Origin: Burkholderiaceae bacterium
Lineage (GTDB): Bacteria; Pseudomonadota; Gammaproteobacteria; Burkholderiales; Burkholderiaceae_B
DNA length: 64,000 bases
Assembly (NCBI GenBank): GCA_034680345.1
Contig: JAXISZ010000008.1
Span: 5,363 to 69,362 of the forward strand
Reading direction: 5' to 3'
Numbering within the stretch: position 1 is the stretch's first letter; the number at the start of each line of letters is the position of its first letter. This document shows, in pieces, positions 1 through 64,000 of the stretch. The position numbers and the translations under genes were made by a program. The notes below the pieces were generated by a model, which saw only the letters and a list, made by a program, of their open reading frames with translations, did not search any database and had not been told where the DNA came from.

Positions 1-8911: not shown

Positions 8912-11584
8912 TTGCATTTGAGCAATTCAATGACATCTTCCTCTACCGATCCCATTGTTCAAAATCAGCAGGTTCATTGGGAAGTGGCTGAAAACAGTTT
9001 TATACAGCTTCGCTTGCCGGCTTTGTATGCACAAGACGATATTTATCAAAAGGCATCTGCTTGGTTATCTGCAATTGCTGTTGCGCGTTTTCAGTGGCGC
9101 GAAATTTTAAGTGAAGCTGGTTGTGGCCGGCTGTTTTGCTATGCCATGCAGTGGTTGGCTGTGCCGCAGCAGCTTATTGGGTTACCGGTAGATATTATTT
9201 TGCAAGGCGCTCAGAGCGGCAGTGTATACACTGTGGTGATCAGTGCAATAAAAGTTTCTGGCGGCGCAAGCAATGGCATTACTTGGTTTGAGCTTAGCTT
9301 GCAAGATGCGTTAACGTTTTGGGCGCAAACGGTTCGCGATCGCGTTTTTAATGATATGGACGCGTTAGCAATCACTCGTCAAGTATTGGCCCAGTGCGTT
9401 CCTGAGCATTTTAAGTTGCCTTTTGTTTTGGTGTTGGACGAACAAGCCTTACAAAATACCGTCATGACTTCAGAGGTGCCTGTGCGGCCTTTTACTTTGC
9501 AGTATAGGCAGTCTGATTATATGTTTTTGTTGCGTTTATGGCGTGAACATGGTTGGCATTGGCATGTGCAGTCTGCAGGAGATTTTTTTAGCGGAACATT
9601 TGTAATTGTCTTGTCCAACACCAGTGAATTCTGGCCCAATCTAGGTGGTTTTTCATATTTGCAGCAACGTGGCGACCATACCCATGGACAAGTGTTTGAC
9701 GTATGGACGCAGTTGGAGCATCAAAAGCCTGTGGTGTCAGAGTCGACGCACGCGTTTTTTGAGTCAACGCAATTGGTGGGTGGTCGTTCGGGTGTTTTGA
9801 ACTTGCGGGTGGGGCTGCGTTTTTCTGTTGAATCATTGCAACCAGCGCTTGATTTGTTGGCTGTGACATCGGTACAGGTTGTGGCGCGTAATCGTTCGAT
9901 TGAGGGTGTTTTTCAGGCTGATGGCCCCGTGTATGAAAATCAATTCACCGCCATTGAGGCAGCCATTTTTCCCCGGCAAGACTGTATAAGGCAAGTTGAT
10001 GCAAGGCAAGTGAATACAAGTCATGTGCTGCAGCCTATAGGTATGCTTACTGCCACTGTGGTCGGTAGCGATGATGGTGTGATGCAAGGGGTTGTTCATA
10101 CCGATGTGTTGGGTCGTATTCGTTTACGTTTTGAGGGTGAATTTCAGTCTTTTGATGCGCATCATCGCACGGCTTGGGTGCCAGTGGTGCAGCCGCAAGC
10201 GGGCCTGGCTGGACAAGTTTGGTTACCACGGGTGGGGGACGCGGTTGTGGTACATTTTTTAAATGGGTATCCAGATCGGCCTGTGGTCATCGGATCTTTA
10301 TATACCCAAGCTCAAGGTTTGGTGCGTTTTGCGCAGCGCAGCCAATGGCCACATGATGCCAGTTTAAGTGGTATTCGCACTCGTGCATGGCCCACTGCGG
10401 ACAAAAAAATTCAGTCTATAGTTGGCAACGAATTGATATTTGATGACCATCCATCCCATGTACAGTTGCGTTTGGCTTGCGATGTAGCCGACACCCGGTT
10501 GGCCTTGGGTTGTCTGAGTTCTCCAGCGCAACATCATGTGCGTGTGCAGCGTGGCCAGGGATTTGAATTGAGCTCAATAGGGCACGGTGTGTTGGCTGCT
10601 AACAAAGGGCTGTTGATTTCAACGCAGGCCAGTTCGCATCAACAGCCTTTATGGGGACAAGAAACTTTAGAACGTGATTGGCAAAGTATAGAACAATCGC
10701 GTAGGGTGTTGTTAGCACCCAAAAAAAGCGTCGGGGAAACGTTGGCTGGGCTTGATTCTCAAGCCTCAGATCATTCTGCTGGCGTTTTAACACCTCCTTT
10801 GGCTGCTGGTGCTTTGGTTTTACATACGCATGCAGTAGCGCACCTTCAGGCGGTAAAAGGTGTGCAAATTGCCTCAGCGGCTGGAATTTCAATGATGGCT
10901 TTGCGTAACCTTGAATTGTTTAGCAGTCAACGCATGCATTTTGTTGCTGCTGCTGGAATTGCATGGCATGCAAAACAAGGTGGTTTTGGGTTGACCGCTC
11001 AAGCCGGTGATATTGCAGTGGCCGCCTCTGAAGGCGCTGTTAAAGTTCAAGCGCATGCTAATCTTGATCTACAGAGTAACCATGGGCATGTGGTGATTCA
11101 AGCGCCCGGTTCTATTGAGTTTCGTGCAGGCGGTGCGGTTATTCGTCTGGAAAATGGCAACATTGATATTCATGCCCCGGGTGTGTTGAATATGCGAGCG
11201 CAGCGTAAATTATTTGGGGCTGCTGTTGAGCACATTATGCCTGAATCCGAAAACACAGCACAATCTACATCACAAGAGCAATTATGGGCGGTGCGTTTGC
11301 GTTGTCAAGCCGCAGACCAAGCCCCTTTGCCTGGCAGCTCATGGCGTTTGTTTGCAGTGAAAACGCCAGAAGTTTCTCAAACTACAGGGCCTATTTATCA
11401 ATTGTTGCAGCAGTCTGGTTATCAAGAGCTTGTTTGGCAAGCTCCGCATGGCAGCCCGCCAGCGCCTATGGTGGCTTTGCTTGGGCATCAACGGTGGGTG
11501 GCAAGTTTGGAGCTTGACTCTGAAGACAGTTTAGATGATGTTGAAGAACATGCAGAGGCTGACTCACATGGTCCGCAAGGGTAA
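8912..11584 (+). CDS. vgrG: type VI secretion spike protein VgrG (orphan copy)
   Basis: It has a gp5 OB-fold region (GRIRLRFEGEF...WVPVVQPQAGLAGQVWLPRVGDAVVVHFLNGYPDRPVVIGSLY). It also has a gp27-like SDYMFLLRLWREHGWHWHV motif and a DUF2345-like stretch GGAVIRLENGNIDIHAPG. Confidence 0.8.
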   Translation: MHLSNSMTSSSTDPIVQNQQVHWEVAENSFIQLRLPALYAQDDIYQKASAWLSAIAVARFQWREILSEAGCGRLFCYAMQWLAVPQQLIGLPVDIILQGAQSGSVYTVVISAIKVSGGASNGITWFELSLQDALTFWAQTVRDRVFNDMDALAITRQVLAQCVPEHFKLPFVLVLDEQALQNTVMTSEVPVRPFTLQYRQSDYMFLLRLWREHGWHWHVQSAGDFFSGTFVIVLSNTSEFWPNLGGFSYLQQRGDHTHGQVFDVWTQLEHQKPVVSESTHAFFESTQLVGGRSGVLNLRVGLRFSVESLQPALDLLAVTSVQVVARNRSIEGVFQADGPVYENQFTAIEAAIFPRQDCIRQVDARQVNTSHVLQPIGMLTATVVGSDDGVMQGVVHTDVLGRIRLRFEGEFQSFDAHHRTAWVPVVQPQAGLAGQVWLPRVGDAVVVHFLNGYPDRPVVIGSLYTQAQGLVRFAQRSQWPHDASLSGIRTRAWPTADKKIQSIVGNELIFDDHPSHVQLRLACDVADTRLALGCLSSPAQHHVRVQRGQGFELSSIGHGVLAANKGLLISTQASSHQQPLWGQETLERDWQSIEQSRRVLLAPKKSVGETLAGLDSQASDHSAGVLTPPLAAGALVLHTHAVAHLQAVKGVQIASAAGISMMALRNLELFSSQRMHFVAAAGIAWHAKQGGFGLTAQAGDIAVAASEGAVKVQAHANLDLQSNHGHVVIQAPGSIEFRAGGAVIRLENGNIDIHAPGVLNMRAQRKLFGAAVEHIMPESENTAQSTSQEQLWAVRLRCQAADQAPLPGSSWRLFAVKTPEVSQTTGPIYQLLQQSGYQELVWQAPHGSPPAPMVALLGHQRWVASLELDSEDSLDDVEEHAEADSHGPQG

Positions 11585-11696
11585 CAGACCGAGTTGTTTA
11601 AAGGGTTTGGATCAATCGATGATCAATAATTTATTTTGTGAACCTTTGCGCTTCGATTTACAATAACCCATTGGGTTAATTAAAAGTGTTAGAGCC

Positions 11697-12011
11697 GTGC
11701 CTATTTATGCTTATCGCTGTGAAACATGTGGTTTCACCAAAGATGTCTTACAAAAATTAAGTGATCCAGTGCTGCAGCAGTGTCCCTCTTGCCATGCAGA
11801 CACGTTCAAACGTCAGTTGACCGCTCCAGGGTTTCAATTGAAAGGCTCAGGTTGGTACGCCACCGATTTTAAGAGTAAAAATACACCCACTGCAAAATCT
11901 GAAACACCTGAAACGCCTGAAAAGTCTGCAACTTCTTCAGAGACTGCGTCTACATCTTCTAAACCTGCCTGTGCAGCTGCGGGTTCGTCTAGTACGCCAG
12001 TGGCTGAGTAA
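11697..12011 (+). CDS. FmdB-family zinc-ribbon protein
   Basis: The N-terminus (M)PIYAYRCETCGF...CPSCH has the CxxC...CxxC pattern. The start codon is GTG and the tail is Ser/Thr/Pro-rich. Confidence 0.7.
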   Translation: MPIYAYRCETCGFTKDVLQKLSDPVLQQCPSCHADTFKRQLTAPGFQLKGSGWYATDFKSKNTPTAKSETPETPEKSATSSETASTSSKPACAAAGSSSTPVAE

Positions 12012-12016
12012 ACTTA

Positions 12017-12631
12017 ATGAAATTATTTCGCGCACATTTGCTAACAGGTTTATTGGTTTGGGTGCCGTTGGGGGTCACGTTGTGGTTAGTGACTGCAGTG
12101 GTTGGTGTGCTAGACCAATCATTGCAAATTTTGCCCAACACTTGGCAACCACAAGCCTGGTTGGGTTTTAGTGTGCCTGGTTTGGGAGCTATATTTACAG
12201 TATTGCTGATTTGGTTAACCGGCTTGATTACTGCAAATTATGTGGGGCAGGCGGTCATGCGTTGGTGGGAGGTGTTGTTAAAAAAAATACCTTTTATCAA
12301 TTCTGTATACGCCAGTGTGAAGCAAGTTTCAGACACTTTATTGTCTTCTTCTGGTAAAGCGTTTCGCAAAGCGGTATTGGTGCCTTTTCCTGCTTCAGGT
12401 TCTTGGGCTATTGGTTTTATCACAGGCCAAGTGCCTGATCATTTAGCGCAAGATATGCAATTGGGTATGGTCAGCGTGTTCGTGCCCACTGCACCCAACC
12501 CAACTGCGGGTTTTTTATTGTTAATTAAAGCATCACAACTGCGTGATTTAAACTTATCGGTGGATGAAGCCCTAAAATACGCAGTTTCAATGGGGGTGGT
12601 AAGCCCCGTGATCAGTTCTACGGAAAAATAA
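12017..12631 (+). CDS. DUF502 family membrane protein
   Basis: It has two N-terminal TM helices plus a conserved [13 protein letters not shown] region typical of DUF502. It is tightly packed before aspS. Confidence 0.65.
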
Positions 12632-12632
12632 A

Positions 12633-14432
12633 ATGACACAAATGCGTTCACATTATAGTGGCAGCTTGTCGCTTGCTCAGTTAGACCAAACCGTTGCTTT
12701 GTGTGGTTGGGTACATCGTCGACGCGATCATGGCGGGGTGATTTTTATTGATCTTCGCGATCGTGAAGGTATGGTTCAGGTGGTTTGTGATCCAGATCAA
12801 CCCGACATGTTTAAAATTGCAGAAACCATTCGCAACGAGTTTTGTGTGCGTATTGAGGGTTTGGTTCGTTGCCGTCCTGAGGGTTCGGAAAATACCAGCT
12901 TAAAGAGTGGCGAGATTGAAGTGGTGTGTAAAGTTCTGGAGATTTTAAATCCTTCCGTGACCCCACCATTTCAGTTAGACGACGAAAACTTGTCTGAAAC
13001 CACCCGTTTAACACATCGGGTTTTGGACTTGCGCCGTCCGCAAATGCAGAAAAATTTAATGTTGCGTTACAAAGTGGCCATGGCAATGCGCCAGTTTTTG
13101 GATGCCCAGGGTTTTATTGACATTGAAACCCCGATGTTAACCAAAAGTACACCTGAAGGGGCACGCGACTACTTAGTGCCTTCTCGGGTAAATGCTGGTA
13201 TGTTTTTTGCGCTACCGCAGTCTCCTCAATTATTTAAACAATTGCTAATGGTTGCTGGTTTCGATCGCTATTACCAAATTACCAAATGTTTTCGTGACGA
13301 AGACTTGCGCGCTGATCGTCAGCCCGAGTTTACTCAGGTTGATATTGAAACCTCGTTTATGGGCGAACAAGACATTCGCGACCTATTTGAGGGTATGATT
13401 CGTCAGGTGTTTGAACATACCATGGGCGTGTCTTTGCCTAATCCATTTCCTGTGATGCACTACCAAGACGCTATGTTCTTGTACGGTTCAGATAAACCGG
13501 ATTTGCGTGTGAAAATGCAGTTTACTGAGCTCACAGAAATTATGAAGACCGTTGATTTTAAAGTGTTTTCATCTGCCGCACAGATGGAAAGTGGCCGTGT
13601 GGTGGGCTTGCGAGTTCCGCAAGGGGCAGAATTAAGCCGTTCAGAAATTGACACTTACACCGCGTTTGTTGCCATCTACGGTGCTAAGGGTTTGGCTTGG
13701 ATTAAAGTTAACGATATTACCAAAGGCCGCGACGGTTTGCAAAGTCCAATTGTTAAAAATTTACATGACCAAGCCATTGCACACATTATCTCTCTGACAG
13801 GCGCTCAAAATGGCGATTTGATTTTCTTTGGGGCTGATAAAGCCAAGGTGGTCAATGACGCTATTGGCAATTTGCGTTTGAAAATTGGCCACAGTGATTT
13901 TGGTCGTCGGCATGGCTTAGCGGTGGAAGGTTGGCGGCCTTTGTGGGTGGTTGACTTCCCCATGTTTGAATTTAATGAGGAAGGCGATCGTTGGGTTGCT
14001 TGTCATCACCCCTTCACCAGCCCCAAAGATGGTCATGAAGATTGGCTAGAGACCAATCCTGGTGCGTGTTTGGCCAAAGCTTATGACATGGTGTTGAATG
14101 GCTGGGAGCTTGGCGGTGGTTCTGTGCGTATTCATCGTGAAGAAGTGCAAAGCAAAGTATTTCGCGCATTAAAAATTGATGCGGAAGAGGCACAAGCCAA
14201 ATTTGGTTTCTTGCTTGATGCTTTAAAATATGGCGCACCGCCCCATGGTGGTTTAGCCTTTGGTTTGGATCGGATTGTCACCATGATGGCCGCAGCCGAG
14301 TCCATCCGCGATGTGATTGCTTTCCCCAAAACACAGCGTGCGCAGTGTTTGCTCACCCATGCCCCTAGCCCGGTTGATGAAAAACAGTTGCGTGAATTGC
14401 ATATTCGGCAGCGTTCAGTGGAGGTTAAGTAA
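12633..14432 (+). CDS. aspS: aspartate--tRNA ligase
   Basis: The 599-aa product has class IIb motifs [28 protein letters not shown] and [10 protein letters not shown]. Confidence 0.95.
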
Positions 14433-14475
14433 AAGCATTGAGTTGGTATAGAGCCGCTGACTTTTTGGAGCTAGC

Positions 14476-14967
14476 ATGACCCAATACAAAATACCTGAAT
14501 CCGTTTTGGTGCTTATTTATAGCCCATCTCTCAACATTTTGATGTTGGAGCGGGCTGATAAGCCTGGGTTTTGGCAGTCGGTGACGGGTAGTCGAGACAC
14601 GCTAGAGGAACCTTTAACACAAACTGCCCTTCGTGAATTGAACGAGGAAACCGGTTTGCAGGTTGATACAACCGCGCAACTAGAAGGCATTGGTTCTTTT
14701 GGGGTTTTGGTGGACATGCAGCACCGTGTTGAATATGAAATTTTTCAACATTGGCGTTGGCGTTATCCTCCAGGGGTGACGCACAACATTGAGCATTGGT
14801 TTTCTTTGTGCGTAGATCAGCAAACCCCCATTCATATTGCGCCCAAAGAACATCTACAGTACCAGTGGTTGCCGTGGCAAGGGGCAGTGCAGCGGTGCTT
14901 TTCTCCAAGCAATCGTCAGGCGATTGAAGGCCTTGCGGCCCATTTTGCTGCTGCTAATGCCTATTAG
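14476..14967 (+). CDS. nudB: NUDIX hydrolase, dihydroneopterin triphosphate diphosphatase-like
   Basis: It has the NUDIX box SVTGSRDTLEEPLTQTALRELNEETGL and lies directly after aspS, as nudB does in many proteobacteria. Confidence 0.65.
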   Translation: MTQYKIPESVLVLIYSPSLNILMLERADKPGFWQSVTGSRDTLEEPLTQTALRELNEETGLQVDTTAQLEGIGSFGVLVDMQHRVEYEIFQHWRWRYPPGVTHNIEHWFSLCVDQQTPIHIAPKEHLQYQWLPWQGAVQRCFSPSNRQAIEGLAAHFAAANAY

Positions 14968-15193
14968 CGCGAAGCCGACATTGCCAATATTAAAATAAAT
15001 TATTTTAATTTGTATGTTGGTTAATTCAGAAAATACATGGGTGTTATTATGTATTTTTTCTGGAGTCAAAGGTTATCCCTATGCTACAATAATGATGTTT
15101 TCTTGTGAGTAAAAAAATAAAAACTTAGTAAGTTAAAACATTGTTAATTCACAAGTTAATAATATTTTTTTATTAATAGAAAGCGATGTTAGT

Positions 15194-15601
15194 ATGCTAG
15201 CCAGAAAGCACTTACATCACATTTTGATTATATTGTTCATGTCTTGGGCTGTGGTTTTTAGTGCAGTAGCGCCTTCTGTTTCTAAAATTTTAAACGCTTC
15301 AAATTCTTCTGTATTGCTAGAAATCTGTGGTATTGATGACCAATCCCCTCGAACTTTAAATTTACAATTCTTTAAAGAAGACGAGTCGGCTGAGGACAAT
15401 CATTTGCAGTTTGATCACTGCCAATATTGTGTGTTGCAAAGCCATTGTCCATATTTACCTATTGCAAATTTGCAATTGACTAAACCTCTGCTGCCTACAA
15501 ATCGCATCGTTTCTTCTGGCGGTGGCACTTCATTTTTCAAACACTTTCCGCTTGAGGCCAGGCTTTCCCGAGCTCCTCCTTTGTCCTCATGCTTGATTTA
15601 A
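15194..15601 (+). CDS. hypothetical exported protein, DUF2946-like
   Basis: It has an N-terminal TM/signal segment and a HCQYC cysteine motif reminiscent of DUF2946. The assignment is weak. Confidence 0.35.
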   Translation: MLARKHLHHILIILFMSWAVVFSAVAPSVSKILNASNSSVLLEICGIDDQSPRTLNLQFFKEDESAEDNHLQFDHCQYCVLQSHCPYLPIANLQLTKPLLPTNRIVSSGGGTSFFKHFPLEARLSRAPPLSSCLI

Positions 15602-15800
15602 CTCGTTTAATTTTATTGTTGCTTGGTATTGCTTATTGATATTTTATCAATTGGCAGGGTGGTGTATTTTTTTCAATCTGCGTTTTTTTCGATACATCAA
15701 AAGCACAATTAATTCTTAAAATTAATCAATTAATATTAATTCATAATTAATTTAATGGTATTAAATGATTGATGCTGTTTTGTTGTATGGGGAGGTGTTT

Positions 15801-15926
15801 ATGGATCAATTGTTTAAACAAACATTGCGTTGGTATTCGATTCGGGGAGCAAAAAGAGGTTTGTTTTTTGCGCTTATTGTTTTTAGTTTATGGTGTTCTT
15901 GGGCCATTGGTTATTTAATTTTTTAG
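15801..15926 (+). CDS. 41-aa single-TM small protein (below the ORF-track cutoff)
   Basis: The ATG at 15801 is preceded by GGGGAGG 6-7 nt upstream. The product is MDQLFKQTLRWYSIRGAKRGLFFALIVFSLWCSWAIGYLIF. It ends 18 nt before the bd-like gene. Confidence 0.4.
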   Translation: MDQLFKQTLRWYSIRGAKRGLFFALIVFSLWCSWAIGYLIF

Positions 15927-15944
15927 ATTAAACAGGGGGGTTAT

Positions 15945-17351
15945 ATGGACATGATTGGCATGTATCCCAGCTTTTATATTCCAAGTATTGGCACTGCTTG
16001 GGTGATGGGAATTATTGGTGTTGTTCATGTTGTGGCTTCGCACACATCAGTGGGTGCTTCTTTTTTGTTTGCATTATTGGAGACCAAATCTTACCGAGAA
16101 AATCAACCAGAATTAATGCAGTTTATTCAAAAGTACGGTATGTTTTTATTGATATTTTCATACATCATTGGGTCAATTACAGGCCCAGGTATTTGGTATG
16201 CCATTACCGTTGCGAGTCCACGTGGTGTGGGTGGTTTGATTCACAATTTTGTATGGGTCTGGGCGACTGAATGGGTTTATTTTACGGTTGAGGTTATTGG
16301 GGTTTACGCCTTGGTGTACTTGATAGGAAAAATCGATGCTAAAACCCATTTGAAATTGACTTGGTCTTTTGCTTTGGCCTCTTGGGCTACGATGTTACTG
16401 ATTGTTGGTATTTTGTCTTTCATGATGTGGCCAGGCAGTGATAATTGGTATCAAACAGGTTCAACCAATGACGCTTTCTACAATCTTAACTTTTTTGCAC
16501 ACTTGGGAACACGAACAGGATTGATGTTTGTCATGGCTGTTGTGGTTGGTTTGGTGGTGGCCAGTCGAATTGGCGATATGAATTTACGCAAGCAAGTGGT
16601 TAGGTATTTAACACCTATTGGCTTAGTGGCTGGTTTATTTGCGGTCATGATGTTTTTATACTATTTGCAGACTTTGCCAAGTAATGCAACGGTGATGTTA
16701 AATGTTCATCTTTTGCCAATGTATGCAAAAGCCATGGTAGCGGTTGTTTTGGTGACTGCATTGTGGTTGGTTTTTGCTTGGTGTAAGCCACAGTTTATTT
16801 ATACTTCTTTGTCTGTGGCGATGTTGGTATTTATTGCTGTGGTTGGTGTTTGGCCAGAAGAGCGTATGCGCGAATCAATGCGTAAACCTTATATTGCAGG
16901 TCAATATATCTACGGCAATCAAGTGATTGCTCGCGATGTGCCTGGTAAAGGCATTGTTGCAGAGGTTGATTTAATTGCTGAAAAAGGTATCTTACAATTG
17001 CATCCGTTTATTCCTGAACGTTTGCGCGTTGTCAATGATGAGAACCGCTTAGAAGTTGGGCAATTATTAACTAAAATCATGTGTGGAAATTGTCATGCTT
17101 TAGAGCCCAATGCACCTTTGAGAAATATCCCTGATAAATTTCATGGTTCTACCGATGAGAATTTGATCGCTGCGTTTATTCGGGGCCCTTTAAAACATGG
17201 TGCCCAGCCTTATATGCCACGCATTGATTTACCTGAAACGGAAATTCAAGCCATCGCACATTTTTTAGCAACAGTAAATACTGGTGTTGATATAAATAGC
17301 GCAATCGCTAATAAGCAAGAAAGTTTACGACGTATTTCAAGTGAGGAGTAA
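15945..17351 (+). CDS. cytochrome bd subunit-I-like polytopic membrane protein fused to a C-terminal mono-haem cytochrome c domain
   Basis: It has ~9 TM helices. The N-terminal pattern (VHVVASH..., FALLETKSY, WATEWVYFTVEV) resembles CydA by eye. The C-terminal soluble domain carries CGNCH (CxxCH). Confidence 0.55.
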   Translation: MDMIGMYPSFYIPSIGTAWVMGIIGVVHVVASHTSVGASFLFALLETKSYRENQPELMQFIQKYGMFLLIFSYIIGSITGPGIWYAITVASPRGVGGLIHNFVWVWATEWVYFTVEVIGVYALVYLIGKIDAKTHLKLTWSFALASWATMLLIVGILSFMMWPGSDNWYQTGSTNDAFYNLNFFAHLGTRTGLMFVMAVVVGLVVASRIGDMNLRKQVVRYLTPIGLVAGLFAVMMFLYYLQTLPSNATVMLNVHLLPMYAKAMVAVVLVTALWLVFAWCKPQFIYTSLSVAMLVFIAVVGVWPEERMRESMRKPYIAGQYIYGNQVIARDVPGKGIVAEVDLIAEKGILQLHPFIPERLRVVNDENRLEVGQLLTKIMCGNCHALEPNAPLRNIPDKFHGSTDENLIAAFIRGPLKHGAQPYMPRIDLPETEIQAIAHFLATVNTGVDINSAIANKQESLRRISSEE

Positions 17352-17356
17352 AATTC

Positions 17357-18577
17357 ATGGACATTGGCGTGCTAATGAATGTGATGCGTGACCCTGCTGG
17401 TTTGCCTGCGCATCCAATATTGTTTCAAGTTTTGATGGTGTTGTCTTGGGTATTTCATATTGCTTTTGTTAATTTAACGATTGGTGCTGCAGGTTTAGCG
17501 ATATATGCTTTTTTTCAGCGAGACAAATGTGTAGATTGGCAACTTTTGTCGATGGCAATGACCAAAGTGGCGAAAGTTGGCGTTTCTTTGTTGATTGTTT
17601 TGGGTGTGGCGCCTTTGTTATTTATGCAGGTAATTTACGATCCGCAATGGTATGTGTCCAATCTTTTATCTGGGGCATGGACCATTCTTTTTGTTTTTCT
17701 GTTGATTGTTGCATATTGTGCTTGGTTTGTTTTTTACTATGCCAATCAACCGGCTGCTAAGCGGCGCATTGTGTGGTTTGCTTGTTTAGCACTTGTCTTG
17801 TTGTGTGTAGATGGTTTAATTATGCACGGTTTGTCTTATCAGGCAATACTGCCTCATCAGTGGTTAGATTGGTACGCACCAAATGGTGTAGTGCATACCA
17901 GCGGTTTAAAACTGCATGCCATTGAATGGCCACGGTATGTGTTTATCATGAGTTTGTGTATGCCTGCGGTGGGTTTGTTCTTAATTGCGTATGCGCATTA
18001 TTTTGCCATTCGAGCAGACTTCGAGTTTTCTTATCTGACCTTTGTTCACACGTTTGGAAAGCGTTTAGCTTATATGGGTTTTGCTTTTTCAAGTGTATTG
18101 TTTTTAGTGTGGCAGTTTGTGCAATCCAGCGACCTGGGTTTGCAAACCCATCCGCTGGGTTGGGTGTTGTGGTTGGGTTTGGTGGTGATGACGCTTTGGT
18201 TAAATCGCGCTGTGGGTTTGATTCATCCGTATGTACCTATGCTGTGTGGTTTTTTTATTTTATTGCTGTTGGCCATTTGGCGAGAGGTGATACGTATGGC
18301 GCATTTACGGCCATTTGGTTATGACATTTCTACTTATCCGGTACACGTTGATTGGCCTTCAGCGGTGCTTTTTGTTTCAACCTTTTTGGGTGTTGGTGGT
18401 TTGGTGGGTGGGTTTTATTTAAGCCTGTTGTACCGCTGTGGTCGTGTGCAGGGTGTATATGTTGCCGACCGTTCTGTGTCTCGTATGGGCACTGCAGCAA
18501 TTGTTATTTTAGTCATTTGGATTGCAGTGTTTTTTGTGTATGGCATTACGATTTGGCTGAACAATCGTTTTAATTAA
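17357..18577 (+). CDS. polytopic membrane protein, probable partner subunit of the bd-like protein
   Basis: The 406-aa product has ~10 hydrophobic helices. Only a 5-nt gap separates it from the upstream gene. I recognise no motif. Confidence 0.5.
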   Translation: MDIGVLMNVMRDPAGLPAHPILFQVLMVLSWVFHIAFVNLTIGAAGLAIYAFFQRDKCVDWQLLSMAMTKVAKVGVSLLIVLGVAPLLFMQVIYDPQWYVSNLLSGAWTILFVFLLIVAYCAWFVFYYANQPAAKRRIVWFACLALVLLCVDGLIMHGLSYQAILPHQWLDWYAPNGVVHTSGLKLHAIEWPRYVFIMSLCMPAVGLFLIAYAHYFAIRADFEFSYLTFVHTFGKRLAYMGFAFSSVLFLVWQFVQSSDLGLQTHPLGWVLWLGLVVMTLWLNRAVGLIHPYVPMLCGFFILLLLAIWREVIRMAHLRPFGYDISTYPVHVDWPSAVLFVSTFLGVGGLVGGFYLSLLYRCGRVQGVYVADRSVSRMGTAAIVILVIWIAVFFVYGITIWLNNRFN

Positions 18578-18591
18578 TATAAAGAGGTTGT

Positions 18592-19296
18592 ATGAAGTCG
18601 AACAATTTTATTTTTTTATATGCATCTTTGTGTGTAAGCTTATTTGCTTGTTCTTTTGCTTGGGGGCAAGTGGCCCCTACAACCATGCCAGATGTCGGTG
18701 CTGGTAAGAAAAAGGCAAGCGCTTGTTTTAGTTGCCATGGTGTGGAGGGTATTTCAAAAATGCCCGGCACTCCGCATTTGGCAGGCCAAGACTCCAGTTA
18801 TTTAGAAAACGCTTTACAAGCGTATCGCGATGGTACAACACGGAAAAACGCAACGATGAATGCAATGGCAAGGGCGTTGACAAACACGGATATTGAAAAT
18901 ATTTCTGCGTACTATAGTTTAAAAACCCGCATGAACAATGGCCAATCGGCGGCACAAACTTTGGAAACTTTACAGCGAATTCGGCCTGTTGCTCGGGTTC
19001 ATTTACAATCTGTCAATGAGGATGCTAATAATTCAGTTACGCTTGTAGACTCTCCTCGTTCAGGTGATTTGATTTATCAGTCTGCTTGTTCTTCTTGTCA
19101 TGATGCTGGTTTGGTTGGAGCGCCTAAATTGGGCGATAAAGTTGCTTGGGAACAACGTTTAAACCAAGGAAAAACCATTGTGATTAAGCATGCTATTGAG
19201 GGGTATAAGAGCATGCCTGCCAAAGGTGCTTGTGGCAATTGTTCTGATCAGGAAGTGAAAGCGGCGGTGGATTACATGTTGACTTATTTAAAGTGA
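18592..19296 (+). CDS. dihaem cytochrome c (c4-like N-domain, c5-like C-domain)
   Basis: It has a signal peptide and two CxxCH sites (CFSCHG, CSSCHDAGLVGAPKLGD...MPAKGACGNCSDQEVKAAVDYM). The second is the cytochrome c5 pattern. Confidence 0.8.
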   Translation: MKSNNFIFLYASLCVSLFACSFAWGQVAPTTMPDVGAGKKKASACFSCHGVEGISKMPGTPHLAGQDSSYLENALQAYRDGTTRKNATMNAMARALTNTDIENISAYYSLKTRMNNGQSAAQTLETLQRIRPVARVHLQSVNEDANNSVTLVDSPRSGDLIYQSACSSCHDAGLVGAPKLGDKVAWEQRLNQGKTIVIKHAIEGYKSMPAKGACGNCSDQEVKAAVDYMLTYLK

Positions 19297-19368
19297 ATTA
19301 TTTGAGCCAGTGCCAGTTTTTTAAGTAGATCGGGGTTGATTTGGTTTTTCTGCACACATTCAGTGGCT

Positions 19369-20280
19369 TTATTGAATAGACCCAATTGTTTGCCTGACTG
19401 AGGCCCATGCACCACCCATGACTAAGGTTATCCAAGCAATTAAGCCAACCAGTGTCCAATGTTGTGGGGGAGGGCTGAATTGAAATTGGCTGTCAAACTC
19501 TCGGATATAACTACCAACGTTTTGGTCTGCGCTGTTCATGGCAAATATCACACCAAGATAAGCCAATAAATAAGCAAAGACAGCCAAAGAAAAAGACCAC
19601 CACAGTGTTGGTCTGCTTACTTCAGCGTTTGTAGCTCCCAGAGATTTGAGTACTTTAATGTCCTGCTTTTGTCCCACTAGTTGCAAGCGTACGGTGTTGA
19701 AGGTAACAATAACAACAAGCACACTAACCAATGCACCAATTCCGATTGCAAGCAGCTGTAAACCATTCAGCAAGGTGCGTAAGCGGCCAATCCAGGCGCT
19801 GTCGAATTGAACATGTTCTACACCGTCAAGTTTCTTCCAAGACTGAATCCATTGATTGGTTTGGGTGTCGTCATTTTGTAGCGATAAACGAAAGCGAACA
19901 ACCAAAGTGTAGGGTAACGGGTTTTCTGGAAGGGCGTCGGCAAGGTCTGGGGAACGGCTTTGGGCCTTTAAGATAACAAGCGCAGTATTAGGTTCGATGA
20001 CTTCAACGCCACTGATTCCTTTTATTTCAGAGATGTGTTGTTTTGCTCTTTCTACGGTAGATAAGCTGGCGCGTGGTTTGAAGAATACGCTGATTTCGGG
20101 GTCGCCCATTGCGCGGTCCATGGTGGGAAACATATTTGATAATCCTTGAATTAAACACCAAGGCAATAGCAAGGCAATACTTAATACCAATGCACTAAAT
20201 AGATGTCCCATGGGTTCATGCACCCACGCCTTTAGGCCAGTTTGCATAGCAAACCATTGAATACGTAGCCATTTTCTCAT
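19369..20280 (-). CDS. ftsX: cell-division ABC transporter permease FtsX
   Basis: It has 4 TM helices and lies downstream of and overlapping ftsE, in the ftsYEX order. Confidence 0.85.
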   Translation of the reverse strand: MRKWLRIQWFAMQTGLKAWVHEPMGHLFSALVLSIALLLPWCLIQGLSNMFPTMDRAMGDPEISVFFKPRASLSTVERAKQHISEIKGISGVEVIEPNTALVILKAQSRSPDLADALPENPLPYTLVVRFRLSLQNDDTQTNQWIQSWKKLDGVEHVQFDSAWIGRLRTLLNGLQLLAIGIGALVSVLVVIVTFNTVRLQLVGQKQDIKVLKSLGATNAEVSRPTLWWSFSLAVFAYLLAYLGVIFAMNSADQNVGSYIREFDSQFQFSPPPQHWTLVGLIAWITLVMGGAWASVRQTIGSIQ

Positions 20281-20948
20281 AGATGTGCTCCCTTATTCGA
20301 GGTTTGTTCTAAGCAACCATGACGCATTTGAATGCGTTGATGATGGCCTAGAAAGCGTTCGGGGTCGTGCGTGGCGACAACAATCGTTACTTTGGCCTGG
20401 TTAAATTCCTTGAATAACTGAGCGATGGTTTCAGCAGCATGTAGGTCCAGTTGTGCGGTGGGTTCGTCAGCAATCAGTAATGCTGGACGATGAGCAATCG
20501 CTCTGGCAATGGCAACGCGTTGTTGTTCGCCTCCTGATAATACATTTGGCAGAAGGTTTGCAACTTTGGGCAGTCCTACGCGATGCAGTGCAGCTTGTAC
20601 TCGACTTTGAATGTCTTGAGCTGGATGTCCAGCAATTTGTAATGGGAGCGCTACATTTTCAGAGCACGTGCGGTTGGGCAGTAAAATAACATCATCGCCA
20701 ATATAACCAATTGAGCGCCGGTAATGCGCTTTTGCTCGCTGAGATAGTTTGGTGATTGATTGTCCGTTGACCAAAATTTTACCCTCGCTGGGTTTTTCAA
20801 ATGAGGCCAGTAGCCGCAGTAATGACGACTTACCTGCGCCTGAGGGGCCTCCTACAACCACATAAGCGTGTTCTGGAATTTGGCAATTAATGTGCTGTAA
20901 TGCCAATGATTTCCCATAGCGTAAACCGATGTTGTGAAATTCAATCAT
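20277..20948 (-). CDS. ftsE: cell-division ATP-binding protein FtsE
   Basis: Walker A GPSGAGKSS, the ABC signature LSGGEQQRVAIARA and Walker B LLIADEPT are all present. Confidence 0.9.
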   Translation of the reverse strand: MIEFHNIGLRYGKSLALQHINCQIPEHAYVVVGGPSGAGKSSLLRLLASFEKPSEGKILVNGQSITKLSQRAKAHYRRSIGYIGDDVILLPNRTCSENVALPLQIAGHPAQDIQSRVQAALHRVGLPKVANLLPNVLSGGEQQRVAIARAIAHRPALLIADEPTAQLDLHAAETIAQLFKEFNQAKVTIVVATHDPERFLGHHQRIQMRHGCLEQTSNKGAHL

Positions 20949-21964
20949 GAGCTTTCTTCCAAGCCAACCAAAGCATTGGCATAGTCGCGGGCATTGAAGG
21001 GACGTAAATCTTCTAGTTTTTCACCAACGCCGATGAAGGCCACCGGAACGCGGTAGGTCATTGCCATGGCGGCTAAAATGCCTCCTTTGGCTGTACCGTC
21101 TAATTTGGTGACAACCAAGGCGGTGATGCCTAAAGCCTCGTGAAATGCTTTCAGTTGCATCAGTGCGTTTTGTCCGTTGGTGGCGTCTAAAACCAAAATA
21201 ATTTCATGCGGTGCATCGGTTTGCGCTTTGTTAATAACGCGTTTAATTTTTTTCAGCTCTTCCATCAAGTGCAGTTGGGTGGGTAAGCGACCGGCAGTGT
21301 CTGCAATTAAAATGTGAGCATTTCTGGCTTTGGCAGCACAAACAGCGTCATAAGCGACAGCGGCTGCGTCATTGCCTTCTTGGGAAATCACAGAAATATT
21401 ATTGCGTTCGCCCCAAATGGTGAGTTGTTCTCGGGCTGCAGCGCGAAAGGTGTCGCCTGCGGCCAAAATAACTTCATAGCCGATGTCACCGTACCAGTGC
21501 GCCAGTTTACCGATGCTGGTGGTTTTTCCAGTGCCGTTGACCCCAACCACCATCATCACCAGAGGGCGAGCACGGTCGATGCCAATAGACTGTTCTAAGG
21601 GCCGCAGTAACTCAAAAATTGCATCGCCTACGGCCTGTTGAACCTCCTCAGACGTTTTCATTCCTTTAATTGCAACTTCGTCGCGAATTTTTTTCATAAT
21701 TGCTTCAGTTGCTGGTAGGCCACAATCGGCCAGCAGTAGGCGATCTTCCAGCTCTTCAAAAAAAGCATCGTCAATATGTTGACCTGAAAAAAGTTGGCTA
21801 AAGGCAGAACGGGTTTTGCTTAAACCCACCTTCAGTCGACCAAGCCAGCTGCTTTTGGGTGTGTTGGATATTGTTGGCGTGACCACTGCTTCAGAGGTTT
21901 GAGCCGGATTTGGGGTTTTATTTTTTAAGAAACCAAACATGGTTTTATGATTGAAGTTAAGCAA
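20945..21964 (-). CDS. ftsY: signal recognition particle receptor FtsY
   Basis: SRP GTPase motifs GVNGTGKTT, DTAGR and TKLDGTAKGG are present. The likely start is MFGFLKNK at 21940. Confidence 0.9.
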   Translation of the reverse strand: MLNFNHKTMFGFLKNKTPNPAQTSEAVVTPTISNTPKSSWLGRLKVGLSKTRSAFSQLFSGQHIDDAFFEELEDRLLLADCGLPATEAIMKKIRDEVAIKGMKTSEEVQQAVGDAIFELLRPLEQSIGIDRARPLVMMVVGVNGTGKTTSIGKLAHWYGDIGYEVILAAGDTFRAAAREQLTIWGERNNISVISQEGNDAAAVAYDAVCAAKARNAHILIADTAGRLPTQLHLMEELKKIKRVINKAQTDAPHEIILVLDATNGQNALMQLKAFHEALGITALVVTKLDGTAKGGILAAMAMTYRVPVAFIGVGEKLEDLRPFNARDYANALVGLEESS

Positions 21965-22200
21965 AAATAGTCAAAAAAGCGCTTGTTCGTTGTTGGTTGG
22001 ACGTATGGTCAAAAAACCACCTCAAAACAGCTCCACAGCTACAGTTTAACACTGACTGGGTTTGGTTTTAAGGATTTTAAGGTTTCTTTGGGAAAGATGG
22101 CACATCAGATCGACTCAATTGATTAAATTGGCATGGTAAAAAAACACCGCATCGTTTAAATTACTCAGTTCTAATTGTTCAACACGTTAGGGGTTGGGTC

Positions 22201-23655
22201 TTGAGTATGAAAAATTTGACAATTTATACAGGTCGATTTCGGCAAATGGTCAGCTGTTTCGGATTGTTTTCAAAAAAAACGAGAATTGGGTTAGTTTTGG
22301 GGTTGTTTATGCAACCGTTGTTTGCGCAATCATTGGCTATGAAGCCGTTGGCTGAGGGTGTTGTGGAGATGCAATTGACCAATGGCATGCGTATTATTGT
22401 AAAAGAGGATCACCGCGCCCCCACAGTGGCGCATATGGTTTGGTATAAGGCTGGTTCTATTGATGAAATCAGTGGCACAACTGGTGTAGCCCACGTTTTA
22501 GAACACATGATGTTTAAAGGTACACGCACACTCAAGCCTGGAGAGTTCTCCAAAAAAGTCGCTGCCCTAGGGGGGCGTGAAAATGCCTTTACCAGTCGCG
22601 ATTATACGGCTTATTTTCAGCAGGTTCAGGCCAAAGATTTGCCTAAAGTAATGGCTTTAGAGGCAGACCGCATGGCCAATTTACAAATTTCTAAAGACGA
22701 ATTTGACAAAGAAATTCGAGTGGTTATTGAAGAGCGCCGTTTACGTACTGAAGATCAGGCGCGTGGCTTGATGTATGAGCATTTAATGAGTAATACTTTT
22801 CAAAGTTCTCCATACCGAACACCTGTGATTGGCTGGATGTCTGATTTACAAACCTTAACCCATTTAGATGCCAAACGTTGGTATGACACATGGTACAGTC
22901 CGTCCAATGCTTTGTTGATTGTTGCGGGTGATGTGCAGCCTGCTCAGGTGTATCAATGGGCACAACAAACCTATGGCCGCCATAAAGCCAGACAATTGCC
23001 GCCTCGAAAATTGCAGGCCGAGCCATTGGCTCGTGGGGTGAAGCGTTTTGTTTTAAAGGCCCCGGCAGAAAATCCTTATCTAATTATTGCATTTCATGCA
23101 CCGAAATTAGAAAATTTGCAGGCTGATGTTGATCCTTATGCGCTTGAGGTGTTGAGCGCTGTTTTAGCGGGTTACGATGGTGCTCGGTTTACACGTTTTT
23201 TGGTCAATCAACGCCGTGTGGCTGACCAAGCCAGTGCCGGTTACGAGTTAATGGGGCGGGGGCCGTCGTTGTTTTTGTTGGATGCAACCCCTGCTCAGGG
23301 GCAAACTGTGGAGTCTTTGGAACATGCTTTACTGGAGGAGATTCGTCAGATTGCCGAACATGGTGTTAAAGACGCAGAATTGGACCGCGTTAAGACTAAT
23401 TTGTTGGCTAGCCAAGTGTATAAATTAGATTCCGTTTTTGGTCAGGCCATGGAAATCGCGGCTTATGAAATGTCTGGTTTTTCTTATGCACAAGCCGCAG
23501 AAGTTCAATCGCGTTTGAAGGCGGTGAGTTCTGATCAAATTAAAGCGGTTGCGGCCAAGTATTTTGCTGAGGATAACATGACTGTTGGTCGTTTAATGCC
23601 TTTACCAGTGCAAAAAAAATTGAATCATTCTCATGTAAACGCTGGGCGCCATTAA
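22201..23655 (+). CDS. M16 (pitrilysin-family) zinc peptidase, catalytic subunit
   Basis: It has the HxxEH motif in GVAHVLEHMMFKGT and a signal-like N-terminus. The start is probably the ATG at 22207. Confidence 0.8.
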   Translation: MSMKNLTIYTGRFRQMVSCFGLFSKKTRIGLVLGLFMQPLFAQSLAMKPLAEGVVEMQLTNGMRIIVKEDHRAPTVAHMVWYKAGSIDEISGTTGVAHVLEHMMFKGTRTLKPGEFSKKVAALGGRENAFTSRDYTAYFQQVQAKDLPKVMALEADRMANLQISKDEFDKEIRVVIEERRLRTEDQARGLMYEHLMSNTFQSSPYRTPVIGWMSDLQTLTHLDAKRWYDTWYSPSNALLIVAGDVQPAQVYQWAQQTYGRHKARQLPPRKLQAEPLARGVKRFVLKAPAENPYLIIAFHAPKLENLQADVDPYALEVLSAVLAGYDGARFTRFLVNQRRVADQASAGYELMGRGPSLFLLDATPAQGQTVESLEHALLEEIRQIAEHGVKDAELDRVKTNLLASQVYKLDSVFGQAMEIAAYEMSGFSYAQAAEVQSRLKAVSSDQIKAVAAKYFAEDNMTVGRLMPLPVQKKLNHSHVNAGRH

Positions 23656-23662
23656 TAGAAAG

Positions 23663-25015
23663 TTGAGGACATTTTTTATGTATATTCAAAATTGCATCAT
23701 TGTCCGTGTTTTGCGGTTTTTTTTATCAAATGCGTTGTGTTTTGTTGCGGTCTCAACGTTTCCAGGTTTGGCATGCGCTACCTTACCCATTGAAAGTTGG
23801 CGCACAGAAAATGGCGCACGTGTGATGTTTATGCATGCTACGGCCATACCTATGGTGGATGTTCAAATTGATTTTGATGCAGGTGCTAGACGCGACCCAG
23901 AAGCCTTGGCAGGGCTGGCAGGACTGACGCGCAGCATGATGGAAAAAGGTGCCGCTGGTTTAAAAGAAAGCGAATTGGAAGACGCCTTGGCTGATGTTGG
24001 CGCCCAGCTGGGGGGTGGCGTTGGTTTGGATCGCGCCGGCTTTGCTTTGCGTAGTTTAAACAGTGCTAAAGAACTTGAACAGGCGGTGCAAACTTTGTTG
24101 AACATGTTGCAACGCCCAGATTTTCCTGCCGATGTGTTAGAACGAGAGCAGGCGCGCACAGTTTCTAGTTTATTGGAAGCCAATACCAAACCGGAGTTTA
24201 TTGCTAAAAAAACCTTTATGGCTTTAATGTACGGTTCACATCCTTATGGTTACACAGCCACTGCAGACTCGGTAATGCGTATTAAGCCAGATGACTTACA
24301 GCGTTTTTATCAAACGCATTACCGCGCTGATGGTGCAGTGGTTTCAATTGTTGGGGCGATTGATCGCCAACAGGCGCAGGTTTTGGCACAGCGTTTGACG
24401 CAGAATTTACCCAATACATTTAAGCCTGAGCAATTAATGTCTGTTAAGTTGCCTGTTGCGGTTGAAAAACGTATTGCTCATCCGTCTAGCCAAAGTCATG
24501 TGTTGGTTGGTTTGCCTGCCATTAAACGCAATGATCCCGATTTTTTCCCTTTGGTTGTGGGCAACTATATTTTAGGTGGCGGTGGTTTTGTATCACGGAT
24601 AATGACTGAGGTGCGTGAAAAGCGAGGTTTGGCTTATAGCGCTTACGCGTACTTTTCACCGATGATTGATGCTGGCCCTTTTGAGATGGGGCTGCAAACA
24701 CAAAAGAGTCAAACCAATTTGGCCTTGCAGGTGTTGCGTGATACCTTGAATACTTTTTTACGAGATGGCCCAAGCACTCAAGAGCTAAAAGCAGCCAAAG
24801 ACAACTTAGTGGGTGGATTTCCGCTGCGCTTGGACAGCAATAAAAAATTATTAGATCAAATATCCACCATTGCTTACTATAACTTGCCTGACAATTATTT
24901 AGAAACTTGGACCCGTCAGGTACAAGCCGTTAGTGCGGAGCAAATTCGCGATGCTTTTGCGCGGCGTATTTTGCCAGCGCACTTAACCACTGTGGTTGTT
25001 GGTGAGGGATTGTAG
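23663..25015 (+). CDS. M16-family peptidase-like protein (no HxxEH motif; non-catalytic partner)
   Basis: It has M16 domain architecture and is paired with the upstream M16 gene. The zinc motif is absent. Confidence 0.7.
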   Translation: MRTFFMYIQNCIIVRVLRFFLSNALCFVAVSTFPGLACATLPIESWRTENGARVMFMHATAIPMVDVQIDFDAGARRDPEALAGLAGLTRSMMEKGAAGLKESELEDALADVGAQLGGGVGLDRAGFALRSLNSAKELEQAVQTLLNMLQRPDFPADVLEREQARTVSSLLEANTKPEFIAKKTFMALMYGSHPYGYTATADSVMRIKPDDLQRFYQTHYRADGAVVSIVGAIDRQQAQVLAQRLTQNLPNTFKPEQLMSVKLPVAVEKRIAHPSSQSHVLVGLPAIKRNDPDFFPLVVGNYILGGGGFVSRIMTEVREKRGLAYSAYAYFSPMIDAGPFEMGLQTQKSQTNLALQVLRDTLNTFLRDGPSTQELKAAKDNLVGGFPLRLDSNKKLLDQISTIAYYNLPDNYLETWTRQVQAVSAEQIRDAFARRILPAHLTTVVVGEGL

Positions 25016-25614
25016 TGGGTCAATTGCGCATTATTGGCGGTGAATTTCGGCGGGCTTTGTTACCTGTGGTTCCTGTGGTTGGCTTGCGTCCTACACCAGA
25101 TCGAGTGCGGGAAACCTTGTTTAATTGGCTTGGACAAACTCTACCGCCTATTGCTGTTTTAGATGCCTTTGCAGGCACGGGTGCGTTAGGTTTTGAGGCG
25201 GTTTCGCGTGGTGCTGCACATTTAGATTCTTATGAATTAGATCCTGTTTTATTCAAAAATTTACAGCGAAGTTGGCAGGTGTTGCAAACCCGCACAGAGC
25301 GTCAAATTACTGTGAATATTCGTGGGCACAATGTGTTTGATGCATTAATCACCATGCAACGAAAAGGCGTTTTTTATTATGATTTGATCTTGTTGGATCC
25401 TCCTTTTGCCACAGACCATTTATTGCGTATATTGCCATTGACTGCTTCATTGTTAGCACCAGATGGTTTAATTTACATAGAATGGCATGTTTCATGCGAG
25501 CAAGCCCCCGCCGTGGTTAAATGTTTGGCATCTTTGAACTTAGAGGTGGTTCGAGCGCAGCGGGCTGGGCAGGTTTACTATCATTTGGTGCGTTTTTCTA
25601 AGCTTTTGTCTTGA
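25015..25614 (+). CDS. rsmD: 16S rRNA (guanine966-N2)-methyltransferase
   Basis: Motifs LRPTPDRVRETLFNWL, LDAFAGTGALGFEAVSRGA and the DPPF motif are present. Confidence 0.85.
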   Translation: MGQLRIIGGEFRRALLPVVPVVGLRPTPDRVRETLFNWLGQTLPPIAVLDAFAGTGALGFEAVSRGAAHLDSYELDPVLFKNLQRSWQVLQTRTERQITVNIRGHNVFDALITMQRKGVFYYDLILLDPPFATDHLLRILPLTASLLAPDGLIYIEWHVSCEQAPAVVKCLASLNLEVVRAQRAGQVYYHLVRFSKLLS

Positions 25615-25644
25615 CGCCATAAGTTATTGCAGATTGTTGTATGA

Positions 25645-26478
<834 letters not shown>

Positions 26479-26695
26479 AAAAGTTTAATTCGATGGTTAT
26501 AAAACGATTGGTTTTTGGTTGACGTTTTGACTTCTCTTGGATGCTATTTTAGGTTGGTTTAAGTTCGCAAAAACAGCTACGCTAAGCAAGTCTTATAAAC
26601 CAATTGTAGTTAGGTTGGTAGTGCTTGTGTGCTTGATTAGGCCATCATTTTTATTTGTTTATGTTCCATATAAAAATCGCTTGATTATTTTTATT

Positions 26696-27841
26696 TCATA
26701 ATTGCCGTGACCGATCAATGCTTGTCAAAATCTTGCTAATTGCCCATGGGTCGGGGTTAACATTTCGTGAAAAAACCATGACTTTAAATAATTCGCCCAT
26801 TTCAGCAGGACTTAATAATGTGTTCAAATTTTGGTTGGTTTTGATCATTTCTAGGTTGTTGTAATGTTGCGATTTGGAAAAATCTAAAATACCGTGTGCT
26901 AATAAAAAAGCCGCTTGGCTGGTGTAACCCAATAATTCTCCACCAGCTTGGTGCATGGCTTCATAGATGGCTGAAAAGTTCACATGAGCGGTTAGGTCTT
27001 GTTGGCCAATATGGGCCAGTACGTTGCTGTGCATTTGGTGTCTTTGGTGTGCTACCAGCGTACCTGTGTTGCGTTGCGGATGGTAAAACTCGCTAGCACC
27101 AAAACCGTAGTCAATAAATATAGCAATGCCATGCAGTTTTTCTGTTATTGTTTTTATAAATCCGCAAGCTTGTTCGTGCCATTCAGACACGTAGTTTTCT
27201 GGCCAGGGGCCATGCTGATCGTGCAGCGTTGTTATTGCTTGTTGTAGTTCAGTGGAGGTGGGTATGTCTTCAAAGCATAAGGTTTGGGGGGTAAGCCCCT
27301 CGCTGATGTTTTGGTTAAGTTTTACATGGCGTTCGTAAAACTGTTGTCCTGCTTTACGAAACAAGCGCACGGGCATGGCGTCTAGCACCTCGTTACCCAA
27401 AACCACACCTGTGAGGGTTTCGGGTAATTGTGTTTCCCATGTTACCATGGTTTGAATATCCACACCGTGTGCTTGTAATTCTTCTGCTTGGCGGGTTTTT
27501 AATCTGCCAGAGAGTTCTATAATGTGGTATTTTTTTAATTTTAAACCTAGGGTTTTAATGAGTTGTGCCGCTAGTTTTCCTTGCCCTGCGCCAAATTCCC
27601 AAAGGTGTCCGCCGCAATAGTCTAAAACTTCAGCAATTGATTGCGCAAGGGTTTGCCCAAACAGGGGACTGATTTCCGGGGCTGTAATAAAGTCGCCAGT
27701 GGCACCAAAAATACGTTCGCCTTGGCTGTAGTAGCCGTATTCTGGGTGGTATAGTGCCAGGCCCATGAAGTGGTCAAAACGTAAAATGCGTTGGTTTTTT
27801 TCAATAATGGCTTCAATCCAATGGCGGGGTATTGTGTTCAT
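26696..27841 (-). CDS. SAM-dependent methyltransferase, MidA/NDUFAF7 (DUF185) family
   Basis: GDFITAPEISPLFG and EFGAGQGKLA motifs are typical of the family. Confidence 0.75.
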   Translation of the reverse strand: MNTIPRHWIEAIIEKNQRILRFDHFMGLALYHPEYGYYSQGERIFGATGDFITAPEISPLFGQTLAQSIAEVLDYCGGHLWEFGAGQGKLAAQLIKTLGLKLKKYHIIELSGRLKTRQAEELQAHGVDIQTMVTWETQLPETLTGVVLGNEVLDAMPVRLFRKAGQQFYERHVKLNQNISEGLTPQTLCFEDIPTSTELQQAITTLHDQHGPWPENYVSEWHEQACGFIKTITEKLHGIAIFIDYGFGASEFYHPQRNTGTLVAHQRHQMHSNVLAHIGQQDLTAHVNFSAIYEAMHQAGGELLGYTSQAAFLLAHGILDFSKSQHYNNLEMIKTNQNLNTLLSPAEMGELFKVMVFSRNVNPDPWAISKILTSIDRSRQL

Positions 27842-27900
27842 GGTTGTGAGCTGAGTTAAAATAATTTGTCAATCAACTTTGAGTACGTGGTCTGTGTGTT

Positions 27901-28791
27901 ATGGAGCAAGTTATTGTTTTTTCACCCCCTGCTGTAACGCATCGTCAGGTGCATAAATCCGCTTTCGAGTCTAACAAACTGGAAAAGCGCTTGTGCCGTT
28001 TGGTGGGGCAGGCCATTGCTGACTTTAACATGATTGAGGCGGGCGATAAGGTGATGGTGTGCCTCTCTGGTGGTAAAGACAGTTATGGGTTATTGGATGT
28101 TTTATTATTATTACAGCAACGCGCACCTATTGATTTTACTTTAATTGCAGTCAATTTAGATCAAAAGCAACCAGGCTTTCCGCAAGAGGTTTTACCCAAT
28201 TATTTGCATCAACGGGGCGTTGCTTTTCACATTGAAGAGCAAGACACTTACTCAATTGTTAAACGTTTGGTGCCCGAGGGCAAGACCACTTGTTCTTTGT
28301 GTTCAAGGCTGCGTCGTGGTATTTTGTATCGAGTAGCTGGCGAATTGGGTGCCACTAAAATTGCGTTGGGGCATCACATGGACGATATTTTGCATACTTT
28401 GATGCTTAATATGTTCTATGGTGGACGTTTAAAAGGTATGCCCCCTAAACTGGTATCAGATGATGGCAAAAACATTGTCATTCGTCCTTTGGCTTATGTT
28501 CGAGAACGTGATCTAGAGCGTTATGCACAACAACAGCAATTCCCAATTATTCCGTGCAATTTATGCGGTAGCCAAGAAAATTTAAAGCGCAAAGAAATGA
28601 AGGCGCTTTTAACACAATGGGAAAAGCATAATCCGCGTTGGGTGGCCAATATGTTTACGGCCATGGCTAATGTGGCGCCTTCGCATTTGATGGATCGAAG
28701 TATTTTCCCGTTTGCATCTTTAAAAACTGGTTCCAGCTTTGTTGGGGAGGGTGATGTGGCCTTCGACCCTGAACCTTGTGCGCCAGATTGA
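27901..28791 (+). CDS. ttcA: tRNA 2-thiocytidine(32) synthetase
   Basis: It has the PP-loop CLSGGKDS, and the [10 protein letters not shown] and CNLCGSQ cysteine motifs. Confidence 0.9.
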
Positions 28792-28801
28792 GTTTTAAAA
28801 G

Positions 28802-30334
28802 TTAAGCTAGAAAAAGGCGGTATACTGGATTATCTGTTTCGTCGCTGTGGGAATATCCCATCGATTCAATAAATGTTTTTAAAGCTTTTTTGTGGGAACG
28901 TTGGTCGCCTTCTGGCATTTGTACCCCAACCAGGATATTGCCGTGGTCTGACCCGTGGTTGCGGTAATGAAATAAACTGATGTTCCAACTTGGGTTCATT
29001 TGTGTTAAAAATTTCATGAGAGCGCCAGGACGTTCAGGAAACTCAAATTGAATAATGCGTTCGTTTTGCGCGAGTGCGGAGCGTCCTCCTACCATGTGTC
29101 GAATATGTAGTTTTGCTAATTCGTCGTCGCTGAGGTCTAGGGTTTTGAAGCCCAGCGCGTTAAAGTGTTCGGCAATGGCTTGGCCTTCTGCACGGTTTTT
29201 TATTTGAATACCAACAAACAAGTGCGCGTTTTTTTGGTCTGAAATGCGATAATTAAACTCGGTCACTGCACGCGGACCTAAGGCATTGCAAAAACGTCGA
29301 AAGCTGCCACGTTCTTCAGGCACTGTAATAGCAAAGACAGCTTCGCGTTGTTCGCCAACTTCGGAGCGCTCAGTGACAAAACGCAACCGGTCAAAGTTCA
29401 TATTGGCGCCACAAGCAATCGCAATTAAACTGCCATGCTCTTTCATATGTTCAGAGCAATAGCGCTTTGCACCGGCCAGTGCTAGGGCACCAGCAGGTTC
29501 TAAAATGCTGCGGGTGTCTTGAAACACGTCTTTGATAGCAGCGCAAACCTCGTCGGTGTTCACCAAAATCACATCGTCTACATAAGATTTGCACAGCCTA
29601 AAGGTTTCTTTACCTACCACTTTGACAGCGGTCCCATCAGAGAACAGGCCGACGTCTTGTATTTGTACCCGTCGGCCGCTTTTGAGGCTGCGGGCCATTG
29701 CATCGGAATCAATTGTTTGCACGCCAATTACTTTAACTTCAGGGCGCACTTGTTTAACATATGTTGCGACCCCCGCAGCTAAGCCCCCACCACCTATAGC
29801 AACAAAAATGGCTTCAATTGGCTGTGGGTGTTGTCGTAAAATTTCCATACCTACTGTGCCTTGGCCAGCGATGACATCGGGGTCATCAAAGGGGTGGACA
29901 AAGGTTAGGCTGTGTTCTTGTTCTAGGCGGCTGGCGTATTCTGCTGCGTCGCTATAGCTTTCACCGTGCAGCACAATTTCAACCCAATTGCCTCCAAAGT
30001 GCTTTACAGCATCAATTTTGACTTGGGGTGTGGTGGTGGGCATGACAATCGTGGCTTTAACTCCTAAACGCTGAGCCCCTACAGCAACCCCTTGCGCATG
30101 GTTGCCCGCTGAGGCTGCAACTACGCCACGTAGACGTTGTTCATTGCTTAAATGCGCCATTTTGTTGTAGGCGCCTCGCAATTTAAAACTGAAAACAGGT
30201 TGTAAGTCTTCGCGTTTTAGGTAAATTGTTCTGTTTAAGCGTTGGCTTAAGTGCGATGCTTTTTCCAGTGGAGACTCGATAGCAACATCGTACACTTTGG
30301 CATTTAAAATGCGTTTAAGATAATCCAGACCCAC
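28802..30334 (-). CDS. ilvA: biosynthetic threonine ammonia-lyase
   Basis: It has the PLP site FSFKLRGAY, the SAGNHAQG motif and two C-terminal ACT-like regulatory repeats. Confidence 0.9.
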   Translation of the reverse strand: MGLDYLKRILNAKVYDVAIESPLEKASHLSQRLNRTIYLKREDLQPVFSFKLRGAYNKMAHLSNEQRLRGVVAASAGNHAQGVAVGAQRLGVKATIVMPTTTPQVKIDAVKHFGGNWVEIVLHGESYSDAAEYASRLEQEHSLTFVHPFDDPDVIAGQGTVGMEILRQHPQPIEAIFVAIGGGGLAAGVATYVKQVRPEVKVIGVQTIDSDAMARSLKSGRRVQIQDVGLFSDGTAVKVVGKETFRLCKSYVDDVILVNTDEVCAAIKDVFQDTRSILEPAGALALAGAKRYCSEHMKEHGSLIAIACGANMNFDRLRFVTERSEVGEQREAVFAITVPEERGSFRRFCNALGPRAVTEFNYRISDQKNAHLFVGIQIKNRAEGQAIAEHFNALGFKTLDLSDDELAKLHIRHMVGGRSALAQNERIIQFEFPERPGALMKFLTQMNPSWNISLFHYRNHGSDHGNILVGVQMPEGDQRSHKKALKTFIESMGYSHSDETDNPVYRLFLA

Positions 30335-30417
30335 AAATTAATCCTTAATAAGCAAAATGCGTTAGCATTGGCTGGTTTTTAACAGGGTGAGCCATTGCTG
30401 AATAGCGCATCATTTCT

Positions 30418-30891
30418 ATGGTTGATTGGTTTTACACTTGGGTTTACACATTTGGGTCGGCATTGACCACAGCCTTGCCATTGTCTCAGAACATGGCATT
30501 GTGCACTGTGTTTATTGTAGCGTTTGTAGCCGCTTCGGTGTTGTCTTTACCCTCGGAAGTGGTATTGCTGTATTGGGTTGCGCAATACCCAGATGCTTGG
30601 CGGTTGTTTTTGTTTGTAGCTATTGTGGGTAATGTGTTGGGTGCTTTAAGTACTTTTGCTTTGGGTTGGTGGTTAAGTGCTCGCCGCTCTATAATTTTAA
30701 AGGACAAGGTGCGTCGAATTTTAAGCCGGTGGGGGGCATTTGCATTGTTACTCTCCCCAATACCTTTGCTGGGTGATGCGTTGGTTTTTACGGCTGGGTA
30801 TCTGCGTTTTTCTGTGGTTTTAAGTGCTTTATTAATCACATTGGGCAAAACTTTGCGCTACTGTGTTTTAATTGTTGCATGGTTGCACTGA
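30418..30891 (+). CDS. YqaA/DedA-related (VTT domain) membrane protein
   Basis: The 157-aa product has 4 TM helices and a PLLGDALVFTAGYLR motif like the YqaA family. Confidence 0.55.
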   Translation: MVDWFYTWVYTFGSALTTALPLSQNMALCTVFIVAFVAASVLSLPSEVVLLYWVAQYPDAWRLFLFVAIVGNVLGALSTFALGWWLSARRSIILKDKVRRILSRWGAFALLLSPIPLLGDALVFTAGYLRFSVVLSALLITLGKTLRYCVLIVAWLH

Positions 30892-30941
30892 GTTTACGGC
30901 ATAATTCAATTGTAAAATAATTTGATTTTGGAGTACTGAGC

Positions 30942-31667
30942 ATGCAAAAAAACGTGACCTCTGCTCAATTTGAATCGGTAAAGTTTGGTCCGTTGTATCG
31001 TCAAAGTATTGGAGTTGGTTCCGTGGGTTCTACTGATTTTATCGGTTCTGCGAATTTTATCGGTGGCCACCGCCGTCCAAAGCGAATGCATGGTGGTACT
31101 TTAGCAGGCGTTGTTTTAGGGCTGTTGGTGGGTTTGGTTGTGGCTTTGGGAGTGGCCCTTTATATTACTAAGGCGCCTATGCCGTTTGTAGATCAAGCTG
31201 TTAGGAAATCTGAGGCTGAGGTGGGTAAGTTGGCTGCTTCTGCTGTAAAGCAAGCGATGCCTTTGTCTGGTATTCAAAATGGTGCTGCGCCGTTTACTGG
31301 GGGCGGACAATTGCCACCAGACCCCAATGTGGTTTTATTGCCCAAAGAAGCGCGAGAATTTATAGCAACTGCCAATGCTTCTGGTAAAACAGGTACACAA
31401 GAAGCGGAAAAGTCACCAGCTTCGACCTCGGTCGTATTTTTTTTAGAAACAGGTAAATTCCGAGAAAATGAAGAGGCTGAACAAATGCGGGTGCGTTTGA
31501 TGTTGGTTGGTATTGAAGCCAATGTGGTTGAGGTGGTTGGTGACAGTGCTGCGCCACACCGTGTTCGGGTGGGGCCTTTTACTTCAGCAGATGAAGCGTA
31601 TCGGGCACGGGCACGCGTTACCGAAAACGGATTTGAAGCTAAATTGGTTAAATTGGGTCATTCATAA
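30942..31667 (+). CDS. SPOR-domain cell-division protein
   Basis: It has a single TM helix and a C-terminal SPOR-like domain (FFLETGKFRENEEAEQMRVRL...HRVRVGPFTSADEAYRARARV). Confidence 0.7.
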   Translation: MQKNVTSAQFESVKFGPLYRQSIGVGSVGSTDFIGSANFIGGHRRPKRMHGGTLAGVVLGLLVGLVVALGVALYITKAPMPFVDQAVRKSEAEVGKLAASAVKQAMPLSGIQNGAAPFTGGGQLPPDPNVVLLPKEAREFIATANASGKTGTQEAEKSPASTSVVFFLETGKFRENEEAEQMRVRLMLVGIEANVVEVVGDSAAPHRVRVGPFTSADEAYRARARVTENGFEAKLVKLGHS

Positions 31668-31675
31668 CAAAGTCA

Positions 31676-32380
31676 ATGAAAGTGGGCACAGAGATGGCAA
31701 TTGAAACAAAAGGTTCTTCGCGTCGACAGTTGTTAACAGCTTGTTCCGTTGGGGCTGCTTCCTTGGTGGGTTCAGGTTTGGGTATTTTTTCTTGGCCTGC
31801 CCAAGCGCAGTTGTCACCTACAACCTATCGAAAATTATCCAGCCCAGTTGCAACAACCACCGAGATGGTAGAGGTGTTGGAGTTTTTTTGGTACGGTTGC
31901 CCTCATTGTCACGAATTAGAACCTTTTTTGAATGAATGGGAAAAAGCCAAGGGAAAAACCATTTTATTTAAACGCATTCCTGTAGCGTTTCGTTCTGATT
32001 TGGTTGTGCATCAGAAACTGTTTTATGCTTTGGAAGTTTTAGGCCAATTGCCACAGTTACATGGCAAAGTGTTTAAAACCATACAAACTGAGCGCAATCG
32101 CTTACTTGATTTTGAAAGCCAACTTGCATTTGTGCAGCGCTTTGGGGTTGATGCCAAACTGTTTACAGAAGCGTTTAATTCTTTTGGCGTGGCCAGTAAA
32201 TGTATGCAGGCCACACAATTGGTAAAATCTTATCAAATCGATGGTGTACCTGCTATGGGTGTTGATGGTGTGTACACCACGAGCGCATCAATTGCTGGGG
32301 GCAGTTATTCAAGTATGCTGAAGGTTGTGGATCAGCTCATTGATTTACAACAGCAGGTTAGAAAGACCCGTAAAAAGTAA
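31676..32380 (+). CDS. dsbA: thiol:disulfide interchange protein DsbA
   Basis: It has a Tat/Sec-like signal and the thioredoxin active site FFWYGCPHCHELEP. Confidence 0.85.
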   Translation: MKVGTEMAIETKGSSRRQLLTACSVGAASLVGSGLGIFSWPAQAQLSPTTYRKLSSPVATTTEMVEVLEFFWYGCPHCHELEPFLNEWEKAKGKTILFKRIPVAFRSDLVVHQKLFYALEVLGQLPQLHGKVFKTIQTERNRLLDFESQLAFVQRFGVDAKLFTEAFNSFGVASKCMQATQLVKSYQIDGVPAMGVDGVYTTSASIAGGSYSSMLKVVDQLIDLQQQVRKTRKK

Positions 32381-32382
32381 TT

Positions 32383-33447
32383 GTGCTTTACATAATGTTT
32401 ATAGCCAACCGTATATTGATGTTTTGGTTTTCTTGGGTGTTGTCGCTCTGCGTATGCTTTGGATTATTCGGCTGCGCTTCAAAAGTTTCTGGTACATCGG
32501 TTAAAAATTCTTCAGGTCGTTTAGGGGCAGAGGCGGAGGGCTTTGGGTCTTCAGTGGCTGAAGGCAAAAGCCTGCCTAGTTGGCGTAAAAACAATGGCGG
32601 TTACTATATGGATGACGGCCCTTTAGACACCACGGGCATTGATTTTTAAAAAATACTTGAGCCAATTCCAAAAGTGGAGATTCTGCACCGTTTCGCCAAT
32701 CGTCCGTACAATGTATTTGGTACTGATTATGTGCCGCAAACCGACTTGCAGCAAACGTTTTCTCAAACAGGAACGGGCAGTTGGTATGGTAGAAAGTTTC
32801 ATGGCCAAAAAACATCCAGTGGTGAAATTTACGATATGTTTGCTATGACAGCGGCGCATCCCACCTTGCCTATTCCAAGTTACGCAAGGGTAACCCATAC
32901 GGCTTCAGGAAAGTCCGTGGTGGTTCGCGTCAATGACCGTGGTCCTTTTTTACATCAGCGGGTGATTGATTTAAGCTATGCGGCGGCCCATCGTTTGGGG
33001 TATGTGAAAGATGGCAGCGCAGCTTTGCATGTTGAAAAAATAACGCCATCCATGATTGTTCAAGGCCAGTCTTTTGGCCAAGGGGGTGCGTCTGTTAATG
33101 CGGTAGTTTCATCCCTCCGCCCGGTTGTTATGCCTGTTTTAGAGGCTACGGCGGGTGGTGTTACGGTTGCAGCTCCCCCTGAGTTTTCAGGGGGCAGTTT
33201 GGTGAAGCAAGCTTTAGGCGGTTTTTTTTTACAATTAGGGTCGTTTTCTGTTGAAGAGAATGCGCAAGCGTTAAAATCGCGGTTGTCGCTTGAGTTTTCT
33301 GCTGAGTTGCCTAATCTAATGTTAGTTCAAAAAACACCACTGATTCGCTTGGTGGCTGGGCCTTATCGTAATCGCGAGGACGCTTTGTCTGTTTCTTTGC
33401 GTTTAAAACAAGCGGCTGGGTTAAATACCTTTTTAATTACACGCTAA
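32383..33447 (+). pseudogene. rlpA: septal ring lytic transglycosylase RlpA interrupted by an in-frame TAA (32647-32649)
   Basis: ORFs 32383-32649 (lipobox LFGC, GGYYMDDGP) and 32674-33447 (LHRFANRPY, DPBB WYGRKFHGQKTSSGE, C-terminal SPOR) are in the same frame. Only one stop codon separates them. Confidence 0.75.
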
Positions 33448-33475
33448 ATTTTTTTATTTTTCTTGGGTTTTTTTC

Positions 33476-34015
33476 ATGGAACAATTTCACGGTACCACCA
33501 TCGTCAGTGTACGGCGTGGGCAGTATGTGGCTTTGGGTGGCGATGGTCAAGTCACTTTGGGTCATATTGTAATTAAAGGCACGGCGCGTAAAGTGCGACG
33601 TCTTTATCAAAATAAAATTTTGGCTGGCTTTGCGGGCGGTACTGCTGATGCTTTCACTTTATTTGAGCGTTTTGAGGGTAAATTAGAAAAGCATCAAGGT
33701 AATTTAATGCGCAGCGCCATTGAATTGGCTAAAGATTGGCGTACCGATCGTGCTTTGCGGCGTTTGGAGGCCATGTTGGCGGTGGCTGATACACAGCACA
33801 GTTTAATTATTACAGGTAACGGCGATGTACTGGAACCTGAGCATGGCCTTGTGGCCATTGGTAGTGGGGGGGCTTATGCCCAAGCAGCCGCTTTGGCTTT
33901 GTTGCATAACACCGAATTGGGGCCACGTGACATTATTTCTAAGGCACTTACCATTGCAGGCGACCTTTGTATTTATACCAATCAGCACCACACCATTGAA
34001 GAATTGAATCCATGA
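33476..34015 (+). CDS. hslV: ATP-dependent protease subunit HslV
   Basis: It has the N-terminal catalytic Thr context [10 protein letters not shown] and overlaps hslU through an ATGA. Confidence 0.95.
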
Positions 34016-35385
34016 GCACCAAATTGCAGCACACAGTTGTTAATGACTTAACACCCCCACAAATTGTTGTGGAATTAGACAAACACATTGTTGGACAAGC
34101 AGCAGCCAAGCGAGCTGTAGCCATTGCTTTGCGCAATCGCTGGAGGCGTCAGCGGGTTGTCGAGCCATTGCGGCAAGAAATTACACCAAAAAATATTTTA
34201 ATGATGGGCCCCACTGGCGTTGGTAAAACCGAAATTGCCAGACGTTTGGCCAAGTTAGCCAATGCTCCCTTTATTAAAATTGAAGCCACCAAGTTTACTG
34301 AGGTCGGCTACGTTGGGCGGGATGTAGACACGATTATTCGAGATTTGGTTGAAATTTCATTTAAACAGCAGCGCGAACAAGCCGCAAAGGCCATTCATGC
34401 TGTTGCGAGTGAGGCGGCTTTAGAGCGCGTGCTCGATATTCTTTTGCCTCCCGCGGAGTCGGTACAAACAGCAGAAATTGCTGAAATTGCTCAAGTCCAA
34501 GCGCAAGAGGAAAATCCCACCCGCGTAAAGTTCAGAGAAAAATTGCGTTCGGGTCAGTTAGATGAAAAAGAAATTGAGGTGGAAGTGTCTTTGGGTTCAG
34601 CGCAAATTGACATTATGGGCCCACCAGGTATGGAAGACTTAACCTCACAGTTGCAGAGTATGTTTCAAAACTTAGGCAGCGCTAAGAAAAAAACCCGTAA
34701 AATGAAAGTCAGTGAAGCTTTGCGGGTGTTGTCTGATGAGGAAGCAGCACGGCGAGTCAATGAAGATGAAGTGCGCACCAAAGCCATTGCCAATGTCGAG
34801 CAAAATGGCATTGTTTTTTTAGATGAAATAGACAAAATTGCAAGCCGCAGCGACGCTCACGGTGCGGATGTTTCACGCCAAGGCGTACAACGCGATTTAT
34901 TGCCTTTGGTTGAGGGCACAACTGTTAATACCAAATATGGCATGATTAAAACCGATCATGTCTTATTTATCGCTAGCGGTGCTTTCCACTTGTCTAAGCC
35001 ATCGGACTTAATTCCTGAGCTGCAGGGGCGTTTTCCCATACGCGTTGAATTAGAATCTTTGTCTGTAGACGATTTTGTGCGTATTTTAACCAGCACTGAC
35101 GCCTGTTTAACGCTGCAATATCAGGCACTATTACAAACCGATGGCATTGATATTCAATTTACAACTGATGGTATTCAAACCATGGCAAAAATTGCCCACA
35201 GCGTGAATGAAACCACTGAAAACATTGGCGCTCGTCGTTTATATACGGTGATGGAAAAATTGCTGGAAGACATTTCCTTTCATGGTGTGGAAGAGGGTCA
35301 AACTGTACATATAGACCAAGCTTTTGTGTCATCGAAGTTAGGTGAAATCAGCGCTTCAGAAGACATGGCGCACTATATTTTGTAA
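34012..35385 (+). CDS. hslU: ATP-dependent protease ATPase subunit HslU
   Basis: It has Walker [16 protein letters not shown], Walker B VFLDEIDK and the I-domain. Confidence 0.95.
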
Positions 35386-35397
35386 GGAAATTGACCT

Positions 35398-35967
35398 ATG
35401 CAAAAGTTTTTTTCTAAATTGTCAGTTATCTCTGGTATTTTGAGTGTGGGTCTGGTTTGTAGTGGGTATGCGTTTGCGCAATTATCAGCCAGTGACGCTT
35501 GGGTGCGGGCCACTGTGCCGTCTCAAACCAGCACTGGTGCTTTTATGACCTTGAAAGCAGATGCTGCGGTTAAAATTGTGTCAGTCAGTACCCCTTTGGC
35601 ACACACCACTGAATTGCATCAAATGATCATTGGACCAAATGATCGCATGACAATGCGCAGTGTGCCGTCTCTGGATCTGGCTGCGGGTTCAGTATTGGAA
35701 TTAAAACCCGGGTCTTACCATCTGATGTTAGTACATTTGAAGCAAACTCCTTTGCAAGTGGGACAAGAAATACCACTGACTTTGAATTATCAAGTCGCTG
35801 ATGGCAAGCTGCAAATGTTGCGTATTAAGGCACAAGTTCGTGCAGCCAATGCCCAAGCTGGCTCTAAAAGGGGATCAGTGGAGACCTCTGTTGGTCAGAA
35901 AGCTGCAGATAAAGCTTCAAAAAACACATTGGATAAAGCGTCGCATTCAGTGCATCACGCCCATTGA
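35398..35967 (+). CDS. periplasmic copper chaperone PCu(A)C (DUF461)
   Basis: It has a signal peptide, AWVRATVP...GAFMTL, and His/Met-rich LHQMI...RMTMR and HLMLVHL motifs. Confidence 0.7.
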   Translation: MQKFFSKLSVISGILSVGLVCSGYAFAQLSASDAWVRATVPSQTSTGAFMTLKADAAVKIVSVSTPLAHTTELHQMIIGPNDRMTMRSVPSLDLAAGSVLELKPGSYHLMLVHLKQTPLQVGQEIPLTLNYQVADGKLQMLRIKAQVRAANAQAGSKRGSVETSVGQKAADKASKNTLDKASHSVHHAH

Positions 35968-35971
35968 TTAA

Positions 35972-36877
<906 letters not shown>

Positions 36878-36958
36878 TTTGCCTTAATTGCTAAACCTGT
36901 TTAACTGTTAATGCATGCTACTTCAACAATATAAAATATACATTTGGAGGTCTTGGCA

Positions 36959-37705
36959 ATGTCTAATTTTGGTTTTAAATCAGATGCATCTGGTGCTGAT
37001 GGGTTTGGGTTTTTAAAGCAATTTTGGGGTGGTTTGCCAAATTCCAGTGCAATCACACCCACCACAGATTTGCAAGAGTTGGATAAGCGGATTGCCGACC
37101 TTAAAACCGTTGAGCAATGGTTAAATCTTAATTTGAATATGTTGCGCACCACAATCCAAGGTATTGAGGTACAGCGTGCTACGTTGGCTACCTTGCGGTC
37201 TTTTGGTGCTAACATGGGTTTGTTTAGTCCGATGTCGGCTGCCAGTTCAGACAGTTCAAACCATAGTCCTACCTCTAGTTCAGATAATGCGGCACAAGCA
37301 CTTGCAGCCGAACAAATGGCCTCAGTGATGATGAGCAACGCCACCCATTGGTGGAGTATGATGCAAGAGCAATTCAATCGTGCCATGCACTCGGCTTTGC
37401 CCAATAGTTTGCAGACGCAGCCTGAGGTAGGGGCTTCATCGGAGTTGTTTCCACCTACCGTCGCTTCTGTTTTATATCCTGTGGAGGACCCTGCTGTAAC
37501 TGCAAAACAACGCAGTTCAGATGATGAAGGTGCTTCTGTTTCTAAAGTTTCAGGTGTCTCAGGGGCAGTGGAAGTGTCTGCAAATCTTTTTTCTGCTGAT
37601 TCTGCTTCCAAGTCATCGCTTATTTTGGAGCGTTCTACAGGGGCAGATCAAGGGAAAAAAACAGGCAAGAAAGCGCCGAAAACTGCAAAAATGCTGAAGG
37701 GTTGA
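36959..37705 (+). CDS. PhaM-like PHA-granule associated protein
   Basis: ELDKRIADLKTVEQWLNLNLNMLRTTIQGIEVQRATLATL matches the conserved PhaM core as I recall it. The tail is Lys-rich. A GGAGG lies 8 nt before the ATG at 36959, whereas the ORF track starts at a TTG at 36944. Confidence 0.6.
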   Translation: MSNFGFKSDASGADGFGFLKQFWGGLPNSSAITPTTDLQELDKRIADLKTVEQWLNLNLNMLRTTIQGIEVQRATLATLRSFGANMGLFSPMSAASSDSSNHSPTSSSDNAAQALAAEQMASVMMSNATHWWSMMQEQFNRAMHSALPNSLQTQPEVGASSELFPPTVASVLYPVEDPAVTAKQRSSDDEGASVSKVSGVSGAVEVSANLFSADSASKSSLILERSTGADQGKKTGKKAPKTAKMLKG

Positions 37706-37717
37706 GGGGGTAAAAGA

Positions 37718-39085
37718 TTGAATGCTTTGAACGTTATCATTCTAGCTGCTGGAAAAGGTACCCGTATGTACTCTGACATACCTAAAGTGCTGCATTCAAT
37801 TGCTGGGCGTCCAATGTTGGCGCATGTTTTACAAACAGCGGCAACACTGACCAGTACCCCGCCTGTGGTGGTTTATGGGCATGGTGGAGACCAAGTACAA
37901 GCAAAATTTACAAATACCAACGTGTCTTGGGTGTTACAAACCCCGCAGTTGGGTACGGGGCATGCAGTGCAGTTGGCTTTGCCGGTTTTGTCGCAAGCGC
38001 AAGCTACACTGATTCTATATGGTGACGTGCCTTTGATTGGTCAGGCAGCTTTAGAGCGTTTAATTGGTTTGTGTTCTGCTTCTCGCATGGGGTTGATGAC
38101 TCAGTTTTTAAAAAACCCTACGGGTTATGGTCGTATTGTGCGTAATCAAATGGGTCAAGTTCAAAAAATTGTTGAAGAAAAAGACGCCAATTCTGAGCAA
38201 AAAGCCATTCAAGAAGTTAATGCGGGTTTAATGTGTGTTCCTACTGATGCTTTGCGCGGATGGGTCAATGCTTTGAGCAATCACAATGCTCAAGGGGAGT
38301 ATTATGTAACTGATATTGTTGGTATGGCCGCAGAAAGTGGCGTTGAGGTGGCAACCTGCCAACCCGATGAAGATTGGGAGGTTTTGGGCGTTAATTCACG
38401 TTTACAACAGGCTGAGTTAGAACGGATTTACCAACAACAGCAGGCTAAGCGTCTGTTGAGTTCGGGCGTTACATTGGCTGATCTGGCGCGCATTGATATC
38501 CGTGGCGATTTGCAGTGTGGCAGAGATGTGTTTATTGATGTGGGTTGTGTGTTTGAGGGTGTGGTGCGGCTGGCTGATGGTGTTCGTATTGGGCCGTATT
38601 GTGTTATTCGTGAAAGTGAGATTGGTGCATTTTCTGAGGTGCATGCCTTTACGCACATAGACCAAGCTGTGGTTGGGGCGGCGGCACAAGTTGGTCCCTA
38701 TGCCCGTTTGCGACCAGGTGCTGATTTGGGTGATCAAGTTCATGTGGGTAACTTTGTAGAAATTAAAAATTCTCGCTTAGCTGCTAGCACCAAGGCTAAC
38801 CATTTGTCTTATATTGGCGACGCTGATGTGGGGCAGCGGGTGAATATTGGCGCGGGTACCATTACTTGCAATTACGATGGCGCTAACAAATATCGCACTA
38901 CAATTGGTAACGATGTGTTTATTGGTTCTGCTACTCAGTTAGTGGCTCCAGTGACAGTGGGCGATAATGCCACCATTGGCGCAGGCACTACCTTAGTTAA
39001 AGATGCGCCACCGGCTCAGCTTACCTTGTCGCGAGAAAAACAGAAAACCATTCTCGGATGGGTTCGACCCGTAAAAAAAACTTGA
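37718..39085 (+). CDS. glmU: bifunctional UDP-N-acetylglucosamine pyrophosphorylase / GlcN-1-P acetyltransferase
   Basis: It has LAAGKGTRM and C-terminal hexapeptide repeats. Confidence 0.95.
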
Positions 39086-39116
39086 GTATTCGGGTATAAC
39101 CGAATGGGAGATTGTC

Positions 39117-40958
39117 ATGTGTGGCATAGTTGGGGCTATTGTTAAAAATAATTGTGTGCCGTTTTTAATTGATGGATTAAAGCGTTTGGAGTACCGTGGC
39201 TATGATTCTGCTGGTTTGGCTGTTGCAGACCCAAAAGATCATCATATTCGCCGCGCCCGCAGTGTTGGGCGTGTTGCGCAGTTAGAATTGCAAGCCGCTT
39301 ATTTAGAAGCCAAGCTGGGGATTGCGCACACCCGTTGGGCAACCCATGGTGTGCCCAGTGAACGCAATGCGCACCCGCACACCAGTGATGCCAATGGTTT
39401 TACTGTGACTGTGGTGCATAACGGTATCATAGAAAATCATGATGAAATTCGTCGTCAGTTAATGGTGGCTGGTTACGTTTTTAGCTCCGATACTGACACA
39501 GAAGTCATTGCCCATTTAGTGCATCAAAACATGACTCGTGGGCAAACCTTATTGGCAGCTACACAAGCAGCGACTAAGCGGTTACAAGGTGCGTTTGCAA
39601 TTGCTTTAATTGCATCAAATGCACCAAACACCTTAGTGGCAGGTCGCAAGGGTGCCCCTTTATTAGCAGGTTTGGGTGAAGGCGAAGTTTATATTGCCTC
39701 TGACGCTTCAGCTTTGGTTTCTAAAACTCAGCGTATTGTTTATCTTGAAGAAGGCGATGTGTTGTGTGCCAATTTGGAAGGTATTGCCATTTACAATGCC
39801 CGTGGTGAAGTTGCCAACCGTTCGGTGGTCACTAGCGAATTGTCTGCTGATGCTGTAGAACTTGGTCCTTACCAGCATTACATGCAGAAAGAAATTTTTG
39901 AGCAATCTGGTGCAATTGCAGCCACTTTAGAAATGGTGAGCAATGCCAATGCCATTAGCCCCGAGCTTTTTGGGGCGGAGGCTGCACCGGTTCTTAACCA
40001 GGTTGGGCAAATTGTGATTTTGGCTTGTGGCACCAGTTACCATGCGGCGTTGGTGGCGCGTTATTGGTTGGAAAGTATTGCTGCTGTGCCCACAAGTGTT
40101 GAAATTGCCAGTGAATATCGGTACCGTGACAGCGTTTGTTTGCCCAATACTTTGGTCATTACTGTGTCGCAATCGGGTGAGACGGCCGATACATTGGCGG
40201 CGTTACATCATGCACACAACCACGGCGTGGAACACACGTTAAGTATTTGCAACGTGCCTGAGTCAGCCTTGATGCGAGCATCGCGGTTAAAATTTTTAAC
40301 CCGCGCAGGCCCTGAAATTGGGGTGGCTTCAACCAAGGCATTTACCACACAATTGGCGGCTTTATTTACCTTTACGTTAGTTATGGCTAAATTGCGAGGC
40401 CGTTTAGATTCTGTTCAAGAAGCGATGCTTTTGGCTCAGCTGCGGCATTTGCCTGCGGCGGTGGCCAAAGTGTTGGAAATTGAAGCGGATATTAAAGTGT
40501 GGGCGCAGCGCTTTGCGCAAAAACAGCACACGCTTTTTTTGGGTCGAGGTGTGCATTATCCTATTGCTATGGAAGGTGCTTTAAAGCTAAAAGAAATTTC
40601 TTATATCCATGCTGAGGCCTATGCAGCTGGCGAGCTTAAGCATGGTCCTTTGGCTTTGGTGGATGCACAAATGCCTGTGATTGCTGTTGCTCCCAACGAC
40701 CTTTTAATTGAAAAATTAAAATCCAATTTACAAGAGGTGAGCGCTCGTGGCGGTGAATTGTTTATTTTTGCTGACCGCGACACCCGCATGCAGTCCTGTG
40801 ATGGTGTGCATGTCCTGAATTTACTGGATCACGCTGGGTATTTATCGCCCATTTTACATGTGTTGCCTTTGCAGCTTTTGTCTTACCATGTGGCCTTGGT
40901 TAAGGCTACAGATGTGGATAAACCTCGCAATTTGGCTAAGAGTGTTACGGTGGAATAA
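39117..40958 (+). CDS. glmS: glutamine--fructose-6-phosphate aminotransferase
   Basis: It has the MCGIVGA N-terminal nucleophile, SIS domains and the C-terminus [13 protein letters not shown]. The last codons lie inside the island's left repeat. Confidence 0.95.
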
Positions 40959-40974
40959 TTTTCTTTTGACCTTT
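40947..40974 (+). repeat. left junction repeat (attL-like), includes the last glmS codons and stop
   Basis: ACGGTGGAATAATTTTCTTTTGACCTTT matches 54472-54499. The 11-bp core is perfect, and ~24-25 of ~29 aligned positions are identical. Confidence 0.65.
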
Positions 40975-41043
40975 TTCGGGGTCAAAGTTCAATCGTCCGC
41001 ATACCTTCGTGTTCGAGTTCGGGTTGAAACCAAAGCTCTGTCC

Positions 41044-41280
41044 TTGGGATACCTTGACCCTGCGCATCAAGCCCTGATCGACCGCATCCTGAGGCTTCAC
41101 CAAAACGGTATGAATTGCCGCCAGATTGGAGACCACCTGAATGAGTTGGGGGTGACCTCTTGGGGCGGGAAACGGTTCTATCCGGAACTGGTGTTTGGAG
41201 TGGTCAGGAAGGCTAGGATCAAGGCTGAACGGATATCTGATGCTTTGATGGAAGTACGGTGTGAAATTGTTTCAAATTGA
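41044..41280 (+). pseudogene. serine-recombinase 'recombinase domain' fragment lacking the catalytic N-terminus
   Basis: LDPAHQALIDRILRLHQNGMNCRQIGDHLNELGVTSWGGKRFYPELVFGVVRKA fits the recombinase-domain pattern (IAxxLNxxGVxTxxGxxW). No resolvase catalytic domain lies upstream, because glmS is there. Confidence 0.45.
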
Positions 41281-41349
41281 TTTTCTTGATGCGAAACTTT
41301 GCAAATCGATCAAGAAATTTGAAGCATTAGAGACCTGTTGGATCGCTGG

Positions 41350-41811
41350 TTAACTTGCTAAAAATCCACGCCTGACACGCCATAACAAGTAGCAAAATAG
41401 GAAGCTAGCAAGCGCACCAGACAAGCCCAGTGCCGCACTGATCACATCGCCTTCAACTCTGTATTCGTGTAAACCCAAGGCAGAGAACAAAAGAAGGAAA
41501 AAAGCCCCTCCGAGAAATGCTGTAACTAGATAGAGCTGGACAACGCTCAACATCAATCGCCGAGCCATCGACGGCACAGGGATGGATTTCTGTTTCAGAT
41601 ATATCGATACAACAGTGGGCAACAAAGCAAGAAAATACGCCGTCAATTTGATGTGGTCGGGGTAAGGAATGTTGCCCCATCGTTCGTATGCGTACATCGA
41701 CCAGCGAATGTCTTCAACAACCAACGAAACTATCATCAGAACAGAAGCCCCAATCAAAAAAGTGTGTAAGTTTAGGCGTTTCATATTTTGAGTCGTACAG
41801 GGCAATCTCAA
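41350..41811 (-). CDS. hypothetical 4-TM membrane protein
   Basis: The hydrophobic helices are clear. The likely start is the ATG at 41784 (MKRLNLHTF). I recognise no domain. Confidence 0.45.
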   Translation of the reverse strand: MRLPCTTQNMKRLNLHTFLIGASVLMIVSLVVEDIRWSMYAYERWGNIPYPDHIKLTAYFLALLPTVVSIYLKQKSIPVPSMARRLMLSVVQLYLVTAFLGGAFFLLLFSALGLHEYRVEGDVISAALGLSGALASFLFCYLLWRVRRGFLAS

Positions 41812-42205
41812 AGGACTTGAGGCTTCTGCTTCCGTTGGAAGCCTCGCTTATCTAAAAAATTGGCATTCCCTATCCAAGGACTACGGGAAGTAGCCCTAGC
41901 CCCGCCACGATTGGTACATCTTTAGACGAGGCTCTAACAATAGCTGAGATGTAGACATCTCTATGAGAATCTTCAAGGGTTCCACCGCCACTCTACAAAA
42001 CACCGTCAAATTCTGGTTAAAAAACCGCACCCAGGGCATACAACCTGTACCACATCTTTTGAGTAGTTAGCACGCCAAGACCGAGAACGAAATCAAAAAA
42101 ATCATCAAAGTCTCACGTCGAACCAAAACCTGAATTTTCACATCACCGGCAATAAATGTCAGCGTTCCACCTACACATTACCTTAAGATTGAGAAAAAAA
42201 GGACA

Positions 42206-43561
42206 TTGATGAGTACAAACGATTCGCTTGGTTTTTACAGCACTCTCGGTGTGACGCAGCAAGCATCCCAGTCAGAAATCAAGGCGGCGTACCGTAGCAA
42301 GGCAATGGAGTTTCATCCTGACAGGAACCCTGACAGAGATACGACCTCAGAGTTCCAAGCCCTACAGGCAGCGTACGACGTACTCTCTAACGAGAAACTG
42401 CGCCAGCAATATGATGCAGACAGTTCCATCCCCTCAAGTTCCACTAGTGATGACGAAGGCAGATATAGGCCGCTCGACCCAATTTATTGCTCAAAATGCA
42501 GCTCGGTCTCGGCGCAACCCCGATACAAGGTTTTTTACTCCGTCTACGGGTACATTTTCGGGGCTTATAAGAAGCCACATCAAGGTATTTTTTGTTCGAA
42601 ATGCGAAATCAAAGAAGGACTTAAGGCATCTGCTTTAACTATGGTTGCTGGCTGGTGGAGTATTGCAGGCTTTCTGTGGACCATACAGACGCTGATTCAG
42701 AACCTTGTAGGCGGTAGGTTTAGCGAACAAAATGCCCGACTGCAAGGCTACCAAGCTATGTATTTCGCCCAAATTGGCAAGCTTGATCTTGCCAGAGCTA
42801 TTGCGGTTGAAGCCTTGAAACTGGCTAAAAAGGCGACAAAAGAAAACGGGAAGAGTTTCTCCTTCAAGAAGAACCTTGGTTATGAAACTCCAGATCCACT
42901 CAAGGAATTACGAGACTCGCTAACAAAGTTTATTGACTCACTCGCAGAGGACACAAAGCTTGTTGAACTCAAGAACAAAAATGAGATTTTCAACAAACGA
43001 TTCGCCTATCAGCTCCTTCTTCTGGTCTCCTTTGCAGGGCTAATTTCTGGTGAGCTCTATCGACAAGAACTAGAGACCCGAGAGAAGGAACGCATACGCC
43101 TTGAACAACAGGGAATTGAAAGAGAAAGAGCCGCTGCAATCGCTGCGCAGCAGCAAGAGGAACTGAGGAAATCTGAGCTACCCCTTCCTAGAAGTGGACT
43201 GTTTCGAGGCTTTAGTCCCGTTAATGCACCGCCATTAAAAGTAACCAATTCGCCAGGAGCGAATACGCTAATGAAGCTCATCCGCACTTCTGACGGTGCA
43301 GAGGTAATGAGCATCTTCATTAGAGCGGGTCAAACTGTAGAGCTTGGCGTTCCCGTTGGCAGCTATAACGCAAAAATCGCCTCTGGACAGACTTGGTATG
43401 GGGACTCCATTAGATTCGGCCCCAACACAAGCTATACAACGCTCGATACCGTTCTTCACTTCTCGATTCAAGGTTCTCAGTTACTAGGGAATGAACTTAC
43501 CCTAACTCAGATCAAAAACGGGAATCTACGACAAGTCCCACTTAGCGCAAATGAATTTTGA
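42206..43561 (+). CDS. J-domain protein with CxxC zinc-ribbon-like segment, TM segment, coiled coil and unknown C-terminal domain
   Basis: It has a J domain with HPD (YSTLGV...IKAAYRSKAMEFHPDRNPD...AYDVLSN). This is followed by CSKCS...CSKCE, the hydrophobic stretch MVAGWWSIAGFLWTI, and an E/R/Q-rich coil. Confidence 0.8.
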   Translation: MMSTNDSLGFYSTLGVTQQASQSEIKAAYRSKAMEFHPDRNPDRDTTSEFQALQAAYDVLSNEKLRQQYDADSSIPSSSTSDDEGRYRPLDPIYCSKCSSVSAQPRYKVFYSVYGYIFGAYKKPHQGIFCSKCEIKEGLKASALTMVAGWWSIAGFLWTIQTLIQNLVGGRFSEQNARLQGYQAMYFAQIGKLDLARAIAVEALKLAKKATKENGKSFSFKKNLGYETPDPLKELRDSLTKFIDSLAEDTKLVELKNKNEIFNKRFAYQLLLLVSFAGLISGELYRQELETREKERIRLEQQGIERERAAAIAAQQQEELRKSELPLPRSGLFRGFSPVNAPPLKVTNSPGANTLMKLIRTSDGAEVMSIFIRAGQTVELGVPVGSYNAKIASGQTWYGDSIRFGPNTSYTTLDTVLHFSIQGSQLLGNELTLTQIKNGNLRQVPLSANEF

Positions 43562-43600
43562 AGCTAGCAATGACTAAAGAAAGAAACTGGTCTAATTGCA

Positions 43601-43954
43601 TCATTCGAACTTCCTAACTGCTTCTTCATATGCAGAATTTATTTGCTTTGTTTTTTCCTCAGCAATCATCGTAAATTCTGGTCCTAAAGAAGAGACCTTG
43701 TCTGGGTGATATTGAGAGATCTTTCTTTTGTAGGCAGCTTTTATTTCTTCAAATGAGGCGCCTGGAGTGACATCAAGAGTTTTGTACCAAGACTCGTGAT
43801 TAGACTCTTTAGGAACGTCATATGGATGCTTACCGTTAGACTCAGAAGCCTCGGCTTCCTCTTTGCTAGTCAGCAAAAGACGGACCAGACCATAACCAAA
43901 GAACAGAGCACACAAGACAATGAAGATTTCCTGATTACTTAGACCTTCAAACAT
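43601..43954 (-). CDS. membrane-anchored mini J-domain protein (DjlA-like topology)
   Basis: It has the N-terminal TM IFIVLCALFFGYGLVRLLL and a C-terminal J domain, WYKTLDVTPGASFEEIKAAYKRKISQYHPDK. Confidence 0.75.
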   Translation of the reverse strand: MFEGLSNQEIFIVLCALFFGYGLVRLLLTSKEEAEASESNGKHPYDVPKESNHESWYKTLDVTPGASFEEIKAAYKRKISQYHPDKVSSLGPEFTMIAEEKTKQINSAYEEAVRKFE

Positions 43955-44658
43955 TTCGCAAATCCTTGTAGCAAAGCAATCTTTGATGGATCAGACTCTT
44001 CGTCAAGTGCTGCATTTGTTTGGTTAGTTAACTCATACCGAATCAACTCTGCATCATCTTTCGCTACTCGCTTTAAAGCTCTAATGTGCAACCGTATCGC
44101 ACATATTTTAGAATCTTTAAGTAGCAATATTTTTTTATTGAGGTTTACCAAATAAGCGGGAACGAAAAGCGCCTCCACAAGCAGGGAGATCACCTTCCCC
44201 TTTGGTAACTCTTGCGCTCTTATGAGCAACAAAACAAAAAAAGCTGCAAGCATCCAGATGAAGGCGTGTCCAACCAGCAAGTTAACAACAACTGCCTCGA
44301 AGCCAAATACAAACGAGAGGTAGCAGTTCACTACGAGAAAAAAAAGATACAAATATCCTAAGAAAGCCAACGAGTTCAAGCCTCTAGCCAAAAATTCAAT
44401 TGAGCGCAACTCTCGCTTGTATAGATGTTTTTCCTCGTTCAACGTCACTCTTTCTACCGATATGACACGATCAAACAAATTGATGGGATTGAGAAATACA
44501 ACATCTCTTCCTGCAAATGAATTTCGTTGACGATGCTTGTAATACGGTCGTCCATGTCGACTTATACTGAGAAAATCTTTTCCTTTCGCTATGACAACTA
44601 GGTTGTCGAATACAAGAAATCCTAAAAGAATAACCCAAAAAAGTAACGTCTCGTTCAT
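43939..44658 (-). CDS. hypothetical polytopic membrane protein
   Basis: The 239-aa product has several TM helices and overlaps both neighbouring genes (operon). Confidence 0.5.
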   Translation of the reverse strand: MNETLLFWVILLGFLVFDNLVVIAKGKDFLSISRHGRPYYKHRQRNSFAGRDVVFLNPINLFDRVISVERVTLNEEKHLYKRELRSIEFLARGLNSLAFLGYLYLFFLVVNCYLSFVFGFEAVVVNLLVGHAFIWMLAAFFVLLLIRAQELPKGKVISLLVEALFVPAYLVNLNKKILLLKDSKICAIRLHIRALKRVAKDDAELIRYELTNQTNAALDEESDPSKIALLQGFAKCLKV

Positions 44659-45473
44659 TAGGTTTTATTTCTGGCGAACCACTTTTTGATACCCGCCCAA
44701 ACAGCAGCAGCAGCTCCAACTACTGCCAATAAGATAAGTTTCAAGCCCCCCTTTTTTGTTGCAACTGCCGCAGCTCCACCGAGAACCAATGCACCTAGCC
44801 CATAGGCTGCAACACGGTCACCATCTTTCCATTCGCTGTATTTTTCACCACTTACATAATCAAAATTCTTGAGCGCACTCTTAAAATCTACCAAATCTTT
44901 CTCGAGACTCTGAGGATCAGAGACTAAAATTGCAGAAATGTATCCACTACGCCCCAAAATTTTCGTTGTGACGTTGACCGTGGTACTCTGGTCATTTTCG
45001 GATCTTAGTTTTGTACCCCATTCAAGTCGTTTTGTTTCATTGTCGTAACGTGGTGGAAAATACCACCCCTCCAAAACCATCGTTTGGAGTCCTTGCTTCT
45101 TCCTCTCTTCGTTACCTCGTTGATTACTCTCTTTGAGGCTTGCCAACAGCGCATCAGCATCAATCTTTTCATCGTCCTTTATATATCCTTCATTGTTAAA
45201 GCGCAAAACGCCAAACCAAGAGCTATTTTTAGTAGCGATTGTGTATGAACTTGTTTGTGGAAGGTTCCCATTGAGCTGAAGAAACCTGTCTGTATCTCCT
45301 GCATCCAAGAACAACAAAGGTTCAGTAATCTTGAACTCACCTTTGTCTCCGATCTTTCCTACTGCTGGTGCCATCTGCCAGTTAAGATTTTTAAATTCGG
45401 GGATTTTATGCAGTTGTGCTTGCGCTAGTGTAAAAGCTACACTTAACGCAGCAGCAATAAATGTCTTTTTCAT
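44658..45473 (-). CDS. DUF2167 membrane-anchored protein
   Basis: It has a signal peptide and the WFGVLRFNNEGYIKDDEKIDADALLASLKESNQRGNEERKKQG and KILGRSGYISAILV motifs, as I recall for DUF2167. It also has a C-terminal Gly/Ala-rich TM anchor. Confidence 0.65.
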   Translation of the reverse strand: MKKTFIAAALSVAFTLAQAQLHKIPEFKNLNWQMAPAVGKIGDKGEFKITEPLLFLDAGDTDRFLQLNGNLPQTSSYTIATKNSSWFGVLRFNNEGYIKDDEKIDADALLASLKESNQRGNEERKKQGLQTMVLEGWYFPPRYDNETKRLEWGTKLRSENDQSTTVNVTTKILGRSGYISAILVSDPQSLEKDLVDFKSALKNFDYVSGEKYSEWKDGDRVAAYGLGALVLGGAAAVATKKGGLKLILLAVVGAAAAVWAGIKKWFARNKT

Positions 45474-45483
45474 TTTTTATTTC

Positions 45484-45708
45484 CTATAAATCAGTGTTGT
45501 TGTTTTGAATGAAAAACTTATAAATCGAGAACCCACATAAGAGCTCGCCCAAAGTAATAAGCCCCCAAAATGGACCGCTACCCAGCGTCCACACAAATGC
45601 AATTCCGAGTAAAATCAAAACACCCTTTTTAGGTGGATTCACGTACTTCCCAACGAAAAATCCTATCCCGGAAAATAGCAGGAAATAGATAAACATCAAA
45701 AAATCCAA
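45484..45708 (-). CDS. small 2-3 TM membrane protein
   Basis: The 74-aa product is hydrophobic and lies within the operon. Confidence 0.4.
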   Translation of the reverse strand: MDFLMFIYFLLFSGIGFFVGKYVNPPKKGVLILLGIAFVWTLGSGPFWGLITLGELLCGFSIYKFFIQNNNTDL

Positions 45709-45761
45709 TTTTGTGTCGATAACGTAAGATCTTGACCGTTTTAGATCTTAAAAATCTCAAA

Positions 45762-46214
45762 TCATTTGGATAGTTCAATTAGTTTTGGATAATCATCAAA
45801 TATTTGATTTGCTTGTTCAATAAGTCGAATTAGTATAGTTAATGTCTTGGCATCATATGGGCCAAATTTATACAGACAAACATAAAGCGTATCGCCTTCT
45901 AGTGCAACTTGATATGAAGTCTGTACGTTTATTTTATTTAATATCTCAAGAAATTCTATTCGATTTTGCCCGGATGGCATTTTTTCAAGATTGAACATCC
46001 TGAATATAGATGTTCTTTCATTATTTTTATCGAATAGAACTTTCCCTCGTCCTAATGTGGCAATTGAAATTCTATTGTTTTCTGTGGGCTTTACCTCGTA
46101 ACCCATCGCCTCAAGTTGTTTTGCAATTGGATCATCTTTTGCTAAAGATGCTGCAACTGCAATTGATGAATTCATAAGCAAAACGCTTGCCCATAGAATA
46201 AAATATTTCTTCAT
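45762..46214 (-). CDS. secreted protein, possibly YbjN-like fold
   Basis: It has the signal peptide MKKYFILWASVLLMNSSIAVAA. The remainder loosely resembles the YbjN/chaperone-like family, and that assignment is weak. Confidence 0.4.
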   Translation of the reverse strand: MKKYFILWASVLLMNSSIAVAASLAKDDPIAKQLEAMGYEVKPTENNRISIATLGRGKVLFDKNNERTSIFRMFNLEKMPSGQNRIEFLEILNKINVQTSYQVALEGDTLYVCLYKFGPYDAKTLTILIRLIEQANQIFDDYPKLIELSK

Positions 46215-46380
46215 AAACTTCCGTTAAATTTTGGTGTGTGTTCGCCATCTTACACATCTCAAAAAAAGAATCAACAACTACGAAGCCAGTCTAACCCTGG
46301 CCATAGACGCTGCTGTCGCTTGCGTGAACTTCAAGACGTAACCTTTTGCCAGTTCCATCAGGTGCACGCCATAGCGGACA

Positions 46381-46624
46381 TTAAAAAATCAGTTTCACGA
46401 TATCCGATTTGTTGACTGGCACGGACCCAACACAACCGTTACCGTCCTCTTGACACGGCACAGCTTGACTTTCTGTCACGGCTAGCAGCAGCATAGAGTA
46501 GCCAATACGCACCTGCTTCGTCGGCGAGGTACTTGGCACCGTCGGTGATAAGACACCGACGGTTTAGGCGATAGTAGTGCTCAGTCTCGGTGAAGTGACT
46601 GAGCATCGATGGATCGAATGCCAT
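46381..46624 (-). pseudogene. frameshifted/deleted DUF6876-like gene remnant
   Basis: The ORF FTETEHYYRLNRRCLITDGAKYLADEAGAYWLL stops prematurely. A second frame continues with CQEDGNGCVGSVPVNKSDIVKLIF up to the stop at 46381-46383. The family call is from memory. Confidence 0.35.
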
Positions 46625-46633
46625 TGACAGGCA

Positions 46634-46999
46634 TCAAGCTGTTGCTTTAGCGGGCTTGATCTTGCAAAGCTTGTCGATCAAGTCCATTACTGCCGAGTCG
46701 CCAGTTTCGATCAACAAGGCAATGCGGCGCATCGTCAGTCGTGCCTTTTGCTTGTTGGCGATGGACAGGTCACGAAGAACGTCAGATGGGATGGCTCCGC
46801 CCGAGGTCAGCTTGGTCTTGACCAACTCCGTGCTCATCCGGATGGTCTTGTCATAGACTGCTAGGGCACCATCAACCTCGGTCAAAGAGAGTGCTCTAAG
46901 TGGCTTCTCGTTGGACTTGCGACGGGTCTTAGGTTGGATGGTCTGGTCTACCGAGTTGTTGGTGGTGGTAATGGGCTCGGGGGCAAAGTTTTCGGTCAT
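46634..46999 (-). CDS. hypothetical protein (121 aa)
   Basis: An AGGAGA lies 7 nt upstream of the ATG at 46999 (MTENFAPEP...). The longer track ORF to 47107 probably over-extends. Confidence 0.45.
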   Translation of the reverse strand: MTENFAPEPITTTNNSVDQTIQPKTRRKSNEKPLRALSLTEVDGALAVYDKTIRMSTELVKTKLTSGGAIPSDVLRDLSIANKQKARLTMRRIALLIETGDSAVMDLIDKLCKIKPAKATA

Positions 47000-47231
47000 G
47001 GTCTTTTCTCCTGTAGTGTCATTCGCACCGTGCGTTTGACTAGATCTATAGTATTCATCGGAGAGAAAACGTACACCGCTTTGTGGGCACTGTATTACCA
47101 GTGACACATTTAATAAAAATCGGTGTACAAAAGAGAAAATTCGATTTATTGGCAGTAAAAAGTCTGCTGGGTAGATCCAAAGAAGAAATCAAAATACCTT
47201 AGGTGTCAGTACGTTTGTCCATTTCCAACAT

Positions 47232-47477
47232 TTAGGTCTTGAAAGTTTTGAGTCGTTGCAAAAGAACTTTATCTTCTGTTCCAACCCCGATACCAAGACC
47301 AGAGATGTAGGATAGAAGTTTGTTTTGTTGAGAGATCAACCTGTTTTGTTTGATTGGATCTTTTTCTTGTTCAATCTGTTTAGATAGGTTGCTAATTTTT
47401 ACAACTAAGGTGCCGACAGTAAATCTAACCCAAACAGGATAGGTGCCTTCATTAATGTATTGTTTAAATTTCATCAT
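47232..47477 (-). CDS. hypothetical protein (AT-rich module)
   Basis: An 81-aa ORF, last in a four-gene same-strand series. I recognise no domain. Confidence 0.35.
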   Translation of the reverse strand: MMKFKQYINEGTYPVWVRFTVGTLVVKISNLSKQIEQEKDPIKQNRLISQQNKLLSYISGLGIGVGTEDKVLLQRLKTFKT

Positions 47478-47479
47478 TA

Positions 47480-47665
47480 TTAAACGCCTTCAACTAAAAT
47501 TACTGAAACATATCCTTTTCTCATCTTTTTTTCTAGTTCGTTTAAGAGGTCTTTTCTGTCATTATTTGAATTCAGATCCCACACTTCAAATTTATGAATT
47601 TTCATCGATTGAAGATTTTTGACGACTATATTTTTGGATATGATATTATGATTCTTGTTATTCAT
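47480..47665 (-). CDS. hypothetical protein (AT-rich module)
   Basis: A 61-aa ORF that overlaps the upstream gene by 4 nt. Confidence 0.35.
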   Translation of the reverse strand: MNNKNHNIISKNIVVKNLQSMKIHKFEVWDLNSNNDRKDLLNELEKKMRKGYVSVILVEGV

Positions 47666-47973
47666 AGTCGCAGTCCGTCATCATAAGGATCGAGGAAATC
47701 GTCTGAAACAGGTATATTGAGTGGTTCATCATATGAATCGTCCCAAGTTGATGGTTTATGATGGTTAATCTGTGGAAGATTTTTTATCTTAATGTTTGTA
47801 ATTAAGTCATTCAATTTGCCATCTTCCTTTATGAGTTTGAATTCTTTTCGGCAAAACTCTTCAATCATCGAATTCAAGACAGATGTTCTTGACACTCTTT
47901 TAAAATTTACAAGCTGATCAAAGTTCTTTTTTAAATGATTGGGAATGTTGAAGTTTATTAGTGTGTAAGACAT
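47662..47973 (-). CDS. ribbon-helix-helix (CopG/Arc/MetJ-like) protein
   Basis: The N-terminus TLINFNIPNHLKKNFDQLVNFKRVSRTSVLNSMIEEF fits the RHH strand-helix-helix pattern. Confidence 0.45.
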   Translation of the reverse strand: MSYTLINFNIPNHLKKNFDQLVNFKRVSRTSVLNSMIEEFCRKEFKLIKEDGKLNDLITNIKIKNLPQINHHKPSTWDDSYDEPLNIPVSDDFLDPYDDGLRL

Positions 47974-48135
47974 TATTTAATCTCCTTTAGTATTGTTGTT
48001 ATTTGTTATATTCATGATCTGTTTTGGTATTGTTATTAATTATTTAATTTTAGGCAATAGCATAGACTAAAGGAAAAGATGATCTTTCCTTTTTGATGGT
48101 TGATGGACTGATAAAGGGAAATTATTCCAACAATA

Positions 48136-48627
48136 TCAATGTAAAAACACGTTGTCCCAATCAACTGAAGATTGAAGTCCTTCGCCCTTCGATCTATTTT
48201 TTAATTTATAATCAAGCCAACCAAAATAATTATCTATAGGTTTGATTTCTATATCATGGTATCCGAATGTAGTTTTGCGCCAACATTTGATTATCATGTT
48301 TCTAAATTCATCTGGGTCCAAATGAATCGGTTTTTCTAGAGTCATGTGTATGTGAAAACGTATAAATGAATTGCCTTCAATTACTGGAACGACTGATAAT
48401 CTTTTTCCATATCTTGTAAAACCCTTGCCAAACACTGATTGATTAAGTCGGTTCATGAAGTGTCTTGTATTTTTAGAAACTTTTAATGGATCAAGATTTT
48501 CTCCAAATCTACCTTTGGAATGATTCCGCTCTAATCTTTGTTTTAAAGTGAGTGTTAGAGCAACGGGATTGGGAATAGGTTTGTTCTGAAAAAAATCGAG
48601 ATAATCAAATTTTGTTGGTAAATTCAT
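48136..48627 (-). CDS. candidate HUH-type rolling-circle Rep endonuclease domain protein
   Basis: Three motifs occur in the canonical order: ALTLTL (res 23-28), FHIHMTL (HUH, res 91-97) and DYKLK (YxxK, res 139-143). There is no helicase domain. Confidence 0.4.
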   Translation of the reverse strand: MNLPTKFDYLDFFQNKPIPNPVALTLTLKQRLERNHSKGRFGENLDPLKVSKNTRHFMNRLNQSVFGKGFTRYGKRLSVVPVIEGNSFIRFHIHMTLEKPIHLDPDEFRNMIIKCWRKTTFGYHDIEIKPIDNYFGWLDYKLKNRSKGEGLQSSVDWDNVFLH

Positions 48628-48924
48628 TAAGTCCTTTAATACTGTGTAATATTAATATCATTATTTATATGAAAATTACCCCATATTTACTAATCTATGA
48701 AAATATTTTTATAAAACAGAATTTGTAATTTGCCGCCTTGAGGGTTTGATTAATAATTGCTACTTGAATGATGTTCTCGCTATTTACACCAGAGTGTTGA
48801 CATCTTCTTAAGAGAAGATTGAAAAATTTTGAGAATGGCTATCCTATGTCGTGATAACCGAGATGTCGGCGCACACTTCGCCACAGACTTTCTTGAATAT
48901 GTTCAAGCGCTGGTGGTGATATCG

Positions 48925-48942
48925 TTTTTTTTGGGGGGGGGG
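48925..48942 (+). repeat. T8G10 homopolymer junction
   Basis: TTTTTTTTGGGGGGGGGG directly abuts the truncated recombinase pseudogene. Confidence 0.9.
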
Positions 48943-48943
48943 C

Positions 48944-49120
48944 TACTCATTGCACTGTGGTGAGCGCATGTTCATCACGAATGCAGCTCGAAAGATCAGC
49001 ACGGTTGGCTTCTCTTTACGTGGCGAGTAGATGCTGGCGGGTCACTAGTCCCTAGCTGTCACCCAGCGGTATATCGACGACGACAGTGAGGCGAGAATGA
49101 AGATCGTCGACCTGATCTAG
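48944..49120 (+). pseudogene. 5'-truncated tyrosine recombinase paralog with two in-frame TAG stops
   Basis: It translates as YSLHCGERMFITNAARKISTVGFSLRGE*MLAGH*SLAVTQRYIDDDSEARMKIVDLI*. This is colinear with the C-terminus of the intact gene at 52172-52774 (SSHSGRRTFITNAAKKISTVGGSLRDVQWLAGHSSLQTTQRYIDGDSDARRKVVDLV*). Confidence 0.8.
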
Positions 49121-49140
49121 GCTGATATGGGTCTAATTCC

Positions 49141-51837
49141 TTACCGGTATTCAATCAGCAGGAATTCAGCGCCACCTGCAATAAGATCGTTGATCTTGAG
49201 TTTTGGGAACAGGTTGCGCTTAAGCACTCCTAGTTTGATTCGCACCTCCTGCGTGTTGGGCACTCGATGCGGCGTGAAGACCGTTTTCTTGGCAGCATTG
49301 TCTACATCGGTCTTGGTGCAGGGAATCCCTGCTTCATCGTTTAGGATGTCCGCCAGATCCTTCGCTTTGAGCTTGTAGGTCGGGAAGATGTTTTTTCTGC
49401 CAAAGGCATGTGGTTTTAGCTCATGCGTGCCTGCCTTACGCAGCTTCAATGCGATCAACAGCTCCTGACGCAACCTCTTCAAATCGCCTTGGTCTTTCCG
49501 CAGGTATTTCGAGGCATCGCCCTCAGTGCTCAGGCTGCTTTCGTGGAATGTTGCAAAGGCTTCGAGGTCCTCGACCGTTTTCAGGCAATGCCGTTCCGAC
49601 AGGTTGTATTGCTCCCATAACTGACGGGTCTTTTGAAACTGCTTGATGGTCTCCCAGGGACATGTTTGAAATTGCAGATGCTGGTAGCCTTCACCCTTAG
49701 TCATGACGGGATTGGTCGGTCGTCGCTTCCAGTCGTACTCCATGGAAAGGACTTTTTCCATTTCACGGTCGACGAAATCAGCACCAAGTTCATACATGTC
49801 CCGGATGCCGAGACCCAAGGTCATCATCATCGTATCTGTGGGCTGGCGGTTGAAAAAGAGGTTGATGATTTGGCTATTTTCGGCTGGCTTTGAGGCTGGA
49901 TCAGGCAGTTTGATGCCGCCCTTTGCGAGGACATATCGCTCGTCTTCCTTAGGCGCCATGCCCGTGTCTTGCCAGTCTGATGCCTCACTTGGAACAAGGG
50001 TAGCCTGAGCACGTGTTCGCCAGCCCAATGGCTTTCGTATGATGTGTTTGATTTCGTAAACGTCTTCTTTGCCAGATGAGACGCCAGTCAGAAGACGCCT
50101 AGAGGATCGGTAAAACCGACAAAGCGTGCCTTTGGATGCTTGCGCCATTTGCTCGGCAGTCGCAGTGGTCAAGAAACCATCGGTCGTCACGTTGAAGATG
50201 GCAACATTCTTGGGCAGGGCGTTCATAATTTCGCCCAGCACGCCCCGACAAAATGCAGTGATGAAGGCGGCATACACTGGGTTCGTGATCGGGCTTTCAG
50301 CGAGTGGCTTGGTGTCTTGGTCTCGCAGATCATAGATGCGTCGCTCTCGCAACCCTTGAGCAGTCTTGCCATAAGTCGAGTTGACTAGCTCTTTCCAGAA
50401 CAGGTTATTTAAAGTCTTTTTCGGGAACTGCTTACGCTGCTCGATGCAATAACGGGTGAAGCCGTCAAACGGGCGCACTGGGCGCTCAATTCCCTGCTTA
50501 ACTTTCCCATGTCGCCCAGACGGGATGAAACGTCCCTCAATTAATGTGATCTTTGCCCCCAGGCTGTGCGCCAACAAGATCTCGCTGATGTGAGTCGTGC
50601 TGTTGCCCTTTCGGGGAAAAATCAGACCGTTCTCGGTTCTGACTGGCAACACCGGATAGGCAACATCATCAGGGAACTCAAAATCGACATTGGCAAACGC
50701 CAGCTCGGCGGACCGAAAGTTCAACAATTCATCTGTGTCACGAATGGGGCGGCATTCGTCCCAATCAGGTCTGCCGATCAAAGCCATCGCCGATGGATAG
50801 GCGCTGGAAAGGTCATAGTCATACCAGACGCTTTCAAACGCAGGTCCAAACCAGAATTGCTCGTTGCGTCCGCCGTGATAACACTCGGTGAAGAAGTCGA
50901 GCGACCAATGGATTTTCTTGAGGTAAACGATCTTTTTCTTGGTCTGATATCTCCCGAAGCGTTTGCTCCAGTATTTCTCTTTGATTTCCTCTTTGCCGAC
51001 GATCTCAAGTGGGTTAACGCCTTGGTCCTTCCAGAACTGTCGGATCAGATCGACGCCGATGGAGGTCAATGTCACAGGCATGCGGAACTTGCCAGTCCGG
51101 TCTTGGTAAAGACGGATCATCCTACGGGTGTATTGGGTGCAGATTTCGGCGTCTCGGATGGCGTACTCATGAAATGCATCCCAATCTTGCTGCATGAACG
51201 CCTTCATGTTCTGCTTGATCTTCAGCTCTTCCTGTGGGGTCGAACCAAGTTCGATCTTTTCAAAGTCAAGGATGTCACCAATACCTGCAAGGCTCTTTGC
51301 GCCAGCAGGGGCAAGGGTCATGGTGTCCCGGATTTTCACACTAATCGGGATGCTATCGCCGGAAGAAGTCTTACCAAGGTTCAGCCTAATGTCATTGGCG
51401 ACGTTCATGAAGAGGTTGCGAATGTTGTCCAGCTTTAGGGTTGATCTTGTCGCTTCGTCTTTGAAGTCAGCAAATCCCGGCACATCAGCCCTTGTGAAGT
51501 GGGCGACAAGATAGATCGTGCTGGGCAAAATTAGGTTAGGGAAGCGGGCGCAACCATCAGCCAACGCAGATGTCAGGAAATCTTCCAGAGTTATACGGTC
51601 CTCAACATTAGGACCTCTTGGCTTGAGCAGTCCTGACCAGATTGGTGCAGAGCTATCATCACCATGACGTTCTATCACGGTGCAGCAGTATTGATAGCTG
51701 AGAACCTCGTTGTTTAAGGTCCGGCTGGCGTCGTCAGTGTATCGCTGGTATTCGGTATCAAAGCCAATGATCAGGTAACGGCTGGGGTCAGCACGCACTG
51801 TGTGGATCGAATCGAATTGTGACTTTAATAAGGGCAT
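49141..51837 (-). CDS. family-B DNA polymerase, primer-independent PolB (piPolB)-like
   Basis: Motifs: ExoI FDTEY (D27/E29), ExoII HFTRAD, ExoIII YAIRD. Also YHGGRNE, motif A DLSSAYPS (342-349), motif B KELVNSTYG (482-490), motif C TTDG (551-554), and KH-x8-RTR (597-609). Confidence 0.85.
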   Translation of the reverse strand: MPLLKSQFDSIHTVRADPSRYLIIGFDTEYQRYTDDASRTLNNEVLSYQYCCTVIERHGDDSSAPIWSGLLKPRGPNVEDRITLEDFLTSALADGCARFPNLILPSTIYLVAHFTRADVPGFADFKDEATRSTLKLDNIRNLFMNVANDIRLNLGKTSSGDSIPISVKIRDTMTLAPAGAKSLAGIGDILDFEKIELGSTPQEELKIKQNMKAFMQQDWDAFHEYAIRDAEICTQYTRRMIRLYQDRTGKFRMPVTLTSIGVDLIRQFWKDQGVNPLEIVGKEEIKEKYWSKRFGRYQTKKKIVYLKKIHWSLDFFTECYHGGRNEQFWFGPAFESVWYDYDLSSAYPSAMALIGRPDWDECRPIRDTDELLNFRSAELAFANVDFEFPDDVAYPVLPVRTENGLIFPRKGNSTTHISEILLAHSLGAKITLIEGRFIPSGRHGKVKQGIERPVRPFDGFTRYCIEQRKQFPKKTLNNLFWKELVNSTYGKTAQGLRERRIYDLRDQDTKPLAESPITNPVYAAFITAFCRGVLGEIMNALPKNVAIFNVTTDGFLTTATAEQMAQASKGTLCRFYRSSRRLLTGVSSGKEDVYEIKHIIRKPLGWRTRAQATLVPSEASDWQDTGMAPKEDERYVLAKGGIKLPDPASKPAENSQIINLFFNRQPTDTMMMTLGLGIRDMYELGADFVDREMEKVLSMEYDWKRRPTNPVMTKGEGYQHLQFQTCPWETIKQFQKTRQLWEQYNLSERHCLKTVEDLEAFATFHESSLSTEGDASKYLRKDQGDLKRLRQELLIALKLRKAGTHELKPHAFGRKNIFPTYKLKAKDLADILNDEAGIPCTKTDVDNAAKKTVFTPHRVPNTQEVRIKLGVLKRNLFPKLKINDLIAGGAEFLLIEYR

Positions 51838-51844
51838 GACAGAA

Positions 51845-51888
51845 GTAGTAAAAGTTTATCCTAATTACCCATACCAAACTTTTACTAC
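51845..51888. repeat. perfect 13-bp inverted repeat (18-nt spacer) just upstream of the polymerase start codon
   Basis: GTAGTAAAAGTTT at 51845-51857 pairs with AAACTTTTACTAC at 51876-51888. Confidence 0.9.
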
Positions 51889-52171
51889 AATGTTAGCGCC
51901 CAAAAAATTGAAAAAGACTATTTTTTATTAAAAGTAAAAATAAGTAAAAATAAGTTAAATGTAGTTTTATTTAAAATTTATCAATTCAAATCCGGAATCG
52001 ATTGATCGAGTAGGCGGAGGTCTATCGCCGTAACTGGTTATCGAATAACAAAAATATCATCAGTCACACTAAGCCATTGATTTCAAACACTATTTTGTCC
52101 GTACAAAACGGTGTACGAAATGATCTCGTTTTATTAAAATAGATTTTGATATTTTTATAACGAGATAGCTC

Positions 52172-52774
52172 ATGGCACTTGGAAAACAAGCAAAGGTCCT
52201 GTCGAAGCAGCAAATCGAATCCCTGTACCTCTCGCTGTCATTGACCCGAGACCCTGACAGGAACCGTCTGATCTTCCTTCTGTCTGTGAAGGCGGGTCTG
52301 AGGGCAAAAGAGATCGCTGGGCTGACGTGGGGAATGGTCATTGATGCTTCAGGTGATCTTTCAGATCAGATTGCCTTGGAGAACTTGGCGTCAAAGGGCA
52401 TGTCAGGTCGGATCATCCCGATTAACAAACTGCTTAAGCAGGAGCTCCAGCGCCAGTTGGATGGAGTCCTTGTCAAGAAGACCATCCAAGAAATCCGCAA
52501 TCAACGGGTAATACAAACCCAAAGGGGCGATGCAACATCTGCCCAGGTGATCGTGAATATGTTCAAAGGTTGGTATGCCCGTGCTGGTCTGATTGGTTGT
52601 TCATCCCATAGCGGCCGCCGTACCTTCATAACCAATGCAGCAAAAAAGATTTCTACGGTTGGTGGCTCATTGAGAGATGTTCAGTGGCTTGCTGGTCACA
52701 GCAGCCTTCAGACAACCCAGCGGTATATTGATGGCGATAGTGATGCCCGCAGGAAGGTTGTTGATCTTGTCTGA
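52172..52774 (+). CDS. small tyrosine recombinase (catalytic domain only)
   Basis: The catalytic residues sit in RAKEIAGLTW, HSGRRTF and LAGHSSLQTTQRYI (the RHRY-type set). Confidence 0.85.
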   Translation: MALGKQAKVLSKQQIESLYLSLSLTRDPDRNRLIFLLSVKAGLRAKEIAGLTWGMVIDASGDLSDQIALENLASKGMSGRIIPINKLLKQELQRQLDGVLVKKTIQEIRNQRVIQTQRGDATSAQVIVNMFKGWYARAGLIGCSSHSGRRTFITNAAKKISTVGGSLRDVQWLAGHSSLQTTQRYIDGDSDARRKVVDLV

Positions 52775-54443
52775 AGTTCTCCACATCTACACCCGTGTTT
52801 CCACCCTTGTCCAAGCCGATGAGGGAATGTCTTTGGAGTTCCAAAAAGAGTTGGGTATCAAACGTGCTCAGGATCTGGGCTTTGACTTCAAGCTTTGGAA
52901 CGAAGGTGGCAAGTCCTCAAACCACGAAGAACTTGATAAGCGACCAATGCTGTCGCAGCTTTTCAACGAGATAAAACGTGGCTCCGTCAAACACCTGTTT
53001 GTGTACGATCAGTCACGGTTATCACGTAACGACACGGTCTCATCCATCTTCCGTATCGAATGCGCCAAACAGGGAGTGACCCTTTACAACAAGGAGGGGA
53101 AGTACAACCTGAGTGACCACAACGACCACTTCATGAAGCAAATTCTTGATGCGGTCGGTCAATTCGACAATGCCCAAAGAGCAGAACGAACACGACTGGG
53201 CAAATTGGCACGAATTAGGCAGGGGAACTGGATGGGAGGGCCTCCACCATATGGCTACGAAATCCAGAATCGAAAATTGGTCATCAATGATGAAGAAGCG
53301 AAATGGGTCAAGTACATCTACGAGCAATATGCCGAGCGTGTGCCACTCATTGACGTGAAATTTGAGCTTGACTCCAAGGGGGTCGAACCAAGGCGCAAGC
53401 TTGGCACTTGGACGATGGGCTCATTGCAGGCGTTGCTGCGAAATACCCACTACCTTGGGTATTGGGATTTTAAGGATGGAAAGACAGGTGAGGAAATCCG
53501 AGTTGATTGCCCCCGGATTCTTCCTTCTGCGTTGTGGTCCAAAGTTCAGAAAACCAAGGAAGATCATCTCAGCAAACGCAACAGCACCAATGCGGTGAAG
53601 CATTTCTACATGCTCAAGAACGTGCTTCGCTGTGGTCATTGCGGAACATGGCTGTCTGGAACAATTAACCCAAAGCAACCAAGTAAGAAACACTACTACT
53701 GTCCCAAGAAAATGCGTGAATGGGGAAAACGGTCGATTGAGCAGGAAGATAAGTGGAAGCGTGGCAGGGTGTGTGAAATGACTCGGTCACTGAACATCGA
53801 TGCCACAGATGAACTGGTCTGGAACACCGTCCTCGATGTCATCACCAAAAGTCGAACCTTCAGAGAAAAAACCAAGGTTGAAATTCTCGGGGAGGACTAC
53901 CTGTCTGCCAAAGGCGCTGAAGAAGAAATCAAAAATGTGAATCAGAAGGTGAGCCAGTTGAAAAAGATGCTGGCAAAGGTGCAGGATGCACTTGCACGGG
54001 TGGAGACGGACAGGTTGATGGAGCGACTGAGCCCCGATCAGTACCCAGTTGTTCGTGGAAACATCAGCAAAGAAAAACTGGCGATTGAAGTCGAAATCGA
54101 ACAACTGACTGCTAAGGCTGACGGCATCGGTCGTGATCGTAAGTGGTTCAAATGGCTGGATAACTTTCGGCAAAAAATCGACTCATTCAAGGATTTCACG
54201 CCTGCCCAGCGCAAAGAGGTCTTGGCGGGGCTTTTAACCTCGGTGGATGTTTTAATGATCGACAGTCAGACACATTGGCTGGAACTTCAATTCAATGTGC
54301 CGCTCGTGGATGATGAGTTGGTGTATCGTGATCCATCCAACAAGAAGCTCGGCTATGCCATCAAAAATGGCATGACGACCTGCATGGTTGAGCTATCCCA
54401 GAAGTCCCATGGCAAAAAAAAACCAATCGAGCCAACTACTTGA
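52743..54443 (+). CDS. large serine recombinase
   Basis: It has the resolvase motif IYTRVSTLVQ, a recombinase domain (GGPPPYGYE), a zinc ribbon (CGHCG...YYCP) and a coiled coil. The start is uncertain: the ATG at 52743 overlaps the Tyr recombinase by 32 nt, and the track ORF begins at 52677. Confidence 0.85.
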   Translation: MPAGRLLILSEVLHIYTRVSTLVQADEGMSLEFQKELGIKRAQDLGFDFKLWNEGGKSSNHEELDKRPMLSQLFNEIKRGSVKHLFVYDQSRLSRNDTVSSIFRIECAKQGVTLYNKEGKYNLSDHNDHFMKQILDAVGQFDNAQRAERTRLGKLARIRQGNWMGGPPPYGYEIQNRKLVINDEEAKWVKYIYEQYAERVPLIDVKFELDSKGVEPRRKLGTWTMGSLQALLRNTHYLGYWDFKDGKTGEEIRVDCPRILPSALWSKVQKTKEDHLSKRNSTNAVKHFYMLKNVLRCGHCGTWLSGTINPKQPSKKHYYCPKKMREWGKRSIEQEDKWKRGRVCEMTRSLNIDATDELVWNTVLDVITKSRTFREKTKVEILGEDYLSAKGAEEEIKNVNQKVSQLKKMLAKVQDALARVETDRLMERLSPDQYPVVRGNISKEKLAIEVEIEQLTAKADGIGRDRKWFKWLDNFRQKIDSFKDFTPAQRKEVLAGLLTSVDVLMIDSQTHWLELQFNVPLVDDELVYRDPSNKKLGYAIKNGMTTCMVELSQKSHGKKKPIEPTT

Positions 54444-54471
54444 ATAAAGGTCAAAAGGACTTTAGTCCGCC

Positions 54472-54499
54472 ACGGTGGAATAGTTTCGCTTTTACCTTT
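54472..54499 (+). repeat. right junction repeat (attR-like), a displaced glmS 3'-end look-alike
   Basis: ACGGTGGAATAGTTTCGCTTTTACCTTT reads ...T V E TAG in the glmS-equivalent frame. Confidence 0.65.
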
Positions 54500-54572
54500 G
54501 CGTGCTTCGAGGTTGATGTTAGCACCCATGTTACTGTGATATAGGTACGCAACAATAGGCAAGTCAGAAGAG

Positions 54573-54609
54573 CTTTGAGGGTGCTTATTGGGTCCCTCAG
54601 AGGGTTTTT
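54573..54609 (+). terminator. rho-independent terminator-like hairpin, possibly the displaced native glmS terminator
   Basis: CTTTGAGGG (54573-81) pairs with CCCTCAGAG (54594-602), with one G-U pair. The loop is 12 nt, followed by GGTTTTT. Confidence 0.45.
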
Positions 54610-54650
54610 CACCAAAATTCTTTTATCAATTGCACAAGTCGATCGGGGTT

Positions 54651-54659
54651 GGGGGGGGG
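54651..54659 (+). repeat. G9 homopolymer in the intergenic region right of the island
   Basis: I counted it directly. It is preceded by GGGGTT. Confidence 0.9.
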
Positions 54660-54944
54660 CATAGTGAATACAACTTGTCAGTGATCAGGTCCGAGCCTTA
54701 AATGTATGAGCATTGATTAAAAATTAACATGCTAAGTCGCTACAGGAGCAAAATAGTTATTTTTTGGCATGAAGAACAGATCTAGAAAATAAATATGAAC
54801 AACGCTGTGAATCGTACTTGTGAATCATAGCTTGTAAGAACAGATGGTTTTAAATCAATTACAATAGAAAATTACTCTGTCCACACCGTTGCCCTGTACT
54901 TTTTTGTCAAAGTTAGTGCAAGTCAGAAAACTGAAAGCTTCCGC

Positions 54945-56396
54945 GTGTCCAAGTTGCACTTTTTATCAGGCAGTGTCTCAAGCAAGCCACTGTACGTTGA
55001 TTTAGATGGTACTCTTACATATACTGATTTGTTGTTTGAGGCAGCTTTGATGCTGCTTAAGCGCAATCCTTTAAATTTATTGATGATGTTATTTTGGTTG
55101 TGCCGAGGTCGCGCTTATTTAAAAGCGCAAATGGCGATGCGCGTACAACCAGACCCCAAACTTTTGCCCTACCACCAAGGTTTACTGGAGCGTTTGCGTC
55201 AAGAAAAAGCTTCTGGTCGTCGGTTAATTTTGGCAAGTGCGTCAAATCAATTTTGGGTGCAAGCTGTGGCTGATCACCTGGGAATTTTTGATGATGTGCT
55301 TGCGAGCGACGGCAAAATCAATTTGCGCGCGCGGCAAAAACGTTTCGCAATTGAAGCACATAATTGTGGTAAGCCGTATGCGTATGCGGGCAATAGCGAT
55401 GATGATCGTGCTGTTTGGCATGGTGCGGCAGAGGTTTGGGTGATAAATGCACGGGCTGCTTTGCAGCGAGATGTATTGTTGGCAGAACCGCGTGCCGTTG
55501 TGTTTCCGCGCTTACGTTTATCAATGATGGACTTAATACGGGCCTTGCGCTTGTATCAATGGGCTAAAAATATATTGTTATTTTTGCCATTGTTGGCTGC
55601 GCATTGTTGGGATGTAACGGCTTGGTGGAATGCATTTTTAGGTTTTTTAATTTTTGGTTGTTGTGCATCGGCCACCTACATAGTCAATGACTTATGGGAC
55701 TTAGGTGCTGATCGCATGCATCCCAGAAAACGTTTCCGTCCATTTGCAAGCGGTCGGTTATCGATAGTTTCAGGATTGTTTTTGTTGATTTTTCTATTGC
55801 CCATTTCATTGTGGGCTGCTGCTGGTTTGTCTTGGGTATTTTTTGGTTTGTTGTTGCTTTATGTTGTGATAACAATTGCTTATTCTTTGTATTTAAAAAA
55901 AATACCTTTAGTTGATGTATTGGTTTTAGCTTTTTTATACATTCATCGTATATTTTCTGGTGGGGTATTGGTTGGTTTAACATTAACCCATTGGTTAATT
56001 ATGGTTGCTTTATTTATGTTTGTTAGTCTTGCGTTGGTAAAACGTTGCACCGAATTGCAGTGGATGCGTCGAGCCGGAAAAACCAATGCTGCGGGCCGTG
56101 GGTATCGCGTCAGTGACTTGCCTTATTTGTCTGGGGTTGGAGTTACATCTGGTTTGGTTGCCATTATGGTGTTGGCTTTATACATTCAAACGCAAAGTCA
56201 TTCGCTTTTATATTCAGCGGCTTACTATTTGTGGTTTATATTGCCTGTTTTATTGTATTGGGTGATGCGTTTATGGATTAAAACAACCCGTATGCAGGTG
56301 CATGATGATCCTTTATTATTTGCAATTCAAGATAAACCCAGTTGGGTTGTGGCAATTTTAGTGGCTTTTTTTGTTTGTATGGCTTCGTTTGCTTAA
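54945..56396 (+). CDS. HAD-phosphatase / UbiA-family prenyl-phosphate phosphoribosyltransferase-like fusion protein
   Basis: N-terminal HAD motifs DLDGTL and GNSDDD are present. The C-terminal part has UbiA-type multi-TM architecture with NDLWDLGADRMHPRKRFRPFASG. The start codon is GTG. Confidence 0.65.
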   Translation: MSKLHFLSGSVSSKPLYVDLDGTLTYTDLLFEAALMLLKRNPLNLLMMLFWLCRGRAYLKAQMAMRVQPDPKLLPYHQGLLERLRQEKASGRRLILASASNQFWVQAVADHLGIFDDVLASDGKINLRARQKRFAIEAHNCGKPYAYAGNSDDDRAVWHGAAEVWVINARAALQRDVLLAEPRAVVFPRLRLSMMDLIRALRLYQWAKNILLFLPLLAAHCWDVTAWWNAFLGFLIFGCCASATYIVNDLWDLGADRMHPRKRFRPFASGRLSIVSGLFLLIFLLPISLWAAAGLSWVFFGLLLLYVVITIAYSLYLKKIPLVDVLVLAFLYIHRIFSGGVLVGLTLTHWLIMVALFMFVSLALVKRCTELQWMRRAGKTNAAGRGYRVSDLPYLSGVGVTSGLVAIMVLALYIQTQSHSLLYSAAYYLWFILPVLLYWVMRLWIKTTRMQVHDDPLLFAIQDKPSWVVAILVAFFVCMASFA

Positions 56397-56426
56397 TCCA
56401 TATTTATTAAAAAATGAATATTTATA

Positions 56427-64000: not shown

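Follow-up and report, generated by a model that had tools for sequence, protein, structure and literature searches.

Immediately 3' of glmS, the window (the whole 64,000-nucleotide stretch of DNA that was analysed) carries 13.5 kb of foreign DNA with boundaries at 40947/48 and 54472/73. Besides cargo genes, this block encodes an intact piPolB-type family-B DNA polymerase, a 200-aa tyrosine recombinase (YR200) and a large serine recombinase (LSR). The features of the locus are as follows.

39117-40958, + strand: glmS, an essential gene and the target; intact 613-aa ORF with GATase_6/7 and SIS domains and the C-terminus TVE-stop
40921-40974, + strand: attL; glmS-side B arm to 40946, AC at 40947-40948, element-side P' arm at 40949-40974
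40966-41280, + strand: smallL, a 104-aa helix-turn-helix protein; its TTG start is in the P' arm, 7 nt 3' of the glmS stop codon
41350-46214, mixed strands: cargo block of seven ORFs
41350-41811, - strand: cargo membrane protein, 153 aa
42206-43561, + strand: cargo J-domain protein, 451 aa
43601-43954, - strand: cargo J-domain protein, 117 aa
43939-44658, - strand: cargo membrane protein, 239 aa
44658-45473, - strand: cargo DUF2167 protein, 271 aa
45484-45708, - strand: cargo protein, 74 aa
45762-46214, - strand: cargo protein, 150 aa
46634-47107, - strand: p157, a backbone gene common to polymerase-less glmS/LSR elements
47232-48627, - strand: predicted rolling-circle replication (Rep) module, AT-rich (GC 0.31)
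47232-47477, - strand: p81, Rep module
47480-47665, - strand: p61, Rep module
47662-47973, - strand: p103, Rep module
48136-48627, - strand: HUH Rep, 163 aa; T-x-T, H-x-H and Y-x-x-K motifs invariant
48848-49117, + strand: tyrosine-recombinase pseudogene; C-terminal ~90 codons left, three in-frame stops
49141-51837, - strand: piPolB-type family-B DNA polymerase, 898 aa, intact (PF03175, E 1e-10)
51838-52171, no strand: divergent piPolB/YR200 intergenic region, candidate promoter or origin region
52172-52774, + strand: YR200, 200 aa, Xer-like, catalytic domain only, overlapping the LSR start (PF00589, 1e-17)
52731-54443, + strand: LSR with Resolvase, Recombinase and Zn_ribbon_recom domains, the putative integrase for the glmS end
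54446-54499, + strand: attR; P arm at 54446-54471, AC at 54472-54473, right half-site at 54474-54499

The gene upstream of glmS is glmU. A domain search to the right of the island revealed HAD/UbiA, PMT_2, GT2, GT4, Wzz and Poly_export genes. The closest genomes by GlmS were Burkholderiales MAGs (83% and 80% identity). Island genes were found downstream of glmS in none of 80 related species-representative genomes with 63-83% identical GlmS; the island is not core DNA. An empty site or circular junction was looked for in this host and element and none was found, and no transfer machinery was identified in the element.

Sequence composition of the island

Composition profiling revealed breaks at both island ends, as had been anticipated. 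The tetranucleotide distance was 0.30-0.46 over 41.25-55.0 kb compared with 0.15-0.25 in the host windows, bar one at 5.0-7.5 kb (0.33), and the GC skew was 0.00 in the island compared with +0.14 and +0.20 outside it. The earlier description of a GC-richer island interrupted by an AT-rich stretch held for the latter (47.19-48.85 kb, GC 0.31), but averaged over its full length the island matches the host in GC content (0.445 versus 0.441). Only parts of it are richer (0.50 at 46.48-47.19 kb, 0.51 at 48.86-51.89 kb and 0.48 at 51.99-54.48 kb), and 43.56-46.48 kb is poorer (0.40).

Attachment sites and crossover

The 11-bp sequence ACGGTGGAATA occurs in two exact copies in the window, at 40947-40957 and 54472-54482. 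Copy number alone is weak evidence, with at least two matches in 19 of 100 shuffles; the repeat is meaningful because of its position, one copy being the last glmS codons and the other lying 28 nt past the LSR stop. The direct repeat extends over 28 nt at 82% identity (40947-40974 versus 54472-54499). The P' arm repeats the last glmS codons in synonymous form and also contains CTTTTGACCTTT, and AAAGGTCAAAAG forms the outer end of the P arm. Both arms are 26 nt long and are 81% complementary, their outer 12-mer being a perfect inverted repeat. Joined through the central AC, the P arm (54446-54471) and the P' arm (40949-40974) give an attP that is an imperfect palindrome of roughly 54 bp.

In four other insertions (L170, L113, L117 and L137) the glmS-end copies at attL and attR diverge from the third base, and the common part is AC only. 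This, together with the central position of AC in a palindromic attP, fits a serine-recombinase crossover. Thus, of the 11-bp core proposed by the initial annotation, the perfect repeat at both ends stands, but the crossover is confined to its first two bases, AC. The remainder of the repeat past AC is carried by the element and copies the final codons of glmS synonymously. The half-site at 54474-54499 is either the original glmS end of the host, with its TAG stop, or what is left of an older member of the family; a hand count found 22 of its 26 positions identical to the P' arm of L087, a Rhodoferax element.

A family of glmS-targeting LSR elements

About 100 related loci were compared. At no fewer than 22 further loci, relatives of the LSR (33-92% identity) belong to elements that abut the glmS stop codon. 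An LSR relative closes an island starting at the glmS stop in L087, L096, L113, L116-L121, L128, L137 and L141, and likewise in L160, L169-L171, L174, L178 and L179; in L124, L130, L131, L154 and L031 the relatives are convergent against glmS. The catalytic YTRVST motif is conserved and dN/dS is 0.056; the start of LSR is uncertain, the gene-caller start at 52731 giving 570 aa compared with 551-569 aa in most relatives. By these comparisons, the LSR clade is widespread and targets the glmS end in many aquatic bacteria, and the backbone of the element belongs to a polymerase-less family of such elements. Tandem arrays or remnants were present at glmS in L104 and L116/L118, and decayed relatives in L170, L174, L031 and L104. 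L095 is a further tandem array or, alternatively, an excised circle.

The same element was identified at glmS in L170 and L171 (91-95% nucleotide identity), with its mobility genes deleted and the cargo block kept at 87-98% amino acid identity. The host there has 61% GC and a GlmS that is only 57% identical, and the dS of the cargo was 0.11-0.15. Similarity to L170 starts at the core and stops 6 nt past it (ending at 54488), and the identity climbs from about 0.6 to 0.88-1.0 exactly at attL. The mobility claimed in the initial annotation is therefore backed by the presence of this element at the corresponding glmS site of an unrelated host, with an identity jump exactly at the repeat. In L170 the last 121 LSR codons and attR are joined to the cargo, which identifies it as a deletion derivative of one element.

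Modular structure of the element

At the left end, smallL occupies the same position in L086-L088, L090, L096, L104, L149, L170 and L174. It has more than 150 stand-alone homologues, typically of 104 aa and some with PF07508 matches, and is under purifying selection (dN/dS about 0.2). Its own match to Pfam Recombinase was sub-threshold (E=0.04), and an AF2 model showed three helices for which a fold search gave no significant match. From position and conservation, smallL is a candidate excision/directionality factor. Of two recombinase remnants reported previously, the pseudogene at 48848-49117 was confirmed; the one at 41.0-41.28 kb was rejected as a remnant, since it is this conserved stand-alone gene. 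No defence systems were matched in the cargo block. p157 shared 56-83% amino acid identity with its counterparts in L085-L093, L139 and L174, within a nucleotide match spanning 46484-47192 (74-83%), and had no Pfam, NCBIfam or PHROG match.

The Rep module shared 67-84% amino acid identity with L137, L138, L141, L144, L148 and L178-L180, and 37-61% with the Planktomarina pipolin L084. The Rep of the window scored 19.5 bits against Pfam REP_ORF2-G2P, below the cut-off of 27.8; 8 of 10 homologues matched this family (best E 2e-8).

The polymerase carries the motifs DTEY, DLSSAYP, KELVNSTYG, NVTTDG and KH-X8-RTRA, which were compared with the definitions in PMC5695915. It was 84-88% identical to Planktomarina-type polymerases, 58-61% identical to those of Leisingera, Ruegeria and related members of the Roseobacter group, and 25-26% identical (E 1e-35 to 1e-39) to those of staphylococcal, Limosilactobacillus and Fusobacterium plasmid pipolins. 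The piPolB-specific NVTTDG and KH-X8-RTRA motifs and the matches to known plasmid pipolins uphold its earlier assignment. Its dN/dS was 0.06, with synonymous sites saturated against the nearest relatives (dS 1.2-1.6). The pseudogene, 56% identical to YR200 residues 113-200 (tblastn), is collinear with the polymerase, likewise in Planktomarina pipolins, and the block 48856-51888 matched L083 12962-9949 at 76% of nucleotides. Within the adjacent intergenic region, 105 bp at 51889-51993 have a GC of 0.18 and include AAGTAAAAAT repeated 2.8 times (51932-51959).

The translation of YR200 shows the conserved R, H-x-x-R, H and Y residues, its dN/dS is 0.05, and matches to XerA, XerC and XerD fell far under their cut-offs. 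The YR200-LSR pair recurs in L085-L093, L100, L139, L149 and L154. LSR-less relatives of YR200 lie in tRNA-flanked elements with tRNA repeats of at least 40 nt and a separate 401-aa terminal integrase. LSR, YR200, the polymerase and Rep are all intact, with dN/dS of 0.05-0.09.

Module boundaries are sharp (47192/47239, 48813/48856 and 51888/51994). The element is a mosaic, in which the backbone (left end, p157 and YR200-LSR) is most like Burkholderiales glmS elements, the Rep module like another branch of glmS/LSR elements, and the block of polymerase and tyrosine-recombinase pseudogene like tRNA-integrated Planktomarina-type pipolins. The polymerase looks like an acquired module.

Proposed mechanism and alternative explanations

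Taken together, these data are best explained as a whole by an LSR-integrated mobile element of the glmS end that carries a piPolB, a reading that we consider probable. The core of the initial annotation, a piPolB-encoding mobile element inserted site-specifically in the glmS 3' end, is supported, and it survived each of the refutations proposed there that could be run. In the proposed mechanism, the integration step of which is shown by comparison of the loci, LSR recombines attP with the glmS-end attB (...GTT/AC/G GTG GAA TAG), placing the element in the last four glmS codons. The strands cross over within the Thr codon, at its non-palindromic AC. Synonymous Val-Glu-stop codons are supplied by the P' arm, so that GlmS stays intact, and attL re-creates the glmS arm, AC and end codons. 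The site thus remains open to further insertion, and tandem stacks of elements can arise. An older element left by such accretion may survive as a stump in the sequence immediately to the right of attR. Excision would involve LSR and a directionality factor, for which the 104-aa helix-turn-helix gene is the best candidate. After excision, the 163-aa HUH Rep would nick the circle and piPolB would copy it; the E. coli piPolB is capable of strand displacement and primes de novo. Multimers may be resolved by YR200, which is coupled to LSR. We infer that the element is self-replicating.

Integration by YR200, with the 11-bp perfect repeat as the overlap region as in tRNA-integrating pipolins, would draw on a tyrosine recombinase with conserved catalytic residues and on the flanking repeat, a pairing typical of classic pipolins. 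However, AC, the only sequence shared by the repeat copies of sister insertions, is too short for a tyrosine-recombinase overlap, and YR200 lacks the N-terminal DNA-binding domains of integrases. Its LSR-less relatives are not at glmS, whereas LSR relatives without an adjacent YR200 still are (for example L119-L121, L137 and L141). We regard this as very unlikely, although the intact YR200 could contribute to integration or excision. It is scarcely credible that the island is a self-synthesizing DNA transposon, with TIRs of 26 bp and a target-site duplication of 11 bp, or that it is a Tn7-like element at attTn7. The inner ends do form a 26-nt inverted repeat inside flanking direct repeats, a family-B polymerase is present and Tn7 classically inserts next to glmS, but no transposase, Cas1, rve-integrase or Tns domain was identified in scanned ORFs of at least 61 aa. 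The supposed duplications differ between copies in sister insertions and so are not duplications, and the insertion falls within the final codons of glmS rather than 3' of it.

A cargo island on the left and an independent pipolin on the right, joined in tandem, would be compatible with the common tandem arrays at this site, the strongly modular composition and the presence of the left cargo block in L170 and L171, where the right half is missing. However, neither the core nor either arm recurs inside the block, L170 derives from one element by deletion, and smallL, p157 and YR200-LSR belong to one element in polymerase-less relatives; such an arrangement is highly improbable. That the block is a domesticated remnant, fixed and no longer mobile, appears unlikely. 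The recombinase pseudogene, the decayed relatives and the failure to find an empty site or circle favour it, but LSR, YR200, the polymerase, Rep and smallL are intact and under purifying selection, and the att arms have a perfect inverted repeat in their outer 12-mer.

Relation to known pipolins

As a piPolB-bearing copy the LSR-integrated element is a pipolin by definition, although its backbone family is itself polymerase-less. In classic pipolins, integration relies on tyrosine integrases and direct repeats; here, an LSR with an AC crossover is proposed. LSR-bearing pipolins, both with an additional tyrosine recombinase and lacking one, have been described in the protein-coding genes yifB, ychF, ftsK/spoIIIE and T2SSE (PMC11551731), and the novelty claimed in the initial annotation was therefore overstated. 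Neither glmS as a pipolin target nor a betaproteobacterial host was found in the literature searched, and both are absent from the main text of PMC11551731. Thus, the element has an LSR and a protein-coding target in common with the pipolins of that study, but differs in its glmS target and its betaproteobacterial host.

Organization of the element at the 3′ end of glmS

The element begins directly behind an intact glmS gene (39117-40958, 613 aa), which is preceded by glmU, and a glycan/polysaccharide gene cluster lies to its right. The host is a Burkholderiales bacterium, with the two nearest GlmS proteins (83% and 80% identical) both encoded by Burkholderiales MAGs. Gene content was tabulated for the stretch from 40959 to about 54482.

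Features of the element (coordinates, strand, feature)
40966-41280, +, smallL, 104-aa ORF
41350-41811, -, 153-aa membrane protein
42206-43561, +, J-domain protein, 451 aa
43601-43954, -, J-domain protein, 117 aa
43939-44658, -, 239-aa protein
44658-45473, -, DUF2167 protein
45484-45708, -, 74-aa ORF
45762-46214, -, 150-aa ORF
46634-47107, -, p157, 157-aa ORF
47232-48627, -, AT-rich block with ORFs of 81, 61 and 103 aa and the 163-aa Rep
48848-49117, +, tyrosine-recombinase pseudogene
49141-51837, -, family-B polymerase, 898 aa
52172-52774, +, YR200, 200-aa tyrosine recombinase
52731-54443, +, LSR, large serine recombinase

Across the window, zero Rfam RNA families, no tRNA genes and zero PADLOC matches were identified; the cargo contained no recognisable defence genes, and PHROG gave no match except for the polymerase and integrase. 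The divergent polymerase and YR200 genes are separated by a 105-bp stretch (51889-51993) with a GC content of 0.18, which contains the tandem unit AAGTAAAAAT repeated 2.8 times at 51932-51959 and may function as promoter, unwinding element or origin. Two poly-G tracts flanked by similar sequence (TTGGGGGGGGGG...) were also observed, at 48931-48942 inside the tyrosine-recombinase pseudogene and at 54653-54661 in the spacer between attR and HAD/UbiA.

The initial annotation had described a block of differing composition, GC-richer than the host in two stretches and extremely AT-rich between them. A break was evident at the boundaries in tetranucleotide distance (0.30-0.46 inside the island compared with 0.15-0.25 outside, bar one host window at 0.33) and in GC skew (0.00 within the island compared with +0.14 and +0.20 outside). 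The block as a whole is not GC-richer, because its mean GC (0.445) equals that of the host (0.441), with a patchwork of 0.31-0.51 inside. Islands of relatives in high-GC hosts are clearly AT-richer than their hosts. Elsewhere in the window, a patch at 5.0-7.5 kb had the top tetranucleotide distance among host windows (0.33). It holds a gene for a 718-aa ankyrin-repeat protein (4685-6841, + strand; Ank_2, E 5e-43; patch GC 0.354) and may be another foreign patch, or else point to a Burkholderiales host that lives together with a eukaryote.

Attachment sites and predicted crossover

The sequence ACGGTGGAATA is present in the window only at 40947 and 54472, as part of a longer repeat of 28 nt with 82% identity. 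At the inner ends of the block, the P arm (54446-54471) and the P′ arm (40949-40974) are inverted repeats of 26 nt, 81% complementary and with a perfect outer 12-mer; their dyad symmetry centres on the dinucleotide AC. Comparison with L170, a related locus in an ENA assembly, placed attL (40921-40974) and attR (54446-54499) to the base pair. The L170 junctions read gtg-AC-GGTGGAGTAA at attL and gtc-AC-CGTTGAGTGA at attR, and in the related loci L113, L117 and L137 the two junctions also differ from the third base on, leaving AC alone in common. From these four independent insertions, AC is the predicted 2-bp crossover of a serine recombinase at a non-palindromic dinucleotide. The P′ arm brings its own Val-Glu-stop codons, and glmS is therefore rebuilt upon insertion; the perfect 11-bp repeat in the window exists only because the last codons of the host happen to match those of the element. 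The excised form would carry the attP junction ...GGACTTTAGTCCGCC-AC-GGTGGAATAATTTTCTTTTGACC..., and the restored attB would read ...AAGAGTGTT-AC-GGTGGAATAGTTTCGC....

The large serine recombinase tracks with glmS

The LSR matched the catalytic resolvase domain with its Ser nucleophile (PF00239), the Recombinase domain (PF07508) and the zinc ribbon (PF13408), all above cut-offs, and its YTRVST motif was conserved in 20 relatives. Its closest relatives (63-92% identity) are always coupled to a 200-aa tyrosine recombinase by overlapping genes; in a Rhodoferax MAG (L087), such a pair closes an 11.4-kb island that starts at the glmS stop and has no polymerase. The survey was widened by a profile-based metagenome scan, look-ups and IMG/VR. 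This analysis revealed LSR relatives, down to 33% identity, at the ends of islands that start at glmS (L096, L113, L116-L121, L128, L137, L141, L160, L169-L171, L174, L178 and L179), and relatives that abut the glmS stop convergently (L124, L130, L131, L154 and L031). The closest relatives of the polymerase reside in elements between tRNA-Ala or tRNA-Asn repeats of at least 40 nt, where a small tyrosine recombinase adjoins the polymerase and a separate 401-aa integrase occupies the far end. Since LSR relatives lie at glmS while the closest relatives of the polymerase, with the small tyrosine recombinase beside them, lie at tRNA genes, it is the LSR and not the small tyrosine recombinase that tracks with glmS.

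Comparison of the LSR with phage proteins gave a best match below 25% identity, CcrB scored 82 bits against a cut-off of 900, and no close characterised relative was found. Single-protein scans of viral contigs with the LSR and the polymerase returned nothing, whereas an alignment-based scan did give matches. Four glmS-to-LSR elements of about 10.5 kb (L137, L141 and the UViGs L178 and L179) are catalogued as viral genomes in IMG/VR. L178, the one scanned, encodes a small serine resolvase, methyltransferases and a C5 DNA methylase fusion but no virion genes; all four are probably misclassified integrative elements. In the Planktomarina-type pipolins, the 401-aa terminal protein (L083, 14654-15859; L084, 18529-19734; L175, 10019-11224) adjoins the distal tRNA repeat. 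It gave Phage_integrase and SAM-like matches at sub-threshold level only, and is probably a divergent tRNA-specific integrase missed by standard annotation.

The polymerase carries piPolB-type motifs

In piPolB the PolC motif is SxTTDG, with the first Asp replaced by Thr, compared with YxDTDS in other PolBs, and KH-X8-KTRG stands in place of KxY (Redrejo-Rodriguez 2017, PMC5695915). The polymerase of the window has NVTTDG at residue 551; SVTTDG was found in 11 of 13 relatives checked, and the two closest have NVTTDG as in the window. At residue 597, KHIIRKPLGWRTRA reads KH-X8-RTRA, which conserves KH and the spacing with K-to-R and G-to-A substitutions (RTRG in Roseobacter-group polymerases). 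The ExoI (DTEY, 27), A (DLSSAYP, 342) and B (KELVNSTYG, 482) motifs are intact, with ExoII and ExoIII located by eye only. By these signature motifs the polymerase is assigned to the piPolB type, which bears out what had been read from the sequence initially.

The top matches to the polymerase were all from the Roseobacter group, from which a Rhodobacterales piPolB seed sequence was also taken (PMC5695915). The nearest (84-88% amino acid identity) were from Planktomarina temperata and similar marine metagenome contigs, followed by Leisingera, Ruegeria and related Roseobacter-group genera (58-61%). Plasmid pipolins of Staphylococcus, Limosilactobacillus and Fusobacterium were matched at E 1e-35 to 1e-39, and PDB held no sequence relative. 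Compared with the nearest relatives, dN/dS was 0.06 with synonymous sites saturated; the gene appears functional and not recently captured from a sampled donor. On the marine metagenome contig OUOG01004176 (L142, 43-5017), a piPolB 56% identical over 699 aa directly adjoins an LSR 37% identical to that of the window. This may be another polymerase-plus-LSR element of the wider clade, with its integration site off the contig.

Mosaic structure

Nucleotide matches to relatives fall into blocks with sharp edges.

Blocks of nucleotide similarity within the element (coordinates, matching relatives, nucleotide identity)
40944-41273, glmS/LSR elements, left end, 70-79%
41280-46283, L170-L173 only, 91-95%
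46484-47192, glmS/LSR elements, p157, 74-83%
47239-48813, other glmS/LSR branch (L137, L141, L144, L148; LSR just 38-40% identical), 73-75%
48856-51888, Planktomarina-type pipolins, including the 3′ part of the tyrosine-recombinase gene, 76-79%
51994-54481, glmS/LSR elements, YR200 and LSR, up to 85%

Nearest relatives differ between the polymerase block, the Rep module and the backbone for integration, which meet at sharp junctions; the element is a clean natural example of the exchange of modules that has been suggested for pipolins. In the window, the tyrosine-recombinase sequence within the polymerase block is a pseudogene interrupted by three stops.

Rep module

Residues T25, T27, H92, H94, Y140 and K143 (T-x-T, H-u-H and Y-x-x-K) are invariant in 10 homologues of the 163-aa Rep, and 8 of the 10 match REP_ORF2-G2P (PF23343; best E 2.3e-8), with the protein of the window at 19.5 bits, under the cut-off of 27.8. 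The invariant motifs and the matches of its homologues therefore identify it as a predicted HUH rolling-circle initiator. A Rep of this type is found together with piPolB in the Planktomarina-type pipolins L084 and L176, and without polymerase in glmS elements. Strand displacement and priming have been demonstrated for the E. coli piPolB (PMC5695915). We infer that Rep would nick the excised circle, and that piPolB would carry out strand-displacement synthesis and complementary-strand priming; the recurrent pairing of the two suggests a testable answer on the in vivo role of piPolB.

A conserved gene inside attL

The initial annotation had counted two recombinase remnants. The one at 48848-49117 is the pseudogene with three stops, but 40966-41280 proved to be a conserved gene, smallL, with over 150 stand-alone homologues in Limnohabitans and other Burkholderiaceae, usually 104 aa long. 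The gene always lies directly inside attL, and its dN/dS is about 0.2. Its TTG start falls within the P′ arm, 7 nt past the glmS stop, so that its upstream sequence changes with the integration state. SmallL is a helix-turn-helix protein that resembles the first half of the LSR Recombinase domain at sub-threshold level only, and its comparison with the LSR by BLASTP was not significant. Foldseek against PDB returned nothing at E<=0.001 (the best were a small-terminase HTH at E 0.2 and serine-integrase chains at E 1-3), and no significant sequence or structural match to known directionality factors was found. We consider smallL a candidate recombination directionality factor for excision.

The same element in a second host

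The ENA assemblies ERZ27250480 and ERZ27250415 (L170/L171) come from a host of 61% GC whose GlmS shares 57% identity with that of the window. They contain window positions 40947-46283 at 91% nucleotide identity, fused directly to 54135-54488 at 95%. Across glmS, identity to L170 was about 0.45-0.7 before the core and 0.88-1.0 from the core on; on the right side, similarity ended 6 nt beyond the core. The shared element has therefore integrated, at one and the same nucleotide, in two genomes that differ greatly. The dS of the cargo between the window and L170/L171 was only 0.11-0.15. The L170 copy later lost 46284-54134, and with it p157, the Rep module, the polymerase, YR200 and LSR residues 1-450. 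L170/L171 are left without any mobility or replication gene and have kept the J-domain/DUF2167 cargo at 87-98% amino acid identity and a dN/dS of around 0.1; retention at this ratio after the loss of mobility suggests that the cargo itself is under selection in that host. Taken together, attL/attR, the polymerase motifs and the presence of the same element in a second host uphold the central proposal of the initial annotation, a piPolB element integrated in the 3′ end of glmS.

Among 80 related genomes, no island gene followed glmS except in the Betaproteobacteria MAG CANIID010000031.1 (L031), where a 72-aa LSR C-terminal fragment (11851-12063) abuts the glmS stop convergently. This fragment is the scar of a family member in a genome otherwise "empty" at the site. 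In the two nearest genomes (L003 and L004) the genes downstream of glmS differ, and the island is absent without forming a syntenic empty site. For the host itself, an exact GlmS look-up returned no contigs, and the only contig found through the HAD/UbiA neighbour was this same occupied one. An exact 25-nt pattern fitting attR and the empty site gave 0 matches in the metagenome collection, and the attP-junction pattern gave 0 matches in viral contigs and all fetched loci. One Logan contig stops 2 nt short of the core; this end was judged to carry no information, since any attP/attR branch would lie beyond the core and a second sample continues past this point.

Probable tandem accretion

Integrated attL keeps the glmS arm, AC and the terminal codons, and should therefore remain a target for further elements. 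In L104 and L116/L118, a P arm and the core follow the LSR end and lead into the P′ arm of a different element; L104 includes a mini-remnant of just the left end and the LSR 3′ end. L095 is laid out likewise but could equally be a circularly permuted episome. In the window, the sequence to the right of attR (54474-54499) matched the P′ arm of the Rhodoferax island at 22 of 26 positions by our own count, compared with only 19 of 26 for the P′ arm of the window itself. It may therefore be that the right flank is what remains of an earlier resident element and not native host sequence.

Relationship to known mobile elements

Several other classes of element were weighed against an LSR-integrated pipolin. 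The 3′ end of glmS is the safe harbour of Tn7 and of CRISPR-associated transposons at attTn7, which likewise leave the gene active. Tn7 inserts about 25 bp downstream of glmS by means of the TnsABCD transposase, and Tn7-like elements have a 5-bp duplication and TnsB-binding terminal repeats, whereas the element of the window has a serine recombinase, lies in the last four codons and lacks a target duplication. A Tn7-like element was rejected, as no transposase or Tns domain occurred in the scanned ORFs and the junction falls inside a glmS Thr codon. A casposon or polinton-type element, which would combine a Cas1 or rve integrase and terminal inverted repeats next to a target-site duplication with a protein-primed PolB, was rejected on the grounds that neither integrase was found in the scanned ORFs, the flanking repeats are not duplications and the polymerase has piPolB motifs. 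A filamentous (inovirus-like) prophage, in which a G2P-type Rep would go with a Zot-type morphogenesis ATPase and coat proteins, was likewise rejected, given that the Rep-module proteins had no PHROG match and no virion genes stood alongside; L178, as a Rep-module relative, has resolvase and methyltransferases instead of virion genes.

With the pipolins, the element shares the piPolB signature motifs, a small integrative format of minimal core and variable cargo, integration in a conserved protein-coding gene, and clear exchange of integrases and modules. Alphaproteobacterial pipolins usually carry an LSR, sometimes with an extra tyrosine recombinase that leaves the site unchanged; their evolution includes integrase swaps, and their non-tRNA sites include yifB, ychF, ftsK/spoIIIE and T2SSE (Mateo-Caceres & Redrejo-Rodriguez 2024, PMC11551731). 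An LSR acting as integrase beside an accessory tyrosine recombinase is a shared feature. The element differs from these pipolins in its target, the glmS 3′ end, its Burkholderiales host, a backbone common to polymerase-less elements, an HUH Rep module adjoining the polymerase and the lack of recognisable defence cargo. The main text of PMC11551731 mentions no glmS, no Betaproteobacteria or Burkholderiales hosts, and neither "rolling" nor "HUH". The configuration, initially taken as undescribed, is accordingly known as far as LSR pipolins in protein-coding genes are concerned, and new to that main text in its target and host class. Full-text searches for glmS with serine recombinase returned only Tn7 or engineering contexts.

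The Planktomarina temperata/Roseobacter-group pipolins (L083, L084, L175 and L176) share the polymerase (84-88% amino acid identity), a 199/200-aa tyrosine recombinase adjoining it (L083, L084 and L175) and a homologous Rep/p81/p103 module (L084 and L176). They differ in having tRNA-Ala/tRNA-Asn 3′-end repeats of at least 40 nt and a terminal 401-409-aa tyrosine integrase with no LSR, and the recombinase copy beside the polymerase is a pseudogene in the window, unlike in these elements. With phiC31, Bxb1 and SCCmec Ccr-type elements, the common features are a three-domain LSR, a palindromic attP and a 2-bp non-palindromic crossover. SCCmec also targets a conserved gene end (rlmH), and LSR elements and phages show tandem accretion at a regenerated site; glmS as a target and the conserved overlapping tyrosine-recombinase partner set the element of the window apart. 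Tycheposons (Hackl et al., 10.1101/2020.12.28.424599) are likewise small integrative elements of aquatic bacteria. They encode a site-specific integrase, which is of the tyrosine type or in rare cases an LSR, as well as replication genes of their own, carry swappable cargo and form arrays at the target, but are defined at Prochlorococcus tRNA genes; the preprint, as far as searched, does not report glmS as a target.

Interpretation and significance

The element is a pipolin by definition, and is better described as a glmS-targeting LSR element with a piPolB cassette. We place most weight on the glmS-specific LSR clade, the AC crossover and the occurrence of the same element in two unrelated hosts, and least on the replication and excision roles given to Rep, piPolB, smallL and YR200. 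A wider reading, which we regard as rather doubtful when taken as a whole, would unite Roseobacter-type pipolins and glmS/LSR elements in one hitherto unrecognised superfamily of small rolling-circle-replicating integrative elements of aquatic bacteria. Its interchangeable cassettes would be the terminal integrase (tRNA tyrosine integrase or glmS LSR), the polymerase and the cargo. Under this tentative scheme, HUH Rep and piPolB would constitute a self-sufficient rolling-circle replisome that nicks, displaces the strand and primes the complementary strand de novo. SmallL would be a directionality factor or a switch tied to the integration state, being read from glmS in the integrated form and from the LSR operon in the excised one. 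The LSR, in turn, would be an integrase that needs no second protein and whose site almost all bacteria possess.

Pipolins hereby gain a fifth non-tRNA site, glmS, and a betaproteobacterial host. The LSR belongs to a large serine-integrase clade, not found in the literature searched, that competes with Tn7 for the glmS safe harbour. Insertion in the last codons together with a carried replacement copy should regenerate a usable target and explain the tandem stacks. With a predicted natural attB at the almost universally conserved ...ACNGTNGARTAA end of glmS, the LSR could serve as a single-protein, broad-host landing-pad tool.

What the first reader, a model, noticed from the sequence alone, without database searches (positions are those of the whole stretch)
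49141..51837. Family-B polymerase with the primer-independent PolB motif set (TTD motif C, KH-x8-RTR instead of KxY)
The 898-aa protein has a complete 3'-5' exonuclease set: FDTEY, HFTRAD and YAIRD. It also has polymerase motifs YHGGRNE, DLSSAYPS and KELVNSTYG. Motif C is TTDG rather than YxDTDS. Where protein-primed PolBs have KxY, this protein has IKHIIRKPLGWRTRA. That string matches my recollection of the piPolB-specific KH...KTRG region, with R replacing K and A replacing G, at the same spacing. No terminal-protein gene, cas1 or terminal inverted repeats are seen. A ~290-aa C-terminal extension (residues ~610-898) has no motif I recognise.
Basis: partly seen in the sequence, partly recalled or inferred. 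Interest (0 to 1): 0.75.

Follow-up and report, generated by a model that had tools for sequence, protein, structure and literature searches.

The report
Primer-independent polymerase in a glmS island
The gene encodes a genuine member of the already described primer-independent family-B DNA polymerases (piPolB); what is less ordinary is that it sits in a 13.5-kb mobile island inserted at the end of glmS in a betaproteobacterium, although its nearest relatives are from marine alphaproteobacteria.

Summary
In detail: 49141..51837 (-) is an intact 898-aa ORF, and every quoted motif is at the stated residue. The protein is 58% identical, end to end, to the Rhodobacterales Y4I polymerase. It is 28% identical (E=6e-92) to the E. 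coli piPolB type, whose residue numbering matches the mutagenised enzyme: K613/H614/K623/R625 align with K597/H598/R607/R609. A profile of non-alphaproteobacterial piPolBs scores it at E=4e-122, against 2e-10 for protein-primed PolBs. A tree places it inside the piPolB clade with 100% bootstrap. RTRA and NVTTDG are minority variants within its clade. The "C-terminal extension" is not private: it is shared by the family, including E. coli. It folds confidently but matches no solved or viral structure. So this is a new member of a known kind. Beyond the finding, the host is a Burkholderiales-type betaproteobacterium. The element (about 40.95-54.47 kb) is delimited by a duplicated glmS terminus and a reconstructable 54-bp dyad-symmetric attP next to a large serine recombinase. 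Sister islands without piPolB occupy the same site in Rhodoferax. A conserved HUH-Rep-like gene follows the polymerase. No empty site was found, and no biochemistry exists for this protein.

The parts
49141..51837 (-). piPolB gene (898 aa): N-terminal 3'-5' exonuclease, palm/fingers/TPR-like polymerase core, C-terminal domain
   Evidence: AF2 model pLDDT 89.4, pTM 0.85; best PDB fold match phi29 DNAP, E=4e-15, TM 0.61-0.63
50176..50193 (-). PolC motif NVTTDG (residues 549-554). First Asp replaced by Thr; D553 is the predicted metal ligand
   Evidence: In the model it is the turn between strands 547-550 and 554-557
50008..50049 (-). KH-X8-RTRA (residues 597-610), counterpart of E. coli K613 H614 ... 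K623 T R625 G
   Evidence: It lies in the beta-hairpin 594-605/611-616 of the model
49144..50007 (-). C-terminal domain (residues 611-898). Conserved across piPolBs, confidently folded, no known structural relative
51845..51888 (-). Perfect 13-bp stem hairpin ending 7 nt before the piPolB start codon (function unknown)
   Evidence: z=-2.5; 2 of 200 shuffles fold as well
48848..49117 (+). Tyrosine-recombinase pseudogene fragment (C-terminal 90 codons, 3 in-frame stops), convergent with piPolB
   Evidence: 56% identity to the intact YR, E=4e-26; contiguous DNA homology with the intact YR of L004
48136..48627 (-). 163-aa HUH-Rep-like protein (motifs PNPVALTLT, FHIH, GWLDYKLK)
   Evidence: Homologs lie directly downstream of piPolB in L097 and L099 and about 4 kb downstream in L005
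47232..47973 (-). Three small ORFs (81, 61 and 103 aa) that accompany piPolB and the Rep-like gene in related elements
   Evidence: 81-aa ORF 50-61% identical in L005, L097, L099
52172..52774 (+). Intact 200-aa tyrosine recombinase (catalytic domain only), always paired with the LSR
   Evidence: Phage_integrase E=1e-17; 79-86% identical to the YRs of L100, L101, L103
52731..54443 (+). Large serine recombinase (570 aa: Resolvase + Recombinase + Zn ribbon)
40947..40974 (+). attL: last four codons of glmS (ACG GTG GAA TAA) plus the element-side P' arm
54446..54499 (+). attR: element-side P arm (54446-54471), central AC (54472-54473), and the displaced glmS terminus ACGGTGGAATAG with native downstream DNA
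39117..40958 (+). glmS, the target gene. Its 3' end is regenerated by the element
40975..47107 (.). Left part of the island. Contains a conserved left end (to about 41280), a low-GC cargo block (two DnaJ-domain proteins, DUF2167, unknowns), and backbone genes 46439-47107 shared with sister islands

Best explanation
The ORF encodes a primer-independent family-B DNA polymerase (piPolB) of the Rhodobacterales subgroup. It is the replicase module of a 13.5-kb integrative island. [quoted passage not shown] K597 of the KH-X8-RTRA strand would support dinucleotide formation, and R607/R609 would hold the primer terminus. The island is a mosaic. Its pipolin core (piPolB, an HUH-Rep-like gene, small ORFs, a decayed tyrosine recombinase) is of the type found in Planktomarina and other Roseobacter-group bacteria. 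The core sits inside a backbone (left end, two backbone genes, a 200-aa tyrosine recombinase, a large serine recombinase) typical of islands that insert at the 3' end of glmS in Burkholderiales. Most likely the serine recombinase integrates and excises the element. It would cross over at an AC dinucleotide in the Thr codon of the glmS terminus and regenerate the T-V-E-stop ending. The excised circle would then be copied by piPolB, possibly after nicking by the Rep-like protein. Shown here: family membership, residue correspondence, the fold, the att architecture and its recurrence, and the mosaic origin. Inferred: all enzymatic activities, which recombinase acts, and any cooperation between Rep and piPolB.
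For: Membership: 58% identity over 895 aligned positions to the Rhodobacterales bacterium Y4I polymerase. A protein from that organism seeded the 2017 piPolB search, and cluster membership is. 28% identity, E=6e-92, to the E. coli piPolB type, with exact correspondence of D59/E61, D368, K613/H614 and K623/R625. A piPolB profile without any alphaproteobacterial sequence gives E=4e-122 over residues 20-754, against E=2e-10 over 298-502 for a pPolB profile. The NJ tree gives 100% bootstrap for the piPolB/pPolB split and for the nested clades. tblastn E=1e-36 to 1e-39 to plasmids pSE-12228-03 and Fusobacterium and E=5e-11 to pLME300, against 3e-5 to Bam35/GIL16. AF2 model pLDDT 89.4; best PDB match is phi29 DNAP. 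Element: the only matches of at least 20/28 to the glmS-end 28-mer in 64 kb lie within 56 nt after the LSR stop, one direct and one inverted. The reconstructed attP is 54 bp with 42/54 self-complementary positions and a central AC. The same architecture occurs in Rhodoferax L101 (glmS, then an 11,481-bp island, then YR+LSR; attP 40/54). L100 and L103 also have a P arm followed by a displaced glmS terminus after the LSR. Host: synteny with Burkholderiales MAG L011 stops at 40954. The right-flank gene has only betaproteobacterial named relatives. The right junction and the LSR-YR-piPolB-Rep linkage appear in two independent assemblies.
Against: There is no biochemical evidence for this protein. 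K623 of E. coli is Arg here and G626 is Ala, and the effect on priming is unknown. No unoccupied glmS site of the same species was found, so the insertion is inferred from repeats and from sister islands. The left junction (glmS to cargo) is seen only in the window's own contig. The attB left arm shows no dyad symmetry (10/54). An 11-nt identical core would also suit a tyrosine recombinase. The Rep-like assignment rests on Pfam hits below the curated cut-off plus motif conservation, with no hit to solved structures by sequence. TPR1/TPR2 were not mapped residue by residue.
Confidence: 0.88

Rival explanations
1. It is a protein-primed PolB (phi29/Bam35/PRD1 type) or a casposon/polinton-type PolB that replicates a linear element from terminal inverted repeats.
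For: Pfam assigns it only to the generic DNA_pol_B_2 family. The best solved fold match is phi29 DNAP.
Against: Motif C is TTD, not DTD, and KxY is replaced. The pPolB profile scores 26 bits against 395 bits for the piPolB profile, and the tree separates the groups with 100% support. No terminal-protein or cas1 gene was found among the neighbours, and no terminal inverted repeats. The element is an integrated island bounded by recombinase att sites.
Confidence: 0.02
2. The polymerase is cargo rather than the element's replicase. It might serve the host or the island in DNA-damage tolerance (translesion synthesis) or in defence, while the island is maintained only by integration.
For: The 2017 paper reports translesion synthesis and better survival of E. 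coli expressing piPolB after DNA damage. Sister glmS islands exist without any piPolB, so the backbone does not need it. The 2024 survey stresses pipolins as defence islands.
Against: The polymerase travels with the same Rep-like gene and small ORFs in hosts of different class, which looks like a replication module. No defence system was detected in this island. Catalytic and family-specific residues are invariant across 80 relatives, which fits either role.
Confidence: 0.2
3. The apparent betaproteobacterial location is an assembly or binning artefact, and the polymerase really belongs to a Planktomarina-like alphaproteobacterium.
For: The closest named polymerases (84-86%) are from Planktomarina temperata MAGs. 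The polymerase gene has 51% GC against 41-44% for the flanks. The left junction is seen only in this contig.
Against: Two independent assemblies link piPolB to the YR and LSR, and one continues into the right-flank host genes. That YR and LSR are 79-86% and 63-83% identical to those of Burkholderiales glmS islands. The attL and attR halves match each other across the 13.5 kb. Both flanks are betaproteobacterial. The gene keeps about 49-51% GC in hosts whose flanks are 41-44%, 54-56% and 62-64% GC, as expected of a roaming element.
Confidence: 0.04
4. The 200-aa tyrosine recombinase, not the serine recombinase, carries out integration at glmS.
For: The YR is strictly paired with the LSR in all four islands. 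attL and attR share an 11-nt identical core, as is typical of tyrosine recombinase sites. Remnants of YR gene 3' ends flank piPolB genes in several relatives, which suggests YR-mediated rearrangements.
Against: The reconstructed attP is a 54-bp dyad centred on a non-palindromic dinucleotide, the usual serine-integrase layout, in two divergent islands. The LSR gene abuts attR. The 2024 survey concludes that in alphaproteobacterial pipolins with both enzymes the site follows the LSR. The YR lacks an N-terminal DNA-binding domain (200 aa).
Confidence: 0.15

Closest known systems
piPolB of the E. coli 3-373-03_S1_C2 pipolin (Redrejo-Rodriguez et al. 2017, PMC5695915). Compared here through the E. 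coli RM14721 copy, which has the same residue numbering (L093:2275-4875)
   Same: Same domain order and length class (866 vs 898 aa). Alignable over query residues 2-853 (28% identity, E=6e-92). Same ExoI/II/III and motifs A and B. xVTTDGFLT motif C. KH, then 8 residues, then xTRx. Shared C-terminal domain.
   Different: K623 is Arg and G626 is Ala here, and Ser of SxTTDG is Asn. The E. coli gene sits in a tRNA-Leu-integrated pipolin with IntSXT/IntP2 tyrosine recombinases, DUF2787 and WYL, not in a glmS island with a serine recombinase. Activity is shown only for E. coli.
Rhodobacterales piPolBs: Rhodobacterales bacterium Y4I (EDZ46481.1, P0157; the 2017 paper used a Y4I protein, WP_008555115, as seed), Leisingera, Ruegeria, Planktomarina temperata
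   Same: 58-61% (Y4I, Leisingera, Ruegeria) to 84-88% (Planktomarina-type and metagenomic) identity over the full length. Same RTRG/RTRA and S/NVTTDG states. In the closest relatives examined (L005, L097, L099), the same accompanying Rep-like and small ORFs.
   Different: The host here is a betaproteobacterium. The published alphaproteobacterial pipolins are described as LSR elements in or next to yifB, or as tRNA elements with IntTn916, whereas this one is at glmS with a Burkholderiales-type LSR.
phi29 DNA polymerase (protein-primed PolB; PDB 2PYJ, 1XHX)
   Same: Closest solved fold (Foldseek E=4e-15, TM 0.61-0.63 normalised to phi29). Exonuclease and palm residues align.
   Different: phi29 has YxDTDS and KxY, needs a terminal protein, replicates a linear genome, and lacks the roughly 290-aa C-terminal domain. 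Sequence similarity is marginal: the query found phi29 neither in the PDB sequence search nor among the listed phage tblastn hits.
Serine-integrase islands that insert at the 3' end of a conserved gene and regenerate it (SCCmec at rlmH/orfX with CcrAB, from general knowledge). Tn7 at attTn7 downstream of glmS, as a user of the same locus
   Same: Targets the terminus of an essential, conserved gene, restores its coding end, and places the recombinase gene at the edge of the island. Uses the glmS locus as a safe harbour, like Tn7.
   Different: Tn7 uses the TnsABCD transposase and inserts downstream of glmS without site-specific recombination. I compared the recombinase here with neither Ccr nor any characterised integrase.

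Membership tests
piPolB (primer-independent PolB) | Family-B exonuclease motifs ExoI (DxE), ExoII, ExoIII and polymerase motifs A and B present and in register | tested here: met
   D27/E29, D118, Y225/D229, D342, K482/N486/G490 align with the E. coli piPolB type, phi29 and Bam35 and are invariant or nearly so in 80 relatives.
piPolB (primer-independent PolB) | PolC motif SxTTDG: the first catalytic Asp of YxDTDS replaced by Thr (PMC5695915) | tested here: met
   NVTTDG 549-554 aligns with E. coli SVTTDG. In the clade, SVTTDG occurs in 74 and NVTTDG in 6 of 80. The Ser position is not conserved here, but the TTDG core is invariant.
piPolB (primer-independent PolB) | Extended KH-X8-KTRG motif in place of KxY (PMC5695915) | tested here: met
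   K597 H598, 8 residues, R607 T608 R609 A610 align with K613 H614 ... K623 T624 R625 G626. Spacing of 8 holds in 80/80, with RTRG in 63 and RTRA in 17. Published plasmid piPolBs also vary at the first and last positions (KTRG, RTRV, KTRV).
piPolB (primer-independent PolB) | TPR1 and TPR2 subdomains as in protein-primed PolBs | tested here: inconclusive
   The whole-chain fold match to phi29 (TM 0.61-0.63 normalised to phi29) and the beta-hairpin 500-511 between motifs B and C are consistent. No residue-level structural superposition was available.
piPolB (primer-independent PolB) | Scores with a piPolB profile far better than other PolBs (ExplorePipolin uses E<=1e-50) and falls inside the piPolB clade | tested here: met
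   A home-made profile of 5 non-alphaproteobacterial piPolBs gives E=4e-122, against E=2e-10 for a pPolB profile. NJ tree, 200 bootstraps, 100% for the relevant splits. The official ExplorePipolin HMM and casposon/polinton/rPolB references were not available.
piPolB (primer-independent PolB) | [quoted passage not shown] | not testable with these tools
   Requires purified protein. Shown only for the E. coli enzyme.
Pipolin (piPolB-encoding integrative element) | piPolB inside a mobile element with a recombinase and delimiting att-like repeats. No terminal protein and no virion genes | tested here: met
   YR + LSR; attL/attR; no PHROG structural hits.
Pipolin (piPolB-encoding integrative element) | Integration into a tRNA/tmRNA gene, or for alphaproteobacterial LSR pipolins in or next to yifB (PMC11551731) | tested here: not met
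   No tRNA in the window. The neighbour of the LSR is a HAD-UbiA gene and the target is glmS. glmS is not among the sites named in the paper's main text. This is a difference of site, not of kind.
Pipolin (piPolB-encoding integrative element) | Cargo of defence systems (described as frequent, not obligatory) | tested here: not met
   No PADLOC hit for 10 island ORFs.
Protein-primed PolB elements / casposons | YxDTDS and KxY motifs, an adjacent terminal-protein gene (or cas1), and terminal inverted repeats | tested here: not met
Large-serine-recombinase integrative element | LSR with Resolvase + Recombinase + Zn-ribbon domains at the island edge, and an attP of about 50 bp with dyad symmetry around a non-palindromic central dinucleotide shared with attB | tested here: met
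   Domains. attP is 54 bp with 42/54 self-complementary positions and core AC. The same holds in Rhodoferax L101 (40/54). The P arm plus displaced glmS terminus recurs in L100 and L103. Recombination itself was not tested, and no empty site was found.
HUH rolling-circle Rep endonucleases (for the 163-aa neighbour) | Motif I (xxTLT), motif II (HUH), motif III (YxxK), and a significant match to a Rep family | tested here: inconclusive
   All three motifs are invariant in 4 homologs of 36-38% identity. All four hit PF23343 REP_ORF2-G2P with best E=6e-6; the window protein's 19.5 bits is below the 27.8-bit cut-off. No hit to PDB sequences.

The most novel reading that the evidence does not exclude
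A Burkholderiales island family that targets the glmS terminus with a YR+LSR pair has captured the replication core of a Rhodobacterales-type pipolin: piPolB plus a small HUH Rep and the decayed donor recombinase. If so, this is a pipolin in a bacterial class and at an attachment site that the searchable main text of the 2024 survey does not mention. The conserved Rep-piPolB pairing would mean that this pipolin lineage replicates its excised circle by Rep-nicked rolling-circle synthesis, with piPolB priming the complementary strand itself. The family-wide C-terminal domain of about 290 aa, which matches no known fold, would be the part that adapts a phi29-like polymerase to primer-independent initiation.
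Probability: 0.3. Interest if true: 0.55.

Novelty: new member of a known kind. Interest (0 to 1): 0.35.

Why it matters
The polymerase itself adds little. piPolBs have been known since 2017, Rhodobacterales proteins were among the founding sequences, and thousands of pipolins have been catalogued. Three side results have some value.

First, a polymerase 84-88% identical to Planktomarina-type and marine-metagenome proteins sits in a betaproteobacterial chromosome, inside a backbone native to Burkholderiales. This is a clear case of recent transfer of a pipolin core between bacterial classes, and of module exchange between island families.

Second, the island family that recombines at the glmS terminus is a compact, sequence-defined serine-integrase/att system at a universally conserved safe-harbour locus. 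That may interest people who collect integrases for genome engineering.

Third, the conserved HUH-Rep-like neighbour and the structurally unmatched C-terminal domain give two concrete, testable leads on how pipolins start replication and how a phi29-like enzyme came to prime without a primer.

Tried and rejected
- NCBIfam scan of the polymerase: no family.
- Sequence search of the polymerase against PDB chains: only chance hits.
- tRNA scan of the window: none, so a tRNA-type pipolin site was rejected.
- The yifB site expected from the 2024 paper: rejected, because the LSR neighbour is a HAD-UbiA gene.
- Empty-site searches all failed. Exact look-ups of HAD-UbiA and glmS gave only the same contig or nothing. 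The genome-contig scan with HAD-UbiA found no relative. The exact attR/flank 32-mer gave 0 hits in metagenome contigs. The HAD-UbiA protein scan of metagenomes gave only 38-39% relatives. L011 and L012, the closest glmS loci, share no DNA with the window downstream of glmS.
- PHROGs and PADLOC on ten island ORFs: only DnaJ-domain hits of unknown function, and no defence system.
- Fold searches with the C-terminal domain alone: nothing significant in PDB or BFVD.
- Profile of the Rep-like protein against PDB sequences: nothing.
- A literature search for piPolB structures with mixed terms returned only irrelevant papers. No supplementary files of the 2024 survey are held, so I could not check whether Burkholderiales or glmS appear in its datasets.
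- The MAFFT alignment of phi29 around KxY was not trustworthy: it aligned K597 with phi29 K507 rather than the KxY strand. I did not use it for the KxY correspondence and relied on the E. coli alignment instead.
- The ORF L005:12876-13358, first taken for a Rep-like homolog, is unrelated (17% identity).
Full report
**1. The observation**

The window has an uninterrupted ORF at 49141..51837 on the minus strand, starting with ATG and encoding 898 aa.
- FDTEY 26-30
- HFTRAD 113-118
- YAIRD 225-229
- YHGGRNE 320-326
- DLSSAYPS 342-349
- KELVNSTYG 482-490
- NVTTDG 549-554
- KH 597-598, then eight residues, then RTRA 607-610

Pfam recognises only the generic DNA_pol_B_2 family, above its gathering score (E=1e-10, residues 314-508). 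NCBIfam has no model for it. No PDB chain is similar by sequence.

**2. Is it a piPolB?**

The defining features come from Redrejo-Rodriguez et al. 2017 (PMC5695915):
- exonuclease and polymerase active sites conserved
- TPR1 and TPR2 present
- PolC changed from YxDTDS to SxTTDG
- KxY replaced by KTRG, preceded by KH, giving KH-X8-KTRG

That paper used a protein of Rhodobacterales bacterium Y4I (WP_008555115) as a search seed. I tested membership in five ways.

(a) The 90%-identity cluster of hit P0074 contains the Y4I polymerase (EDZ46481.1, P0157). The window protein is 58% identical to it across an 895-column alignment (query residues 23-894), E=0.

(b) I located the E. coli pipolin polymerase gene with the published PCR primers. 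The primer site occurs in 294 of 5,426 complete genomes. I fetched one copy, 866 aa, flanked by a tyrosine recombinase, an HTH protein and DUF2787 as published. BLASTP gives 28% identity over query residues 2-853, E=6e-92. The numbering of that copy reproduces the published mutants exactly:
- D59/E61 align with D27/E29
- D368 aligns with D342
- K613/H614 align with K597/H598
- K623/R625 align with R607/R609
- SVTTDGFLT aligns with NVTTDGFLT

(c) tblastn against plasmids finds the published plasmid pipolins pSE-12228-03 (E=2e-36) and pLME300 (E=5e-11). Fusobacterium plasmid genes score around 1e-39, with 66-80% coverage. The best phage protein-primed PolBs (Bam35, GIL16) reach only 3e-5 over 23% of the query.

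(d) A profile built from five piPolBs, none alphaproteobacterial, scores the protein at E=4e-122 (395 bits, residues 20-754). A profile of phi29, Bam35, AP50 and a PRD1-type polymerase gives E=2e-10 (26 bits, residues 298-502). A neighbour-joining tree on 577 columns with 200 bootstraps gives 100% support for four splits: piPolB versus pPolB, E. coli plus Rhodobacterales, the Rhodobacterales group, and window plus Planktomarina.

(e) An AlphaFold2 model from 80 homologs is confident (mean pLDDT 89.4, pTM 0.85, no residue below 50). Its best solved match is phi29 DNA polymerase (E=4e-15, TM 0.61-0.63 normalised to phi29). RNA/DNA-primed PolBs score far lower (TM at most 0.36). In the model, D342 ends a strand that is followed by a helix (motif A). 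K482-K491 lie in a long helix (motif B). T551-D553 form the turn of a beta-hairpin (motif C). KH...RTR lie on the hairpin 594-605/611-616. These are the canonical places for these motifs.

I could not obtain a residue-level superposition, so the TPR1/TPR2 criterion is consistent rather than proven.

**3.

R in place of K, and A in place of G, are ordinary variation. In 80 clade members:
- KH and the spacing of eight are universal
- the last motif reads RTRG in 63 and RTRA in 17
- PolC reads SVTTDG in 74 and NVTTDG in 6

Published plasmid piPolBs read KTRG (Staphylococcus), RTRV (pLME300) and KTRV (Fusobacterium). The invariant core is therefore K-H...x-T-R-x.

**4. The C-terminal 290 residues**

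This is not a private extension:
- The region aligns with the E. coli enzyme up to residue 836 of 866.
- It contains about 30 invariant positions in the clade.
- Searched alone against 1.84 billion cluster representatives, it finds 417 proteins (218 at E<=1e-10). In the full-length hits (about 810-1130 aa) the match always occupies the C-terminal position. Shorter hits look like contig-truncated fragments, though I did not prove that.
- Modelled alone it folds confidently (pLDDT 87, pTM 0.75) as a mixed alpha/beta part followed by a helical part.
- It matches nothing in the PDB (best E=0.57, TM below 0.2) or in the viral structure library (best E=0.35).

Neither the 2017 paper nor the 2024 survey mentions a C-terminal domain in its main text, and the 2017 paper does not mention a thumb. 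Part of the region must supply the thumb function; the rest has no assigned role. This is an open point for the whole family, not a peculiarity of this gene.

**5. The host**

I expected a Roseobacter-group host, because the closest named polymerases (84-86%) are from Planktomarina temperata MAGs, and the next (58-61%) from Leisingera, Ruegeria and Y4I. Instead:
- The glmS gene 8 kb to the left is most similar to Burkholderiales MAGs (83% and 80%). All 80 returned loci but a few mislabelled MAGs are Betaproteobacteria.
- The best of them, L011, is syntenic with the window from 31.9 kb to 40,954, the last codons of glmS, and not beyond.
- A right-flank gene (61338-63620) has only betaproteobacterial named relatives: Burkholderiaceae, Rhodoferax, Limnohabitans, Ramlibacter.
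- The polymerase gene keeps 49-51% GC in this host (flanks 41-44%), in a Planktomarina MAG (flanks 54-56%) and in a 3.2-Mb contig (flanks 62-64%). In those two relatives it sits at different chromosomal sites.

The gene therefore belongs to an element that moves between hosts, here across classes.

**6. The element and its borders**

A repeat scan found two things:
- The last four codons of glmS plus 16 nt (40947-40974, ACGGTGGAATAATTTTCTTTTGACCTTT) recur 29 nt after the stop of the large serine recombinase (54472-54499, 23/28 identical).
- An inverted copy lies immediately before that (54446-54471).

In the whole window, on both strands, these are the only matches of at least 20/28.

Joining the element-side halves gives a 54-bp attP. 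It has 42/54 self-complementary positions, perfect 12-bp outer arms and a non-palindromic central AC, which is the normal layout of a serine-integrase site. The reconstructed attB shares the right arm (21/26) but has no dyad symmetry (10/54). The crossover would lie in the Thr codon of the glmS ending T-V-E-stop. The element brings its own V-E-TAA, and the original V-E-TAG is left behind at attR.

No unoccupied site could be found in the collections. Independent support came from relatives of the recombinase:
- In a Rhodoferax genome (L101), glmS is followed by an 11,481-bp island that ends with a 200-aa tyrosine recombinase and an LSR 63% identical to the window's, then host genes. Its halves rebuild an attP with 40/54 self-complementary positions and the same central AC. 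Its direct repeat is confined to the glmS terminus.
- In L100 and L103 (LSR 80% and 83% identical), a similar P arm followed by ACGGTGGAGTGA and unrelated DNA lies just after the LSR stop.

So four elements leave a displaced glmS terminus, with different stop codons, next to this recombinase family. The main text of the 2024 survey names yifB, ychF, ftsK/spoIIIE and T2SSE as non-tRNA pipolin sites. It contains neither 'glmS' nor 'Betaproteobacteria'. Its supplementary tables were not available to me.

**7. A mosaic**

The genes fall into two sets.

Backbone, shared with the piPolB-less Burkholderiales islands:
- the left end up to about 41280
- ORFs 46439-47107 (56-78% identical)
- the 200-aa tyrosine recombinase (79-86%)
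- the LSR (63-83%)

Core, shared with the Planktomarina-type elements (L005, L097, L098, L099):
- piPolB (85-88%)
- a 163-aa ORF (34-37%)
- small ORFs (81 aa at 50-61%; 103 aa, N-terminal part)

Between the core and the polymerase stop lies a fragment of a second tyrosine recombinase gene (48848-49117). It has three in-frame stops and is 56% identical to the intact copy. It continues the DNA homology with L004 into that element's intact, convergent recombinase gene, so it is the decayed recombinase of the donor pipolin.

The block 41.3-46.4 kb has low GC and carries two DnaJ-domain proteins, a DUF2167 protein and unknowns. It has no counterpart in either set and no defence or phage-family annotation.

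Two independent short-read assemblies support the linkage. One links LSR, YR, piPolB and the 163-aa gene. The other links piPolB, YR and LSR and continues into the right-flank host genes. The left junction is seen only in the window's own contig.

**8. The Rep-like neighbour**

The 163-aa protein gives a weak Pfam hit to REP_ORF2-G2P (E=1e-3, below the cut-off). Three homologs of 36-38% identity lie directly after piPolB in L097 and L099, and nearby in L005. All three hit the same family independently (best E=6e-6). All four keep three motifs invariant: PNPVxLTLT, R-x-H-x-H and GW-x-x-Y-x-L-K. This is the motif I / HUH / YxxK pattern of rolling-circle initiators. A profile found no solved relative by sequence, so I treat the assignment as probable, not established.

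The 2017 paper states that piPolB is the only replication protein conserved in pipolins and lists helicases, nucleases and an Orc1/Cdc6-like ATPase among occasional extras. The words 'HUH', 'rolling' and 'replication initiat' do not occur in the 2024 main text.

By eye, the piPolB-less sister islands also encode proteins of about 165-176 aa with AITVVFK, HIH or HVH, and YxxK strings. These are not detectably homologous to the window protein.

**9. How it most likely works**

Shown: the protein has every sequence and fold feature of piPolBs. It also sits in an integrated island bounded by serine-integrase-type att sites at glmS.

Inferred from the E. coli enzyme: proofreading, strand displacement, translesion synthesis, and template-dependent de novo primer synthesis. 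K597 would be critical for dinucleotide formation, and R607/R609 for holding the primer end.

Inferred from the anatomy:
- The LSR, perhaps with the small tyrosine recombinase as partner or resolvase, excises a 13.5-kb circle.
- The Rep-like protein may nick it.
- piPolB copies it and primes the complementary strand itself.

A perfect 13-bp hairpin ending 7 nt before the polymerase start codon (51845-51888; z=-2.5) may be regulatory or an origin. I did not follow it up.

**10. Verdict**

The protein is a new member of a known family. That family's founding set already included Rhodobacterales sequences, so the finding itself is of modest interest.

The surroundings are somewhat more interesting:
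- a betaproteobacterial host
- a glmS-terminus attachment site shared with a family of piPolB-less islands
- evidence that a pipolin core was captured by such an island
- a conserved HUH-Rep-like partner gene
- a family-wide C-terminal domain with no structural relative

None of these was verified experimentally, and no empty site was found.

Noticed in passing
window 40947-40974 and 54446-54499; L101 219-246 and 11674-11711; L100 ~7620-7670; L103 ~8300-8345: A family of islands in Burkholderiales ends with a 200-aa tyrosine recombinase plus a large serine recombinase and inserts at the last codons of glmS. Each leaves a displaced T-V-E-stop remnant and has a reconstructable 54-bp dyad-symmetric attP with central AC. 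Three of the four examples carry no piPolB.
   Followed up: yes
window 1-40958 and 54500-64000 versus 49141-51837: The host flanks are betaproteobacterial (synteny with Burkholderiales MAG L011; right-flank gene relatives in Rhodoferax, Limnohabitans, Ramlibacter). The closest named polymerase relatives (84-86%) are from the alphaproteobacterium Planktomarina. The polymerase gene keeps about 50% GC in hosts whose flanks range from 41% to 64% GC.
   Followed up: yes
window 48136-48627 (-): A 163-aa protein with invariant motif I / HUH / YxxK strings and sub-threshold hits to Pfam REP_ORF2-G2P. It is conserved next to piPolB in related elements (L097, L099, L005). It is a possible rolling-circle initiator, and no such partner of piPolB is mentioned in the pipolin papers I could search.
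   Followed up: partly
window 48848-49117 (+); L005 9817-9912; L099 9768-9917 and 8012-8173: Fragments of tyrosine-recombinase gene 3' ends flank piPolB genes in direct orientation with the intact copy, in the window and in two relatives. Which copy is intact differs between elements. This suggests tandem accretion, or recombination at a site overlapping the recombinase gene end.
   Followed up: partly
window 51845-51888 (-): A perfect 13-bp stem hairpin (GTAGTAAAAGTTT...AAACTTTTACTAC) ends 7 nt upstream of the piPolB start codon. It is preceded by AT-rich short tandem repeats (TTATTTTTAC x2). z=-2.5 against shuffles.
   Followed up: no
window 41350-46214: A low-GC (0.33-0.43) cargo block with two DnaJ-domain proteins (42206-43561 +, 43601-43954 -), a DUF2167 protein (44658-45473 -) and several ORFs without any family. 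It is absent from both the sister islands and the Planktomarina-type elements, and has no defence-system hit.
   Followed up: no
window 40975-41280 (+); L101 250-540; L103 5-112: The first ~300 nt of the island after glmS are conserved at the protein level in one + strand frame (48% over 137 aa with L101, 67% over 36 aa with L103). This could be a small inward-reading gene or a conserved regulatory/att-proximal region reading on from glmS.
   Followed up: no
L103 3649-4143, L100 2775-3281, L101 1812-2342: The piPolB-less sister islands encode ~165-176-aa proteins with, by eye, AITVVFK / HIH or HVH / YxxK strings, which are HUH-like. They show no detectable homology to the window's Rep-like protein. 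L101 also has a 793-aa protein without any Pfam family.
   Followed up: partly
one search hit list (e.g. P0172 283 aa, P0173 309 aa, P0183 307 aa): Many representatives of 260-320 aa consist almost entirely of the piPolB C-terminal domain. They are probably contig-truncated genes, but free-standing or split versions of the domain were not excluded.
   Followed up: no
L093 (E. coli RM14721): The published E. coli piPolB forward-primer site occurs in 294 of 5,426 complete E. coli genomes, always chromosomal. In most RefSeq records listed, the gene under it is annotated only as 'hypothetical protein'.
   Followed up: no

What the first reader, a model, noticed from the sequence alone, without database searches (positions are those of the whole stretch)
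54472..54499. Junction repeats show the element supplies a new glmS terminus and displaces the native one
The left copy is 40947-40974 (ACGGTGGAATA-A-TTT-TC-TTTT-G-ACCTTT). The right copy is 54472-54499 (ACGGTGGAATA-G-TTT-CGC-TTTT-ACCTTT). They share a perfect 11-bp core and ~24-25 of ~29 aligned positions. In the glmS frame the right copy reads T-V-E-TAG, while the current glmS ends T-V-E-TAA. Sequence left of the right copy has no further glmS similarity. This is the pattern expected when an attP that mimics the gene's 3' end recombines within the 11-bp core. On that reading the native stop was TAG, and the native terminator is probably the hairpin at 54573-54609. At the left junction only a weak hairpin without a T tract (40965-40986) follows glmS. 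An 11-bp exact match between two ~100-bp junction windows is unlikely by chance; my rough estimate is on the order of 1 in several hundred.
Basis: seen in the sequence. Interest (0 to 1): 0.6.

Follow-up and report, generated by a model that had tools for sequence, protein, structure and literature searches.

The report
Serine-recombinase island rewrites the glmS end
The two repeats are the left and right attachment sites of a 13.5-kb mobile island that a large serine recombinase spliced into the last codons of the essential gene glmS. The island supplies a replacement gene end, and an island-free strain of the same species shows the predicted empty site, so this is an ordinary mechanism at a target not yet described for it.

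Summary
**Observation confirmed; interpretation supported and sharpened.**

- **Repeats.** 40947-40974 and 54472-54499 share an exact 11-mer and 23/28 ungapped matches. Shuffles reach the 11-mer in 4/2000 and the 28-mer score in 0/300.
- **Empty site.** Logan contig L063, from the same species (99.6-99.8% identical), reads glmS...GTTACGGTGGAATAGTTTCGCTTTTACCTTTGCG... straight into the downstream genes.
- **Enzyme.** The recombinase is the large serine recombinase (LSR) that ends 29 nt before the right repeat.
- **attP.** It rebuilds as a 54-bp imperfect palindrome: AAAGGTCAAAAGGACTTTAGTCCGCC-AC-GGTGGAATAATTTTCTTTTGACCTTT.
- **Crossover.** About 20 sibling elements, five with both junctions, and a second empty site place it on the AC of the Thr codon. 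The island therefore supplies the last 10 nt of glmS plus a new 3' flank.
- **Caveat.** The displaced end is the pre-insertion end but probably not the aboriginal one. Its non-coding part matches 15/16 the arm of a sister LSR clade; 26 other right arms score 4-8/16. A 97%-identical element elsewhere (L066) sits on a clearer relic of an earlier occupant. This points to SCC-like serial occupancy.
- **Scope.** Pipolins have not been reported at glmS in the papers I could search.

The parts
39117..40958 (+). glmS (613 aa). Its last 10 nt (G of the Thr codon, GTG GAA TAA) are supplied by the island.
   Evidence: ORF and translation. It is 80-86% identical to glmS of same-genus genomes. The empty-site contig L063 is identical up to the AC.
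40921..40946 (+). B arm of attL: host half-site inside the glmS coding sequence (codons K-P-R-N-L-A-K-S-V).
   Evidence: It is conserved in all occupied and empty sites.
40947..40948 (+). Crossover dinucleotide AC at attL.
   Evidence: AC is the only stretch shared by attL and attR in L033, L048-50 and G042. An independent empty site (L029) bounds it on both sides.
40949..40974 (+). P' arm (type A): element-derived new glmS end plus distal motif TTTTGACCTTT.
   Evidence: The same arm follows glmS in L018, L019, L033 and L048-50. It is the inverted partner of 54446-54471 (I2).
40964..40987 (+). 10-bp hairpin formed by the P' distal motif and its inverted copy. It has no T run and may act as a barrier or terminator for glmS read-through.
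   Evidence: Fold of -14.8 kcal/mol, z -2.8. It is conserved in type-A siblings.
41044..41280 (+). Small conserved ORF (about 78 aa, start uncertain) next to attL, with a weak Recombinase/HTH signal. It is a candidate accessory or directionality factor.
   Evidence: It is 70-96% identical at the amino-acid level at the same position in all sibling elements, and it follows attP in the marine contigs L044/45. Pfam Recombinase E=0.029, below threshold.
40949..54473 (.). The integrated element: 13,525 bp, counted from one AC to the next.
   Evidence: It is absent from L063, where 40948 is joined to 54474-equivalent sequence.
49141..51837 (-). Family-B DNA polymerase of piPolB type, the replication module of this particular element.
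   Evidence: Pfam DNA_pol_B_2, E=1e-10. It is absent from all sibling loci found through the LSR. It is present with the same Y-rec/LSR in L065-L068.
52172..52774 (+). 200-aa tyrosine recombinase with a catalytic domain only. It is not the integrase for this site.
   Evidence: Pfam Phage_integrase. It is 89-93% identical across elements whose att arms differ.
52731..54443 (+). Large serine recombinase. Gene callers place the start at 52731 or 52743; a TTG at 52767 with an AGGAAGG upstream is also possible. The active-site motif YTRVST is present.
   Evidence: Pfam Resolvase + Recombinase + Zn_ribbon_recom. Sequence. Gene calls of 570 and 566 aa. Distant matches to the SPbeta, TP901-1, phiC31 and A118 integrases.
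54446..54471 (+). P arm of attR (type A), starting 3 nt after the LSR stop codon.
   Evidence: It is conserved after the LSR stop in 13 distinct junctions.
54472..54473 (+). Crossover dinucleotide AC at attR.
   Evidence: Same evidence as for 40947-40948.
54474..54499 (+). Right arm: the displaced pre-insertion glmS end (GGTGGAATAG) plus TTTCGCTTTTACCTTT. The second part is of type-B P' kind and is a probable relic of an earlier occupant.
   Evidence: It directly follows glmS in the empty site L063. It matches the type-B P' arm of L017 at 15/16, against 4-8/16 for 26 other right arms.
54567..54615 (+). Hairpin followed by GGUUUUU: plausible terminator of glmS in the empty-site state.
   Evidence: Fold of -19.2 kcal/mol, z -1.9. 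The consensus scan does not flag it because the loop is too long.

Best explanation
**What the repeats are.** They are attL and attR of a 13.5-kb integrative element. The element carries a piPolB-type polymerase, a short tyrosine recombinase and a large serine recombinase (LSR).

**How it integrated.**
- The LSR recombined the element's attP with attB.
- attP is a 54-bp imperfect palindrome, P-AC-P', lying just past the LSR stop codon.
- attB consists of the last ~26 nt of glmS, the AC of the Thr codon in the T-V-E-stop ending, and ~26 nt downstream.
- Cleavage and exchange occur at the AC dinucleotide.
- Everything right of AC at the left junction is therefore element DNA: the third base of Thr, then Val, Glu, TAA, a hairpin and a small conserved ORF.
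- The former end, ...GGTGGAATAG plus its flank, is moved 13.5 kb away to attR.

**Shown.**
- The repeat itself.
- The empty site in a conspecific strain.
- The conserved P and P' arms in siblings.
- Host-specific remnants at attR.
- The bounding of the crossover to AC.

**Inferred.**
- That the LSR, and not the tyrosine recombinase, is the enzyme.
- That the element is still mobile.
- That the displaced end is itself the P' arm left by an earlier element of a sister LSR clade (about 0.75). On this reading the site is overwritten serially, as SCC elements do at rlmH.
For: **Empty site in the same species.**
- L063 joins window 40948 to 54474 through one copy of the repeat, at 99.6-99.8% identity.
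- Occupied copies also exist in other assemblies: L064, L065, L067 and L068.

**LSR and attP.**
- The LSR has Resolvase, Recombinase and Zn-ribbon domains and the YTRVST motif. It ends 3 nt before the P arm.
- P (54446-54471) and P' (40949-40974) are inverted repeats, 81% complementary, symmetric about AC (I2).

**Sibling elements.**
- 13 distinct junctions, with LSRs 64-98% identical, show the conserved P arm, then AC, then a variable T-V-E-stop remnant. Examples are ACCGTGGAATGA, ACCGTCGAGTAA, ACTGTTGAATAA and ACCGTTGAGTGA.
- Marine relatives at 40% identity show the same layout. Some are palindromic attP-like sites that already contain T-V-E-stop (L041, L044/45).
- In G041, G042, G043, L033 and L048-50, glmS ends ACGGTGGA(A/G)TAA followed by the conserved P' arm and the small ORF.

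**Second empty site.** L029 (G078) reads ...GTGACCGTTGAGTGATTTCGAAGTCCTG... This equals the attR right arm of G043 at 31/32.

**Crossover.** In L033, L048-50 and G042 only AC is shared, with mismatches at -1 and +1.

**Arms track the LSR, not the tyrosine recombinase.**
- The LSR DNA-binding domains are 61-75% identical (RD and ZD) and 38-41% (C-terminal part) in the type-B clade, against 89-94% for the catalytic domain.
- The tyrosine recombinase stays 89-93% identical across both arm types.

**Relic reading.**
- The window's right arm matches the type-B P' arm at 15/16 and L034's at 16/16. The other 26 right arms score 4-8/16.
- L066 is 97% identical to the window over 6.3 kb of the element. 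Its right junction runs into a decayed P' arm plus about 130 nt of a small-ORF region, and then host genes.
- L048-50 and G043 are a 5.6-kb deletion derivative with a truncated LSR.
Against: - No excised circle or attP junction of this element was seen.
- No recombination directionality factor is identified.
- The right arm of attB has P'-type geometry. Under the A118/LI model of attB/attP discrimination that would make the target an attL-like site, which cognate LSRs normally do not recombine with attP.
- For the relic reading:
  - No other trace of an earlier element exists in 54500-54944 or anywhere in the 1.68-Mb assembly.
  - I can name no site-specific route that leaves a P' arm alone.
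- Same-genus genomes give no information on the aboriginal flank.
Confidence: 0.9

Rival explanations
1. The right copy is the truly aboriginal glmS end and flank of this species. Its likeness to element arms is adaptive or coincidental: the four half-sites are bound by one protein and so come to look alike.
For: - The island-free strain L063 carries exactly this flank with no element.
- No other relic sequence was found downstream.
- The B arm inside glmS (GATAAACCTCG) also loosely resembles the distal motif ATAAAGGTCA, so some half-site resemblance is built in (by eye).
Against: - The 14-mer TCGCTTTTACCTTT is the exact reverse complement of the P-arm motif of one sister subclade (L014, L036). 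It sits in the P' register.
- 26 other right arms score at chance level.
- 0 of 400 genomes of the host's family have such a flank.
- The three same-genus genomes end GAG TGA followed by unrelated sequence.
- L066 shows a real relic at the same place.
Confidence: 0.22
2. The tyrosine recombinase (52172-52774) is the integrase, and the 11-bp core is its overlap region.
For: - Pipolins described so far mostly use tyrosine recombinases and are flanked by direct repeats (PMC5695915, PMC11551731).
- An intact Phage_integrase domain is present.
Against: - In L033, L048-50 and G042, attB and attP share only 2 bp at the crossover, with mismatches on both sides. Established knowledge of tyrosine recombinases says they need 6-8 bp of identity.
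- The protein is 200 aa and has only the catalytic domain.
- It stays 89-93% identical while the att arms switch type.
- The arms form a palindrome centred on a 2-bp core next to the LSR gene.
- PMC11551731 notes that in alphaproteobacterial pipolins carrying both an LSR and an IntP2-type tyrosine recombinase, the site is set by the LSR.
Confidence: 0.04
3. This is a Tn7-like transposon inserted at attTn7 behind glmS.
For: glmS is the classic Tn7 attachment locus (established knowledge).
Against: - None of the ten island ORFs scanned against Pfam matches a transposase or other Tn7 transposition protein (TnsA-D); several smaller ORFs were not scanned.
- The joint lies inside the coding sequence, not about 25 bp downstream of it.
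- There is no 5-bp target duplication and there are no Tn7-type ends.
- The empty site differs from the occupied one by a site-specific exchange.
Confidence: 0.01
4. The repeat is a chance match, and the island arrived by another route.
For: An 11-mer alone has a chance of about 0.2%, which is small but not negligible over a whole genome scan.
Against: - The 28-mer score is reached in 0/300 shuffles.
- The empty site ends exactly at the repeat.
- About 20 sibling junctions have the same layout.
Confidence: 0.005

Closest known systems
SCC elements (SCCmec and composite SCC islands) moved by the CcrAB/CcrC large serine recombinases into the 3' end of rlmH (orfX). This comparison rests on my own knowledge.
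   Same: - A large serine recombinase is the integrase.
- The target is the last codons of a conserved housekeeping gene.
- The element restores the reading frame.
- Short direct repeats of the gene end bound the element.
- New elements enter next to the gene, while older ones or their ccr-less relics are pushed distally.
   Different: - The target is glmS, not rlmH.
- There is a single LSR, only distantly related to solved LSRs (E about 1e-5 to 1e-7).
- The hosts are freshwater Burkholderiales and marine bacteria.
- The cargo here is a piPolB replication module, not resistance genes.
- The earlier occupant survives only as a 16-nt arm.
Phage-type large serine integrases (phiC31, Bxb1, TP901-1, A118/LI, SPbeta SprA).
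   Same: - Domain set of Resolvase + Recombinase + zinc ribbon + C-terminal coiled-coil region.
- attP of about 50 bp, an imperfect palindrome around a non-palindromic 2-bp crossover.
- attB and attP share almost nothing except the core.
   Different: - P' encodes the gene's last codons, so the target gene stays intact. A118 in comK and SPbeta in spsM split their target genes, and Bxb1 changes the GroEL1 C-terminus (my own knowledge).
- The attB used here has a right arm with P' geometry.
Pipolins (piPolB-encoding elements; PMC5695915, PMC11551731).
   Same: - A family-B polymerase of piPolB type plus recombinases on a 10-30 kb integrative island.
- An LSR plus a tyrosine recombinase, as in alphaproteobacterial pipolins, where the LSR sets the site.
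   Different: - Reported sites are tRNA or tmRNA genes and yifB. The word glmS does not occur in either paper.
- Most relatives of this LSR/att module carry no piPolB. L033 has a Herpes_ori_bp-like helicase instead. The att/LSR backbone and the polymerase are therefore separable modules.
Tn7 and attTn7 (TnsD recognition of the glmS 3' end; my own knowledge).
   Same: Both use the highly conserved C-terminal coding sequence of glmS as a safe and universal landing mark.
   Different: Tn7 uses transposition, inserts downstream of the stop codon with a 5-bp duplication, and leaves glmS untouched. Here the mechanism is conservative site-specific recombination inside the gene, and the gene end is replaced.

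Membership tests
Large serine recombinase (serine integrase) integrative element | Integrase with an N-terminal resolvase catalytic domain, a recombinase domain and a zinc-ribbon domain. | tested here: met
   Pfam PF00239 (1.6e-17), PF07508 (1.6e-11) and PF13408 (1.4e-5), all above their cut-offs.
Large serine recombinase (serine integrase) integrative element | Catalytic serine in a Y-x-R-V-S-T type motif near the N-terminus. | tested here: met
   ...HIYTRVSTLVQ.... It is conserved in the alignment of 13 relatives.
Large serine recombinase (serine integrase) integrative element | attP of about 50 bp: an imperfect inverted repeat around a non-palindromic central dinucleotide. | tested here: met
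   The rebuilt attP is 26 + AC + 26 nt with arms 81% complementary (I2). Marine relatives show intact palindromic attP-like sites.
Large serine recombinase (serine integrase) integrative element | Exchange at a 2-bp crossover with no further homology requirement. | tested here: met
   This is comparative only. AC is the sole shared stretch in three attL/attR pairs and is bounded by the empty site L029. It is consistent with L063. No biochemical mapping was done.
Large serine recombinase (serine integrase) integrative element | A separate recombination directionality factor for excision. | tested here: inconclusive
   The conserved 78-aa ORF next to attL is a candidate, but it has only sub-threshold Recombinase/HTH hits.
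Pipolin | Encodes a primer-independent family-B polymerase (piPolB). | tested here: inconclusive
Pfam DNA_pol_B_2, E=1e-10. A TTD-type motif C (NVTTDGF) is visible. I ran no phylogeny or motif test of my own.
Pipolin | Integration at tRNA/tmRNA (tyrosine recombinase) or yifB (LSR), as described. | tested here: not met
   The site is the glmS 3' end. glmS is absent from both pipolin papers.
Tn7-like transposon at attTn7 | TnsA/B/C/D genes, Tn7-type ends, a 5-bp target duplication, and insertion downstream of the glmS stop. | tested here: not met
   None of the ten island ORFs scanned against Pfam matches a Tn7 transposition protein; several smaller ORFs were not scanned. The joint is inside the Thr codon, and the occupied and empty sites differ by site-specific exchange.
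SCC (staphylococcal cassette chromosome) elements | Ccr-type LSRs and the rlmH (orfX) integration site sequence. | tested here: not met
   The target is glmS. No Ccr sequence was fetched or compared here, so the LSR's kinship to Ccr proteins is untested; no Ccr protein appears among its PDB matches. The element works like SCC but is not a member.

The most novel reading that the evidence does not exclude
The glmS stop region is a shared, repeatedly overwritten landing pad for a broad and so far undescribed superfamily of large serine recombinases. The superfamily covers freshwater Burkholderiales at 64-98% identity and marine bacteria at about 40%. Each arrival replaces the last 10 nt and the whole 3' flank of an essential gene. 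Older occupants decay to nested P' relics, so a 'native' glmS end in these lineages may be element-derived DNA. The att/LSR backbone also swaps replication modules (piPolB here, a helicase-type protein in L033), which makes it a general chassis rather than a pipolin trait.
Probability: 0.55. Interest if true: 0.65.

Novelty: new member of a known kind. Interest (0 to 1): 0.5.

Why it matters
- **A well-supported natural LSR system.** attB, attP, attL and attR can all be written down, and the crossover is mapped to 2 bp. The attB lies in one of the most conserved bacterial coding sequences. This could serve as a broad-host-range integration tool comparable in reach to Tn7.
- **A new pipolin site.** It adds glmS to the known pipolin integration sites. 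It also shows that the polymerase and the integration backbone are separable modules.
- **Second-hand gene ends.** The relic arm suggests that the 3' end and 3' untranslated region of an essential gene can be second-hand element DNA. This matters when such flanks are read as native regulatory sequence.

Tried and rejected
**Same-genus genomes G001-G003 as empty sites.** Their glmS ends ACGGTGGAGTGA followed by unrelated sequence. The downstream UbiA/PMT gene pair lies elsewhere in those genomes. They are uninformative.

**Searches for the empty site that found nothing.**
- An exact-pattern scan of metagenome contigs for GGTGGAATAGTTTCGCTTTTACC gave 0 hits.
- Exact-protein look-ups failed for glmS, the UbiA protein, the PMT protein and three LSR start variants. 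This is probably because gene callers chose other start codons.
- The look-up succeeded only with the Glycos_transf_4 gene and the tyrosine recombinase.

**Search for a second attR, a second LSR or any other element copy.**
- Nothing was found in the window or in the whole assembly.
- blastn and tblastx of 54484-54960 against all sibling loci found nothing beyond the 28-nt arm.

**Other negative results.**
- The P'-type pattern occurs only in the window's own genome among 400 genomes of the host's family.
- The viral contig scan with the LSR gave no relatives.
- The spacer after the right copy is about 460 nt, in the top 6% of ORF-free gaps by a crude count. This is too weak to count as evidence for a relic.
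- The Tn7 and tyrosine-recombinase readings were rejected, as set out under the rival explanations.

Full report
**1. The observation**

- Left, 40947-40974: ACGGTGGAATAATTTTCTTTTGACCTTT.
- Right, 54472-54499: ACGGTGGAATAGTTTCGCTTTTACCTTT.

glmS runs from 39117 to 40958 and ends T-V-E-TAA. The right copy reads T-V-E-TAG in the same register. The repeat finder lists the pair as 82% identical without gaps (D2).

I compared the two 100-bp junction windows against mononucleotide shuffles.
- The 11-nt exact run is reached in 4 of 2000 shuffles.
- The 23/28 ungapped score is reached in 0 of 300.

**2. What lies between the repeats**

The 13.5 kb between the repeats encodes the following:
- a family-B polymerase of piPolB type, 49141-51837, minus strand (Pfam DNA_pol_B_2);
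- a 200-aa tyrosine recombinase with a catalytic domain only, 52172-52774;
- a large serine recombinase (LSR) ending at 54443, with Resolvase, Recombinase and zinc-ribbon domains and the motif YTRVST;
- J-domain and envelope genes;
- an AT-rich Rep-like module.

The LSR stop codon lies 3 nt before the P arm.

The host is a streamlined betaproteobacterial assembly of 1.68 Mb and 42% GC. The closest relatives of its LSR are in Limnohabitans and Comamonadaceae MAGs.

**3. The direct test: an empty site in the same species**

I ran an exact-protein look-up with a downstream glycosyltransferase. It returned contig L063 (Logan, SRR9302962, 14.3 kb).
- It is 99.6% identical to window 39876-40974 and 99.8% identical to window 54472-64000.
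- The two blocks are joined through a single copy of the repeat.
- It reads ...AAGAGTGTTACGGTGGAATAGTTTCGCTTTTACCTTTGCGTGCTTCGAGG....

Other assemblies of the same species carry the island: L064, L065 (GCA_034679945.1), L067 and L068. The island is therefore polymorphic in the species. The right copy is the end that glmS had before the insertion.

**4. Sibling elements, the attachment sites and the crossover**

LSR relatives at 64-98% identity were found in three MAGs and about 20 metagenome contigs.

*Right junctions.* In every one that reaches the junction, the LSR stop is followed by:
- a conserved P arm (AAAGGTCAAAAGGACTTTAGTCCG[C/T]C or a type-B variant);
- then AC;
- then a variable T-V-E-stop remnant.

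The remnants include CGTGGAATGA, CGTCGAGTAA, TGTTGAATAA, CGTTGAGTGA and GGTGGAGTAG. Synonymous variation of this kind is what displaced ends of different hosts' glmS should show.

*Left junctions.* In G041, G042, G043, L033 and L048-50, glmS ends ACGGTGGA(A/G)TAA. It is followed by a conserved P' arm, a hairpin and a small ORF. L033 and L048-50 hold both junctions on one contig.

*A second empty site.* L029 (G078) reads ...GTGACCGTTGAGTGATTTCGAAGTCCTG... This matches the attR right arm of G043 at 31/32.

*Position of the crossover.*
- In L033, L048-50 and G042, attL and attR share only AC, with mismatches at -1 and +1.
- In G043 the empty site L029 sides with attL at -1 and with attR at +1.

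*The rebuilt sites for the window.*
- attP = AAAGGTCAAAAGGACTTTAGTCCGCC-AC-GGTGGAATAATTTTCTTTTGACCTTT.
- attB = ...AACCTCGCAATTTGGCTAAGAGTGTT-AC-GGTGGAATAGTTTCGCTTTTACCTTT.
- The element supplies the last 10 nt of glmS and its whole 3' flank.

*Marine relatives.* Relatives at 40% identity (L041, L043-45) use the same codon. Some of these contigs show intact palindromic attP-like sites that already contain T-V-E-stop, followed by the small ORF.

**5. Which enzyme**

Five points favour the LSR.
- Its gene abuts the P arm in every element.
- attP is a palindrome around a non-palindromic 2-bp core.
- Two base pairs of shared sequence are enough for a serine recombinase. By established knowledge they are too few for a tyrosine recombinase.
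- The arm types follow the DNA-binding part of the LSR. The catalytic domain is 89-94% identical in all freshwater clades. In the clade with type-B arms, the recombinase and zinc-ribbon domains are 61-75% identical and the C-terminal part 38-41%.
- The tyrosine recombinase stays 89-93% identical across both arm types.

PMC11551731 reports the same division of labour in alphaproteobacterial pipolins that carry both enzymes.

**6. A correction: the displaced end is probably second-hand**

*The right arm is of element type.*
- The 16 nt after the TAG are TTTCGCTTTTACCTTT.
- They contain TCGCTTTTACCTTT, the exact reverse complement of the P-arm motif AAAGGTAAAAGCGA of the type-B clade (L014, L036).
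- They sit in the register of that clade's P' arm (L017).

*Scores against the type-B P' arm.*

| Right arm | Matches |
|---|---|
| Window | 15/16 |
| L034 | 16/16 |
| 11 other attR arms and 15 empty attB arms | 4-8/16 |

No other genome among 400 of the host's family has such a flank.

*Supporting cases.*
- L066 carries the same piPolB/Y-rec/LSR block, 97% identical over 6.3 kb, in a different host context. Its right junction runs into a decayed P' arm and about 130 nt of a small-ORF region. Homology then stops and a host dehydrogenase gene begins. This is a clear relic of an earlier occupant.
- G043 and L048-50 are a 5.6-kb deletion derivative with only the last 121 residues of the LSR. Decay in place does happen.

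*Reading.* I read the window's right arm as a shorter relic of this kind, with probability about 0.75.

*Against this reading.*
- Nothing else of an earlier element is detectable.
- I can name no site-specific route that leaves only a P' arm.
- Random deletion in a streamlined genome is the fallback explanation.
- Synteny downstream of glmS is broken relative to same-genus genomes. This fits a rearranged site but does not prove it.

**7. Comparison with what is known**

- **SCC elements.** The system works like SCC elements at rlmH: an LSR, a target in the last codons of a housekeeping gene, the frame restored, and serial occupancy with relics. This comparison rests on my own knowledge. The element is not a member of that family, because it has a different target. 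I fetched and compared no Ccr sequence, so the LSR's kinship to Ccr recombinases is untested (one search lists only PDB matches).
- **Pipolins.** By its polymerase it qualifies as a pipolin. However, glmS is not among the reported pipolin sites. Most relatives of the att/LSR backbone lack piPolB, and L033 has a helicase-type replication gene instead.
- **Tn7.** It shares with Tn7 only the choice of glmS as a landmark.
- **Literature.** Searches for LSR plus glmS found nothing relevant.
- **Earlier notes of this scan.** Unchecked AI notes describe LSR-linked cassette arrays behind glmS in marine SAR86. This agrees with the marine relatives I found.

**8. Verdict**

- The mechanism is ordinary site-specific integration by a large serine recombinase.
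- The new points are the target (glmS), the LSR family, the pipolin cargo and the probable second-hand gene end.
- I rate it a new member of a known kind, with interest 0.5.

**Limits**

- No biochemistry was done.
- The relic reading is an inference.

Noticed in passing
window 41044-41280; L017-L019, L032, L033, L044/45, L048-50: The small ORF next to attL is conserved at 70-96% amino-acid identity at the same position in every sibling element. In the marine contigs it follows attP. It is therefore a core gene of the element (possible directionality factor or regulator), not the trace of an earlier occupant as another first-stage note proposed.
   Followed up: partly
window 48848-49120 and 52172-52774; sibling loci L032, L033, L037-L039: piPolB is bracketed by a decayed C-terminal copy of the tyrosine recombinase and the intact gene (58-nt repeat, 74% identical, D1). 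No sibling found through the LSR has piPolB. The polymerase module looks like an insertion or module swap into an LSR/att backbone. L033 carries a Herpes_ori_bp-like helicase at the equivalent place.
   Followed up: partly
LSR alignment: window 52773-54443 against L014, L015, L036-L038: The LSR is a mosaic. The catalytic domain is 89-94% identical across clades, but the DNA-binding and C-terminal parts are only 38-75% identical. The att arm motifs change with them (AAAGGTCAAAAGGA against AAAGGTAAAAGCGA). This looks like a natural specificity-domain swap.
   Followed up: partly
L048-L050, L016/L018 (G043): These hold a 5.6-kb deletion derivative of a window-like element. The left genes are 96-98% identical. 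DUF2167 is truncated and only the last 121 residues of the LSR remain. attL and attR are intact. It is an immobilised relic at glmS in Limnohabitans.
   Followed up: partly
L066:6290-6500 (SRR27205370): The same piPolB element in another host sits on a relic of an earlier element, consisting of a decayed P' arm plus a truncated small-ORF region. Its stop codon is TGA rather than TAA.
   Followed up: yes
window 54945-58034; G002:C5, G003:C15: In same-genus genomes the HAD-UbiA and PMT-type glycosyltransferase gene pair to the right of the island lies between blocks that map to contig C7 and to C8:24.7-28.8 kb of this genome. The region downstream of glmS has therefore been rearranged in this lineage.
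   Followed up: partly
window 48925-48942 and 54651-54659: A T8G10 homopolymer lies at the truncated tyrosine recombinase and a G9 run lies in the spacer after attR (D14). I saw no link between them beyond the G run.
   Followed up: no
G042: L019 (attL) against L015 (attR): attL carries a type-A P' arm, while the LSR and P arm at attR are of type B. This is either a hybrid attP, a tandem pair broken by the assembly, or a mixed population in the MAG.
   Followed up: partly
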